IMG/VR virus record: IMGVR_UViG_3300032330_001647
Span: 1-51,413 of that record
Origin: a virus
Taxonomy: Duplodnaviria > Caudoviricetes
Strand: one strand, 5' to 3'
Length of the DNA stretch: 51,413 bases
Position numbers and translations under genes: made by a program. How positions within the stretch are numbered: the first letter of the stretch is position 1; each line of letters opens with the position of its first letter. This document shows, piece after piece, positions 1-51,413 of the stretch. The notes beneath the pieces were generated by a model. It was not told the origin of the DNA and ran no database searches. It worked only from the letters and a program-made list of their open reading frames with translations.

Positions 1-2
1 AT

Positions 3-449
3 ATGAGATACAGAATTTGGAGCAAAAACGCACAGTGTTATACACACGAACCCTGTTACCCAGGTTCATCACTACATTGCGCATCAAACTATTATTTAGA
101 TAGTGATGGTAATATTGTTGACTTTGTAACAACTATTGGCGGTAATCAAGACGATGCATCAAAATGTGATGTAGACCAAGAAGCTTATACTATTGAACTA
201 TGTACCGGCTTCAAAGCCACTAATGGTGAATATTTGTATGTAAATGATTTGGTAGAATTCAAATTGGGACTTAAGATGATTAAAGGAAGAGTTGTATTTA
301 ATTGTTTCAGATTTTGGATATATGAAGTATGTGGTGGTTGTATGGGATTTAATCAACACGAATATAAAGTAATTGGTAATTATAATAAGAATCCAGAAAT
401 CATCACTGCTCCCGTCAAAATTGATAATGGTAATGTAGGAGGACATTAA
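3..449 (+). CDS. YopX-family-like phage protein
   Basis: N-terminal YRIW and C-terminal 'ELCTGFKATNGEYLYVNDLV...YKVIGNYNKNPEI' resemble YopX (QxTGLKDKNGxEIYEGDI...EVIGNIxENPEL). Confidence 0.55.
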   Translation: MRYRIWSKNAQCYTHEPCYPGSSLHCASNYYLDSDGNIVDFVTTIGGNQDDASKCDVDQEAYTIELCTGFKATNGEYLYVNDLVEFKLGLKMIKGRVVFNCFRFWIYEVCGGCMGFNQHEYKVIGNYNKNPEIITAPVKIDNGNVGGH

Positions 450-452
450 TTT

Positions 453-644
453 ATGCGATTAGTCAAACGAGGAATACCTCCACAAGAAGAATTATGGAAA
501 GGAACCTGTCGTTCGTGTAAAAGCGAATATGAAGCGATAAAAAAAGATATCGTTGATAAAATTATATTCTCCAAAACTATCAGAGACCACGCTAAAGAAA
601 TATGCGAAGTCTGTGGTGAAGATTTTTTCTTATACCCAAAATAA
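453..644 (+). CDS. small Zn-ribbon hypothetical protein
   Basis: 63 aa, two CxxC motifs (CRSC, CEVC); tightly packed in operon. Confidence 0.6.
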   Translation: MRLVKRGIPPQEELWKGTCRSCKSEYEAIKKDIVDKIIFSKTIRDHAKEICEVCGEDFFLYPK

Positions 645-645
645 T

Positions 646-1086
646 ATGTCAACTTTTTCCGTTAAATCAAATAAAAATAATCACCACATCTTTGTAAATG
701 GTATTGGTACAATCGGACCTATTATCAATGATAATGATACAGCTAACGCTATATGTAATTGGCTAAACTCCAGTAATTTAGCGGTAAATTCATATTCATT
801 CTTTTCTTTCGATGTATCCGATCATAATGATAATATCCACTTCATCTTGGATAATCACAAAAAAGTAGGAAATCCAGTAAAATCCAGAAAAGATGCTGTC
901 GCAATCACAAACTTTTGTAACAACTCTACCAAAGAACTAAAAGACATTCTCAATAAAAAATCTTACACAGCTATGACCGGTGACGAACCTACCACCGAAG
1001 AAATTAACAATTATATGAAAACTAATGCCGTAGGCTACTATATCGCACTAGAACAATTGCGTCAGAAAAAATACAAAAAATTGTAA
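646..1086 (+). CDS. hypothetical protein with internal duplication
   Basis: ATG at 646 directly after upstream stop; ORF-track start at 553 overlaps the previous gene. Confidence 0.6.
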   Translation: MSTFSVKSNKNNHHIFVNGIGTIGPIINDNDTANAICNWLNSSNLAVNSYSFFSFDVSDHNDNIHFILDNHKKVGNPVKSRKDAVAITNFCNNSTKELKDILNKKSYTAMTGDEPTTEEINNYMKTNAVGYYIALEQLRQKKYKKL

Positions 1087-1088
1087 AT

Positions 1089-1535
1089 ATGTATAATAAA
1101 TACAGAGCTTGGGACGAAAAATACAATTGTTGGGATGAATTGCCAATTACTTGTTATCCATATGAAAACTTTAAAAAACAAGGTAGAACTATCCAATGGT
1201 CAACCGGCTTAAAGGATAAAAATAATAAAGAAATCTACCAAGGCGATATCGTCAATACCATTTATCCAAATGATCCACACCAACACATCGGTGAAGTAAT
1301 TTACCATACAGAAACTTGTGGATTCAGAATCAAAACTTATAATACGCTATTGCCTATTGTTACACTCAGATATGTAGATGATAAACCCCAAGGACTATTA
1401 CAAGTAGCAGATGAAGTGGTTGGAAATATTTTTGAACTACCGTGCCATAAACCCAATGCATTTGACCATAATTTTGAATGTCTGACATGCGATGCATGGG
1501 CAACAGATTGTCAATTCCTCAAGAAAAAATCGTGA
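1089..1535 (+). CDS. YopX family protein
   Basis: KYRAWD...QWSTGLKDKNNKEIYQGDIV...EVVGNIFE. Confidence 0.8.
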   Translation: MYNKYRAWDEKYNCWDELPITCYPYENFKKQGRTIQWSTGLKDKNNKEIYQGDIVNTIYPNDPHQHIGEVIYHTETCGFRIKTYNTLLPIVTLRYVDDKPQGLLQVADEVVGNIFELPCHKPNAFDHNFECLTCDAWATDCQFLKKKS

Positions 1536-1543
1536 AAAAACCA

Positions 1544-1571
1544 TTGACGTTTTCAAAATCAAAGGTATAGT
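1544..1571 (+). promoter_or_regulatory. sigma70-type promoter for NMNAT-Nudix
   Basis: TTGACG-16 bp-TATAGT. Confidence 0.6.
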
Positions 1572-1651
1572 TATAAATGTAGCAAGGACAAGATTCAATA
1601 AGTCCAAACTACAATAAACATAAAAAAACATAGAAAGGTATAGATAAAACT

Positions 1652-2608
1652 ATGAAAGAAAAAGGTACAAAGCCTAGCGATGTAGCGGTAGTAGTTGGGC
1701 GTTTTCAGGTTAATGAGTTACACGATGCTCATATCGACTTAATCACTTCAGTCCTAAATAAACATGATCGTGTATTGCTGTTTCTAGGCAATAGCATCAT
1801 TCGTAATACTCTCAACAATCCTCTTGATTTTCGTGCAAGGCGAGCAATGATTGCAGAGAAGTTTCCCACTGTAGAGATTCATTATATCAATGATAATCCC
1901 TCGGATATTGCTTGGTCCAAGAATCTGGATAAGCTTATTGCTGAACAGTTGCTTCCAATGCAGACCGTTACACTATATGGTTCCCGTGATAGTTTTCTAA
2001 AGTGTTACAATGGTAAGTTCAATACGTGTGAACTTGAAGCTACTACTTTTATTAGTGGTACTGAGGTTCGTCGTCGTGTATGTAACAATTATCCTCCCAC
2101 CGCGGATTATCGTGCTGGTATGATTGCTGCCACTGCATATCGTTTTCCAACCGCATTTCAGACCGTTGATATTGCTGTGGTAAATGACAAGGGTGAACTG
2201 CTTCTGGCACGTAAGCCAGAGGAAAAGAAGTGGCGATTCATCGGAGGATTCAGCGATCCTACTTCTACTTCACTTGAAGAAGATGCCAAACGTGAAGTGC
2301 AGGAAGAAGCTGGTGTAGAAGTTGGTAATATCACTTATCTTGGTTCTACACTTATCAATGACTGGCGTTACCGTGGAGAAATTGATAAGATCAAGACCGC
2401 ATTGTTTGTTGCCAAGTATGTGTTTGGTAAACCAGAAGGTGCAGATGACGTTGCCGAAGTGATGTGGGTTTCTATCAATAATCTGAATAAAACTGATATT
2501 GTTGAAACGCACCACGCTCTGATTGATATGTTTAATGAAAAGTTTGTTAACAATATCAAGCTGAAAGATACATTTATTCAGCCTGAGATTGATGGAAAAA
2601 TGCCTTGA
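1652..2608 (+). CDS. nadM: bifunctional NMN adenylyltransferase / Nudix (ADP-ribose) hydrolase
   Basis: GRFQ..HxxH nucleotidyltransferase motif, NPL, ISGTEVR; C-terminal Nudix box GG...AKREVQEEAG; GADD. Confidence 0.9.
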   Translation: MKEKGTKPSDVAVVVGRFQVNELHDAHIDLITSVLNKHDRVLLFLGNSIIRNTLNNPLDFRARRAMIAEKFPTVEIHYINDNPSDIAWSKNLDKLIAEQLLPMQTVTLYGSRDSFLKCYNGKFNTCELEATTFISGTEVRRRVCNNYPPTADYRAGMIAATAYRFPTAFQTVDIAVVNDKGELLLARKPEEKKWRFIGGFSDPTSTSLEEDAKREVQEEAGVEVGNITYLGSTLINDWRYRGEIDKIKTALFVAKYVFGKPEGADDVAEVMWVSINNLNKTDIVETHHALIDMFNEKFVNNIKLKDTFIQPEIDGKMP

Positions 2609-2633
2609 CTTTGAGTGAAGTCTGGGTTATTAT
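2605..2633 (+). promoter_or_regulatory. sigma70-type promoter for NAMPT
   Basis: TTGACT-17 bp-TATTAT. Confidence 0.6.
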
Positions 2634-2684
2634 AAAAGAGTAAAGATTAAGGTACAGATAAAAATCAATACAGAAAGAAAAATT

Positions 2685-4079
2685 ATGAATAAAAACATTT
2701 GTTTGACTGCTGATAGTTATAAAATGGGACACTGGAATCAGTATCCCGCTGGCACTGAAAAGGTTTATAGCTACTTTGAATGCCGTAAGGGTGCTAAGTT
2801 TGCTGAAACTCCATTCTTTGGACTTCAGTTTATTATTAAGAATCATCTTGAGGGTGTAGTTGTGACCCGTGAAAAGATTGAAAATGCAGCCAAGTTGTGT
2901 AAGGCTCATTTTGGTAGTGAGAAGTATTTCAACCGTGAAGGTTGGGAATATATTCTCAATTCTCATGGCGGCAAGCTGCCTGTTGTTATCAAGGCAGTTG
3001 AAGAAGGAACCGTTGTTCCTATCAATAATGTCTTGATGACCATTGAGAATACTGACAATAAGTGTTTCTGGCTCACTAACTTCTTGGAGACTATTTTGTC
3101 TCAGGTTTGGTATAGTACTACAGTCGCAGCTTTGTCCCGTGAAGTTAAGGTTACTTTGAATGAGTATTTTACTCTTACCTCTGATGGTGGATTGCTTAAC
3201 TTTGGATTGCATGATTTTGGATTTAGGGGTGCCAGCTCTTGGGAATCGGCGGGTATCGGGGGGGCTGCTCATTTGATTAACTTCTTGGGGACCGATACGG
3301 TAGTGGCTATGGAAGTAGCCGTGAACTATTATAATGCTAATCTTGATAATCTGGCATTCAGTGTTGCTGCTACTGAGCACTCTGTTATGACTGCTCTTGG
3401 TAAGAATGGTGAAGAACAGGTTGTTGAGAATCTTCTGAACGAGTATCCTACGGGTATTTTGTCTGTTGTTTCTGACAGCTATGACATTTATAACTTCGTG
3501 AGCAACATTGTTGGCACTAAGTTCAAGGATCGTATTCTTGACCGTGACGGTGTGTTTGTGGTTCGTCCTGATTCTATTACTCCTACCCATCCTACTCCAG
3601 AGGAGGAAATGGTTTGGATCATGGAGAATTTGTGGGCTAATATCGGCGGAACCATCAACAGCAAGGGTTACAAGGTTATCAACCCCAAGGTTCGTGTATT
3701 GTGGGGTGACGGTATTGATATTGAAGGCATCAAGAAGATTCTGTATGCTGTCACTAAGGCTGGATATGCAACTGAGAACATTGCTTGTTTTGGTATGGGT
3801 GGCGGATTGTTGCAGAAGGTAAATCGTGATACTCAGCGTTGTGCTTTCAAGTGTAGTGCTCAGTATCGTGATGGTCAGTGGTATGACATTCAGAAGAATC
3901 CCAAGGATGTTTCCAAGGCATCCAAGAAAGGCAAGCTCAAGTTGATCAAGGTTGATGGTGAATTTGAGACTGTTGGTGAGAATGATCCTGGTGAGGATTA
4001 TTTGAAGGTGGTGTTCACTAACGGTGTGTTGGTCAAGGAAATTGATTTTGATACCGTTCGTAAGAATGCTGCTCTGTAA
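2685..4079 (+). CDS. nadV: nicotinamide phosphoribosyltransferase (NAMPT)
   Basis: DSYK.GHW.QYP, LHDFGFRG, AATEHSVMT, SVVSDSYD, VRPDS, GDGI, FGMGGGLLQKVNRDT. Confidence 0.95.
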   Translation: MNKNICLTADSYKMGHWNQYPAGTEKVYSYFECRKGAKFAETPFFGLQFIIKNHLEGVVVTREKIENAAKLCKAHFGSEKYFNREGWEYILNSHGGKLPVVIKAVEEGTVVPINNVLMTIENTDNKCFWLTNFLETILSQVWYSTTVAALSREVKVTLNEYFTLTSDGGLLNFGLHDFGFRGASSWESAGIGGAAHLINFLGTDTVVAMEVAVNYYNANLDNLAFSVAATEHSVMTALGKNGEEQVVENLLNEYPTGILSVVSDSYDIYNFVSNIVGTKFKDRILDRDGVFVVRPDSITPTHPTPEEEMVWIMENLWANIGGTINSKGYKVINPKVRVLWGDGIDIEGIKKILYAVTKAGYATENIACFGMGGGLLQKVNRDTQRCAFKCSAQYRDGQWYDIQKNPKDVSKASKKGKLKLIKVDGEFETVGENDPGEDYLKVVFTNGVLVKEIDFDTVRKNAAL

Positions 4080-4156
4080 TTGACAAATCAAAGGTTTGCG
4101 GTTATCCTAACTAAAATCGCTCTTGATTTTTTGTAAAATTGCAGGAATATAAAATT

Positions 4157-4492
4157 ATGGCTAAATATCTTGGCAAAACTCCCGTAGATGTAATCACTCA
4201 TCCCGAATATAGTAAATATACCAATGCTGATTGGGCTTTGTATTTCATCCAAATGTATGGTGGCATTGATGGTGATTATCACAAGGATTGGGTGTTGGAT
4301 CAAGTTGCACGTTGTCTAAAAAACACACCGGTTGAAGTATTTGAAGCCAAATGGGATGATGGACAAAGTGAGTATCGTATTTCTACCGGTAATCCAAGTG
4401 AAGAATACAAAAAGTGGGTCGAAAGTATGCTTGGTGAAAAAAATGAGCTTGGCGAGTATGAATATGATTATGATGAAGGAATTGCGCCTTGA
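4157..4492 (+). CDS. conserved phage hypothetical protein
   Basis: ATG 4157; YGGIDGDYHKDWVLDQVAR...YDEGIAP. Confidence 0.65.
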   Translation: MAKYLGKTPVDVITHPEYSKYTNADWALYFIQMYGGIDGDYHKDWVLDQVARCLKNTPVEVFEAKWDDGQSEYRISTGNPSEEYKKWVESMLGEKNELGEYEYDYDEGIAP

Positions 4493-4516
4493 CTTTCTGT
4501 AAAACCGCTTCTTTTT

Positions 4517-4906
4517 ATGACTGATAAAGTTAAACAAATGTTGGTACTTCGTAAGGACTTGAACCTAAGCAAAGGCCGATTAGTAACTCAAGGTGCTCAC
4601 GCAAGCATTGCATTTCTAACCAATAAGATGAAAGATAATTTGTCAAACCCAGAAGCTTTATGGTGGGTAAACCTAAGTCAAGCTGAAAAAGAATGGGTAT
4701 ATGGCACTTTCTTCAAGATTTGTGTGGGTGTAGATAGTGAAAAGGAACTGCTTGACATTGGATATAATGCTGTTATGCTAGGTCTATCAGTCAAATATAT
4801 TGAAGAAACCACTGGATTTGACAAACCTACCGTTACTTGTCTAGCAATCGGACCAGATTATAGTTCCAAAATTGATCCCGTCACTAAACATCTAAAACTT
4901 CTATGA
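4517..4906 (+). CDS. peptidyl-tRNA hydrolase Pth2-like
   Basis: KQMLVLRKDL..SKGRLVTQGAHAS, KICVGVDSEKELL, TVTCLAIGP, IDPVTKHLKLL. Confidence 0.85.
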   Translation: MTDKVKQMLVLRKDLNLSKGRLVTQGAHASIAFLTNKMKDNLSNPEALWWVNLSQAEKEWVYGTFFKICVGVDSEKELLDIGYNAVMLGLSVKYIEETTGFDKPTVTCLAIGPDYSSKIDPVTKHLKLL

Positions 4907-5136
4907 GTATAATTTATCAACAGATTAACCAACGCCAGTATATTGTACGAGCCAATATAGATTTTCCTCAAAGAGAGGTTGGTAGTTTAGTTATGGATGT
5001 GGATGGTCATTTCTATTTCTGGCCAGTAGATAACAATGGTGCTTGGGCATCATATCATCTAAGAGAATTAGCAGATAAAATGGATGAAATCAATAAATCG
5101 TGGGATGAACAAGTTGAAAAGGATTTGAACAAATGA
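4903..5136 (+). CDS. hypothetical protein
   Basis: 77 aa with ATGA overlaps at both ends. Confidence 0.6.
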   Translation: MSIIYQQINQRQYIVRANIDFPQREVGSLVMDVDGHFYFWPVDNNGAWASYHLRELADKMDEINKSWDEQVEKDLNK

Positions 5137-5666
5137 AATATATTGAAGCTCCTAATAAACATAAAGGCAAGTCAGGTGTACCCACACTATTTCTGGGCGG
5201 AGGCATTAGTAATTGCAAAGACTGGCAAGCCAAGTTGGTTGAAAAGTTGACGGATTATAATGTAACTATTTATAATCCCCGTCGTAACAACTTTGATATC
5301 AATAATCCAAAGGTAAGTGAAGAACAAATCAAGTGGGAACATAAGTATCTACACGATTCAAACATTATAGTGTTTTACTTTGCACAAGAAACACTATGTC
5401 CAATTACATTGTTTGAATTGGGTGCAGCATTGGAACGCAACATTTATGTTACTATCAAACAAGATATTATAGTATATTGTGAACCAGAGTATTCTCGTAA
5501 GTTTGATGTGGAATTGCAGATTAAACTAGCAATGAATAATGCTAAAGCTCTTAGACTAAATGCTTGTGATATTACTGATGATTATTTTGTATCATTTCAT
5601 GACAATTATGATGATTTTGTAGATGAATTGAAAGCAATTGTTGATATTGCTCAAGTTTATGTATAA
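5133..5666 (+). CDS. nucleoside 2-deoxyribosyltransferase-like protein
   Basis: LFLGGGISNCKDWQ, YNPRR, EEQIKWE, TLCPITLFELG. Confidence 0.8.
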   Translation: MKYIEAPNKHKGKSGVPTLFLGGGISNCKDWQAKLVEKLTDYNVTIYNPRRNNFDINNPKVSEEQIKWEHKYLHDSNIIVFYFAQETLCPITLFELGAALERNIYVTIKQDIIVYCEPEYSRKFDVELQIKLAMNNAKALRLNACDITDDYFVSFHDNYDDFVDELKAIVDIAQVYV

Positions 5667-5678
5667 GTGACGTTACAA

Positions 5679-5696
5679 TCGTAACGAGTCTGTCAC
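5679..5696 (+). promoter_or_regulatory. possible Pho-box-like direct repeat
   Basis: TCGTAAC-GAGT-CTGTCAC, half-sites 11 bp apart, upstream of the PlcP-like gene; could alternatively be part of a hairpin. Confidence 0.35.
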
Positions 5697-5719
5697 ACTT
5701 ATATCAATATTTATAATTA

Positions 5720-6424
5720 ATGAAAGTAAGAACCCTATTTATTTCAGATTGTCACTTGGGAAGTGATTATTGCAACCACGAAAAATTACTGAAATTGTTA
5801 AGTGAAGTAGAGTGTGAATATTTGTATATTGTGGGTGATTTTATAGATGGTTGGTTATTGAGCAGAAAATTCAAGTGGCATAGCAATTATAATACAATTC
5901 TACAAAAGATATTGCGTATGAGCAGAAAAGGTACGCAAGTATATTATGTTTGGGGTAACCACGATGATTTTCTGGAATCATTTACTGATATGTACTTTGG
6001 TGACAATGTACAAGTTGTAAGAGAAACAAGTCATACCACATTAAATAATGAAAAGATATTGATTATCCATGGAGATCAATTTGATGGATTAGTAACCAAG
6101 AATAAGTGGATACAACATATTGGTTCTGTGATATATGATTATAGTTTGGCGGTAAACAAGTTATTTAGAGTATTTAAGTTTAGTTTCAGTAATTTCTTGA
6201 AACAAAAAGCAAAAGAAGCGGTTAAGTATATAGGCAATTATGAAGCTACTGTTGTACATTATTGTAAAAACAGTAATTATGATAGTATTCTTTGTGGACA
6301 TATACATAAACCAGAATGTACTGTTATTGATGGTATAAACTATTATAATTGTGGAGATTTTATAGAAAATAACTCATGCATAATTGAAACATTGGATGGA
6401 GAAATTAAATTAATCAAATTATGA
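5720..6424 (+). CDS. PlcP/LpxH2-like metallophosphoesterase (putative phospholipase C)
   Basis: RTLFISDCHLG, VGDFIDGW, QKILRMSRKG, GNHD, HGDQFD, CGHIHKP, YYNCGDFIE. Confidence 0.8.
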   Translation: MKVRTLFISDCHLGSDYCNHEKLLKLLSEVECEYLYIVGDFIDGWLLSRKFKWHSNYNTILQKILRMSRKGTQVYYVWGNHDDFLESFTDMYFGDNVQVVRETSHTTLNNEKILIIHGDQFDGLVTKNKWIQHIGSVIYDYSLAVNKLFRVFKFSFSNFLKQKAKEAVKYIGNYEATVVHYCKNSNYDSILCGHIHKPECTVIDGINYYNCGDFIENNSCIIETLDGEIKLIKL

Positions 6425-7446
6425 AGATATTATTTGGCGTTCAAAGCGAAGGAAACGGGCATATCACGCAATGTATAGCAACCAAACAATATCTACAATC
6501 ACAAGGTATTGATGTAAAAACTGCTTTTGCGGCTAAAAAGAAACGGGGTTTAGCTAAGTATTTTACAGATGAATTTAATGTAGTAACATATGACGGATTT
6601 GATTTTGTATTTGACAATGTAGGTAGAGTTGTTATATGGAAAACTATATTAAAGAATACATTTGAATTACCCCGTTTAATTACATCATTCGTTAAAATCT
6701 GTAATGTCATCCGAAAAGAAAAGCCTGATGCTATATTTAACTATTATGAACCGTTGGTAGGTCTAACCTCGTTATTCTTCAGAAACATAAAGTATGTAAG
6801 CTTTGGGCATCAATACGCAATGGATTGTGCTATATATCCAAAAATCAATGGATATCCTGTACAAAAGTTATTTCTAAGTATTATAAATAAAATCACTAGT
6901 ATACGAGCCAAAATCGTAGCATTAAGTTATTATGAGTTTAATGATGATGTTATGATTGCTAGTCCTCCAATATTAAGAAGTGAAAGTTATAGTGTATCAG
7001 ACAAACAAGAAGACTTTGTGTTGGTATATCTAATGAATGAAGATATGTTACCCCAATTGATTAGTGAAGCTAAAAAACATCCAGATATCAATATTCATTG
7101 TTTTACCAAATTAACCAAACAATATGATGAACTACCAAATCTAAAGTTATTTAATCTTGATGGTAAATTGTTTCAAGAAAAGATGAAAGTATGTAATGCA
7201 GTAGTGTGTAGTGGTGGATTTGAAACAAGTGCTGAAGCTATATATCAAAACAAACCATTGTTGATGATACCTATGCCAAATCACTATGAACAACACGCAA
7301 ATTGTGAAGATGCTTATTTAAGTTCGTATGCAATTTATAGTGAATCAATTGACTTGAGTAAGATACCAAAATATCAGTTGGGTAATAAAAAATGGTTTGA
7401 TACATATCAATATGTTTTGCAACGAGTTCTTTATTACATTCGATAA
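6421..7446 (+). CDS. GT-B glycosyltransferase (MJ1255/VC2487-like)
   Basis: MKILFGVQSEGNGH, SGGFETSAEA, PMPNHYEQHAN; ATGA-coupled to the upstream phosphoesterase. Confidence 0.8.
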   Translation: MKILFGVQSEGNGHITQCIATKQYLQSQGIDVKTAFAAKKKRGLAKYFTDEFNVVTYDGFDFVFDNVGRVVIWKTILKNTFELPRLITSFVKICNVIRKEKPDAIFNYYEPLVGLTSLFFRNIKYVSFGHQYAMDCAIYPKINGYPVQKLFLSIINKITSIRAKIVALSYYEFNDDVMIASPPILRSESYSVSDKQEDFVLVYLMNEDMLPQLISEAKKHPDINIHCFTKLTKQYDELPNLKLFNLDGKLFQEKMKVCNAVVCSGGFETSAEAIYQNKPLLMIPMPNHYEQHANCEDAYLSSYAIYSESIDLSKIPKYQLGNKKWFDTYQYVLQRVLYYIR

Positions 7447-7497
7447 TCAAAAATAAAATATTGATTTAGTATCTGTCTATTGATATGTTATTAGTAT

Positions 7498-7866
7498 ATG
7501 GAAAAACTAAATCGTAAAGGGTTTTTCTCCACCCTATTTGGAGGAATCGCAGGTGTTGTTGCTGGTTCAAGTGTTAAAGCATCTGAACCTATTGTACCAC
7601 CACCAGTTGTAGAAAAAGTTGTAACTTGTGATAAACTTGTATTTACACATAGTAGTGGTGCTAGTTGTGTAATGTCATTTATTGATAGTGATAACTTTGC
7701 AATCAAAGTAAATAACAGTGAGAATATTTCAATCAAAATTCATTCCCCACTCAAAAAACCAGAACCAGTTACATCAAATCCAAGTAACTTAACCATTTGT
7801 TCTAATGGTAATATTGGATTAGGAACAGCTTATCCCACATCAAAACTTGATATTCCTGGCTGGTAA
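7498..7866 (+). CDS. exported protein with Tat-like signal peptide
   Basis: LNRKGFF + hydrophobic stretch + VKA cleavage-like site; ends NGNIGLGTAYPTSKLDI; promoter TTGATT-17-TATGTT at 7461-7489. Confidence 0.6.
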   Translation: MEKLNRKGFFSTLFGGIAGVVAGSSVKASEPIVPPPVVEKVVTCDKLVFTHSSGASCVMSFIDSDNFAIKVNNSENISIKIHSPLKKPEPVTSNPSNLTICSNGNIGLGTAYPTSKLDIPGW

Positions 7867-8113
7867 AAATCATTGTTGTTATATAGTAGAATGTAGGGGT
7901 GGAGAACTTTATTGTGGGTATTCTAATAATGTTGAAAAACGAGTAGATACCCACAATAAATCTTTAGGGGCGAAGTATACAAAGACACGATTGCCTGTTA
8001 GATTAGTGTATACTGAATGTTTTGATACTAAAAGTGAAGCAATGAAACGAGAATATCAAATCAAACAATTAACCCGTCAACAAAAACTAAAACTAATAAG
8101 TGAAAAGAAGTAA
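7847..8113 (+). CDS. small GIY-YIG nuclease (UPF0213-like)
   Basis: YIVEC...LYCGYSNNVEKRV..HN...GAKYTK.RLPV.LVY.E...KSEAMKREYQIK; start uncertain. Confidence 0.85.
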   Translation: MIFLAGKNHCCYIVECRGGELYCGYSNNVEKRVDTHNKSLGAKYTKTRLPVRLVYTECFDTKSEAMKREYQIKQLTRQQKLKLISEKK

Positions 8114-8561
8114 AGCATTTACACTAATTGAACTGGTATTGGCGATAACCATATTGCTTGGTATCATTGGTGTGATTGTTATTAACTATGATAGTTTGGT
8201 GGGTAACACTAGATACTACGAAGCTAGAGAGAATTTAAAGACTTATTTAATTAATTTAAAGTATCAATCAGCATTTAGACAAAAAGAGTTTGAACTTACA
8301 TTTGATCCAGATTATAATATGTATAGTTCATTTGAAGATGTTTATTTATTGGATGTGGTAACAAATGATTTGAAGATACTAGAAACAAGTGCTACAAAGA
8401 TAGTATTTTTTCTTGACGGAAGCGTACAAGAGAGTTATATTGTTACAAGTAATTTGGAGGGAACTATTACCAACAAATTTATTATCAATGTTATTGGTGG
8501 TGTAAACTACGAAGGTAATACTAATATAGTTATAGAAAAGAAAGAATCTGATACAGAATAA
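8100..8561 (+). CDS. prepilin-type N-terminal cleavage/methylation domain protein
   Basis: KRSKA|FTLIELVLAITILLGIIGVIV class III signal peptide (GTG start). Confidence 0.8.
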   Translation: MKRSKAFTLIELVLAITILLGIIGVIVINYDSLVGNTRYYEARENLKTYLINLKYQSAFRQKEFELTFDPDYNMYSSFEDVYLLDVVTNDLKILETSATKIVFFLDGSVQESYIVTSNLEGTITNKFIINVIGGVNYEGNTNIVIEKKESDTE

Positions 8562-8565
8562 AGTT

Positions 8566-9312
8566 ATGACCAAAGTTTATTTGCCTGTTATTTGTTATAA
8601 TCACACTGTACTATCACACTTTATGTTTAGTGTGATGAAGTTGATATTTGAGGGAAAACGTAGGGGTATATCATTTAGTTTGGATTGTATATACTTTGAA
8701 AGTTTGATTGCTAGAGCTAGAAATGCTGCTGCAGTTAGTTTTCTAAATCAACCTGATTGTGACTATATGATGTTTATTGATAGTGATATCAGTTTTGAAC
8801 CAGAAAGCTTCTTTTCGTTATTGAAAGCTGATAAAGATGTTGTTTCAGGATTATACCCGAAGAAATATATCAATTCATCCAAAGTAAAGTTGTTAGCAAA
8901 ACAAGGACCAGAAATGATCGGAGATAGATTTGAAGAAGTGTGTACAGACTTTGCTACTGAAATTAAGTTTGGAAAAGATGTTAAAACCATAGAGAAAGTA
9001 AATTATGCGGCTACTGGTTTTATGTTGTTCAAGAAACGTGTCTTTAGTCAAATTGCTAGAGAAATGCCTAATATAGCATACAAGAATGATATTGACGGGT
9101 ATATGGGATATGGAGACAAGTTCTATGATTTCTTTCCATGTAAAATAAATGAACAAACCAAACGATATGAAAGTGAAGATTATGGCTTTTGTAATCTTTA
9201 TAGAAGTATTGGTGGTGAGATATATGTAGATACAACTTGTAACTTGACACACTATGGTTGGAATGGATATAAAGGTAACTTTTATCAACAAAACAAACTG
9301 TTTACTACATGA
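8566..9312 (+). CDS. GT-A fold glycosyltransferase-like protein
   Basis: SLIARARN, FIDSDI (DxD), ATGFML, SEDYGFC, LTHYG. Confidence 0.75.
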   Translation: MTKVYLPVICYNHTVLSHFMFSVMKLIFEGKRRGISFSLDCIYFESLIARARNAAAVSFLNQPDCDYMMFIDSDISFEPESFFSLLKADKDVVSGLYPKKYINSSKVKLLAKQGPEMIGDRFEEVCTDFATEIKFGKDVKTIEKVNYAATGFMLFKKRVFSQIAREMPNIAYKNDIDGYMGYGDKFYDFFPCKINEQTKRYESEDYGFCNLYRSIGGEIYVDTTCNLTHYGWNGYKGNFYQQNKLFTT

Positions 9313-9956
9313 GATTAATAATTTGTTTACCCGGCAACAATTTCTCCGGTCAATGGTTAGATAGTTTTATACCATTTTATAATTGGTGTATTAGTAACAA
9401 AATAACTCCGATATTGTCCCGTAGAGAATCATGTAACATCTATTATGTACGTAATATGTGTTTGGGTGGTGATTCTAATGCTGGAGAAAATCAAAAGCCA
9501 TGGCAAGGTAGAGTTGATTATGATTATATGCTTTGGATTGATAGTGATAATATATTCAAAGTGGATGACTTTATTAAACTCTACAACATGCAGAAAGATA
9601 TAGCATCTGGTTTGTATCTAATGCAAGATGGTAAACACTATGCTACTGTACAAGATTGGAACGAAGATCATTTTAAGAAATATGGTAGTTTTGAATTTTT
9701 AACTTTCGATAAATTAAAACAATTCAAAGATCCATTTACAGTAGACTACACTGGATTTGGTTTTATACTTATAAAACGGGGTGTATTTGAAAAACTAAAG
9801 TATCCATGGTTTAGACCAATTTGGAAAAAATTTGGCAATGTTACTGAGTTTACAATGGAAGACGTAAGCTTTTGTCATTTGGTAAAAGAATGTGGTATTG
9901 ATGTTTGGGTACATCCTGAAGTTGTGGTAAAACACGAAAAGAAAATATTGTTATGA
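9309..9956 (+). CDS. GT-A fold glycosyltransferase-like protein
   Basis: WIDSD, TGFGFILIKRGVFE, MEDVSFC, VKHEK. Confidence 0.75.
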   Translation: MRLIICLPGNNFSGQWLDSFIPFYNWCISNKITPILSRRESCNIYYVRNMCLGGDSNAGENQKPWQGRVDYDYMLWIDSDNIFKVDDFIKLYNMQKDIASGLYLMQDGKHYATVQDWNEDHFKKYGSFEFLTFDKLKQFKDPFTVDYTGFGFILIKRGVFEKLKYPWFRPIWKKFGNVTEFTMEDVSFCHLVKECGIDVWVHPEVVVKHEKKILL

Positions 9957-10390
9957 TTATTATATTAACAGGTCAACCCAATAGTGGTAAAACCACATTA
10001 GCATTAACATTAGAAACACATTTAATTAAATCAAATCGTACAGTTACAACTATTGATGGTGATATGTTGCGTACTATTAGCAACAATAAAGATTATAGTA
10101 TTGTTGGAAGAAAAAGCAATGTGAGATTAGCCATAGAAATGGCAAAAACCAGCAACAAATTATATAATTACACAATAATGTCGCTTGTCTCTCCGTTTAT
10201 AAGCTTAAGAGAATCATTGAAAAATGATCATGCGCATATTGTAAAAGAAGTTTATCTACATAGTAACAGAATTCGTGAGGGTAAAATGGTAGATTACTAT
10301 GAACCGCCACTAAATAATTATCTTGACATTGATACTGATAAGCATACAATAGAAGAATCAATTAAATTAATCTTAGACTATATACAATGA
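9953..10390 (+). CDS. cysC: adenylylsulfate (APS) kinase
   Basis: IILTGQPNSGKTT P-loop, IDGDMLR, DYS..GR..NV, SLVSPF, YEPP. Confidence 0.8.
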   Translation: MIIILTGQPNSGKTTLALTLETHLIKSNRTVTTIDGDMLRTISNNKDYSIVGRKSNVRLAIEMAKTSNKLYNYTIMSLVSPFISLRESLKNDHAHIVKEVYLHSNRIREGKMVDYYEPPLNNYLDIDTDKHTIEESIKLILDYIQ

Positions 10391-10857
10391 AAGCTATCAT
10401 AGCAATGTCTGAAAATAGATGTATTGGAAAAGAAAATAAAATTCCATGGCACATCCCAAATGATTTTAGATGGTTTAAAGAATTTACCACAGGCAAAAAA
10501 CTTATTGTGGGTAAAAATACATTTGATACTCTTCCTATGCTCAAGAATAGAGAAATTTTTGTATTGACCAGAAGAATAGAAGAATTAAGTGATATTCCAA
10601 ATCAATATCTTATTAATAAAAATGATCTTACAGGCAAAATTATCAGTGATGTATCTGATCTAGACTCAGACATAATTGTTGCGGGTGGAGCTAAAACATA
10701 TGTTAGATTATTACCATATATTACAGAATTTCATGTTACGCATGTAAATGGTAGTTATGAGGGTGATACATTTATGCCACTATTTGAAGATTTGTTTACT
10801 AATAAAGAAGTTGTAAAAGAATTTGACGGACACAAAGTTATCAAGTATAGTAAATGA
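10387..10857 (+). CDS. folA: dihydrofolate reductase
   Basis: IIAMSENRCIGKENKIPWHIPND..WFK..T, VGKNTF, GGAKTY, EGDTF. Confidence 0.93.
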   Translation: MKAIIAMSENRCIGKENKIPWHIPNDFRWFKEFTTGKKLIVGKNTFDTLPMLKNREIFVLTRRIEELSDIPNQYLINKNDLTGKIISDVSDLDSDIIVAGGAKTYVRLLPYITEFHVTHVNGSYEGDTFMPLFEDLFTNKEVVKEFDGHKVIKYSK

Positions 10858-10858
10858 T

Positions 10859-11695
10859 ATGTCATTTTTAGATAAAACATTTCAAGAAAATTTAGAATTA
10901 ATCCTAACAAAAGGATATAAAAAAGAAGATAGAACTGGAACCGGAACAATTTCATTTCCAGGCGTAATGATCCGTCACGATATGTCTGATGGATATCCAT
11001 TGCTTACATTACGAAAAGTTCCATTTAAATCGCCAGCTATAGAATTAGAAGGCTTTATTAAAGGAATTACATCTAAGAAATGGTATAAAGAACGAGGATG
11101 TAATTATTGGAATCAATGGTGTAATCCACAAGTAGTTCCATATAACACTGATAATGATACCAAGAAGAAAATGGAAGAATGTGATGATCTTGGAAAGATA
11201 TATGGATATCAGTGGCGTAATTTTAAAGGAGTAGATCAATTAAAAAATATTGTAAATACGCTTAAAAAAGATCCAAACAATAGAAGAATGGTTTGTTCTG
11301 CTTGGGTTCCAGATCAACTGAATGAAATGGCATTACCGCCTTGCCATTTTGCATGGCAAGTGAATGTAACTGATGGTAAACTCAATTTGTTTTACTATAT
11401 GCGTAGTGTAGATTTTGTGTTGGGTAATGATCTAAATACTTATGGATTGTTATTACATCTATTAGCAAAAGAATCTAATTTGAAAGAAGGTATGTTAGTA
11501 GGATTTTTTGCAGACGCACACATTTATTTAAATCATATAGATGGTATTAAAGAATTGTTAAATAGAAATCCAACGGGAAATCTTCCAACAATAAAAACAG
11601 ATAACTTTAAATCAATATATGATTGGCAATATAGTGATACAATTTTACTTGACTATCAACCACTACCAAATGTAAAGTTTGAGGTAGCAGTATGA
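10859..11695 (+). CDS. thyA: thymidylate synthase
   Basis: DRTGTGT, YGYQWR, DPNNRR, MALPPCH, RSVD, DAHIYLNH; ATG at 10859. Confidence 0.95.
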   Translation: MSFLDKTFQENLELILTKGYKKEDRTGTGTISFPGVMIRHDMSDGYPLLTLRKVPFKSPAIELEGFIKGITSKKWYKERGCNYWNQWCNPQVVPYNTDNDTKKKMEECDDLGKIYGYQWRNFKGVDQLKNIVNTLKKDPNNRRMVCSAWVPDQLNEMALPPCHFAWQVNVTDGKLNLFYYMRSVDFVLGNDLNTYGLLLHLLAKESNLKEGMLVGFFADAHIYLNHIDGIKELLNRNPTGNLPTIKTDNFKSIYDWQYSDTILLDYQPLPNVKFEVAV

Positions 11696-11835
11696 AAAAA
11701 CAGACCAAGAAAGAAAAAGAAGAGATAAAAATGAAGTTGGCTTACTTTGATAAAATCGTCAAAGATACCCGTGAACTAATTAAACAAGGTTATACAATGC
11801 CAAACTTAAGTTGTTTGATGATACAAAAACAATGA
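11692..11835 (+). CDS. small basic hypothetical protein (47 aa, not in ORF track)
   Basis: MKKQTKKEKEEIK...; ATGA overlaps with thyA stop and next start. Confidence 0.5.
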   Translation: MKKQTKKEKEEIKMKLAYFDKIVKDTRELIKQGYTMPNLSCLMIQKQ

Positions 11836-12017
11836 AATACAAATATACTATAAAAATACATAATGTAACGGATTATTCAGAACTTGAAAATGTAATGAAT
11901 GATTATGGTGCAAAAGGATATCGTGTATCTAAAGCAGAATTCATCGGTGATATATTTGAAAACAATAGACCAATGAAAAAGTTTGTGGTATACTTAGAAA
12001 AGAAAATTAAAAAATGA
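11832..12017 (+). CDS. hypothetical protein
   Basis: ATGA-coupled start MKYKYTIK. Confidence 0.55.
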   Translation: MKYKYTIKIHNVTDYSELENVMNDYGAKGYRVSKAEFIGDIFENNRPMKKFVVYLEKKIKK

Positions 12018-12023
12018 TAATAT

Positions 12024-12395
12024 ATGTATAATTTATTTTTGGATGACCTCCGCATTCCAACGCATGTAACTTGGGTTAATGTCCCAAAAGATCAACATTA
12101 TTCAGTGGTAAGAAACTATCAAGAGTTCGTAGACATAATTACACTACGAGGACTTCCTAAGTTTGTTTGCTACGATCACGATTTAAATGATATTCATTAT
12201 GGACATGGTTTACAAGGTGATGATATTCCATATGATCAATATGCAGAAAAGACTGGATATGACGCTGCAAAATGGTTGGTTGAGTATTGTATGAAGAAGG
12301 GTGTGAAACATCCTCCGTATGTAGTACACTCTATGAACCCTGTAGGAAAAAGTAATATTATTAGTTATGTTGAATCGTATAACAAATCTGTTTAA
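12024..12395 (+). CDS. cyclic-phosphate processing receiver-domain protein
   Basis: LFLDDLR, YDHDL, KTGYDAAKWL, HSMNPVG. Confidence 0.75.
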   Translation: MYNLFLDDLRIPTHVTWVNVPKDQHYSVVRNYQEFVDIITLRGLPKFVCYDHDLNDIHYGHGLQGDDIPYDQYAEKTGYDAAKWLVEYCMKKGVKHPPYVVHSMNPVGKSNIISYVESYNKSV

Positions 12396-12579
12396 AGAAA
12401 TTGCTATTTGGTGTGCATTAATCTTTTTGTTTTATTTATCTATTTCAAGTGTTGTCTTTGCACTTAGACATCCATGGGCAACTGATATGGAAAGATTTAT
12501 TCATATTGGTGACGCTTTAATGTTTAATAAGGTATCTTACAAAGAAATGAGAGGAGAATGTCAACAACCCCTAGGCTAA
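12367..12579 (+). CDS. small membrane protein, C-terminus altered by IS insertion
   Basis: one TM segment; last 6 codons come from the IS right end (reconstructed empty site ends ...RGEYEER*). Confidence 0.55.
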   Translation: MLNRITNLFKEIAIWCALIFLFYLSISSVVFALRHPWATDMERFIHIGDALMFNKVSYKEMRGECQQPLG

Positions 12580-12700
12580 AGCCATAGGGGCTTGTAATGC
12601 TGTTGCTTTCACAACAGGCTTACATACGATTGGCTGGTTGACGACAGCCTGCCCGTAAGTCAGGTAATTAGTCTGTGATACGGGAAGTTTGGACAATTTA
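12540..12700 (-). ncRNA. putative TnpB reRNA/omegaRNA (scaffold overlapping tnpB 3' end + flank-derived guide ATTCTCCTCTCATTTCTTTG); 5' limit approximate
   Basis: known TnpB architecture; nucleotide blocks conserved with copy 2 (TACATACGATTGGC, ACGGGAAGTTTGGA, terminal hairpin). Confidence 0.5.
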
Positions 12701-13737
12701 GCAATATTGATTGCCGCATTAATGTCCGCATCATAAATAAGTCCATTCTTAGAGTAAAATCTACAACCTCTTCTTTCTCCATCACGATTTCCAGTTACAC
12801 TATCAATCTGTGATGTATAATAAGGGCGAACTAGTAGAACCAATTTACCTTGATTCTCTGCCTTATAGCTTATTACTCTACGAAGTTCAAATATTGGAAC
12901 TTGTCCAATTGAACGCTTATTTTGATATTTATTATTTTTCTTTTTTATACCGACAAGATTTTCAAGCACGATTGTATCTGCTTCTGTGTTTAAAACTACA
13001 TTAGCAATCAAATGTGTTTGATTTCTATTTTTGTTAGATTCTTTATGTTTTAACTTACGAAGATGTCTTCTGGCACTTTTAGTGCTTTTGGATTTGAGAC
13101 TATCTTTTAAATGTCTCAATCTACGCTTATCTCCATTAAACTTTCTATCAATAATTATTCTACCATCACTACAAGCTGCATTACGACGAATGCCGATATC
13201 TACTCCTAAAGCGAGTTTTTGTTTTAATGGTTCTTTAGGTTTATTATCAAATGTAAATGATATAAATAATTTACCATCATTTTCATAAATTAGAGGATCT
13301 GTATATTCATATTTGTCCAATAATTCCTTTAGTTTAGGATACACTACAAATTTAAATGATTGTCTTCCAGAAGTAGTAGTTATACGGATTGAATATTTAT
13401 CAGTTTTGTTTTTTGAATAAAGTCTTTTATCTAAACGCATGGAAAGGTTTTTCTTTTCAATTGATTTTTTTAATCTGTGTTTATTTGACTTTGTAGATTT
13501 ATAACTTGATAAACATTCTTGTTCTGCTTTAATAATAACTTGTGATGGTATATTTGGATATTGTTTTCTAATGTTATTATAAACTTTAGAATGTAAAACT
13601 ACCAAACTATTTTTTGTTTCATTGAATTGATGTTGTGAAGCAAAATTAAATACAACTTTATGCATTTCAAGAATTGACTTTAAACTATCAAAGTCTTCTT
13701 GATTTTTCATTAAAAGTTGTGTATTATATGATATCAC
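12571..13737 (-). CDS. tnpB: RNA-guided endonuclease TnpB
   Basis: RuvC-I LGVDIG, RuvC-II IVLENL, RuvC-III DADINAAINI, YTSQ; GTG start. Confidence 0.9.
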   Translation of the reverse strand: MISYNTQLLMKNQEDFDSLKSILEMHKVVFNFASQHQFNETKNSLVVLHSKVYNNIRKQYPNIPSQVIIKAEQECLSSYKSTKSNKHRLKKSIEKKNLSMRLDKRLYSKNKTDKYSIRITTTSGRQSFKFVVYPKLKELLDKYEYTDPLIYENDGKLFISFTFDNKPKEPLKQKLALGVDIGIRRNAACSDGRIIIDRKFNGDKRRLRHLKDSLKSKSTKSARRHLRKLKHKESNKNRNQTHLIANVVLNTEADTIVLENLVGIKKKNNKYQNKRSIGQVPIFELRRVISYKAENQGKLVLLVRPYYTSQIDSVTGNRDGERRGCRFYSKNGLIYDADINAAINIAKLSKLPVSQTNYLTYGQAVVNQPIVCKPVVKATALQAPMALA

Positions 13738-13797
13738 TTCATATAAATATACACTATAAATACAAAAAGTGAAAAATAATGAAAAATATTTTTGTGG

Positions 13798-13826
13798 TTG
13801 ACAAAATCAAGCGGTCAATGTATATT
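13798..13826 (+). promoter_or_regulatory. outward-facing sigma70 promoter inside IS left end
   Basis: TTGACA-17 bp-TATATT with TG extension. Confidence 0.7.
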
Positions 13827-13891
13827 GATTACATAGTCGGAATTCCTCCCCTAGGTTAAAGCCGTAGGGGGTTTCCTTCCTCCAAAATAAT

Positions 13892-14086
13892 ATGAAGAGC
13901 GCTGATAATATTGTTGAATTAACAGATAAAGATATTAAAAAGTATACCAAGTTAAAAGAGGGTGAAAGTATCAAGTCTGATGATTTGGTTCATATTGAAG
14001 AAAATACCTATGCTAAACTAGGTAAAGGTAATATATTGTGTAAATCTACGGTAAACAAGTATAATACAATTTTGAGGGCAAAATGA
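13892..14086 (+). CDS. hypothetical protein
   Basis: 64 aa; ATG immediately abuts the IS left end. Confidence 0.6.
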   Translation: MKSADNIVELTDKDIKKYTKLKEGESIKSDDLVHIEENTYAKLGKGNILCKSTVNKYNTILRAK

Positions 14087-14424
14087 TTAAGTTGTTATTT
14101 GCATTGTCAATATTAGTATTTGTTTATATTATTGGTTGGCATCAAATTTACGGACAATTTATTAATTCATTTTATAAAAAATATGAAATGTGGTTGATAT
14201 GGTTAAGTGTGCCTAGTACATTGTTATCAATATATGCTACGAAATTATTAGCAGAATATTTTAATGGAAAAATGTGGCCAAATAGAATTTTTACATTTAG
14301 TATTGGCATAGTTATGTTTACAATATTGACACATATTTATTTTAATGAAAAAATAAGTGTTAAAACATTGACACTAATCGCATTAAGCGCATTAATAGTT
14401 ATATTACAAGTTTTGTGGAAATAA
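14083..14424 (+). CDS. 4-TM membrane protein (DMT/EamA-like)
   Basis: four hydrophobic segments, FNEKISVKTL loop. Confidence 0.55.
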   Translation: MIKLLFALSILVFVYIIGWHQIYGQFINSFYKKYEMWLIWLSVPSTLLSIYATKLLAEYFNGKMWPNRIFTFSIGIVMFTILTHIYFNEKISVKTLTLIALSALIVILQVLWK

Positions 14425-14427
14425 ATT

Positions 14428-14607
14428 ATGAATAATAAAATTGAAAAATTACCCAATGGTGACTTTAAAGTAGTATCTGAAATGGAAGAATGTATTGTAT
14501 GTGGGGTAGAAACAAATGAACCCAAAGACAAACATATAGACTTTCGTTATCACTATGTAGAAGGTGCTGGACAACTTTGCAGTAAATGTGCTGAAAAATA
14601 TGAATGA
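14428..14607 (+). CDS. small Zn-finger protein (59 aa, not in ORF track)
   Basis: CIVCG...YVEGAGQLCSKC. Confidence 0.6.
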   Translation: MNNKIEKLPNGDFKVVSEMEECIVCGVETNEPKDKHIDFRYHYVEGAGQLCSKCAEKYE

Positions 14608-14983
14608 ACTAAATAAACCAAATGCTTTTGTATTCAAAGCATTCATTGACGGTGAATACAGACTATGTGTATGTCCACGAATTGATAATAAGTGGAGTGA
14701 AGCTGACATTGTTTATATCAAAGATGACCCCTACAAAGAATTCGATGAAGTACTTGACAACAAGTTATTTAGTGTTATATTTGTAGGATATGAACCAGAT
14801 CCAAATGGATCAACAGGTTTTACAATAAAAAATGTTAACTCAAATTATATCAAGAGCGATACATCTATCGCTAGTGAAATGTATAACGAAGGATCATTTT
14901 TTACTACAATAGAGAAAGGATATCAACATTTTTATGAGCAACAATCAAGCCGGGAAGGGCTCGAAACAACGCCCAACCAATAA
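14600..14983 (+). CDS. hypothetical protein
   Basis: ATG 14600 overlaps the upstream gene end. Confidence 0.55.
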   Translation: MNELNKPNAFVFKAFIDGEYRLCVCPRIDNKWSEADIVYIKDDPYKEFDEVLDNKLFSVIFVGYEPDPNGSTGFTIKNVNSNYIKSDTSIASEMYNEGSFFTTIEKGYQHFYEQQSSREGLETTPNQ

Positions 14984-15047
14984 AAAACAATACGATAAAA
15001 ATTACGACGATATTTTTAGAAAAATAAAACCAAAAAAAGAATCTTAA
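14934..15047 (+). CDS. small basic phage protein (37 aa)
   Basis: AGKGSKQRP...YDKNYDDIF, a motif I recall from small phage proteins. Confidence 0.5.
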   Translation: MSNNQAGKGSKQRPTNKKQYDKNYDDIFRKIKPKKES

Positions 15048-15098
15048 AATATGACATAAATTACGATATAATAGTGCGTCAATCATATATATTATTAT

Positions 15099-15821
15099 AT
15101 GAACGCAAAAATTTATAAAATAACTAACTTACTAAATAATAAAATATATGTAGGACAAACACATTCTACATTAGAAAATAGGTTCAAAAAACATTATCGT
15201 GACAGCTCTGGAAAAAATCCAAAAAACATGCCAATTGTATTGGCTATAAAAAAGTATGGGATAAATTATTTTAAGATAGAACTCTTAGAAGAATTATCTA
15301 GTGATCTAACACAACTAGATGTAGATTTAAAAGAAAAATATTGGGGTTTAAAATTAAATTCTTTATCGCCAAATGGTTATAACTTAAAACTTGGTAATGG
15401 ACGGGGAATTCTATCGGAAGAAAGTAAATTAAAAATAAGCAAAATACATAAAGGAAAATTGGTAAGTGCGGAAACACGACTAAAAATTTCCAAATCAAAA
15501 AAAGGAATGAAACATTCGGTTGAATCAAAAAATAAAATATCACAAAATAACAGTAAATATTGGTTTGGAAAAAAAAGATCGACGGAAGACAGATTGAAAA
15601 TGTGTAAACCTAAAAAGAAGTATAAACATCATTTTGCTCGTCAAATTTTAGCAAAGTGTAACGATAAAAGTTATATATTTGAATCTGCACATGAAGCTTC
15701 AAAATCGAATGTTTTTGACAAAAAAATATATATTACAAATATTACGAATTGTTGTAAAATGAAAACGAAAACTGCTGGAAAAATTAATGGAATTCCAGTT
15801 ACGTGGTCGTTCTTAAATTAA
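15099..15821 (+). CDS. free-standing GIY-YIG homing endonuclease with NUMOD3 repeats
   Basis: KIYKITNLLNNKIYVGQT, PNGYNL, repeated SEESKLKIS/SAETRLKIS/HSVESKNKIS, C-terminal ITNCCK. Confidence 0.85.
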   Translation: MNAKIYKITNLLNNKIYVGQTHSTLENRFKKHYRDSSGKNPKNMPIVLAIKKYGINYFKIELLEELSSDLTQLDVDLKEKYWGLKLNSLSPNGYNLKLGNGRGILSEESKLKISKIHKGKLVSAETRLKISKSKKGMKHSVESKNKISQNNSKYWFGKKRSTEDRLKMCKPKKKYKHHFARQILAKCNDKSYIFESAHEASKSNVFDKKIYITNITNCCKMKTKTAGKINGIPVTWSFLN

Positions 15822-15826
15822 AGTGA

Positions 15827-16072
15827 ATGAAAAAAGTAATTCTTACCAAAATTGAATATGATTTTCTAATCGAATGCTTAGAAAAACTAGAGAAACATAC
15901 AGATGATTCCCCAGCAGATTCAAAATGGTTTGAAAAAATGGACACAACTCGTAGACTCTATGAATTAGAGATGGAACACTTTAATATCAAAAAATATGGT
16001 GCACCATCTACCAAATATCAAATGGTTAAGTGGCTACTAACAAAAGTTAAAACCAAATCACTTGACTTTTAA
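15827..16072 (+). CDS. hypothetical protein
   Basis: 81 aa ORF in operon. Confidence 0.55.
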   Translation: MKKVILTKIEYDFLIECLEKLEKHTDDSPADSKWFEKMDTTRRLYELEMEHFNIKKYGAPSTKYQMVKWLLTKVKTKSLDF

Positions 16073-16090
16073 TTGGTTAAATGTTATAGT
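16062..16090 (+). promoter_or_regulatory. sigma70 promoter, leaderless-type
   Basis: TTGACT-17-TATAGT, 5 nt to ATG 16096. Confidence 0.7.
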
Positions 16091-16095
16091 GGAAT

Positions 16096-16875
16096 ATGCT
16101 AAATTTTAATTCAGATAAAAAGAAGATTGTCATTGTTGCTGACCCACACAATGATTACAAAAAGCTAGATACAATCCTCAAAAAAGAAGATGGTGATATT
16201 AATATTTGTTTGGGTGATTGGTTTGATAGTTTTATATACGATGAACCACAACACTACGCAGATACCGCTAAGTATCTGTTAGAAGAGTTTTTACCAAATG
16301 AGAAGAACTATACTTTGTTTGGTAATCACGATATACACTATTTGTTTAATGCGCCTAGTGTATGGTGTAGTGGTTATGAACAATGGAAGTTTAATAGAAT
16401 CAATGATGTTATTGAAAAACATAGAGGTTATTTTCAACAGAAGTTTAATTGGGCTTGTGTTGTAGATGGCATTCTATTAACCCACGCTGGTTTGGATCAA
16501 CGATTAGTGTCTTCTACTTGTTCTACTAATGAGGATATTTTCAAATATCTTGATCAATGTAGTGATGAAGCTACAACCAAGTTAAAGAGTGATGATTTAC
16601 ATTGGTTTTATCAAGTTGGTAATAGTAGAGGTGGTAGGTTTAGAGCTGGTGGTATTGTTTGGTGTGATTTTGATCATGAGTTTAGTCCTATTGATGATTT
16701 GAAACAAATCGTTGGACATACTAGTCAATGGGAAACAGGTAGAGCTAAACAACACGATAGTGAGGGATTTATGAATCTTGCAGAGGCAAATAACATTTGT
16801 ATTGATTGTAATCTTAATCAGTATATTACTATTACAAATGGTAAGATTGAACTGAAAGATTACTATGATCTCTAA
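16096..16875 (+). CDS. calcineurin-like metallophosphoesterase
   Basis: ADPH, LGDWFD, GNHD, THAG, QIVGHT, CIDC. Confidence 0.85.
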   Translation: MLNFNSDKKKIVIVADPHNDYKKLDTILKKEDGDINICLGDWFDSFIYDEPQHYADTAKYLLEEFLPNEKNYTLFGNHDIHYLFNAPSVWCSGYEQWKFNRINDVIEKHRGYFQQKFNWACVVDGILLTHAGLDQRLVSSTCSTNEDIFKYLDQCSDEATTKLKSDDLHWFYQVGNSRGGRFRAGGIVWCDFDHEFSPIDDLKQIVGHTSQWETGRAKQHDSEGFMNLAEANNICIDCNLNQYITITNGKIELKDYYDL

Positions 16876-16901
16876 ATAAAACAACAGTGTAACAAATTGA
16901 T

Positions 16902-16942
16902 GAGGGATGTTACGTAACAGTGACATCTCTTGTTTTATTTTT
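16902..16942 (+). terminator. intrinsic terminator
   Basis: AGGGATGTTAC-loop-GTGACATCTCT stem (with G-U pairs) followed by T-rich tract. Confidence 0.55.
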
Positions 16943-16964
16943 AATATATGATATTTTAAAGTAT

Positions 16965-17162
16965 ATGGACGATCTTCAGATTACTTGCAACTATTGTGAT
17001 ATGCCAGCTAAATTAAAGCGGGATAAAATTTATATGCAGTGTCATTGTTGTGATGACCGTCGTATAATTGATCTTCGTGAGTATCTTTTAGAAGATAAAC
17101 ACCACGATTATTTATATTCTATGTTCAATGATAATTTTGTGTATAATGAAGCCAAAGCTTAA
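16965..17162 (+). CDS. small Cys-rich hypothetical protein
   Basis: CNYC, CHCC; ATG 16965. Confidence 0.55.
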   Translation: MDDLQITCNYCDMPAKLKRDKIYMQCHCCDDRRIIDLREYLLEDKHHDYLYSMFNDNFVYNEAKA

Positions 17163-17191
17163 TAGTTATACTTAACGAAAGGTATAACATT

Positions 17192-17419
17192 ATGTCAGGT
17201 CTTTATTTAGGAATCAAAACACAAAATCCAGTAGTTGGAATCACAAGTACCAATCCAGGCACAGCAAACGCTATGTTAGCTGCCCAACAAATGGCACAAG
17301 CACAACAAGATCAACAAACCGCTAAACAAGTTGATCCACGTTGGAGCAATCAAGCACCAACAGTTGTACATGAAATGCCATGGCACAAAGCACATCCTGG
17401 TTTGAAGAACGTTCAATAA
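17192..17419 (+). CDS. Gln-rich hypothetical protein
   Basis: 75 aa, GAAAGG upstream, followed by a terminator. Confidence 0.55.
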   Translation: MSGLYLGIKTQNPVVGITSTNPGTANAMLAAQQMAQAQQDQQTAKQVDPRWSNQAPTVVHEMPWHKAHPGLKNVQ

Positions 17420-17444
17420 TTTTATTTGTTTGTTTATTCATCAT

Positions 17445-17472
17445 ACCCCACAGTAAAATGTGGGGTTTTTTG
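17445..17472 (+). terminator. intrinsic terminator fused to next -35 box
   Basis: ACCCCACA-GTAAAA-TGTGGGGT + T tract, then TTGACT 17474. Confidence 0.8.
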
Positions 17473-17508
17473 TTTGACTATTTAAAAATGTAATGTAAAC
17501 TAAAATAT

Positions 17509-18075
17509 ATGGATCTCGACGCTAAAAAAATCAACGAAAGCTTAGAAAAAGCAGAAGCTACTTCTTTAGAACCATGGTATAGAACCAATAAATATGGTGA
17601 TTGGATATTGGATCATATTGCCTATGGATGGCGTATCTATTACAAGTATTATGATGTAAAGCGTTGGTTTATTAGTACCTATCAACGTATGCGTTATGGT
17701 GTAAGTGATAGTGAATGTTGGAGTTTAGACTATACGTTTACAAAATTCATTCTTCCTAGACTAAAGCATTTCAAAAAGATTAATGTTCATACACATCCCC
17801 CACAGGTTACACCTGAAGAATGGGACAAAATCTTGGATGAATTGATTTGGACATTCGAATATATGGAAGATGTAGAAAAGTTCAATCCAATGCCTCCGGT
17901 TATGTATGTACGTCTTGGTAATATGGATGATTACTTTAAAAATATTAACCGTGAAAAAACCCCAGAACAAAAACAAGCTTGGGCTGAATATCTGAAGAAA
18001 AATGAAGAACTAGAAGAACGTCGTAAAAAGGGAATGTTATTGTTCGCTGAATATTATTCCCAACTTTGGGATTAA
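17509..18075 (+). CDS. conserved phage hypothetical protein
   Basis: CWSLDYT...LPRLKHFK...EWDKIL...LFAEYYSQLWD; promoter TTGACT-16-TAAACT at 17474-17501. Confidence 0.65.
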   Translation: MDLDAKKINESLEKAEATSLEPWYRTNKYGDWILDHIAYGWRIYYKYYDVKRWFISTYQRMRYGVSDSECWSLDYTFTKFILPRLKHFKKINVHTHPPQVTPEEWDKILDELIWTFEYMEDVEKFNPMPPVMYVRLGNMDDYFKNINREKTPEQKQAWAEYLKKNEELEERRKKGMLLFAEYYSQLWD

Positions 18076-18079
18076 CTGT

Positions 18080-18592
18080 ATGAATGAATTTGAAAATTAT
18101 AAAACTCCTAGTTTTGATGAACTATTCATGCGAATGGTTTATTTGACGGCTACTAAAAGCAAAGATCCATCTAGTAAAATAGGAGCCGTGATTGTTAAAG
18201 ATAATCGTGTTATTAGCACCGGTTATAACGGATTTCCAATTGGAGTATTAGATTCAGAAGAACGTTACAATAATAGAGAAACAAAGTATAAATTTGTAGT
18301 ACACGCAGAACATAATAGCATATTGACCGCAGCTAGATTCGGTATATCCACATTAGGATCAACACTTTATACAAACGGGTTGCCATGCAACAATTGTATG
18401 AAGTCTATAATACAGAGTGGTATTAATGAAATTGTAATTCATTCTTTATGGCCAGAAATGAAACATTCAGATTGGGAAGATTTATCTAAGGTATCTAAAA
18501 CTATGATGGAAGAATCCGGTCTTAAACTTAGAATTTTTGATGGTAAACTAAATTTAAATGGATTTTTGAACGGAAAAGTGTTTGACATTTAA
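18080..18592 (+). CDS. dCMP deaminase
   Basis: SKDPSSKIGAVIV, TGYNGFP, HAEHN, PCNNC. Confidence 0.9.
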   Translation: MNEFENYKTPSFDELFMRMVYLTATKSKDPSSKIGAVIVKDNRVISTGYNGFPIGVLDSEERYNNRETKYKFVVHAEHNSILTAARFGISTLGSTLYTNGLPCNNCMKSIIQSGINEIVIHSLWPEMKHSDWEDLSKVSKTMMEESGLKLRIFDGKLNLNGFLNGKVFDI

Positions 18593-18616
18593 AAAAAGGT
18601 GTGGTAGACTGTTCAT

Positions 18617-18829
18617 ATGATCAATAATAATGAGTTGTTTGCTAAGGTACTGGCTGAAAATCCTCTTCCGTACCATTTTGGCGACAAGGTAAATACTAAC
18701 CGTGGTATTGGTTTTATCAGTGGTTATAACTTCAAGGACCGTGAAAAGACTTGGAAGTTTACTATTCGTCCATTTGGATTGACTAATTATTATACAGATG
18801 TTGAAACTGTATATGGAAAGGTAGAATAA
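18617..18829 (+). CDS. hypothetical protein
   Basis: promoter TTGACA-17-TAGACT 6 nt upstream of ATG. Confidence 0.6.
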   Translation: MINNNELFAKVLAENPLPYHFGDKVNTNRGIGFISGYNFKDREKTWKFTIRPFGLTNYYTDVETVYGKVE

Positions 18830-18832
18830 ATT

Positions 18833-18994
18833 ATGGAATTTGAATCAAATGCAGATATTCTAAGAGATTTAATGAATCAACTACATACATTACATAAAGA
18901 AAATGCTAGGTTGATTCAAAAAATTGAAGATTTAGAGAAACACAATGAAGAACTTAACCGTAAGTTAAAGAGTATTCAAGCATTATTTCTATGA
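18833..18994 (+). CDS. small coiled-coil protein (53 aa, not in ORF track)
   Basis: heptad pattern LHKENARLIQKIEDLEKHNEELNRKL; ATGA overlap with next gene. Confidence 0.55.
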   Translation: MEFESNADILRDLMNQLHTLHKENARLIQKIEDLEKHNEELNRKLKSIQALFL

Positions 18995-19161
18995 AAATCT
19001 TTTTAGCATTTTTTATTAATTTGGCAGTATCATTGCTTACAAGCCTATTACTTTATAAGTTGTTTAAAGTGGATGTATCACCCACAATTATTTCTATTGG
19101 ATTGATCGTTGCGTATATGTGTTTACCACAACGATTTCACGATTGGATTGCTGAAAAATGA
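18991..19161 (+). CDS. small 2-TM membrane protein (56 aa, not in ORF track)
   Basis: MKIFLAFFINLAVSLLTSLLLY...IISIGLIVAYMCL. Confidence 0.5.
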   Translation: MKIFLAFFINLAVSLLTSLLLYKLFKVDVSPTIISIGLIVAYMCLPQRFHDWIAEK

Positions 19162-19162
19162 T

Positions 19163-19369
19163 ATGAACATTCACGTTCCAGAAGAAATTAAAGCTAAATA
19201 TCCTCATATGGAATTTAGGGGTAAACAGCGTATACTAAATGACAGAACTGTGATTGAAGCATATAACAATGCTACTAATCAAACTTTTCATTATAGTTTC
19301 GACGAAGACTTTTTTTGGTTTGCGGGACAAATTCCAGACTACAAACTTCCAAAAAGTATCTTGACTTAA
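19163..19369 (+). CDS. hypothetical protein
   Basis: ATG 19163 directly after upstream stop. Confidence 0.55.
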   Translation: MNIHVPEEIKAKYPHMEFRGKQRILNDRTVIEAYNNATNQTFHYSFDEDFFWFAGQIPDYKLPKSILT

Positions 19370-19394
19370 TATAAATCTTTGGTAATCTGGACTT

Positions 19395-19916
19395 ATGAGT
19401 GAACAAACATATATGAACCTAAAAGATGCAGTAAAGCGTCCTGTACTCAGTGAGAAGACTGTTAACCGTTCTAACAAGGCATTTGTTAGGATGGTTGATA
19501 GCTACCAGAAATGGAATGAGTCTATCAGTGCTGATGAGCCACGTGAGACATATGAAGATGACATTTTTAATTGTCTCTTTGAATATGACTTGGATGGTTA
19601 TAATTTGGCAGAATATCTAAAATCTAAGGTTAATCTTGCCTTTTGTGATGCTGAACTTGTAGATATTTTGGATGATATGATCTATGTCAAGAAGTCTTTA
19701 GAAGATGAAATGTTGAAGCAATGGGTTAAGGAGAACTTCTTGACCATTCCAGATGATGTAATTGGTAAGAAAGTTAATGCCAAACAAGGTTATAAGAAGT
19801 ATGAAAATCACTATATTACCACTATCAGACCGGACACTTATGAAGTAACTATCAGTGATAATATTAATAAAAAGGGTGGTTATATAGTTGGATTTGAAAA
19901 TGTAACTTTTCTATGA
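19395..19916 (+). CDS. hypothetical protein
   Basis: 173 aa; promoter TTGACT-16-TAATCT 6 nt upstream of ATG. Confidence 0.65.
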   Translation: MSEQTYMNLKDAVKRPVLSEKTVNRSNKAFVRMVDSYQKWNESISADEPRETYEDDIFNCLFEYDLDGYNLAEYLKSKVNLAFCDAELVDILDDMIYVKKSLEDEMLKQWVKENFLTIPDDVIGKKVNAKQGYKKYENHYITTIRPDTYEVTISDNINKKGGYIVGFENVTFL

Positions 19917-20245
19917 AAGACACTAGTGTCATTCCCAAGGGAGATTATTGTTACACTTGGAAAGAAGTTCCTAGTGAAAGTAACAACTATCGTGGTAAAG
20001 TAAATTACTGTCCATACTATGATGTAAAAAATGTCAATGGTGTGGAATTTCCGTGGTGTAATTATCTTGAACAAGGAGGAATACCCAATTCAGATAATTG
20101 GAAGGGATGGGATAATTATGATAGTGCTGAAAAAGTATTGATTGAACATTTTGGAAGTGAGGAAACTATGGATGAAAAACTATCTTTATTTCTACTATTT
20201 GATAGTTGCAAAGAATGTGGCGTAAATGTTGAAGAAGAAAGTTGA
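19913..20245 (+). CDS. Cys-containing conserved phage hypothetical protein
   Basis: IPKGDYCY...CPYY...LLFDSCKECGVN. Confidence 0.6.
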   Translation: MKDTSVIPKGDYCYTWKEVPSESNNYRGKVNYCPYYDVKNVNGVEFPWCNYLEQGGIPNSDNWKGWDNYDSAEKVLIEHFGSEETMDEKLSLFLLFDSCKECGVNVEEES

Positions 20246-20275
20246 CTTTCTGTAAAGTTGTGGTAAATTGGGTGT

Positions 20276-21370
20276 ATGAAGATTGATTTGGAAAAGTTGG
20301 ATTTAAACAACTTTAAACTCAAGAATGGTTGTTTGAATGGACGGGTAGTTCAATTAATTGTTCCTGTAGAATTTAATTGTAAGTGGACTAAACAAAACTT
20401 GCATTTTAGAAGCGTCATAGTTGATTATGATGGAAACATTCTATCACGGGGTTTCAATAAATTCTTTAACGCAGGAGAATCTCCTGATTTATATCCTAAT
20501 CCAGAAAAACATAAAGATTGGGTATTAACTAATAAAGAAGATGGTAGCCTTATGATATGTGATTACATTTATGATTCATTGAATGTAAGAACTAGGGGTA
20601 CTATTTCATATAAAGACCACGAAAACACTAATGATTTTGATTATGTAATTGAAAAATATAACATTTCATCGTTACTTAAAAAGTATGAAGAATATTCAAT
20701 CTTATTTGAAATTTATAGTCCAAACAATGTTATTGTTTTAAAGCCATACGATGAACCAGAAATTGTGCTTCTAGGAGCAATTAATAAAGAAACTGGAATT
20801 TATTATCCGTTTTACACTCCACTCGGAAAAGAAATTCAATCAGTAGTTGATTGTAAAGTTCCTGAAGTTTTTAAACTTTCTGGAAATATATTAGATATCA
20901 TTGAAAACATAAAAGTTTGGAAAAATAAAGAAGGAATTGTATTAAACTACAACGATTCTCAAAACCAAATAAAAATTAAATCACAGTGGTATCTTGCTCT
21001 ACATCATATGAAGAGCGAGCTAAGCAATATAGAAAAAGTTATAGATGTTTGGCTAGAGCAATGTATGCCTGACTATCAGACTTTCTATAACTATATCTTT
21101 ACCACTTTTGATTATGAGTTAGCAGAACAGGTTAAAGCTATGATTAGCCGTATTTGTGATGCTAAGAAGGAAGTGGATATGATTGTGGTTGGTATGAATG
21201 AGTTTGTAAATAACAGACTTCGTTCATTGCCTTCACGAAAGGAACAAGCACAGTTGGTTATATCATCATATGGTGAAACAAACAGGGCTGCTTTTGTATT
21301 CAAAATTTTGGATAATCGTCCTTTAGGTAAAGAAGAATATAAAAAGTTACTATTTCAAGTTCTCAAATAA
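20276..21370 (+). CDS. RNA ligase, T4 Rnl1-like
   Basis: RGFNKFFN, motif I KEDGSL, FEIYSP, EGIV, IKIKS..Y. Confidence 0.85.
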   Translation: MKIDLEKLDLNNFKLKNGCLNGRVVQLIVPVEFNCKWTKQNLHFRSVIVDYDGNILSRGFNKFFNAGESPDLYPNPEKHKDWVLTNKEDGSLMICDYIYDSLNVRTRGTISYKDHENTNDFDYVIEKYNISSLLKKYEEYSILFEIYSPNNVIVLKPYDEPEIVLLGAINKETGIYYPFYTPLGKEIQSVVDCKVPEVFKLSGNILDIIENIKVWKNKEGIVLNYNDSQNQIKIKSQWYLALHHMKSELSNIEKVIDVWLEQCMPDYQTFYNYIFTTFDYELAEQVKAMISRICDAKKEVDMIVVGMNEFVNNRLRSLPSRKEQAQLVISSYGETNRAAFVFKILDNRPLGKEEYKKLLFQVLK

Positions 21371-21401
21371 AACCCCCACTATTAATTTAGTGGGGTTATT
21401 T
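21369..21401. terminator. bidirectional terminator between convergent genes
   Basis: CCCCACTA-TTAATT-TAGTGGGG flanked by A/T tracts. Confidence 0.7.
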
Positions 21402-21406
21402 GTTTA

Positions 21407-21721
21407 TTAGTTCTTCTTTGGTTTGGTTGGTCTATCACCATCTTTTGGTGGACCATCGTGTTTTGGTCCTTTTGGTCCGCCTGGTGGTGGTCCAAAACTT
21501 CTCAATAGCTTACGATCATCATCACTAACCTTTAGACGTTCTTCTTTATCTAACTTACCGTCTTTATTTGCATCATACTTTGCAACCAAAGCTGCACGTT
21601 GTGCCTTTTGTTCCTCTGTCAATTGTGGGCGAGGAGGGCGATTGCCTGGAGGTGGACCTTTTGGTTTATCTTGAGCATTTAGAGAAAATGCTGCGGTTAA
21701 TACTAATAGATATTTTAACAT
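21407..21721 (-). CDS. secreted EF-hand-like, Pro/Gly/Lys-rich protein
   Basis: signal peptide ...AFSLNA, YDANKDGKLDKEER EF-hand loop, GAAAGGA upstream. Confidence 0.75.
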   Translation of the reverse strand: MLKYLLVLTAAFSLNAQDKPKGPPPGNRPPRPQLTEEQKAQRAALVAKYDANKDGKLDKEERLKVSDDDRKLLRSFGPPPGGPKGPKHDGPPKDGDRPTKPKKN

Positions 21722-21858
21722 ATATTTCCTTTCTTTACGTAACCACCATTGATTACTTCATACATATATACCACATCAATCACACCAAATAAACATCTTT
21801 TACTTCCCCTTTACAATTTTCTCTTGACTTTATAACAAGCAGATGTTAATATACACAT

Positions 21859-22317
21859 ATGAATAATACACTTTATATTGCCGTTGGCTTGCCTGGAAGT
21901 GGTAAGTCAACCTATGCAAAGAACTTTATTAAAGACAAAGACATTGAATACCTAAGTAGTGATGAACTACGTGCTGTATTTGGAAGTGGAGAAACGGACC
22001 AAACTTGCACAAATCAAGTTTTTGGTCACATCAAAAGAAAGGTTGACGAATTTCTAAAAGATGGTAAAAATGTATTGGTTGATGCAACCAGTGTAAACCG
22101 TAAGGAAAGAGCTGATTACATTACCACCGCAAAGAAATATGGTGCAAAAGTAGTTGTTCTTGTCTTCAAGATGGATCGTCAAGGTCTAATTGATAGAAAT
22201 AAAAAGAGAGGCCAAGAAGGTGGTAGAGTTGTACCTGATTGGGTTATTGACAAGATGTTGACAAAGTATGAAGAACCTTCAACCAGTGAAGGTATTGATG
22301 AGGTAATTTATGTTTGA
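21859..22317 (+). CDS. polynucleotide kinase-like P-loop kinase (AAA_33)
   Basis: VGLPGSGKST, LSSDELR, VDATS, RN..R...VP..VI..M; promoter TTGACT-17-TAATAT 6 nt upstream. Confidence 0.85.
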   Translation: MNNTLYIAVGLPGSGKSTYAKNFIKDKDIEYLSSDELRAVFGSGETDQTCTNQVFGHIKRKVDEFLKDGKNVLVDATSVNRKERADYITTAKKYGAKVVVLVFKMDRQGLIDRNKKRGQEGGRVVPDWVIDKMLTKYEEPSTSEGIDEVIYV

Positions 22318-22954
22318 AAGACCACTAAAACTAATTCATAATGATGATCACAAGGTATTCTTTACCAGTGATACTCATTTCCGACATAATCAAAGCTTCA
22401 TATTTGAAGCTAGAGGTTATAAAGATCGTTATGAACACGATGATGCTTTGATTGCAAAGATCAATGAAGTAGTACGTCCACAAGATACACTAATTCATTT
22501 GGGTGATTTTTGTCTGAATATTACTCCACCTGAATTCAATGAAATTCTAGCACGAATCAATTGTCAAAACATTGCTTATATTTGGGGTAATCACAACTCC
22601 TGTATTCGTAGAGTCTATGAAGATGCTGTTGCAACTCAATATGGTAGAGATATGGAAGTATATCCATATGCGGTTGGTAAGATCACTTATCTGGGTTATT
22701 ATAAGGAACTGATTGTAAACGGTCATATGATTGTTGTTCATCATTACCCACATCAAATCTTTAACCAAATGCAAAAGGGTGCTTGGCAACTTTCAGGACA
22801 CTCGCACTATAGCAATCCAACCACTCACATTGATAACCCAGACAATAAAATATTGGATGTTGGATGGGATGGACATGGAAAACCATTGTCTTTCCCAGAA
22901 ATCCAGAAGATTATGATGAACAAGAATCATGTAAAGCGTGATGATCATCATTAA
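22310..22954 (+). CDS. calcineurin-like phosphoesterase
   Basis: FTSDTHF, HLGDF, GNHN, HYP, GHSH, LDVGWD; overlaps the kinase stop. Confidence 0.85.
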   Translation: MFERPLKLIHNDDHKVFFTSDTHFRHNQSFIFEARGYKDRYEHDDALIAKINEVVRPQDTLIHLGDFCLNITPPEFNEILARINCQNIAYIWGNHNSCIRRVYEDAVATQYGRDMEVYPYAVGKITYLGYYKELIVNGHMIVVHHYPHQIFNQMQKGAWQLSGHSHYSNPTTHIDNPDNKILDVGWDGHGKPLSFPEIQKIMMNKNHVKRDDHH

Positions 22955-22960
22955 GAATAC

Positions 22961-22992
22961 AAATCCCCTCCGTAAAAAGAGGGGATTTTTTG
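22961..22992 (+). terminator. intrinsic terminator fused to next -35 box
   Basis: AAATCCCCTC-loop-GAGGGGATTT + T tract, then TTGACT 22993. Confidence 0.8.
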
Positions 22993-23030
22993 TTGACTTG
23001 TTATAAAATTCGTGGTAGATTGAGTCTGTT

Positions 23031-23507
23031 ATGTCAAAACCATATATTCACGCTCAAAGTTCAGTCCGTAAGTTCGGCGGTCAGCCACAGGATTATGAAC
23101 CTATACATTCATTTATGGATTGTAGTAAGGGTGCAATTGCGGATAACCGCCATCGTGCTCTAACGCACAATAGTTGGTTTCTTAGTAATATTCTGGAACG
23201 GGTAAAGTTTGCCAATAGTGGTCCAGAAACAAGTGATCATCGTTTTCCTACTATTATTAATAGTGATGGACGTAGTGTAAGTGTACGGGATATTGGTGAA
23301 CAACACTGTTTGGAAGACTTTGCTAATAAGTTTATTCCGTCAGCACAAGATTATCTGGCTGAAATGGAGTTCAAGAGTTGGATGCAGAATGGTATTTCAC
23401 ATCCTCCTAGCTTTGTGAAAATTGATGAAGGACGTAAAGCTCGTGCTAAAAATAGTTTGACTTCTAAAACTTTTGGTGGTAGTATCAAAAATGTAATCGG
23501 AGACTAA
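23031..23507 (+). CDS. DUF6915-like phage protein
   Basis: PYIHAQSSVRKFGG..DY..IH.FMD.SK....RHRALTHN...VRDIGEQHCLED. Confidence 0.7.
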   Translation: MSKPYIHAQSSVRKFGGQPQDYEPIHSFMDCSKGAIADNRHRALTHNSWFLSNILERVKFANSGPETSDHRFPTIINSDGRSVSVRDIGEQHCLEDFANKFIPSAQDYLAEMEFKSWMQNGISHPPSFVKIDEGRKARAKNSLTSKTFGGSIKNVIGD

Positions 23508-23520
23508 TAAAACAAAACAT

Positions 23521-23907
23521 ATGAAAGAATCACTTAAGAAAATTGAAGAGCTAAAGAATCAACTCAACGCAGTTAAGTCAGAACTCCAGAATGAGTTTAA
23601 GGCTAAACTAAAGAAGATCTTTGTTGATAATCCTAAATTGGATAGCGTTGAAATGTATCTTAATAACCACGAATTTAATGATGGTGATGCAACCTCATTC
23701 TATATTGGATATGAAGATATGAATCTTATCATTGATGGTAAAGAAGTTGAACGGGAGTGGGATAACGCAACGAAAGATTACAAGGCAAATCTACTGATTG
23801 AATCGTTGATTGAACTGTTTGGTGACACTCAGTGTATCCACGAAGACCTATATGGTGATGGATATGAACATCTGTCAATCACCCGTGAAGAAGTTCTAAA
23901 GTTTTAA
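23521..23907 (+). CDS. hypothetical protein
   Basis: 128 aa, FNDGD motif; promoter TTGACT-17-TAGTAT at 23457-23485. Confidence 0.6.
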   Translation: MKESLKKIEELKNQLNAVKSELQNEFKAKLKKIFVDNPKLDSVEMYLNNHEFNDGDATSFYIGYEDMNLIIDGKEVEREWDNATKDYKANLLIESLIELFGDTQCIHEDLYGDGYEHLSITREEVLKF

Positions 23908-23910
23908 TAT

Positions 23911-24300
23911 ATGAGTACATATCGTAGAGCAACATTACAGGATCTAGCCAAACTTGGTTACGTTCCTAACACTCAGAAGTATAAAGAACACATTGCGTTT
24001 GCCAAGAAGTATTATCCTCCTGAAGCAACTACAATGGTTATTGTAGTTCATAGTGAATACAATGATTGTACATATAATAATAGTTTTCAGTATATCATTG
24101 TGTATGATAAGGATGGCAATGAACTTCCTCCATTGAAGAAGACTGCCAAGGAATGCCGTGAACATTGGACTACTGAGTATCTGCCTATTCCAAACACAAG
24201 AGACGGACATTATGGTGCATCTGAATCAGATGAACCAATGGATGATGTTGTAATTCCATTGACCTCTGAAGTTCCAGAACTTTATATCAAGGAGAATTAA
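23911..24300 (+). CDS. hypothetical protein
   Basis: 129 aa ORF in operon. Confidence 0.6.
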   Translation: MSTYRRATLQDLAKLGYVPNTQKYKEHIAFAKKYYPPEATTMVIVVHSEYNDCTYNNSFQYIIVYDKDGNELPPLKKTAKECREHWTTEYLPIPNTRDGHYGASESDEPMDDVVIPLTSEVPELYIKEN

Positions 24301-24303
24301 TAT

Positions 24304-24540
24304 ATGTTTAGTAATAAAAATATTGTAAAGTATAGTGCAAAGTATTTTGTATTGACAACATTGGGTGCATACATTTTCAATTTGTCTACATCAATGATTA
24401 ATCAAAAGAGTGACGTTGCAAATCTTCTTGGAACCGCACTTTTCGCTGGACTTTTCGTTGGTACGCTAGTAATCTTAAAAAGTGATGTGACCAAGTTGGT
24501 CAAGAAACTAGAAGAAAATAAAAACAAAGAAAATGAATAA
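24304..24540 (+). CDS. 2-TM membrane protein
   Basis: two hydrophobic segments; directly upstream of the SPFH gene. Confidence 0.6.
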   Translation: MFSNKNIVKYSAKYFVLTTLGAYIFNLSTSMINQKSDVANLLGTALFAGLFVGTLVILKSDVTKLVKKLEENKNKENE

Positions 24541-25438
24541 GAAGCTCGTTAGTCTAATCGCCGGTATCGTCGCCATCTCAACTTTCACTGGTTGTGATAG
24601 GGTTGAGCCTGGTTATGTTGGTATCAAGGTGAATCAGTGGGGTAGTCAAAAAGGAGTCAATGATTTTCCGTTGGTTACTGGTGGTGTATTCTATAACCCC
24701 ATCACTGAGGATATCTATAAGTTCCCCACATTTATGCAGAATGCTGTGTGGGATCGTGAACGTGGTAGCAAGGAAAGTCCTGGTGATGACAGCGTAACTT
24801 TCAATAGTATTGAAGGTGCTGTGGTTAATGCTGATATTGCTCTGGCTTACACGTTCGTAGCTGAGAAGGTTCCTCAGATCTTTGTGGAGTTTCGTCAGTC
24901 GCCAGAGATTATTACCCACGGATTTATGCGGAATGAGATTAATAACTCATTCAATCGTGTTGCTAGTACTATGAAGGCTAGTGACATCTTTGGTGAGAGG
25001 AAGCAATATCTTCTTGACAATGTTAAGAGCAATCTTAATGCACAGCTTGGACCCAAGGGATTTAGGTTTGAGTTGATCAGTTTTCACGGTGGTCTTCGTG
25101 TTGATCAGAGTGTTCAGACTCGTATCAATGCTGTACTAGAAGCTAGTCAGAAGGCTATTGAGGCTGAAACCAAGGTTCGTCAGAGTAAGGCTGAGGCGGA
25201 TCAAGTGATTGAAAAGGCCCGTGGTGAGAAGGAGAGTAACATTGCCAAGGCGGAAGGTGAGGCAAAGAGTATTGCTCTTAAGGCAGAGGCTCAGTCCAAG
25301 GCTAACTTGGTGTTGGCTCAGTCTCTAACTCCGGCATTGGTTCAGTATGAAGCGTTGCAGCGCTGGGACGGTAAGCTGCCGGTATATAATGGAGGTGGTG
25401 TTGTACCGTTCGTTAACATTGGAAACACCAACCGATAA
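24533..25438 (+). CDS. SPFH/band-7 (prohibitin-like) protein
   Basis: lipobox-like FTGC, VEPGYVGIKV, Ala/Glu coiled coil, RWDGKLP. Confidence 0.9.
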   Translation: MNKKLVSLIAGIVAISTFTGCDRVEPGYVGIKVNQWGSQKGVNDFPLVTGGVFYNPITEDIYKFPTFMQNAVWDRERGSKESPGDDSVTFNSIEGAVVNADIALAYTFVAEKVPQIFVEFRQSPEIITHGFMRNEINNSFNRVASTMKASDIFGERKQYLLDNVKSNLNAQLGPKGFRFELISFHGGLRVDQSVQTRINAVLEASQKAIEAETKVRQSKAEADQVIEKARGEKESNIAKAEGEAKSIALKAEAQSKANLVLAQSLTPALVQYEALQRWDGKLPVYNGGGVVPFVNIGNTNR

Positions 25439-25456
25439 GTGGTAGGATAAGTGGAG

Positions 25457-25488
25457 AAACCCGTCAGAGAAATCTGACGGGTTTTTTG
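25457..25488 (+). terminator. intrinsic terminator fused to next -35 box
   Basis: AAACCCGTCAGA-GAAA-TCTGACGGGTTT + T tract, then TTGACT 25489. Confidence 0.85.
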
Positions 25489-25526
25489 TTGACTTTGTTT
25501 AAACTACGTGATATAGTTAAGGAGTA

Positions 25527-25844
25527 ATGAATATCGTAGATTACATTGTAAAGAATTGGGACACTCTTCCTAAGAGCAAGTTTGATGATGACCGCATCGT
25601 AATTTTCAAGGAAATTCATAATTGGGATGGCAGTTATGGACATCACAATTATGAGGGTGTTGGTGTTGACAAGGATGGTAACGTCACTTGGTGTTACAGC
25701 TCTGGTTGTAGCTGTAACGGTGGAACCTCTCTTGATACCAAGAAGGACTTGAAGGTGTTTGTTGTAAATGATGGAATTGATTTGAATGTAGATCCGTCTA
25801 CTATTAATTTTGATTCACTTCAGGTTGAGTTTGATTCTTACTGA
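25527..25844 (+). CDS. hypothetical protein
   Basis: 105 aa, SGCSC motif. Confidence 0.6.
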   Translation: MNIVDYIVKNWDTLPKSKFDDDRIVIFKEIHNWDGSYGHHNYEGVGVDKDGNVTWCYSSGCSCNGGTSLDTKKDLKVFVVNDGIDLNVDPSTINFDSLQVEFDSY

Positions 25845-25859
25845 TAGAAAGGATAAAAA

Positions 25860-26876
25860 ATGAATACTGATCGTAAATTGGCTAGTGTTGTTAAGATTGT
25901 TGACATTCAACCTATTGTTGGTGCTGATGCCATTATGGTGGCTAAAGTTAAGGGGTGGAATGTAGTTGTAAAGGTTAATGAATACAAGGTTGGTGATTTG
26001 GCTGTTTATTATGAGATTGACAGCTTTTTGCCTATCCGTCCTCAATTTGAATTTCTACGTAAGAGTAGTTACAAGCGTATGGGTTCTAGTGAGGGATTTC
26101 GTTTGAAGACTATCCGACTAAGAAATACTGTATCGCAGGGTTTATTGACTCCAATTCCAGAGGGTATAATTGATCCAAAGGAAGGTGATGATTTGACTGA
26201 GGCTCTTGATATTGTAAAATATGAACCTCCTATTCCTGCTCAATTGGCGGGAAAGATTAAGGGTACATTTCCTAGTTTTATTCCAAAGACGGATGAAACT
26301 CGTATTCAGAACTTTGAAAGTGATATTGGTTTTGTGCCTGTTGGAGAACGAGTGTATGTCACTGAAAAGTTGGATGGTACTAGTTTTACTTGTTACTTCA
26401 ATAATGGTGTATTTGGTGTCTGTGGACGTAATTGGGAGTTGACTGAAACCAATGACAACAGTCTATGGCGTATGGCTAATATGCTTGAATTGAAGGAGAA
26501 GTTGACAAAGTATGGCAAAAACATTGCGATACAAGGCGAGTTGGTGGGCAACGGTATCAATGGTAATTTGTATGAATTGAAGGAGCACAAATTATACTTC
26601 TTTACTGGTTATGACATTGATAAGGGTCGCCGTATGTTCTTTGATGAACTTGAGTGGTTGTTGTTTAGGTTTGAAGTACCTATGGTACCAGTACTTGAAA
26701 AGTATGGATATGTATTACCCACCGAAAACTTGGTGGACAATATGTTGAAGTATGCTGAAGGTAAGAGTGTATTGAATATGGGTGTTGATCGTGAAGGTGT
26801 AGTTGTTCGTGGACTTGAACGAGAATTTAGTTTCAAGGCTATTAGCAATACGTATCTTCTTGGAAGCAAGGACTGA
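25860..26876 (+). CDS. RNA ligase, DRB0094/Rnl5 family
   Basis: RKLASV, YEIDSFLP, SQGL, FPSFIPKTDETRIQN, TEKLDGTS, QGELVG, REGVV, SFKAISN. Confidence 0.92.
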   Translation: MNTDRKLASVVKIVDIQPIVGADAIMVAKVKGWNVVVKVNEYKVGDLAVYYEIDSFLPIRPQFEFLRKSSYKRMGSSEGFRLKTIRLRNTVSQGLLTPIPEGIIDPKEGDDLTEALDIVKYEPPIPAQLAGKIKGTFPSFIPKTDETRIQNFESDIGFVPVGERVYVTEKLDGTSFTCYFNNGVFGVCGRNWELTETNDNSLWRMANMLELKEKLTKYGKNIAIQGELVGNGINGNLYELKEHKLYFFTGYDIDKGRRMFFDELEWLLFRFEVPMVPVLEKYGYVLPTENLVDNMLKYAEGKSVLNMGVDREGVVVRGLEREFSFKAISNTYLLGSKD

Positions 26877-26881
26877 TTAAA

Positions 26882-26915
26882 AGGGAGGTATGTAATAGTA
26901 CCTCCCTCATTTTTT
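26882..26915 (+). terminator. intrinsic terminator
   Basis: AGGGAGGTA-loop-TACCTCCCT then T tract. Confidence 0.65.
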
Positions 26916-27152
26916 ATGAAAAAGTATAGTATCAAGACAAATGATATTGGTATGTGTATGAGTGTAGGTTGTGATTTTTATCAGACTTGCGCCAATAACA
27001 GTGTAAATATGTTTTACAAGACCAAACGAAAGTTTGAACCAGTTCTTGAAAAATCAATTTGTTTGAGTTATAGTAGTGGTAAGAATACCAAAGATTACTC
27101 AGACAATTGTTATCCTAATGTCTTGAAGAAGATTTATGAATGTCACTCTTGA
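26916..27152 (+). CDS. small Cys-rich hypothetical protein
   Basis: 78 aa with DIGMC...C...C pattern. Confidence 0.5.
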   Translation: MKKYSIKTNDIGMCMSVGCDFYQTCANNSVNMFYKTKRKFEPVLEKSICLSYSSGKNTKDYSDNCYPNVLKKIYECHS

Positions 27153-27177
27153 TTTAAAATTTGAGTATAATATCCCA

Positions 27178-27846
27178 ATGAAACTAGAAAAGACCACATT
27201 AAATTTGTTTTTGAAGCATTTACCCACATCAAGTGTGTTGGAATATTTGATTGAGTTATTGCCTAAATGCACTGAAAATGGTCCATGGATTGCTGGTGGT
27301 TGTTTACATAGAACCTATCGTAATTTATCATTAACAAATGCGGATATAGATGTTTTCTTTAAAAACAAAGAACAATTTGAACAGTTTGTATCTGCAATCA
27401 GTTTAAGCAGTCTTACAGCTGGATATACGATTGAATCTACCATATACAGTGAATGGCATTGTACACTTACAATCAAGTATATGGATGTTGACTGGAAGAT
27501 TCAGTGTGTAACATTCAAGTATTTTGATAACATTGAATCGTTGTTTAAATCATTTGATATCAATGTGTGTCGTATTGCATATGATGGCACTAATGTAGTT
27601 TATGAAAATGGTATTTTAGATGATATCAAGACTAATAAGTTGAAGTTTAACGAGGGTAGTATTTACTATCCTAGTGTAACATTAAAACGATTGGTTAAGT
27701 ACATTAAGATGGGATATGATGTAGAAGATGTTGATCTTAAGTTATTGACCCATGCTTTTTATAAGTCTAAAAAGAAAGCAATTGATATTCTTGATCAAGA
27801 TTTAGCTACTAAACGTCCTATTGAAACTTATACCGGCTTAAAATGA
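27178..27846 (+). CDS. nucleotidyltransferase (CCA/poly(A) polymerase head-domain-like)
   Basis: WIAGG...DIDVFF, SFDINVCRIAYDG, RLVKY..MGY; start may be 27136 or 27178. Confidence 0.75.
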   Translation: MKLEKTTLNLFLKHLPTSSVLEYLIELLPKCTENGPWIAGGCLHRTYRNLSLTNADIDVFFKNKEQFEQFVSAISLSSLTAGYTIESTIYSEWHCTLTIKYMDVDWKIQCVTFKYFDNIESLFKSFDINVCRIAYDGTNVVYENGILDDIKTNKLKFNEGSIYYPSVTLKRLVKYIKMGYDVEDVDLKLLTHAFYKSKKKAIDILDQDLATKRPIETYTGLK

Positions 27847-28238
27847 AAAATAAAACAAACCTAGATATTCAGTTTGATACTTGGTGGGATATGATTAAAC
27901 TGAATGGAATAAGCGTTGTACCCACAACAAATATCAGTTATGAGGTTGCTTATAACAAAAAATCCGAAGAAGTATTACGAATAAATCGTAGAGTAAATGG
28001 TGTTTTTACAGATAAACCGTGTAGTAAAACTGCAGCTAGAAGAAACTTTTATGCTTTGAAATCAGGTTATTATCCAGATGACACCAAAGTTACAGATAAA
28101 AACATTAAAAGTATGTCTGTATTTAGATCAATATACAAGCATTTCAATAACTTTATCTATACCAACCAGGTTATTAATTTGTCCACAAAACGTGTATTTG
28201 AAGTTCTTTCTGAAAAGAACGTTGAAATAAGCTGTTGA
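27843..28238 (+). CDS. hypothetical protein
   Basis: 131 aa, ATGA overlap. Confidence 0.55.
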   Translation: MKNKTNLDIQFDTWWDMIKLNGISVVPTTNISYEVAYNKKSEEVLRINRRVNGVFTDKPCSKTAARRNFYALKSGYYPDDTKVTDKNIKSMSVFRSIYKHFNNFIYTNQVINLSTKRVFEVLSEKNVEISC

Positions 28239-28273
28239 CTTTTTATAAAGCTGGTGGTAGTATGGATCTTGTA

Positions 28274-28660
28274 ATGAACAGCAAGATTCTTCGTCGTACC
28301 GTCGATATCGCTAAGGCTATGTGTCCGCTGAACCTAGAACATAGGTGCAGTCACATAGCTTTTTTGATTAAGTGTGGAAAGATTGTTCATATTGGTACAA
28401 ATAGCTGTAAAAGTCATCCCGAAACGCTTAAGTATGATTATAAGAACCATCAACTGGTTGGATTGCACGCTGAGTTGAATGTGTGTATGAAGAGCAATAA
28501 GGAAGACCTCAGGGATTTTAAAATGATCGTGTTGAGGGTCGATAGAACCGGCAAGTTGAATAACATCAAGCCGTGTTGTGGTTGTCAGAGTGTGATCGAA
28601 CAATTTAATGTCGGAGAGGTTTGGTACAGCAATTCTTATGGAGAAATCGTGAAGAATTGA
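28274..28660 (+). CDS. cytidine/deoxycytidylate deaminase-like protein
   Basis: LHAE and KPCCGC Zn motifs; promoter TTGACT-17-TAGTAT at 28235-28263. Confidence 0.75.
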   Translation: MNSKILRRTVDIAKAMCPLNLEHRCSHIAFLIKCGKIVHIGTNSCKSHPETLKYDYKNHQLVGLHAELNVCMKSNKEDLRDFKMIVLRVDRTGKLNNIKPCCGCQSVIEQFNVGEVWYSNSYGEIVKN

Positions 28661-28701
28661 GTTGACTTTTTTTAAAATCTGAGTTAGAATAGTAACGTAA
28701 T

Positions 28702-30987
28702 ATGAAAAATATCAAAACGTGGAATACAATGATGGAAGATGCCATTTTTATCAAGAATGGTGTTTATGCTTTAAATCAAGACATTATTGATCGAAGCATT
28801 GTTAATCCTGTTGGATTTTACATTTATACCAAGCAAAGTTCGTTGAAGAACTTTCAATACAAAGGTGGACAAACTATCAATGGTATTAGTCGTATCAAGA
28901 CTCAAGCATCTGATGATGAGTCTATTTTGATCGTTGCTTGGATTCCCTCTGATTTGGCTAAAATTGCAAAATATGATCAAAAAATCCACGAAGCACTTCA
29001 TCAACAAGGTAAGTGTGAATGGATGCATCGTATCGATCCCACAAAGGCACCAGGTACAGAATGGAGTCGTTTTCCCAACAACAATCCAGAAGAACTGTGG
29101 GTCAATTATATTGGTAACAACCAAAAACTTCAAAATCTCGATTTGACTGTATGGCAGTTGATGGCGTTGGATCAAATTCTCACTGCAAAGAAGAATAACA
29201 AGCGAAAGATTATGGCTGAACTTGCGGCTCGGTTTGGCAAAACTAATCTGTTTCTTTCTCTCTTTGATCTGTGTGAAGAAAATACTATGATCATTTGTAC
29301 TTATTATCTAAGTGCTTTGTCTAGTTTTAAGAAAGAAGTTTCTCGTTGGAATCAATTCTCCAATTTCGTTGTATTGGACTTGTCTGATGAAGATTTTTGT
29401 GACAAATACGAAGAACATTCTAAAAACACTACTAACAAAATTTTGATTTTGGCTAGTTTGTGTGGAGGTACAACTGTTGAAAAGAACAGTGAATTTGTTA
29501 AGACTATCAAAAACAAGATTACTGTTGTTGACGAAGCTGATTATGGCGCACATACTTTAAACGTAGTTCCTCTTGTTAATAAACTGGGGAAGAATGGAAT
29601 TATTATTCTTACTACAGGTACCAACAGTGATCGTGCTAAGGGAATTCATACTGACATTGATTATTTTTTCAAGGAAACATATTTTGATATGTTGATGAAA
29701 AAGAATTGTGAAGATGTCTCTTTAGAAAATGTAGAAATTCTACAAAAGTATAATCGTTCAAAGAAATTTGAAAAGTTCATATCTGATGTACGTTTCTATC
29801 GTTTTGATTGGAGCAAGCTAACTACTGTAGTTAAGAGTACCAACAAGGATTTTACTCCTAGTTTTACCAAGGAATCTCAAGATGTAAGCAAGTCTAATGC
29901 TTTTTGGTCTGGGTTGTATGATATTTTGGTTGGACAATCATCTGAAATGAATGCAAATGATTATAGTTTGCTTAACGTAATCAATCAAAGTGGTGAAGAG
30001 TTACAATCTGTCATTCAGTTTGTCTCTATGAGAAAGAGTGAAATGAACAAACTGCACAAGATTGCTAAAGTTCGTCTTTCAAAGATCTTTGATGTACACG
30101 TTGTAAATGGTGATTTTATTTCGGGTAAAGATGCGGAAGAAAAGGTAAAAGATTGGATTCGTATCGCTCATAATAAAAATAAACATGTATGGATCATTGC
30201 ATCTTTTATGTGTCAGCGATCATTTAGCATTCCTGATATCAATGTTGCTATTCTTAGTTATGATAACGGAGATAAGGGAGCTACTATTCAAAAGATGAGT
30301 CGTCCTCTTACAGCTGGTCCAAATAAGAAGATTGGTCATATTATTTCATTGAGCATTGATGGAAATCGTGATGAAAAGATCGCACCAATCATTCTTGAAA
30401 CGGCTAACAAAATTGCGGATCGTGAAAACATTGATTCTGTAAATGCAATTAGGCGTGTAATGAAGACTATGCCTATTTTTCAAATGCAGTCTGATGGATA
30501 TCTATATGAACTGGAACCGGATACATATGCACAGGAGGTATTTGCATCATCGAATAGTCATCATTTGATTGTTAACAAAGATCGTTTATTTGATTTTAAC
30601 GTGGACGATGTGTCATATGAGATTATTATTAACACCAATACGTTGAAGCTAAATGGTATGTCTTCTCCAGTTTATATGCAAAAGGCTAAGACGTACATGG
30701 ATAGGAAGAAGACAAATTCAAATGATACTATCGAAAAGACTGAGGATGAATATAGTTTTCTAATTGCCAAGTTGATGTCAATAATGGACAACGTGGATTT
30801 TTCCGCAAAAATGTTGAAAAACTTGGGATTTGACTTGACTTATACCAACTATATTGATATGCTAGATAACAATCAGAATCTATCCGATGGTGTTGGATTA
30901 ACTGGTTCACAATTGAACACATTGGTTTCGGAAAAGTATATCAACAAACAACTATTGAGTCTATATATTGAGTGTGGAGTAAAATAA
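28702..30987 (+). CDS. GIY-YIG-like nuclease fused to SF2 (ResIII-like) helicase
   Basis: N-terminal GFYIY..KGGQT..RI..D..IH..GTEW; Walker A ARFGKT; DEADYGAH; TGT; QKMSR. Confidence 0.75.
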   Translation: MKNIKTWNTMMEDAIFIKNGVYALNQDIIDRSIVNPVGFYIYTKQSSLKNFQYKGGQTINGISRIKTQASDDESILIVAWIPSDLAKIAKYDQKIHEALHQQGKCEWMHRIDPTKAPGTEWSRFPNNNPEELWVNYIGNNQKLQNLDLTVWQLMALDQILTAKKNNKRKIMAELAARFGKTNLFLSLFDLCEENTMIICTYYLSALSSFKKEVSRWNQFSNFVVLDLSDEDFCDKYEEHSKNTTNKILILASLCGGTTVEKNSEFVKTIKNKITVVDEADYGAHTLNVVPLVNKLGKNGIIILTTGTNSDRAKGIHTDIDYFFKETYFDMLMKKNCEDVSLENVEILQKYNRSKKFEKFISDVRFYRFDWSKLTTVVKSTNKDFTPSFTKESQDVSKSNAFWSGLYDILVGQSSEMNANDYSLLNVINQSGEELQSVIQFVSMRKSEMNKLHKIAKVRLSKIFDVHVVNGDFISGKDAEEKVKDWIRIAHNKNKHVWIIASFMCQRSFSIPDINVAILSYDNGDKGATIQKMSRPLTAGPNKKIGHIISLSIDGNRDEKIAPIILETANKIADRENIDSVNAIRRVMKTMPIFQMQSDGYLYELEPDTYAQEVFASSNSHHLIVNKDRLFDFNVDDVSYEIIINTNTLKLNGMSSPVYMQKAKTYMDRKKTNSNDTIEKTEDEYSFLIAKLMSIMDNVDFSAKMLKNLGFDLTYTNYIDMLDNNQNLSDGVGLTGSQLNTLVSEKYINKQLLSLYIECGVK

Positions 30988-30991
30988 TAAT

Positions 30992-31903
30992 ATGTCTTAC
31001 ATTTCACTGGATCAGTTTGAGAAACATTTGAAGTTTGATAACAAGTCTGATGTTACTGTTGTAGCATCACCTTTTGTGTCTTTTATATCCGATCATAAAC
31101 AATATGGGTATAATACTCTTCGTGAAGAGGAGTCATTTAGTATTAAAAATAAATGTAATAATATTATTATCGATATCGTTGATGGTAAAATTTATCCAAA
31201 ATCAAAGATTTCCCATTCATATCGTTGGTTTATACATGCGGTTTCTTTATTGAAAAAAGGAGGCGACTTGAAGGTGAGAATGCCTAGTAATATCATTCCA
31301 AAACTTTCATCATCCTCTTCTGGAACTGGCTTTGTTAAATCAAAGACACTTGATAACATCAATGTACATCACATTTATATTGACGGAGAATATTGTATGG
31401 TACATTTGACAAAACAAAAGAGTCGAGGATCTACAGTTGTAGAATACAGCACAGGTGAAAAATTGACAATGCCTTCCAATAAACTTGTAGTATTGAATCG
31501 ATATGTTAAGAGTCACTATGATTATCTATCTACTGTAGATGATAGTACCAGTTTTGAATATCAAGCCACTAATGGTCAACGCGGATACAAAATTGGTCAG
31601 ACTTTTAAACAACAGTTTGAACATTTCTGTGGAAAACGTTGGAATAAGGACTGTGTGGTTGTAAAGTCTAACGGTGGTCGTCCGTGTGGTATCGAAACAT
31701 ATGAAGAGGTCAATGATACACCCACTACCCGTGATGTGTTTTATTTGAAGAATAAAAATAACGTAAAAATTATCAAACGTAAATTTGAAAATCCAAATTT
31801 TGTTGATTTCGCTAACAATCTGAGTTACAATCACTTTGGATCTCTTTGTACAATGTACAAGAAGCTTCTTTTTAATGAGAAGATTCTAACCGTAGATTTT
31901 TAA
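30992..31903 (+). CDS. hypothetical protein, possibly degenerate Eco57I-type MTase / specificity subunit
   Basis: YRWFIHAVSLLKKGGDLKVRMPS resembles the post-NPPY region of N6-MTases, but no FxGxG or NPPY is visible. Confidence 0.4.
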   Translation: MSYISLDQFEKHLKFDNKSDVTVVASPFVSFISDHKQYGYNTLREEESFSIKNKCNNIIIDIVDGKIYPKSKISHSYRWFIHAVSLLKKGGDLKVRMPSNIIPKLSSSSSGTGFVKSKTLDNINVHHIYIDGEYCMVHLTKQKSRGSTVVEYSTGEKLTMPSNKLVVLNRYVKSHYDYLSTVDDSTSFEYQATNGQRGYKIGQTFKQQFEHFCGKRWNKDCVVVKSNGGRPCGIETYEEVNDTPTTRDVFYLKNKNNVKIIKRKFENPNFVDFANNLSYNHFGSLCTMYKKLLFNEKILTVDF

Positions 31904-31906
31904 TAT

Positions 31907-32557
31907 ATGAATGAAGCGCTATTAAACCATTTCAACGTCGATGCAAATGAACTTGATGTTTCTAATAAAAATGTCAAGTCGTTTGTAGTGGCAGAAACAC
32001 CTTTCAAAACAATTAGAGATTTTGTTGAGAAGTGGCATTATTCTAAAACTGTAAAGGGATTACATTGTACTCTTTACTTTGGACTATTTAGTGAAGGAAG
32101 TCTAATCGGAGCAATGATGTATGGCAAATTGGCAATGCCGGGAGTTTATAAGAAATATGTAGATAATGAAGATGAATTAATTGAACTACGCAGATTGTGT
32201 TGTATCGATAAAACTCCACGAAATACAGAATCATATTTTGTAGGTAAAACAATCAAATGGATAAAAAACAATACTAAGATTAAAAAGATCATTAGTTATG
32301 CTGATCCTCATTATGGACATCAAGGTATAATTTATAAAGCATCCAATTTTCAATATTTAGGCGTTACCTCCCCAGGTAGATATATTATTGACAAAGATGG
32401 TAATAGAAAACATGATAAAACTATTCGTAATAGTGATGTTATTGATGGTGTACGTGTATTTCGCAAACACGCAATTGAGTTGAAAGAACAACTTGACAAA
32501 GGTGAAGCTAGGTACATCGTTACTCCAGGCAAACATATATACCTTTATACACTTTAA
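31907..32557 (+). CDS. Mom-family DNA modification protein (GNAT fold)
   Basis: KWHYS, FGLF..LIGAMMYG, ELRRLCC, PRNTESYF, ISYADP..GHQGIIYKASNF.YLG. Confidence 0.8.
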   Translation: MNEALLNHFNVDANELDVSNKNVKSFVVAETPFKTIRDFVEKWHYSKTVKGLHCTLYFGLFSEGSLIGAMMYGKLAMPGVYKKYVDNEDELIELRRLCCIDKTPRNTESYFVGKTIKWIKNNTKIKKIISYADPHYGHQGIIYKASNFQYLGVTSPGRYIIDKDGNRKHDKTIRNSDVIDGVRVFRKHAIELKEQLDKGEARYIVTPGKHIYLYTL

Positions 32558-32603
32558 AAATAGATTGACTTCTAAGAAGATTCGTGGTAATCTTATAAAA
32601 GAT

Positions 32604-33707
32604 ATGAAACTACCTATGTTATTCGCTCGTACAAATACGGGTGCTATCCAAACTTGGACCATTGAAGTTGATGGCAACAAGTATCGTACTCACTACGGTC
32701 AGCTTGATAGTGATAAAATTCAAATCACTGAATGGACTCTTTGTGAGGGTAAAAATACTGGCAAGAAGAATGCTACTTCCGCAGAAGATCAAGCTGCAAA
32801 AGAAGCAAAAGCCACTTGGAAGAAAAAGAAAGAAAGTGGTTATTTTGAAAACATTACTGACATTGATGGATTCAGCTTTACTGAACCAATGTTGGCTAAG
32901 AACTATGATGACTATAAGGATGAATTGAAGTATCCTGTATATTCGCAAATTAAAATGGACGGGATAAGATCTATTGTCAAGAAAGATGGTATGTGGAGTC
33001 GTAATGGCAAACCTATTGTTTCAGCTCCTCACGTACTAGTTGCGTTGAAACCTTTCTTTGATATGTTCCCATCAGCAATTCTTGATGGTGAATTGTATGC
33101 TGATAAGTTTGCAAATGATTTTAATGCTATTTGTAGTTTAGTAAAGAAGACTAAGCCTACACCAGAAGATTTGGTTGAGAGTGCAAAGAATATTCAATAT
33201 TGGGTTTATGATTGGATTGTATCATCAAAAACTTTTAGTGATCGTAATGCTGATATTACTACTTACGTTGCTAATAACAATGTGATTCGTCGTGTTCCGA
33301 CTCACCTTGTGGACACGATTACACATTTAAATGAGTTGTATGAAAAGTATATTGATGAAGGATACGAAGGTCAGATGGTTCGTACAGATGGACCATACGA
33401 AAACAAACGCAGCAAATACCTGCTTAAACGTAAGGAGTTTCAAGATTCTGAATTCAAGATTCTTGATATTGTTGAAGGGGTAGGTAACAAGAGTGGTATG
33501 GCTGGATATATGGTATTCAAGAACCATAAAGACATTGAGTTCCATAGTAATATTAAAGGAACCAGGGAATATTTGAAGGAACTATTGAAGAACAAAAATA
33601 AACTCATTGGAAAGAGTGCTACGGTGAAGTATTTTAATCTTACACCCGATGATGAAATTCCACGCTTTCCTTTTGTGATTAACATTGACCGTGAGAGTTA
33701 CGAATAA
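32604..33707 (+). CDS. ATP-dependent DNA ligase
   Basis: PMLA, KMDGIR, LDGELY, YEGQMVR, YENKRS..LLKRK, PRFP; ATG 32604 after promoter 32565-32593. Confidence 0.92.
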   Translation: MKLPMLFARTNTGAIQTWTIEVDGNKYRTHYGQLDSDKIQITEWTLCEGKNTGKKNATSAEDQAAKEAKATWKKKKESGYFENITDIDGFSFTEPMLAKNYDDYKDELKYPVYSQIKMDGIRSIVKKDGMWSRNGKPIVSAPHVLVALKPFFDMFPSAILDGELYADKFANDFNAICSLVKKTKPTPEDLVESAKNIQYWVYDWIVSSKTFSDRNADITTYVANNNVIRRVPTHLVDTITHLNELYEKYIDEGYEGQMVRTDGPYENKRSKYLLKRKEFQDSEFKILDIVEGVGNKSGMAGYMVFKNHKDIEFHSNIKGTREYLKELLKNKNKLIGKSATVKYFNLTPDDEIPRFPFVINIDRESYE

Positions 33708-34570
33708 GCAATCCAATTATTTAAACAATAGTCAAATGCCTCATCAACGGTCCTCATTTTGATTCCGGTTGACAACAATTTTTCGTTGCTCATTACACAA
33801 TTTGATCTGGGGGTTTTAACTACATTCTTATAAAATTCTTCTTCTTCAACAAACATAAATGTTTTATTTTTAGCAATTGTTTGTTTGAATTTTTCGGTGA
33901 TACCTTTGGTGGTAATATATCCACCATTGGTAACATTATAGATACCATATGGCACTTTCTTTGTTAGAGTTTGAATACAAGCACTCACAAACTCTTGTTT
34001 ATTGCTCACACTATTCTCACTATCCAATAATCGATCATATTTTAAAATCTTACTGATATAGTTTCTGGAGTTATCAAACTCTTCAAACGGAGCACGTAAC
34101 CTCCAAATGTAACTCTTTTGCCACTTACCAACAATGGTTTCAGCTATAACTTTGGTACCACTATAGAAACTACTGTTATTATATTTAAAACTAAAGTTTG
34201 GTTCGTCTTGTTCTGTGAAAGGAGTACCATCAATTCTTCTACCCTCATAAATACATCCACTAGATACATGACCCAGTGGAATATCGTGTAGTTCACACCA
34301 ATTGGTTAATACTTGAGGCCAAACAATGTTTCCATGAACTGTATCTTCTTTGTTTTTTTCACACGCATCTACATTTGGCTTGCCAGTATATCCGGCCGCA
34401 TTAATCACATAATCAATTTGTGGACGATTTTCGTTTAAAAACCAATCTTCTAAGTCTTTGAATGTGGTTTTGTGGGTGTTTTGCCAACAAAAAACAGGCA
34501 ACTTTAAATTTGTTAATTGTTTTTTGAACTCACTACCGATGTAACCGTTTGACCCAAATAATAATATCAT
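33698..34570 (-). CDS. dTDP-4-dehydrorhamnose reductase (RmlD)-like SDR
   Basis: GSNGYIG, NAAGYTGKPNVDACE, SSGCIY, YSGTK, PRSNC. Confidence 0.85.
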   Translation of the reverse strand: MILLFGSNGYIGSEFKKQLTNLKLPVFCWQNTHKTTFKDLEDWFLNENRPQIDYVINAAGYTGKPNVDACEKNKEDTVHGNIVWPQVLTNWCELHDIPLGHVSSGCIYEGRRIDGTPFTEQDEPNFSFKYNNSSFYSGTKVIAETIVGKWQKSYIWRLRAPFEEFDNSRNYISKILKYDRLLDSENSVSNKQEFVSACIQTLTKKVPYGIYNVTNGGYITTKGITEKFKQTIAKNKTFMFVEEEEFYKNVVKTPRSNCVMSNEKLLSTGIKMRTVDEAFDYCLNNWIAYS

Positions 34571-34654
34571 AAACTATTTAACAATAACTATGAGTGTATA
34601 TTTGAAATTAATTTTTATATTGACAGCGAACAAAAATGGATGTATACTTTTAAT

Positions 34655-34888
34655 ATGGAAGTAGAACTAACAACTAAAAATAAAGTAAGCAACCCCATCA
34701 TTATTCAACACGATGATCTAAAGTTTGATGGTAAAACCATCACTATTCCAGGTTATTATGTTGGTGTACTTTTGGAATATGTTAAAGATTATAAGCTTGA
34801 TGGAGTACCTCAAGTAGATATTGAAGATTATCAGTCATTTCGTAATTTTCTCTATGATATAGAGGAATACAAAAATCGAGGACACTAA
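34655..34888 (+). CDS. hypothetical protein
   Basis: promoter TTGACA-17-TATACT (34620-34648) 6 nt upstream of ATG 34655. Confidence 0.6.
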   Translation: MEVELTTKNKVSNPIIIQHDDLKFDGKTITIPGYYVGVLLEYVKDYKLDGVPQVDIEDYQSFRNFLYDIEEYKNRGH

Positions 34889-34891
34889 GTT

Positions 34892-35083
34892 ATGAATGAA
34901 AGTAAATTGAAGTCTGCTAGAGTTGTACTTGACATTGAATGGGAATGTGTAGATGATAGTGATCTACCTTCATTGTGGGATTGGAAACGAATTAAAATGC
35001 CTATGGATCTAACCAAGGTAAAGTATGTTGGTATTCATACACAAAATGGACCAGAGAATGTAAGTGATTGGATGGGTAATTAA
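34892..35083 (+). CDS. hypothetical protein
   Basis: 63 aa in operon. Confidence 0.5.
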   Translation: MNESKLKSARVVLDIEWECVDDSDLPSLWDWKRIKMPMDLTKVKYVGIHTQNGPENVSDWMGN

Positions 35084-35088
35084 ATTAT

Positions 35089-35277
35089 ATGACTATTGTA
35101 AAGAAATTAGATATTGTTGACTGGCTTAAAACCGCCGTGGAAAAGAAGATGATTAAGGAATTGAATATTCCTAATGCTAAGGTATATCTTAGCTGTGATC
35201 GTCCTCATCCTGATGTAATTCTTGAAACAAAGAATGCTGACGGCGATCTACAAATTGTACGGTTTCTAATTATATGA
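35089..35277 (+). CDS. hypothetical protein
   Basis: 62 aa in operon. Confidence 0.5.
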   Translation: MTIVKKLDIVDWLKTAVEKKMIKELNIPNAKVYLSCDRPHPDVILETKNADGDLQIVRFLII

Positions 35278-35372
35278 ATGATAATACACTGTATTATAGT
35301 TTGTGTTTTATTGGATTGATACTAATGATTAGTGGATTCTTTATTCTTACTAAAGATAATGACAACCAATAA
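35274..35372 (+). CDS. tiny single-TM protein (32 aa)
   Basis: ATGA overlap; LYYSLCFIGLILMISGFFIL. Confidence 0.4.
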   Translation: MNDNTLYYSLCFIGLILMISGFFILTKDNDNQ

Positions 35373-35556
35373 ATTTTTCTTAACACTAGCCAGAACCATT
35401 GATCATCGTGTAGGTCATACAGATGAATGTAAGCCTGATGTGCCTGTATTGCCTGTAAATTATGCACTTGCTAGTTTTTCCTTGAGGTTTATCATTGTTC
35501 TGGTAAACTTTATTACATGCGCTTTCATTATCGCAAACATTATACATCACTGGTAA
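35359..35556 (+). CDS. small membrane protein
   Basis: C-terminal TM segment ending FIIANIIHHW. Confidence 0.55.
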   Translation: MTTNKFFLTLARTIDHRVGHTDECKPDVPVLPVNYALASFSLRFIIVLVNFITCAFIIANIIHHW

Positions 35557-35566
35557 AAAAATAATT

Positions 35567-36436
35567 ATGAGCAAACAAAATAAAAATAAAAAAGCAAATA
35601 ACATTGGTACGGGAATGCATACTACGACTTATTTGTCTCAACAATACGTAAAGAGTGACTACAAGAAACGATTAACTCTTCGAGAAATTGTGGAGAATCA
35701 AGAAAAGCATATGATGTTGATCCCACGATCAGAAGAGGATCAATCATACATTGAAGAGCTTGAAGCTTCAATTGTCAAAGATATTCCTGATGAAGTTATA
35801 TTAAAGAAATGTGAGGCGTATTTTACTCGGGAGTATAGAGATGATATTAAATTAGATGAAGAAAAAATTAGTAAAATTTTTGAACAAAAGTATTGTGTTC
35901 GCAAGACAGATGAAAAAATAGATGTTAAAAAAGCGTATGATGCACTATTTGATAAAAATCACGTAGAGCCTGAACCTGAAATTGAACCTCATACTTCAGA
36001 TCAAAAGTTAAATTTGCGGTGTCATTGTCACAACTGTAACGGTAATTTTCCATTGAGAAATCTTAAATGGGTTGATATTGGTGTAAAATCAATACCTTCA
36101 TTTTTTGATGCAGAAACTCCCCAGGATTTATTAGATTGGTGTACTAAAGACAGAAGTAACTTTGATGCGGTTCGTAAATTGATGGAAGGAAAGAAAATTT
36201 CAGTTGAAATGTTTAATACTAAAAATACAGAATTAATTGAAATTATTAAGAAAGCAAAGTCTAATAAAGACGCAGAGGTTTACAATACTTTATCAAAAAA
36301 TGATAAGTATTATGGTATTCGACCAATGTGTGCTAAATATCCAATATGTCCTTCTTCTTGGTCAGTTTTTGATCTATGGTTAAAGAAAGAACAGTATAGT
36401 CTGGAAGATCATAAGAAAGGTAAATATGACTACTAA
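35567..36436 (+). CDS. hypothetical protein
   Basis: 289 aa, CHCHNC motif; no family recognised. Confidence 0.65.
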   Translation: MSKQNKNKKANNIGTGMHTTTYLSQQYVKSDYKKRLTLREIVENQEKHMMLIPRSEEDQSYIEELEASIVKDIPDEVILKKCEAYFTREYRDDIKLDEEKISKIFEQKYCVRKTDEKIDVKKAYDALFDKNHVEPEPEIEPHTSDQKLNLRCHCHNCNGNFPLRNLKWVDIGVKSIPSFFDAETPQDLLDWCTKDRSNFDAVRKLMEGKKISVEMFNTKNTELIEIIKKAKSNKDAEVYNTLSKNDKYYGIRPMCAKYPICPSSWSVFDLWLKKEQYSLEDHKKGKYDY

Positions 36437-36623
36437 CAAACCAAAGTATTATCTAACAGTTAATCTACCGCAAAATTTTGATGAGGTAGATGTAGATGCC
36501 ATTAAAGCAGATTTAATGGCTTATATCAACAGCAAGAACCAATATGGGGCTATGTATGGTCCCAAGTCACATAAAAAAGGAATTACTGTTGATAAAGTAA
36601 TGTACAGAACCAATGAAGACTAA
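36426..36623 (+). CDS. hypothetical protein
   Basis: 65 aa overlapping neighbours. Confidence 0.5.
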   Translation: MTTNKPKYYLTVNLPQNFDEVDVDAIKADLMAYINSKNQYGAMYGPKSHKKGITVDKVMYRTNED

Positions 36624-36852
36624 CAAAGAATTAGTTAATAGACTAAGAGAGTTTACAAATAATAATTGCAATGTATCTATTGATCCCAAGCTGTGTGAAG
36701 ACATTCGTTATCTATGTGATGAAGTGGAACGATTTAGTCGAGAAATGGTACGAGTTAACGATCACATGGATGCTGACCATATTACTATTCAACGTTATAA
36801 AAATAAACTCGAAAAATGTCAACTGAAATTATCTAATTATGAACCGTTTTAA
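36613..36852 (+). CDS. hypothetical coiled-coil protein
   Basis: 79 aa overlapping neighbours. Confidence 0.5.
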   Translation: MKTNKELVNRLREFTNNNCNVSIDPKLCEDIRYLCDEVERFSREMVRVNDHMDADHITIQRYKNKLEKCQLKLSNYEPF

Positions 36853-37087
36853 TAAGATTATGTTGGGTAGTCTAGCAGCAATTATGTTGACTGCTATGAC
36901 AATAGATCCGCCAAAGATTAAAGTATATCTAATTATGTCATATAGAGGTAATGATTTAGCAATTGAGAAGGTATATCTCAAGAAAGAAAATGCTGAAAAA
37001 TATCGTGATATGTACAAAGAAAGTCATAATTATTCAGTAGAAGAACGTGAGTTAACAGAGTCAACTACCCCTAGGCTAAAGCCGTAG
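36839..37087 (+). CDS. hypothetical protein, C-terminus extended by IS insertion
   Basis: reconstructed empty site ends ...ELTE-TGA overlapping the next ATG; STTPRLKP comes from the IS right end. Confidence 0.6.
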   Translation: MNRFNKIMLGSLAAIMLTAMTIDPPKIKVYLIMSYRGNDLAIEKVYLKKENAEKYRDMYKESHNYSVEERELTESTTPRLKP

Positions 37088-37200
37088 GGGCTTGTAAGAC
37101 TTCCCTACTAGCAGAAGATTTACATACGATTGGCGAATTGACTGTCGCCTGTCCATCAAGTATGTTGCCATACGAAACGGGAAGTTTGGAACGATTTCCT
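37040..37200 (-). ncRNA. putative TnpB reRNA with flank-derived guide TCTGTTAACTCACGTTCTTC; 5' limit approximate
   Basis: known TnpB architecture; nucleotide conservation with the copy 1 right end. Confidence 0.5.
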
Positions 37201-38231
37201 ATGTTCCTAGATGCATTTAGGTCTGCATCATACACAATTCCACTTAGAGCATAAAACCTACAACCTCTACGAACTCCCTCTTTGATACCACTAAAGCTAT
37301 CAATTTGAGAAGTATACGCAGGGCTAACTAGAATTACGGATTTACCCATATTTTCTGCCTTGTATGTTAATATGCGTCTTAATTCAAATAATGGAACTTG
37401 ACTTATTGCTCTTTTGTTTTGAAATTTGTGTTTCTTTGCTTTGATACCTTTGAGATTTTCTAATACAATCGTATCACAATTTGTTTTAAGAATCTCATTA
37501 GCCACGCAATGTGTTTGATTTTTATTCTTATTAGCTTCTTTATGTCTCAATTTGAGAAGATGTCTTCTAGCACTCTTGGTGCCTTCGGATTTAAGACTAT
37601 CTTTTAGATGACGAAGTTTGCGTTTATCACCATTAAACTTTCTATCAATGATGATTCTACCATCACTACAAGCCGCTACTCTACGCATTCCTAAATCAAC
37701 GCCCAATGCAAGCTTTGATTTTTGTTTTTCAATTTTATTATCAAACGGTAAAGAAATGTAAATTTTATTATCATTGACATAAAGCAGAGGATCTGCGTAT
37801 TTGTATTTGTATTTGTTTAGTAGTTCTACTAGTTTTGGATATAACTTAAATTTGAAATGTTTTTTTCCACTTGAGGTGGTGATTTTTATTGATTTGTTTG
37901 TGGGAAAACTATACAATCTTTTGTCTAAGCGAATTGAAAGATTTTTCTTTTCAATCGGTTTCTTTATCTTGTGTTTATTTGATTTAGCAGACCTATACAT
38001 TGCCAAACATTCTTGTTCCGCCTTAATAATAACTTGAGAATTTATTTCCGGAAATTGTTTTCTTGTTGGGTGATAAACTTTTGAGTGGAGAATTACTATT
38101 GAATTCTTTTTCTCATTGAATTGTTCTTTTGATGCGATATTAAATACAACACGATGACTTTCAAGAATAGATTTGAGAGAATCTAAATCTTCTTGATTGT
38201 CGGTTAACAATTCTGTGTTGTAAGTTATCAC
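37071..38231 (-). CDS. tnpB: RNA-guided endonuclease TnpB
   Basis: LGVDLG, IVLENL, YTSQ, DADLNASRNI; GTG start at 38231 by homology with copy 1. Confidence 0.9.
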   Translation of the reverse strand: MITYNTELLTDNQEDLDSLKSILESHRVVFNIASKEQFNEKKNSIVILHSKVYHPTRKQFPEINSQVIIKAEQECLAMYRSAKSNKHKIKKPIEKKNLSIRLDKRLYSFPTNKSIKITTSSGKKHFKFKLYPKLVELLNKYKYKYADPLLYVNDNKIYISLPFDNKIEKQKSKLALGVDLGMRRVAACSDGRIIIDRKFNGDKRKLRHLKDSLKSEGTKSARRHLLKLRHKEANKNKNQTHCVANEILKTNCDTIVLENLKGIKAKKHKFQNKRAISQVPLFELRRILTYKAENMGKSVILVSPAYTSQIDSFSGIKEGVRRGCRFYALSGIVYDADLNASRNIGNRSKLPVSYGNILDGQATVNSPIVCKSSASREVLQAPTALA

Positions 38232-38303
38232 TTCTATAATATATATACACCGGATTTTCAAAAAGTGAAAAAATTTATAAAAAAATGATTTTGGAGAAAA
38301 TAT

Positions 38304-38332
38304 TTGACATAGTGGGATAGTTGATGTAAAGT
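38304..38332 (+). promoter_or_regulatory. outward-facing sigma70 promoter inside IS left end
   Basis: TTGACA-17 bp-TAAAGT with TG extension; same position as in copy 1. Confidence 0.7.
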
Positions 38333-38394
38333 GGTTGAATGGTCGGAATTCCTCCCCTTGGCTAAAGCCGAAGGGGTTTCCTTCCTCCAAGAAT

Positions 38395-38676
38395 ATGAAA
38401 AAGAAACAAATTCCAGTGTGTCAGAAAGTTGAACTAGACAAATGTCCAAGTTGCAAAGTAGATGCTGGTAAAAAACATAAAAATAGGTGTGATATAGAAC
38501 GTTGTAGTGTTTGTGGTGGTCAGTATGTTAGTTGCAAATGTGAACAACACGATAAACAATTTGCATATTGGAATGGATTTACTCCTGAATTTCTTATATC
38601 TAAAGCACTAAACTTAGATATCAATACATTTTATTTAATTGGAATGCATAAAATATTTTTTATTAAACCATCCTAA
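38395..38676 (+). CDS. Cys/His-rich Zn-binding phage protein
   Basis: CPSC...H...CDIERCSVCGGQ..SC.C..HD; ATG abuts the IS left end. Confidence 0.65.
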   Translation: MKKKQIPVCQKVELDKCPSCKVDAGKKHKNRCDIERCSVCGGQYVSCKCEQHDKQFAYWNGFTPEFLISKALNLDINTFYLIGMHKIFFIKPS

Positions 38677-39049
38677 CTTTGTCAAAAAATTTAGAATTAT
38701 AATTGGTGGTAATGTAGACTTTGATATCTTTATCATTTAAATCAAAAAACTTTTTGGCTTTTTTATAGAGTTTTGTACCAATTCCAATTCTTCTGTATTT
38801 ACGTCGTATATAAACCATAAATTCAAATTTAAATTTTGGAGATCTGGTTGATTTACGTTCTTTAATTATTGCCCAACCAACGCATTTACCGTTATCTTTA
38901 ACGATAAACACTCTGTTTCTTATTTTGTGTCGTATGTCACAACACTCGACATAAAGTGTATAGATTGAACCGCTTGTAACAAGTTTGCTACAAGATTTTT
39001 CTTCCTCTAAATTGACTTTTAAAGCATCTTTAGAATAGATTCGGATCAT
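38663..39049 (-). CDS. GNAT family acetyltransferase
   Basis: VYIRRKYRRIGIGTKL acetyl-CoA motif, N..FF. Confidence 0.75.
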   Translation of the reverse strand: MIRIYSKDALKVNLEEEKSCSKLVTSGSIYTLYVECCDIRHKIRNRVFIVKDNGKCVGWAIIKERKSTRSPKFKFEFMVYIRRKYRRIGIGTKLYKKAKKFFDLNDKDIKVYITTNYNSKFFDKVRMV

Positions 39050-39124
39050 AATTGAACCGTGTTATAAATATAAAAATAAAATAATTGAATCTACTGATAG
39101 ATATTACTATAGTGTTAATATTTT

Positions 39125-39388
39125 ATGAACAAAAAGATTACAGAACATAATGAATTGATTGCTACTAGAGTTCCACCTGGGGATAGATGGAAACTTGTGA
39201 ATGATACACGTAAAGTTATACATAATAGTATAACCGAAGTATTGGAAGCCTATTTCATGGAAACCAAACAAAAGTGTGAATATAGATTGGCTCCTATGGA
39301 TAGTAAGCTATATGTTATAAAGACTGTAGAAGAGGAAATTGTACCAGAACCACCACGTGGATTTAATATTTACGGAGATCCTATTTAA
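39125..39388 (+). CDS. conserved phage hypothetical protein
   Basis: LIATRVPPGDRW...FNIYGD; promoter TTGAAT-17-TATAGT. Confidence 0.6.
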   Translation: MNKKITEHNELIATRVPPGDRWKLVNDTRKVIHNSITEVLEAYFMETKQKCEYRLAPMDSKLYVIKTVEEEIVPEPPRGFNIYGDPI

Positions 39389-39390
39389 AT

Positions 39391-40020
39391 ATGTTTTATA
39401 GTATAGTCCAAATTGGTGCATTTACAGGCAACGATGATGTTTATAAAATGTTGGTGGAAAAGCCACAATGTAATGCTATACTTGTTGAGCCTGTGCCTTG
39501 GTTTTTTGATACCTTAAAAAGAAATTATTGGGGTATTAAAAATCCATCTCGTATTATATTTGATGACAGTGTAATTAACACTTATGATGGTGAGTGTGAA
39601 TTTCATTGCATGAAAGATGATGTTAAATATAAATTCAATTATGATGCTGATGTTGATTGGGGCAAAGAAATTAGCACATTGAGATTGAACATCATTAAAG
39701 AACACGAAATGTTTCTGGATAATTGTCAATTTCAATATGAAACATTAAAGTTAAATTGTATTTCCCCAACTTCATTTGTTAAAAAACATAACATCACAGA
39801 CTTGGAATATCTTAAAATAGATACTGAGGGATTTGATTATGAAGTTTTAACCAATTGGCCATTCAACTTAGCAATGCCTCAATACATCAAATTTGAAACC
39901 ACACATTTAGATGGTTCTGTTAATAAGTTTAGCAGATATGGCGAATTAGATAGTCTATTACTTAGATATGGTTTTAAATATCTCAAAATAGAAGATAGAG
40001 ATGTAATCTATGTTAGATAA
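39391..40020 (+). CDS. FkbM-family SAM methyltransferase
   Basis: VQIGAFTG, LVEP, LKIDTEGFDYEVL, IKFE. Confidence 0.85.
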   Translation: MFYSIVQIGAFTGNDDVYKMLVEKPQCNAILVEPVPWFFDTLKRNYWGIKNPSRIIFDDSVINTYDGECEFHCMKDDVKYKFNYDADVDWGKEISTLRLNIIKEHEMFLDNCQFQYETLKLNCISPTSFVKKHNITDLEYLKIDTEGFDYEVLTNWPFNLAMPQYIKFETTHLDGSVNKFSRYGELDSLLLRYGFKYLKIEDRDVIYVR

Positions 40021-40057
40021 AAAAAGAGGTTAATTTTCGTTAACCTCTTTGTTTTTT
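40019..40057. terminator. bidirectional terminator at strand switch
   Basis: AAAGAGGTTAA-TTTTCG-TTAACCTCTTT flanked by A and T runs. Confidence 0.8.
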
Positions 40058-41018
40058 AATTTGCTAATATTTTTTTCCACCGTTTCATAACCATTTCGGA
40101 TTTGAATTGTCTAGGTTTAACTGGTTGAGGTTTTTCTTTTTTGAAGTAGTCAACAAATGTTTTCATATCTGTGGTTATTGTTGATGCATTTAATACTTCT
40201 CTTAAAGAACCCAATCCATTCAAACCTAGCACGTATGGGGTAGTTTGGAGGATTTCGGCTAAAACTACACTTATTCCAAAAGTTTCAGGCATAATATTGA
40301 CATAAAACATGCCTTCACATTTGGCTATGGTAGCAACTACCTCTTTAAATGGTAGTGTATTCAAATAATTTATATCATATATAGGCATACTGATGTCTTT
40401 TGAGGGGTTATCATAGCCAGGCAAACAAACATTTAAGTGTTTACCATTTAATAGGTTTTGACTCTTTAGATATTTCCAATAATCAAGAGTACCCCCGTAA
40501 CCTTTCATTAGACTACTAGCATATACATACCCAGATTTTTCTAGAGGTATTTCATAGTCATATACCCAATCTGGAATAATGAAGTAAATTACATGTTTTG
40601 TCCAGTTTGATGGAAATAATGAAGCTTGAAATTCACTTAAGCAAATAAGTTCTAGTTTATTTTGTTCAAATAGGTTATAGAATTTTAGATTATGTGGACC
40701 ATTTAGATCAGTTACCCACAAAAATGCTTTTCTATGTGCTATTTTGGGTATATCACTAGTACGATGAATTATTAGATTTTTACATTTGAATTCGTATTGA
40801 TTAACATTTGTGTGTGGTAAATACATCACATTGTTAATCTTTAATGGTTCTTTGGTATTATTTAAACAAATAACACTTTTACCCATTTTAGCTAATTCTT
40901 CAAGTAGTAAAATAGCTTGAAATTCACTACCACCCATTCCTTCTGTATGAAGTGTATTACCATTATATACCATTCCGATATTATCGAATAGTATTACATC
41001 TGCATATAATGAGTTCAT
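40056..41018 (-). CDS. GT-B (GT4-like) glycosyltransferase
   Basis: GMGGSE, YASS..KG, PETFGISVVLAE. Confidence 0.7.
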   Translation of the reverse strand: MNSLYADVILFDNIGMVYNGNTLHTEGMGGSEFQAILLLEELAKMGKSVICLNNTKEPLKINNVMYLPHTNVNQYEFKCKNLIIHRTSDIPKIAHRKAFLWVTDLNGPHNLKFYNLFEQNKLELICLSEFQASLFPSNWTKHVIYFIIPDWVYDYEIPLEKSGYVYASSLMKGYGGTLDYWKYLKSQNLLNGKHLNVCLPGYDNPSKDISMPIYDINYLNTLPFKEVVATIAKCEGMFYVNIMPETFGISVVLAEILQTTPYVLGLNGLGSLREVLNASTITTDMKTFVDYFKKEKPQPVKPRQFKSEMVMKRWKKILAN

Positions 41019-41794
41019 ACAATTACTTTAAAGTCGTCGTCATTAATGTTCTGGGGGGGCTTACTAAAATAACTTGATAGATCGCCTTTTATAATGTTGG
41101 GGGAAGTGTTTGATTTTTTATTAATATAACTCTGTAGCCAGTTATTTACATCACCGGTGAATGTCTTGGTACCTGTGTGTGTGCAAGTAACACGGGTATC
41201 TAAATAAACTTTATTACCCAGATCTCTCCATTTCTTACACATATAAATGTCTTCACTGATCAAGTCATTATCTTCACAAACCACTTCAAATACCATTCGA
41301 CTATCACCTTTTTCGCTATTGTATCTTTTACTAGCGTCCCATAAAGTTTGTATTGCTTTGCGTGAAATTTTCATAAAACCACAACCCAATCCAGCTACTT
41401 CCATCAAACCATCTTTATCAATGGTAAGATCAAGCGATTTGTCTTTTTCATCCAATGCTTTGACTACATATAGTTCTTCGTTATCATTCTTTTTACGATA
41501 ACTACCTCCAATTAAATCTTTATCACTCTTTAGAAGTTTAAAGAAGTTCTTTGGATCCCATCCTACGTCACCATCAATAAAGAATAGTGCGTCCATTTGA
41601 GCATCATATGCAGCTTTAAACAGATCGTTACGAGCTCGTTGTACCAAACTATCATAACACATGAACAGTGGATATACTTCCACTCCATTTTGTTCACTTT
41701 GTGCTAGTGTGTTTAATAGACTATCAATGTAGTAGATGTCTAGTTTACCATCATAAGATGGAGTTCCAATTAAAACCTTCAATTTCTTTTTCAT
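41015..41794 (-). CDS. GT-A fold glycosyltransferase-like protein
   Basis: IGTPSYDG, DSLVQRARN, FIDGD, GCGFMK, SEDIYMC; ATG at 41794. Confidence 0.75.
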   Translation of the reverse strand: MKKKLKVLIGTPSYDGKLDIYYIDSLLNTLAQSEQNGVEVYPLFMCYDSLVQRARNDLFKAAYDAQMDALFFIDGDVGWDPKNFFKLLKSDKDLIGGSYRKKNDNEELYVVKALDEKDKSLDLTIDKDGLMEVAGLGCGFMKISRKAIQTLWDASKRYNSEKGDSRMVFEVVCEDNDLISEDIYMCKKWRDLGNKVYLDTRVTCTHTGTKTFTGDVNNWLQSYINKKSNTSPNIIKGDLSSYFSKPPQNINDDDFKVIV

Positions 41795-41875
41795 AACTTT
41801 ATAAAGTAAAAATCCTACAAGCAATCATTGCTTATAGGATAATATATACGATCAAAACATTTTATTCAACTTATT

Positions 41876-42163
41876 TTAAGTTGTATATGGATTTGGTGGA
41901 TATTGTTGTACCACTTGAGTTTGTACAGCAGCCGCCAATTCTTCGTCGGTCCAATCACCAATTTCGTCATATGTGGTACCAGACCATACATAGTACCAAT
42001 TATTTGAACCTTTTGGTCCTACTTGGACCAAAGCATTTACTGTTTTGGCGACTGGATCATCAATTGCTTGAAGAATTTGAAATGAACTTGCAGATACTGG
42101 TGATTGTAAAAGTAAGCTGCTTGTTAATTGAACGACTGGATATCCACCTGATGTTGTTTGCAT
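41876..42163 (-). CDS. hypothetical protein (tail-region)
   Basis: 95 aa, WSGTTYDEIGDWTD. Confidence 0.55.
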   Translation of the reverse strand: MQTTSGGYPVVQLTSSLLLQSPVSASSFQILQAIDDPVAKTVNALVQVGPKGSNNWYYVWSGTTYDEIGDWTDEELAAAVQTQVVQQYPPNPYTT

Positions 42164-42196
42164 ATAATTTTTCTTTCTTTATGTTAATAATAAATA

Positions 42197-43021
42197 TTAA
42201 TATTCATAATTAAACGCTTTAAAATACCATTGAAATTTATTGTAGATATTGTCACAATTATGTTTGCCTAAAATATCGTAATAATCAAGTGGCAAAGGCT
42301 TAATAACTTTTTGCACAGTATGTTCTCCGAATGGTAGATGTAGTCTATCATCTTCAAATGTACGTTGTTCTATGTTATTGAAGTCGTGTTGATAATATGG
42401 AAGATTAAAGTATTCGTATACCCGTTCCATTTCTCGTTGAGGATTGTTTGTAAAGTTTTCGAACTTAACGAATAAACATTTCTTACTTAGTTTACGCATT
42501 ATGGTATCGTAAATTACATCCATACTAACAGCGAGTGGGGGGGCTTGTGTTAGATAATAATCAATTCGTTTATCTACAGTAGTATTACGCAATTCATTCC
42601 AGTTTTGTAAACCTGAATCAATGTGTTGATGTTGTCTCCACTTCTTTTCCATGCTAGCCACTATAGCACGTAGATCTCTTACCATTACTACAACTTTAGG
42701 ATCAGGATAAAACCAATCCAAAAAGTCATATGTTACACTCCAACCTCTACTTTTATCAATAACATACTTTCTGTCTGTAATTGCATTAAAATAAGCATTC
42801 ATTCCTTCTTTACAAAGAGCTTTGAATGCGGGTTCTACTACATTAATCTTTTGAGCTTTAAATTCTATATTATTGGTATAAATATTTCTAGCATTTAAAA
42901 ATATTTCTACGATGCCACTGGTAGGAGTAGCATAAAAATCTGGATTTTGTGCTAATACATTTTGTAAAAGTGTTGAACCGCAGCGAGGTAACGAACATTG
43001 AAAAAATATACGTTCTGGCAT
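42197..43021 (-). CDS. sulfotransferase
   Basis: 5'-PSB SLPRCGSTLL, IDKSRGW, 3'-PB VRDLRAIVAS, KFENF. Confidence 0.85.
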   Translation of the reverse strand: MPERIFFQCSLPRCGSTLLQNVLAQNPDFYATPTSGIVEIFLNARNIYTNNIEFKAQKINVVEPAFKALCKEGMNAYFNAITDRKYVIDKSRGWSVTYDFLDWFYPDPKVVVMVRDLRAIVASMEKKWRQHQHIDSGLQNWNELRNTTVDKRIDYYLTQAPPLAVSMDVIYDTIMRKLSKKCLFVKFENFTNNPQREMERVYEYFNLPYYQHDFNNIEQRTFEDDRLHLPFGEHTVQKVIKPLPLDYYDILGKHNCDNIYNKFQWYFKAFNYEY

Positions 43022-43042
43022 AAAACAAGTTTTTAAACCGAC

Positions 43043-43237
43043 TTAAAGTGCAACAGTATCAGGTTGTGCTTGTTCTCGTTGAGTTTGTTGAAATGTTTGA
43101 ATTCTTGTATTGATTTCTTGTGTTAGAATTTGAAGATTGGATTGAGCGCTTTGAATTTGAGTTAAATTATCATATGCTAGACTCTTCAATTCAGTAACAC
43201 TTAAGTTTGCCAATGGGTTTTGTTGTTGATTTTCCAT
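43043..43237 (-). CDS. small coiled-coil protein (paralog of 43247-43441)
   Basis: LANLSVTELKSLAYD. Confidence 0.6.
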   Translation of the reverse strand: MENQQQNPLANLSVTELKSLAYDNLTQIQSAQSNLQILTQEINTRIQTFQQTQREQAQPDTVAL

Positions 43238-43246
43238 AAAATTTTA

Positions 43247-43441
43247 TTATTGGGTTGGTTGTGGCAATTCAGTAACAGGAGCAGCGTCTGCAACTCCTTG
43301 TTGTTGACGATTAAACAATTCTTGGTTGATGAATCGTAAATTGTTCTGTGAAACATTTAGTTTGAGAATTTCATCATAAGCTATAGCTTTGAGTTGAACT
43401 ATGTTTAGATCTGCCAATGTAATTTGTTTTTGTTCTTCCAT
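43247..43441 (-). CDS. small coiled-coil protein (paralog of 43043-43237)
   Basis: LADLNIVQLKAIAYD. Confidence 0.6.
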   Translation of the reverse strand: MEEQKQITLADLNIVQLKAIAYDEILKLNVSQNNLRFINQELFNRQQQGVADAAPVTELPQPTQ

Positions 43442-43478
43442 ATATTAATAAGTAGGTTTTTTGTGTGAGTATAAATAA

Positions 43479-44261
43479 TTATAAAACTTTAAATTCGTTT
43501 CCAACATCAATTGGTTGAATATAGTTTGACAAATTATTATTATATACAGTTTTAGCTTGTTTATCATTATCAAACTTTTGTTTCCAGTTACCCAACCAAT
43601 TTTTGACATTACCAGTATATCGTTTGTTACCAACATGTTCCAATTCGATGTTTGTATCTACATATACTTTACCACCAAGATTCTTCCATTTGAATCCTAA
43701 AACAATATCTTCCGATACAAAGTGGTTTTGATCATTTACAACACAATCACAAACCATTTTTGTAATAAGATTACCAGAGTCAATATAATATTTTGATTCA
43801 GTTTCAAATAACTGAGTAAAACACTTTTTTGACATCTTTAAAAATCCACACCCCAAACCTGATACTTCTAGTATGCCATCTTGATCAGGCACAATTTCAA
43901 ATGTTTCATCAGTATCACCATTTACTTTAAAAGCATATAGTTCTTCATTGTCCTGTTTCTTTCTATATCCACCACCAATCATATCTTTATCACTCAAAAC
44001 CAATTTGATAAAATCTTGTGGATTCCAACCAATGTCACTATCTATAAAAAATAACACATCAAAATTGTTATTATAAGCAATTCTAAAGTAGTTGTTACGT
44101 ACTCTTTGTACAAGACTATCAAAACACAGATATACAGGTACAACTTGTATATTATGTTGTGCGGCTAGAAATATTGTAGCGGTTATACTTTCAAGAAATC
44201 TAACATCAAATCTACCATCATATCCTGGAGATGCTACTAAAACTTTGATTGGTTCATTCAT
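43479..44261 (-). CDS. GT-A fold glycosyltransferase-like protein
   Basis: SPGYDG, DSLVQRVRN, FIDSD, GCGFLK, SEDIV; paralog of 41015-41794. Confidence 0.75.
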   Translation of the reverse strand: MNEPIKVLVASPGYDGRFDVRFLESITATIFLAAQHNIQVVPVYLCFDSLVQRVRNNYFRIAYNNNFDVLFFIDSDIGWNPQDFIKLVLSDKDMIGGGYRKKQDNEELYAFKVNGDTDETFEIVPDQDGILEVSGLGCGFLKMSKKCFTQLFETESKYYIDSGNLITKMVCDCVVNDQNHFVSEDIVLGFKWKNLGGKVYVDTNIELEHVGNKRYTGNVKNWLGNWKQKFDNDKQAKTVYNNNLSNYIQPIDVGNEFKVL

Positions 44262-45082
44262 ATTTTATAATTAAAAGCTTTATAATACCAAGCATATTTT
44301 TGTGTAATGTAATCACAATTGTGTTTACCCAATACGCTTAGATAATCATCTGGTACTGGTTCTATTTTACCACGAACAAGATGTTCTCCAAATGGACGAT
44401 AAAATACATCATTTTCATATGTAAATTGTTGTACGTTATTAAAATCATGTTTATAATAGGGAATTTCAATGTAATCGTATATTCGTTTCATCTGACTTTC
44501 AGGATCCAAAGTAAAGTCCTCAAACTTTATAAACAAACACTTTTGCGCAATTTTACGCAATATTACATCATAAATAACATCTATGGGAGCATTCAATGGA
44601 GGCGCTTCACTTAGATACAAATCAACACGTTTATCAACGGTTGTGCCTTTCATTTCACTCCAGTTTTGAATACCATTTTCCAAATGTTGATTTTGTCTAA
44701 ATTTTTTTTCCAAACTAGATACTATGGCTCTTAAATCACGAACCATAATAATAATTTTAGGGTTGGGATAAAAGTGATTCACAAAATCATATGTTACACT
44801 CCATCCTCTACACTTATCTATAACATATTTTCTATCTGTAATATTATTGTAAAACCCAAACATTCCTTGTCTATAAAATCCGTTTTTACCTGCGTCCATC
44901 AAATCCAAGTTTTGTGCTTTAAATTCGATTGCGTTATTAAAATGCCCTTTTAAATTTAATAGAATATCACATATTCCACTTGTAGGAGTAGCGTAAATAT
45001 CAGGATTTTGCGCCATCACATTTTGTAAAAGTGTTGAACCGCAACGAGGCATGCTACTTTGAAAAACTATTTTTTCTACCAT
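44258..45082 (-). CDS. sulfotransferase
   Basis: SMPRCGSTLL, IDKCRGW, VRDLRAIVSS; paralog of 42197-43021. Confidence 0.85.
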   Translation of the reverse strand: MVEKIVFQSSMPRCGSTLLQNVMAQNPDIYATPTSGICDILLNLKGHFNNAIEFKAQNLDLMDAGKNGFYRQGMFGFYNNITDRKYVIDKCRGWSVTYDFVNHFYPNPKIIIMVRDLRAIVSSLEKKFRQNQHLENGIQNWSEMKGTTVDKRVDLYLSEAPPLNAPIDVIYDVILRKIAQKCLFIKFEDFTLDPESQMKRIYDYIEIPYYKHDFNNVQQFTYENDVFYRPFGEHLVRGKIEPVPDDYLSVLGKHNCDYITQKYAWYYKAFNYKI

Positions 45083-45146
45083 AACTTTATATAAAGTATA
45101 CTAACATATATGTAGTATACTTACAACCAATTTCTATTAATATAAT

Positions 45147-48100
45147 TTATTTGTTTTCTAAAGCTTGTACTTTGGCTTCAAGTGTTTTAACTTTTAGGCT
45201 TAGTTCTTGTACTGCTTTAATTAGTGGAGTCATTAGATTGCCTGGGGTAGCTTCTAATTTATCTGGGTTAGATTCGTATACTAAATTTAAGTATTGAGTT
45301 CCCGTTTCTTCTTGTAGAGCTTTTAATTCTTGAGCAATAAAGCCAACTTGAATTGATGAGTCTTTTTTGCTACCATCTCTATTACCATCACTATACCATT
45401 CACGTTTATCCCACTTGAATGTTACAGGACGCAACTTATTGATAAAATCTAGACCAATTGGTATATTCGTTATGTCAGCTTTATCACGCATATCTGATAA
45501 TGCTGTTATAGTAGTTACTTGACAACGAAGTGTAGCTACAGCAGCATTACCCAAAGTAATTTCGTTTGTAGCTGTAGCCGATGTAGCCGCTGCATTGTAA
45601 CCAATTATTGTTAGATTTGTACCAGTTGTTACTGCGGATCCAGCATTATATCCAATCGATGTATTTTGTGTTCCAGTTGTATTGCTTAATAATGCTCTAA
45701 ATCCAAATGCGCTATTACCAATACTTCCAGATGTTGCAAATAATGCTCTATATCCGAAAGCACTGTTACCATTCCCAGTGACACTGTTTTGCAATGCTTG
45801 ATTGCCCATTGCAACGCTACCAGATCCAATCGTGTTGCTTGCTAATGCTCTATAACCGAAAGCATTATTATTATTACCAGTTGTATTTTTATATAATGTT
45901 TGATGTCCAAATGAACTATTTCTATTGCCTGCTGTATTGCTCATTAAAGCTTGTACACCAAATGCACTATTATTTGTACCAGTTGAATTAGCATTTAATG
46001 ATTTATATCCAAATGCGCTGTTTACACCACTAGTATTAAATTTAAGAGATCCATCACCAAAAGCACTATTGGTATTTGTGGTATTGTTTGATAATGCTTG
46101 ATAACCAAATGCACTATTACCACTACCAATAAAATTGCTTACTAATGCTAAATGTCCAAATGCACTATTTCTATTACCTGTTGAAGTATTGAATAATGCT
46201 TTATAACCAAAAGCATTAGTATTACTTGATTGAATATTTCTTAAAGCAGAATAACCGAATGCATTGTTACGAGATCCGTTGAAAGCAAAGAACATTGCAT
46301 TTGAACCAAATGCACAATTTTGTGAAACACCAGGATATTGCGCCGCACCAAAACCTACAGCTGTATTATCTATACCAGTTGTATTGCTTGCTAATGCTAA
46401 AGTACCCAATGCTGTATTTCTATTACCAGTAGTATTATTTAATAATGATTGAACACCAAATGCACTATTTTGAGTACCAGTTGTATTTGCTGTTAGTGCT
46501 TGAAAACCAAACGCAACATTAAAATTACCAGTGGTATTGTTTCTAAGCGCATTATGTCCAAAAGCAGCACTTCCAGATCCAATTGTATTACTTGCTAATG
46601 CTTGATAACCAAATGCACTATTATTAGTACCAGTAGTATTGCTTGCTAATGTTCTATAACCAACTGCTGTATTTCTAGTACCGATAGTATTTGCTGTTAA
46701 TGCTAACGCACCCATCGCAACATTAAAATTACCAGTGGTATTATTCTTAAGCGCTTGATGTCCAAAAGCAGCACTGCCAGATCCAATTGTGTTACTTGTC
46801 AATGCTTGATAACCAAATGCATTATTACTAGTACCAGTGGTATTAAGATACAGCGCTTTATAACCAAATGCACTGTTATTGTTTGTGGTATTTTTACTTA
46901 AAGCATAATGACCAAATCCCGAATTATTTGAACCATTTGTTCCAGTACCCAATGCAGATACACCAAATGCATTATTTTTAATACCTGTAATATTGCTTGC
47001 TAATGCTAAATAACCAAATGCAGTATTTCTTGCACCGGTTGTATTGTTTTGTAAAGCACCGTGACCAAATGCACTATTAGAAAATCCAGTTGTATTGCTC
47101 GCTAGCGATCTATAGCCAAATGCGCTATTACCACCAGCTGTGGTATTTAATTGTAACGATTGTACACCAACCGCTGTATTTCTAGCACCAGTGGTATTTG
47201 CAGTTAGTGCTAACGCACCCATCGCAACATTAAAACTACCAGTGGTATTGTTTCTAAGCGCATTATGTCCAAAAGCAGCACTTCCAGATCCAATTGTATT
47301 GCTTGCTAATGCTTGAAAACCAAATGCATTATTATTATTACCAGTTGTATTGCTTGTTAATGCTTTATAACCAAATGCACTATTAATACCAGTTGTATTA
47401 CGCGCTAATGCTTTATAACCAAATGCACTATTATTGTTTGTGGTATTAAAATACAAAGTTCTATAACCAAATGCACTATTTCTATTACCAATTAAATTAC
47501 TAGTTAATGCTGAATAACCAAATGCACTATTTTTAGTACCAGTTGTATTTGATTGTAACGCTTGAACACCAAAAGCACTATTGAGTTGACCAGTTGTATT
47601 AACAAATAAAGCTCTATAACCAAATGCACTATTTCTATTTCCCTCTGTATTATTATTTAATGCCAAATAACCAAATGCGCTATTGTTTATACCAATTGTA
47701 TTACTTGCTAATGCTAGACTACCAAATGCACTATTACTAGTACCTGTTGTGTTATTTAATAATGATCTATAACCAAATGCGCTATTGCTTATACCAATTG
47801 TATTACTTGCTAATGCTGAATAACCAAATGCACTATTTCTAGTACCTGTTGTGTTATTTAATAATGCTTTATAACCAAATGCACTATTATAGTTTACGGT
47901 ATTATTTTTCAAAGCATATTTACCAAAAGCACTATTACCATAACCATCTGTGTTTATTGCCAATGCCGCAGTACCAGCCGCCGTGTTATTATAACCAGTA
48001 TTATTCAATATCATAGCATAATAACCAACTGCAACATTATTATAACCAGACTGGTTATAAATCATTGCTTCTGCACCAATTGCAACGTTACCTTGACCTG

Positions 48101-48668
48101 TAGTGTTGTATTTTAATGTGTCAGCTCCGCATGCGGTATTATTATACCCAAGATTGTTGAGTAATGCGTAAGCTCCAAATGCACTATTATTATATCCAGT
48201 AACATTACTTGATAATGCTTTGTAACCAAAAGCACTATTTCTATCTGCGATAGTATTTGATAGTGTAAAAGAGCCAAAAGCACTATTACCATTACCCGTT
48301 GTATTACTTGCTAATGCATTATAACCAAAAGCACTGTTATTGGTACCGGTAGTATTTACAGCTAATGCTTTATAACCAACGGCGGTATTATTTACGCCTG
48401 TATTAACATTACCAGCTTGAAAACCTAATGCAGTTTCAAATGGACTCACACTATCTGTTTGGCCAATTAAACCACCAGCACTTGCTAATGCGTAACTAGC
48501 TGTAGCATATATTCTGCCTTTACCATTGGTTGTATAAAAATTACTTGATGTTAATGATGCTTGATATGTAAGATTACTACCAGTGATCATTAATTTTCTA
48601 ACTGTATTAGAACCATCTTGAAAACTGATATTTTTACTAGCCGGCGTTATAATAATGTCATTTGGCAT
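45147..48668 (-). CDS. repeat-rich tail fibre with C-terminal intramolecular chaperone (peptidase S74)
   Basis: tandem NSAFGYxAL..NTTG repeats; SDMRDK..I...GLDFINKLRPVTFKW...GFIAQE + terminal coiled coil. Confidence 0.85.
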   Translation of the reverse strand: MPNDIIITPASKNISFQDGSNTVRKLMITGSNLTYQASLTSSNFYTTNGKGRIYATASYALASAGGLIGQTDSVSPFETALGFQAGNVNTGVNNTAVGYKALAVNTTGTNNSAFGYNALASNTTGNGNSAFGSFTLSNTIADRNSAFGYKALSSNVTGYNNSAFGAYALLNNLGYNNTACGADTLKYNTTGQGNVAIGAEAMIYNQSGYNNVAVGYYAMILNNTGYNNTAAGTAALAINTDGYGNSAFGKYALKNNTVNYNSAFGYKALLNNTTGTRNSAFGYSALASNTIGISNSAFGYRSLLNNTTGTSNSAFGSLALASNTIGINNSAFGYLALNNNTEGNRNSAFGYRALFVNTTGQLNSAFGVQALQSNTTGTKNSAFGYSALTSNLIGNRNSAFGYRTLYFNTTNNNSAFGYKALARNTTGINSAFGYKALTSNTTGNNNNAFGFQALASNTIGSGSAAFGHNALRNNTTGSFNVAMGALALTANTTGARNTAVGVQSLQLNTTAGGNSAFGYRSLASNTTGFSNSAFGHGALQNNTTGARNTAFGYLALASNITGIKNNAFGVSALGTGTNGSNNSGFGHYALSKNTTNNNSAFGYKALYLNTTGTSNNAFGYQALTSNTIGSGSAAFGHQALKNNTTGNFNVAMGALALTANTIGTRNTAVGYRTLASNTTGTNNSAFGYQALASNTIGSGSAAFGHNALRNNTTGNFNVAFGFQALTANTTGTQNSAFGVQSLLNNTTGNRNTALGTLALASNTTGIDNTAVGFGAAQYPGVSQNCAFGSNAMFFAFNGSRNNAFGYSALRNIQSSNTNAFGYKALFNTSTGNRNSAFGHLALVSNFIGSGNSAFGYQALSNNTTNTNSAFGDGSLKFNTSGVNSAFGYKSLNANSTGTNNSAFGVQALMSNTAGNRNSSFGHQTLYKNTTGNNNNAFGYRALASNTIGSGSVAMGNQALQNSVTGNGNSAFGYRALFATSGSIGNSAFGFRALLSNTTGTQNTSIGYNAGSAVTTGTNLTIIGYNAAATSATATNEITLGNAAVATLRCQVTTITALSDMRDKADITNIPIGLDFINKLRPVTFKWDKREWYSDGNRDGSKKDSSIQVGFIAQELKALQEETGTQYLNLVYESNPDKLEATPGNLMTPLIKAVQELSLKVKTLEAKVQALENK
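45560..48440 (-). repeat. tandem ~15-17 aa (45-51 bp) coding repeats
   Basis: recurrent ACCAAATGCACTATT core on +; limits approximate. Confidence 0.85.
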
Positions 48669-48698
48669 ATGTTATATATTCTTATATGTTTATAAATA

Positions 48699-51413
48699 TT
48701 ATAGTTCTACGATTAGTTTAGGTATATCTTTACGTTCACCCACCACATAATAATAACAATTTATTGCATTATTGTTATTGTTTGCAATAGTTACACTATT
48801 ATTTTGTATAGATTCTACATACAATTGTTGATAAGATCCAATTGGGGTAATTGTTACAGTAATTGTATTGTTATCAACTAGATATGGCCAATAATCAGGC
48901 AAATCAATTGTATTATTATTTGTTAGTTTACCCCGCACAAATACTGTATGTTCAGGAGCTTCAGTTACACCATGTTGCAAATATTTATCAGATTTAGCTG
49001 GATCTGGATGCTTAATTATGAAACTCTTGGTTGTAGCACCAAAACTACCACTAACTCTCAACTTATAAGTGCCAGGAGCAGATGTACCTATACCTACACT
49101 ACTACCACTAACAACCAAAGCATTAGTACCATAAGTACCCATCACAATTCTGTTGTTACTGAATACTTCCATTACAGGTATACCAGCAATAGTGTTTACG
49201 CTAAACAAACTACCACTCAATTGATCTGTAATTTCAAATAGTGTACCATTACCACCGTCAACTTTGAATACACTCTTGTTGCTACCAGATCCATACAAAT
49301 GTAGTGTTGAGGTTGGAGTCTTGTATCCTATACCAACAGATCCAGTTGTTGCTGTAGTTCCTTCACCAAAACTACCTGTAGCATATATTATGTTAGCAAT
49401 GTTTAATTGTCCATTACCAGTGGCTACAGGAGCATCAATGTTGTAACCAATGATAATATTTTTATTGCCCGTGGTAATTGCATCACCCGCTTGATATCCG
49501 ATAGCAATATTATTGCTACCAACTGTATTGCTTGCTAATGCTAAAGTACCAAATGCGGTATTATTGGCGCCTGTTGTGTTGCTATTTAATGCTTGACTAC
49601 CAAATGCGCTATTGGATGAACCGATTGTGTTTACTAATAATGCTCTATGACCAAATGCGCTATTTGTTGTACCAGTTGTATTATTTGCTAATGTTTGGTA
49701 ACCGAATGCATTGTTATTGTTTGTAGTATTACTCTTTAGAGCAGAATAACCGAAAGCATTATTAGATTGACCAACGGTATTTGCGGACAATGCTTGATAT
49801 CCAAATGAGTTATTAAATCTACCAGTTGTGTTATTTTGTAAAGCACTACGACCAAAAGCATTGTTACGATTACCAGTTGTGTTTGCTGATAATGCTAAAT
49901 AACCAAATGCATTATTATCAATACCAATTGTATTAGACGATAAACTACCTCTACCTACAGCTGTATTATTTTGACCAGTGGTATTATTTTGTAAAGATCC
50001 GTGACCAACTGCGCTGTTACTTACACCAATTGTATTGCTTGCTAATGATCTATAACCAAATGCACTATTAGCTGTACCAGTTGTATTTGATTGTAATGCT
50101 TGATAACCGAAAGCATTGTTATTGTTTGTGGTATTATTTTGTAATGCTTGATGACCAAATGCATTATTATTGTTACCAACTGTATTACTTGCCAAAGCAT
50201 TTAAACCAAATGCATTATTATTTATACCGGTTGTATTATTTTGTAATGCACTTCTACCAAACGCGCTATTGTTATTTGTTGTATTTGCTTTTAAAGCATA
50301 ATAACCAAATGCGCTGTTATTACTACCAACTTGATTGTTTTGTAAAGAAGTTCTACCTACAGCTGTATTAGCACTACCTGATGTATTACCACCCAAAGCG
50401 TTTACACCTATAGCAGTATTACTTGTACCAGTATTATTAGCCTGTAAAGCATTTAGACCCATGGCTGTATTATTTACGCCAGTGGTATTGTTTTGTAATG
50501 TTTGATATCCTACAGCTGTATTATTTACGCCCGTTGTATTATTTTGCAATGTTTGATGTCCTATAGCTGTATTATTTGTACCTATTGTATTGCTTGCTAA
50601 TGAATTGTAACCAAATGCGTTATTACCAGTACCAGTTGTATTACTTATTAGTGCTTGAAAACCAAATGCATTATTATTACTTACGGTATTATTTAAAAGA
50701 GCATATCTACCAAAAGCACAGTTACTATTGCCGACAAGATTGTTATACAATGCTGCTCTACCCACAGCAACATTACTACCACCAGTTGTATTTAATCCTA
50801 ATGCTTGATCGCCTACTGCTACATTAAATGTACCAATTGTATTGTTAAGTAAAGATGCAAATCCAACAGCAACATTATAATTACCAGTTGTATTACTTGT
50901 TAATGCTTTATAACCGAAAGCGCTATTTCTAATACCTATGGTATTGCTTGCTAATGCTAAATAACCAAATGCACTATTTGCGATACCAGTGGTATTGCTT
51001 GTTAATGCTTTATAACCAAATGCACTATTATTATTTGTGGTATTAGCTGATAATGCGTAATAACCGAAAGCACTATTTTTACTACCCACCAAATTTTGTC
51101 TTAGTGCCGAAGTACCAAAAGAACTGTTCTTTGTACCAGTGGTATTTAGATTCATTGCTTTGTAACCAAAAGCATTATTTCCAGTACCAGTTGTATTGCT
51201 TGATAATGATGCATAACCGAAAGCACTATTATTTATACCGGTTGTATTACTTCCCAATGCCAATGTACCAAATGCACTGTTATTATTACCAATTGTATTA
51301 GCAATCATAGTGGCATATCCAACAGCGACATTTCTGCTACCACTTGTATTACTTGCTAAAGCACTACGACCTATTGCTGTATTAACTCCACCTGTAGTAT
51401 TAGCATATAAAGC
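48699..51413 (-). CDS. repeat-rich tail fibre-like protein, 5' truncated by window edge
   Basis: frame stays open to 51413 (ALYANTTGGVNTAIG...); same repeats; C-terminal GSVGIG..P motifs and KSFIIKHP...LPDYW...GERKD domain. Confidence 0.8.
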   Translation of the reverse strand, partial: ALYANTTGGVNTAIGRSALASNTSGSRNVAVGYATMIANTIGNNNSAFGTLALGSNTTGINNSAFGYASLSSNTTGTGNNAFGYKAMNLNTTGTKNSSFGTSALRQNLVGSKNSAFGYYALSANTTNNNSAFGYKALTSNTTGIANSAFGYLALASNTIGIRNSAFGYKALTSNTTGNYNVAVGFASLLNNTIGTFNVAVGDQALGLNTTGGSNVAVGRAALYNNLVGNSNCAFGRYALLNNTVSNNNAFGFQALISNTTGTGNNAFGYNSLASNTIGTNNTAIGHQTLQNNTTGVNNTAVGYQTLQNNTTGVNNTAMGLNALQANNTGTSNTAIGVNALGGNTSGSANTAVGRTSLQNNQVGSNNSAFGYYALKANTTNNNSAFGRSALQNNTTGINNNAFGLNALASNTVGNNNNAFGHQALQNNTTNNNNAFGYQALQSNTTGTANSAFGYRSLASNTIGVSNSAVGHGSLQNNTTGQNNTAVGRGSLSSNTIGIDNNAFGYLALSANTTGNRNNAFGRSALQNNTTGRFNNSFGYQALSANTVGQSNNAFGYSALKSNTTNNNNAFGYQTLANNTTGTTNSAFGHRALLVNTIGSSNSAFGSQALNSNTTGANNTAFGTLALASNTVGSNNIAIGYQAGDAITTGNKNIIIGYNIDAPVATGNGQLNIANIIYATGSFGEGTTATTGSVGIGYKTPTSTLHLYGSGSNKSVFKVDGGNGTLFEITDQLSGSLFSVNTIAGIPVMEVFSNNRIVMGTYGTNALVVSGSSVGIGTSAPGTYKLRVSGSFGATTKSFIIKHPDPAKSDKYLQHGVTEAPEHTVFVRGKLTNNNTIDLPDYWPYLVDNNTITVTITPIGSYQQLYVESIQNNSVTIANNNNNAINCYYYVVGERKDIPKLIVEL
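49450..51413 (-). repeat. tandem ~16-17 aa coding repeats
   Basis: NNAFG/NSAFG/NTAVG...AL..NTTG units; limits approximate. Confidence 0.85.

Follow-up and report, generated by a model that had tools for sequence, protein, structure and literature searches.

Start-adjacent tnpB elements in a phage genome fragment: a guide-specified TTCAT target, apparent purging of insertions inside genes and a putative outward promoter

The window analysed here, a 51,413-nt viral record (IMGVR_UViG_3300032330_001647), carries two tnpB elements that each sit backwards and directly in front of the ATGAA start of a host gene (Table 1), which raises the question of why such elements are found at start codons and how the gene behind them might still be expressed. 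The explanation that we consider probable combines a TTCAT target set by the element's own guide, the purging of insertions that fell inside genes and, in a subfamily from jumbo phages, an outward motif from which the displaced gene is likely expressed again. Both elements lie on the minus strand where the initial annotation had placed them; TTCAT precedes each left end, each right end reads TTGAC, and the hairpin ends are common to both copies. The window holds two instances of a 24-nt right-end motif, and 100 shuffles yielded none. Subterminal hairpins are present at both ends of both copies, with fold z-scores lying between about -1.4 and -2.2 at three of them and at 0.08 for the copy 1 left end, which has a mismatch. 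Both elements are of the tnpB-only IS1341/IS605B type and contain no tnpA, the record being a 51-kb fragment. An autonomous sister with identical ends is found in a related phage, G005; its TnpA matches PF01797 (E = 9e-36), and its tnpA and tnpB are divergent, an IS605-like layout in which it resembles IS608. The window and G005 differ by many indels in gene content, and matches to named phages are distant only.

Table 1. Positions of the two elements, their ends and the neighbouring host features in the window.
Feature	Position	Strand	Description
Copy 1	12560..13891	-	tnpB-only IS200/IS605, non-autonomous, 1332 bp; clean insertion, no target duplication
Copy 2	37060..38394	-	tnpB-only IS200/IS605, 1335 bp; in place of relatives' 457-472 bp two-gene block
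Copy 1 right end	12560..12594	-	guide CAAG 12594-12591, hairpin 12590-12568, cleavage tetranucleotide TGAC 12563-12560
Copy 1 left end	13848..13891	-	A-rich tip, outer stem, guide GAAA 13875-13872, hairpin 13871-13848
Copy 2 right end	37060..37094	-	guide CAAG, hairpin, TGAC
Copy 2 left end	38354..38394	-	tip, guide GAAA 38380-38377, hairpin 38376-38354
Copy 1 target and predicted TAM, TTCAT	13892..13896	-	ATGAA start of 64-aa host gene 13892-14086 (+)
Copy 2 target and predicted TAM, TTCAT	38395..38399	-	ATGAA start of 93-aa host gene 38395-38676 (+)
Copy 1 upstream host gene	12367..12579	+	small, membrane-protein-like; terminal YEER becomes CQQPLG from the right end
Copy 2 upstream host gene	36839..37087	+	natively ends in an ATGA overlap; in the window the right end adds 8 residues
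Outward sigma70-type promoter motif, copy 1	13798..13826	+	TTGACA-17-TATATT, pointing at the host ATG; 11/12 matches, best site of the region
Outward promoter motif, copy 2	38304..38332	+	TTGACA-17-TAAAGT; distance to hairpin as in copy 1, spacer different
Weaker tnpB promoter motif, copy 1	13746..13775	-	9/12 matches; -10 TATATT ends 8 nt before GTG
tnpB, copy 1	12571..13737	-	388 aa, GTG start; RuvC triad D179/E259/D338 intact
tnpB, copy 2	37071..38231	-	about 386 aa from the aligned GTG; RuvC triad intact
Predicted omega-RNA scaffold, copy 1	12560..12720	-	overlaps tnpB 3' end; guide would be the flank past 12560

The position of the elements follows from a short pairing code. In both copies the guides lie at the hairpin feet, and the pairing of CAAG with TGAC at right ends and of GAAA with TCAT at left ends holds. 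Pairing between guide and cleavage tetranucleotide extends to the fourth base. This rule and the TCAT target, both put forward in the initial annotation, were borne out on left ends collected with search patterns that contained no TCAT: of the ends that passed the hairpin filter, 87 of 93 viral and 48 of 66 cellular ones have the tetranucleotide at a distance of 12-18 nt from the guide. Among the 47 distinct close-family sites, the TAM reads TTCAT at 44 and TTCAC at three, two left ends with neither having been set aside. Since the left-end guide specifies TTCAT, the elements sit backwards before ATGAA. As described in PMC3201880 and PMC5027513, IS608 of Helicobacter pylori likewise has hairpin ends and, on the 5' side of the hairpin foot, guides of 4 nt; its cleavage sites are base-paired except at the third base, its target is not duplicated, and the first two guide/cleavage base pairings are as in PMC3201880. 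Its target is TTAC and its right end TCAA, in place of TCAT and TGAC here, and the window copies differ in lacking tnpA.

Insertion next to ATGA is itself not new. According to the main text of Kapitonov et al. 2016 (PMC4810608), tnpB-only IS605B and ISC elements, such as IS605B-1_MA of Microcystis, insert exactly 5' of ATGA without duplication, as verified by empty sites. Like the present elements they carry tnpB on the strand opposite ATGA, have subterminal palindromes and include tnpB and iscB elements with common ends, a sharing also seen among the left ends compared here. Those elements are cellular, whereas the ends described here belong to jumbo phages, where they make up a subfamily of their own that carries an outward promoter motif. 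The words 'codon' and 'intergenic' are absent from that main text, and it therefore offers no start-codon reading. More widely, the freely accessible literature consulted mentions for this family neither docking at start codons nor a promoter pointing out of the left end nor deletions from one start to another.

Empty alleles support a clean insertion at copy 1. Among 21 relatives, 15 carry exactly the junction of GAGAAT with ATGAAG, behind an upstream gene that terminates in YEER*, so that the excision product proposed in the initial annotation is a natural junction. The empty site of the L429/L418 pair is also exact, and in both cases insertion took place 3' of a fixed tetranucleotide without target duplication. 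Usable empty alleles were confined to three insertions, two clean and one a replacement: for two insertions in G005, searching with proteins led to no empty site that could be used, 25 further two-ended elements showed no empty allele among the loci compared, and a search with the MKKKQ protein returned one weak locus.

The replacement is copy 2. Its excision had been expected to restore an ATGA overlap, but does not yield the natural allele. In 0/17 relatives is the upstream gene joined directly to the MKKKQ gene; the right-end junction is followed by the ATGAA of a different gene in 16/17, and the MKKKQ start lies 457-472 bp further on in 15/17. Each junction of copy 2 is exact, yet the two are not adjacent in relatives, and the breaks fall exactly at ATGAA starts on both sides of the missing two-gene block, which the initial annotation had missed. 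The element may have brought about this loss, in what is a single case, if TnpA joined its right end to a second TTCAT; recombination between two element copies would be another route. It is also conceivable, if rather unlikely, that the two genes were lost first, through ATGAA microhomology or phage mosaicism, and that the element inserted cleanly at the junction later. Microhomology from ATGAA to ATGAA would give an identical product, the window and G005 show numerous differences in gene content, and the small gene upstream of the copy 1 ATG is present or absent there in relatives without the element (6/21). Against this order of events, an IS-free deleted allele was found in 0/17 relatives, and both breaks match TnpA target sites to the base.

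The bias to gene starts claimed in the initial annotation is real. Taking an ORF of 45 or more codons as a proxy for a gene start, such an ORF opens at 30 of 47 close-family sites compared with 1405 of 4965 TTCAT sites (28%; p = 4e-7), and for all viral sites the enrichment over all TTCAT sites gives p = 6e-14. Profile matches agree with the proxy in most of the ORFs that have them: among the viral ORFs, 14 have an informative PHROG match, of which 10 run from the profile start, one is internal and three are ambiguous (44/58 had no match), and 10 of 11 cellular ORFs with an NCBIfam match, including MurD, Mre11/SbcD and MutT, are N-terminal (20/31 had no match). We consider it highly improbable, however, that the elements are actively directed towards gene boundaries, above all ATGA overlaps, by a strategy specific to phages that goes beyond motif and selection. 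The strong enrichment over all TTCAT sites would agree with such steering, as would the rank of TTCAT, 31st of 1024 pentamers for non-disruptive sites, but the excess disappears once non-disruptive sites are the reference. Starts make up 538 of 816 of these (66%), in a background obtained with a simple purpose-made gene caller on five phage records (522 of 4964 TTCAT sites are starts and 293 non-coding), and the close-family share is no different (two-sided p = 0.76); three comparisons in all gave no excess (p = 0.76, 0.82 and 0.88), although genome snapshots do not separate selection alone from a mild active preference. TTTAT and TTGAC are moreover as safe as TTCAT, and TCAT ranks 14th of 256, just under TTAT. 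What remains of the proposed safe-harbour motif is a modest safety: genes contain 84% of the TTCAT sites, and the safe share of 16.4% is that of TTTAT (16.1%). ATGA is indeed found at every one of the ten positions listed in the initial annotation; as the driver of insertion these overlaps fall short, only three of 15 start-like two-ended sites lying in an ATGA stop/start overlap. Because the share at starts equals the non-disruptive share and recurs in cellular genomes (31 of 48 sites), the motif together with purifying selection suffices, and the effect is not specific to phages. The pile-up of surviving copies at starts thus most likely reflects the purging of insertions inside genes, although at least one close-family site, L011, is the internal Met of a disrupted gene.

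How the displaced gene is expressed is suggested by a feature absent from the initial annotation and added by the present analysis. An outward TTGACA-17-TAnnnT motif at a fixed place reaches a score of at least 10/12 in 34 of 44 close-family left ends, as judged by a 12-position sigma70-type consensus. By group, it is present in 13/14 close, 6/67 other viral and 0/35 cellular ends. Across 31 dereplicated ends, TTGACA and the A2 and T6 positions of the -10 are conserved at 70-90%, against 30-60% for most spacer columns. The same type of motif occurs 227 times in phage genomes compared with 81 in shuffled genomes, with a peak 6-9 nt before native ATGs. It is likely, on this pattern of conservation, that the motif keeps the displaced gene switched on. 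The contrary view, that the motif has no function and is left over from the 3' end of tnpA while downstream genes are dispensable or read through, appears improbable. It gains from the autonomous copy in G005, where the -35 lies within the last tnpA codons (YIDNQG*), so that part of the -35 conservation may be inheritance; from the roughly one quarter of ends (10/44) without a 10-of-12 motif; from other branches that are also at starts yet lack the motif; and from the missing link between promoter presence and start position within the subfamily (21/34 with and 6/10 without; Fisher p = 1.0). However, the hexamers and the 17-nt spacing persist although most ends have lost the tnpA frame or have it shifted, the -10 lies beyond tnpA yet keeps its A2/T6 pattern, and the motif outlasts tnpB, right end or hairpin in three copies, namely two lone left ends and one copy without a hairpin.

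Other routes to expression or regulation were excluded. No close-family left-end tip carries a Shine-Dalgarno (SD) sequence (0/47, versus 7/73 viral and 12/48 cellular), which rules out SD rescue, and a reverse frame open for 250 or more codons to the host ATG occurs in 0/23 full close-family elements (versus 7/20 other viral tnpB elements), ruling out a stop-free reverse frame for the subfamily. The SD-like GAGGAG pointed out in the initial annotation, 3 nt from the copy 1 ATG, is probably incidental, since it lies within codons for RGE, is missing before the same ATG in 6/21 relatives and belongs to a genomic background in which SD-like 4-mers are few (before 99 of 1243 called genes, versus 49 in a control window). 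Antisense control of tnpB by the outward promoter was rejected as well: in copy 1 the two motifs face away from each other, and the transcripts predicted from them do not overlap; the tnpB transcript itself would probably be near-leaderless. An IStron is likewise not the answer, as no group I intron was found, neither the omega-RNA region nor the rest of the window has an Rfam match, and about 155 nt separate the left end from the tnpB start.

The nuclease part of the element appears to be preserved. TnpB of copy 1 scores 122.5 bits against NF040570 (cut-off 100) and also matches PF07282, and that of copy 2 is 69% identical to it. Two-sided changes at 16 of 36 predicted pairs among nine sequences are consistent with a predicted structured omega-RNA that covers the end of tnpB and reaches the right end of the element. 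As the initial annotation implied, IS-free alleles that TnpB might cut do exist in relatives, with the TAM and a perfect 19-25 nt guide match in 15/21 for copy 1 and 8/17 for copy 2.

We suggest that transposition proceeds as follows. TnpA supplied in trans, as by the autonomous sister in G005 and with IS608 chemistry, would peel off a single strand and paste it 3' of TTCAT; the sites that survive match the non-disruptive fraction of TTCAT sites, two thirds of which are starts. There the element's TTGACA-17-TAnnnT and an A-rich tip ending in AAT before the ATG could replace the signals cut off by insertion, in phages that are SD-poor and have many putative leaderless sigma70 promoters. TnpB with its omega-RNA may then cut IS-free alleles, which would favour retention or homing between co-infecting phages. 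A more far-reaching scheme, which we regard as unlikely, would make the element a start-codon editing drive that brings its own promoter to ATGAA, deletes modules from start to start through TnpA, homes through TnpB and leaves relict left-end promoters behind.

A further close parallel is found in the ISGst5 (IscB) and ISGst2-type TnpB elements of Geobacillus described by Meers et al. (10.1101/2023.03.14.532601). There ISGst5 IscB has the same TTCAT TAM, TAM/guide pairing and a flexible choice of right end resemble the situation here, and the IS-free donor joint is cleaved, which for the present elements is a prediction. An orientation bias relative to neighbouring genes is shared with Geobacillus IscB. 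However, TTCAT goes there with IscB while TnpB2 uses TTTAT, whereas here TTCAT is predicted for a TnpB, and orientation bias is reported there as absent for TnpB overall, whereas elements of the present branch lie antisense to the genes at whose starts they sit.

The effect of the published N|ATGA motif can thus be put in numbers: in phages as in cells, about two thirds of the insertions that survive lie at starts, which is the share that selection on a TTCAT motif predicts. With 683 TnpB clusters at E = 1e-60 or better, the clade is a source of many intact TnpBs with a predicted TTCAT TAM. A promoter would be one way to tolerate backwards insertion at a start, as against an SD sequence or a read-through frame in other branches. 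If the replacement at copy 2 was made by the element, it would provide a mechanism for the gene-boundary-precise mosaicism and the scattered promoters of large phages; and should the editing drive be true, decayed left ends would be domesticated phage promoters, and an edited allele would spread among co-infecting relatives.

The two elements set out in the initial annotation are a real feature: their coordinates, the TTCAT before each left end (guide GAAA) and the TTGAC that follows the right-end guide CAAG were all seen. By the guide rule of IS608, in which the fourth base also pairs, GAAA specifies TCAT and CAAG specifies TGAC, as had been proposed. In IS608 itself the cleavage sites are TTAC and TCAA, the left guide is AAAG, and guide bases 1 and 2 pair with cleavage bases 2 and 1, leaving the third unpaired (PMC3201880). 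The two TnpBs share 69% identity, retain D179/E259/D338 and pass the NF040570 cut-off, and the final 160 nt of the element adopt a predicted fold with two-sided changes at 16 of 36 pairs in nine sequences, as expected for an omega-RNA. An element with the same ends in the related record G005 additionally carries a Y1 TnpA.

Coordinates of the elements and neighbouring features (G, related phage records; L, collected loci)
Feature	Record	Position	Strand	Size	Remarks
Copy 1	window	12560-13891	-	1332 bp	hairpin at each end
Copy 2	window	37060-38394	-	1335 bp	hairpin at each end
Small membrane gene	window	12367-12559			upstream of copy 1
MKKKQ gene	window	38395-38676	+	93 aa	downstream of copy 2 left end
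Repeat-rich gene pair	window	45147-51308	-		two long genes, one with S74 chaperone domain
Terminator-like hairpin with TTGAC promoter motif	window	25493			motif directly after hairpin
Terminator-like hairpin with TTGAC promoter motif	G001	295603			motif directly after hairpin
Lone left end	G002	near 142986			outward motif kept
Lone left end	G004	near 260726			outward motif kept
Element with ORF in place of tnpB	L022 (= L404)	2495-3406		912 bp	same ends; 223-aa ORF on opposite strand
Mini element	G002	216392-216438		47 bp	after TTCAT; left and right ends fused via shared hairpin

The window carries phage-type genes, among them those for thymidylate synthase, NAMPT, and DNA and RNA ligases. Since records with the same elements reach 296-369 kb, this 51-kb stretch is likely to be part of a jumbo phage genome. 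Its repeat-rich genes, adjoined by sulfotransferase and glycosyltransferase genes, are probably tail fibres.

The target motif is already known: an N|ATGA target backed by empty sites is described for ISC and tnpB-only IS605B elements in PMC4810608, whose main text does not contain the word 'codon', and a TTCAT TAM is shown for IscB of ISGst5 (10.1101/2023.03.14.532601). Search patterns without TCAT retrieved at least 107 viral and at least 117 cellular left-end-like sequences, of which at least 93 and at least 66 passed a hairpin filter. Among the matches listed, TCAT lies 12-18 nt from the guide in 87/93 viral and 48/66 cellular filtered ends, as TTCAT in 73/87 and 42/48. The 47 distinct sites of the close subfamily, a count that sets aside two ends with neither form, comprise 44 TTCAT and three TTCAC.

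The ATG at the insertion site opens an ORF of 45 or more codons at 58/86 viral and 31/48 cellular sites among the matches listed, and at 30/47 close-family sites; flanking ATGAA sites do so in about 30% (viral) and 34% (cellular). These ORFs mostly begin at true starts, which profile matches support for 10 of the 14 viral ORFs with a match (58 scanned) and 10 of 11 cellular ones (31 scanned), again among those listed. At one cellular locus (L372) the insertion immediately precedes a MurD-like start codon, MurD being normally essential. Of 4964 TTCAT sites in five phage records, our own gene caller placed 522 at starts, 293 in non-coding sequence and 4149 where an insertion would be disruptive; the ORF criterion used above holds for 28% of all sites and for 66% of the non-disruptive ones. 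Against this background, matched for the close family only, the predicted excess at starts is borne out (64-67% versus 28%, p 4e-7 to 6e-14), but the observed share does not differ from that among non-disruptive sites (p 0.76-0.88), so the motif brings in the start sites, and purifying selection can account for the remainder. The bias is real but foreseeable and, as the cellular sites show, not specific to phages. The suggested safe harbour is a modest one: the safe share of TTCAT sites (16.4%, rank 31 of 1024 pentamers) exceeds the average (9.6%) and that of TTGAT (7.1%), but TTTAT is just as safe. ATGA overlaps, which the initial annotation called very common and which occur in 155/1243 genes, account for a minority, 3 of 15 start-like two-ended sites (one of the 15 being at an internal Met).

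At copy 1 the anticipated empty allele is found exactly in 15/21 relatives, the upstream gene ending in YEER*. The small membrane gene is missing in the other six (L160, L172-L176), where one break falls exactly on the ATG used by the element; in five of them the cREC gene, by their sequence, closes on the same ATGA. A third testable insertion (L429 versus L418) is clean. The direct join to the MKKKQ gene expected on excising copy 2, by contrast, occurs in 0/17 relatives. The ATGAA after the right-end junction instead belongs to a lipoprotein-like gene in 16/17, and in 15/17 a second gene follows, the MKKKQ start lying 457-472 bp further on. Copy 2 therefore occupies, from one start codon to another, the site of two complete genes, and the rest of the window does not contain this block.

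Several routes could lead there. Within the block, ATGAA occurs only at its three gene starts. TnpA might have used a second TTCAT as the partner for the right end; alternatively, two element copies may have recombined. The same product would result if the element had inserted after a deletion by microhomology. Should TnpB cut an empty allele at the site of copy 2, repair from the filled one would delete the two genes as well. IS-free relatives have TTCAT with a perfect 19-22 nt match to the predicted guide of copy 1 in 15/21, and with a perfect 20-25 nt match to that of copy 2 in 8/17; cleavage of IS-free alleles is shown for other elements (10.1101/2023.03.14.532601) and discussed in PMC10691335.

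Phages of this group hardly use SD motifs (99/1243 genes, versus 49 in the control window). Their starts show A-rich sequence and, in 66%, a T at -1, and the peak of TTGAC-type promoters at 6-9 nt upstream of ATG suggests leaderless messages. One such motif directly follows a terminator-like hairpin, an arrangement kept in both the window and G001. The left-end tip places AA(A/G)AAT before the ATG, with T at -1 in 39/47; unlike in other branches, close-family tips carry no SD (0/47 sites) and close-family elements no open reverse frame (0/23). In other TCAT-type tnpB elements (L049, L053, L056, L075, L092, L105, L108, L110) the reverse frame remains open for about 400 codons as far as the junction.

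Instead, both copies carry an outward-facing TTGACA-17-TAnnnT motif, a putative replacement promoter for the downstream gene, found at a fixed place in 34/44 close-family ends and, among the ends listed, in 6/67 other viral and 0/35 cellular ones. Comparison of 31 dereplicated ends shows conservation of the -35 and of A2/T6 in the -10, but not of the spacer or the tnpA frame. As the last tnpA codons of the autonomous G005 copy spell the -35, with the -10 after the stop, the motif arose from the tnpA 3' end. It is kept in two lone left ends, one before a gene we take from its N-terminus to be CoaD-like (G002), and also in one G005 copy whose hairpin is gone. At 3/26 two-ended sites a promoter-like motif native to the phage lies cut off on the far side of the right end. 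Presence of the outward motif shows no association with start position (p 1.0), which counts against a replacement promoter.

The same ends also enclose other cargo. The 223-aa ORF of L022, which has no match in Pfam, presumably encodes a phage HNH-type homing endonuclease, judging by motifs, and three derivatives (L020, L414, L424; 149-361 bp) lack genes. Several tnpB lineages in G002 and G004, whose identities to copy 1 are about 40, 50, 67 and 84%, have nearly identical ends within one genome; tnpB may be swapped between shells, or TnpA may hold the ends. Two features are worth following: the outward promoter motif that runs through the subfamily, and the one case, at copy 2, of genes replaced from start to start.
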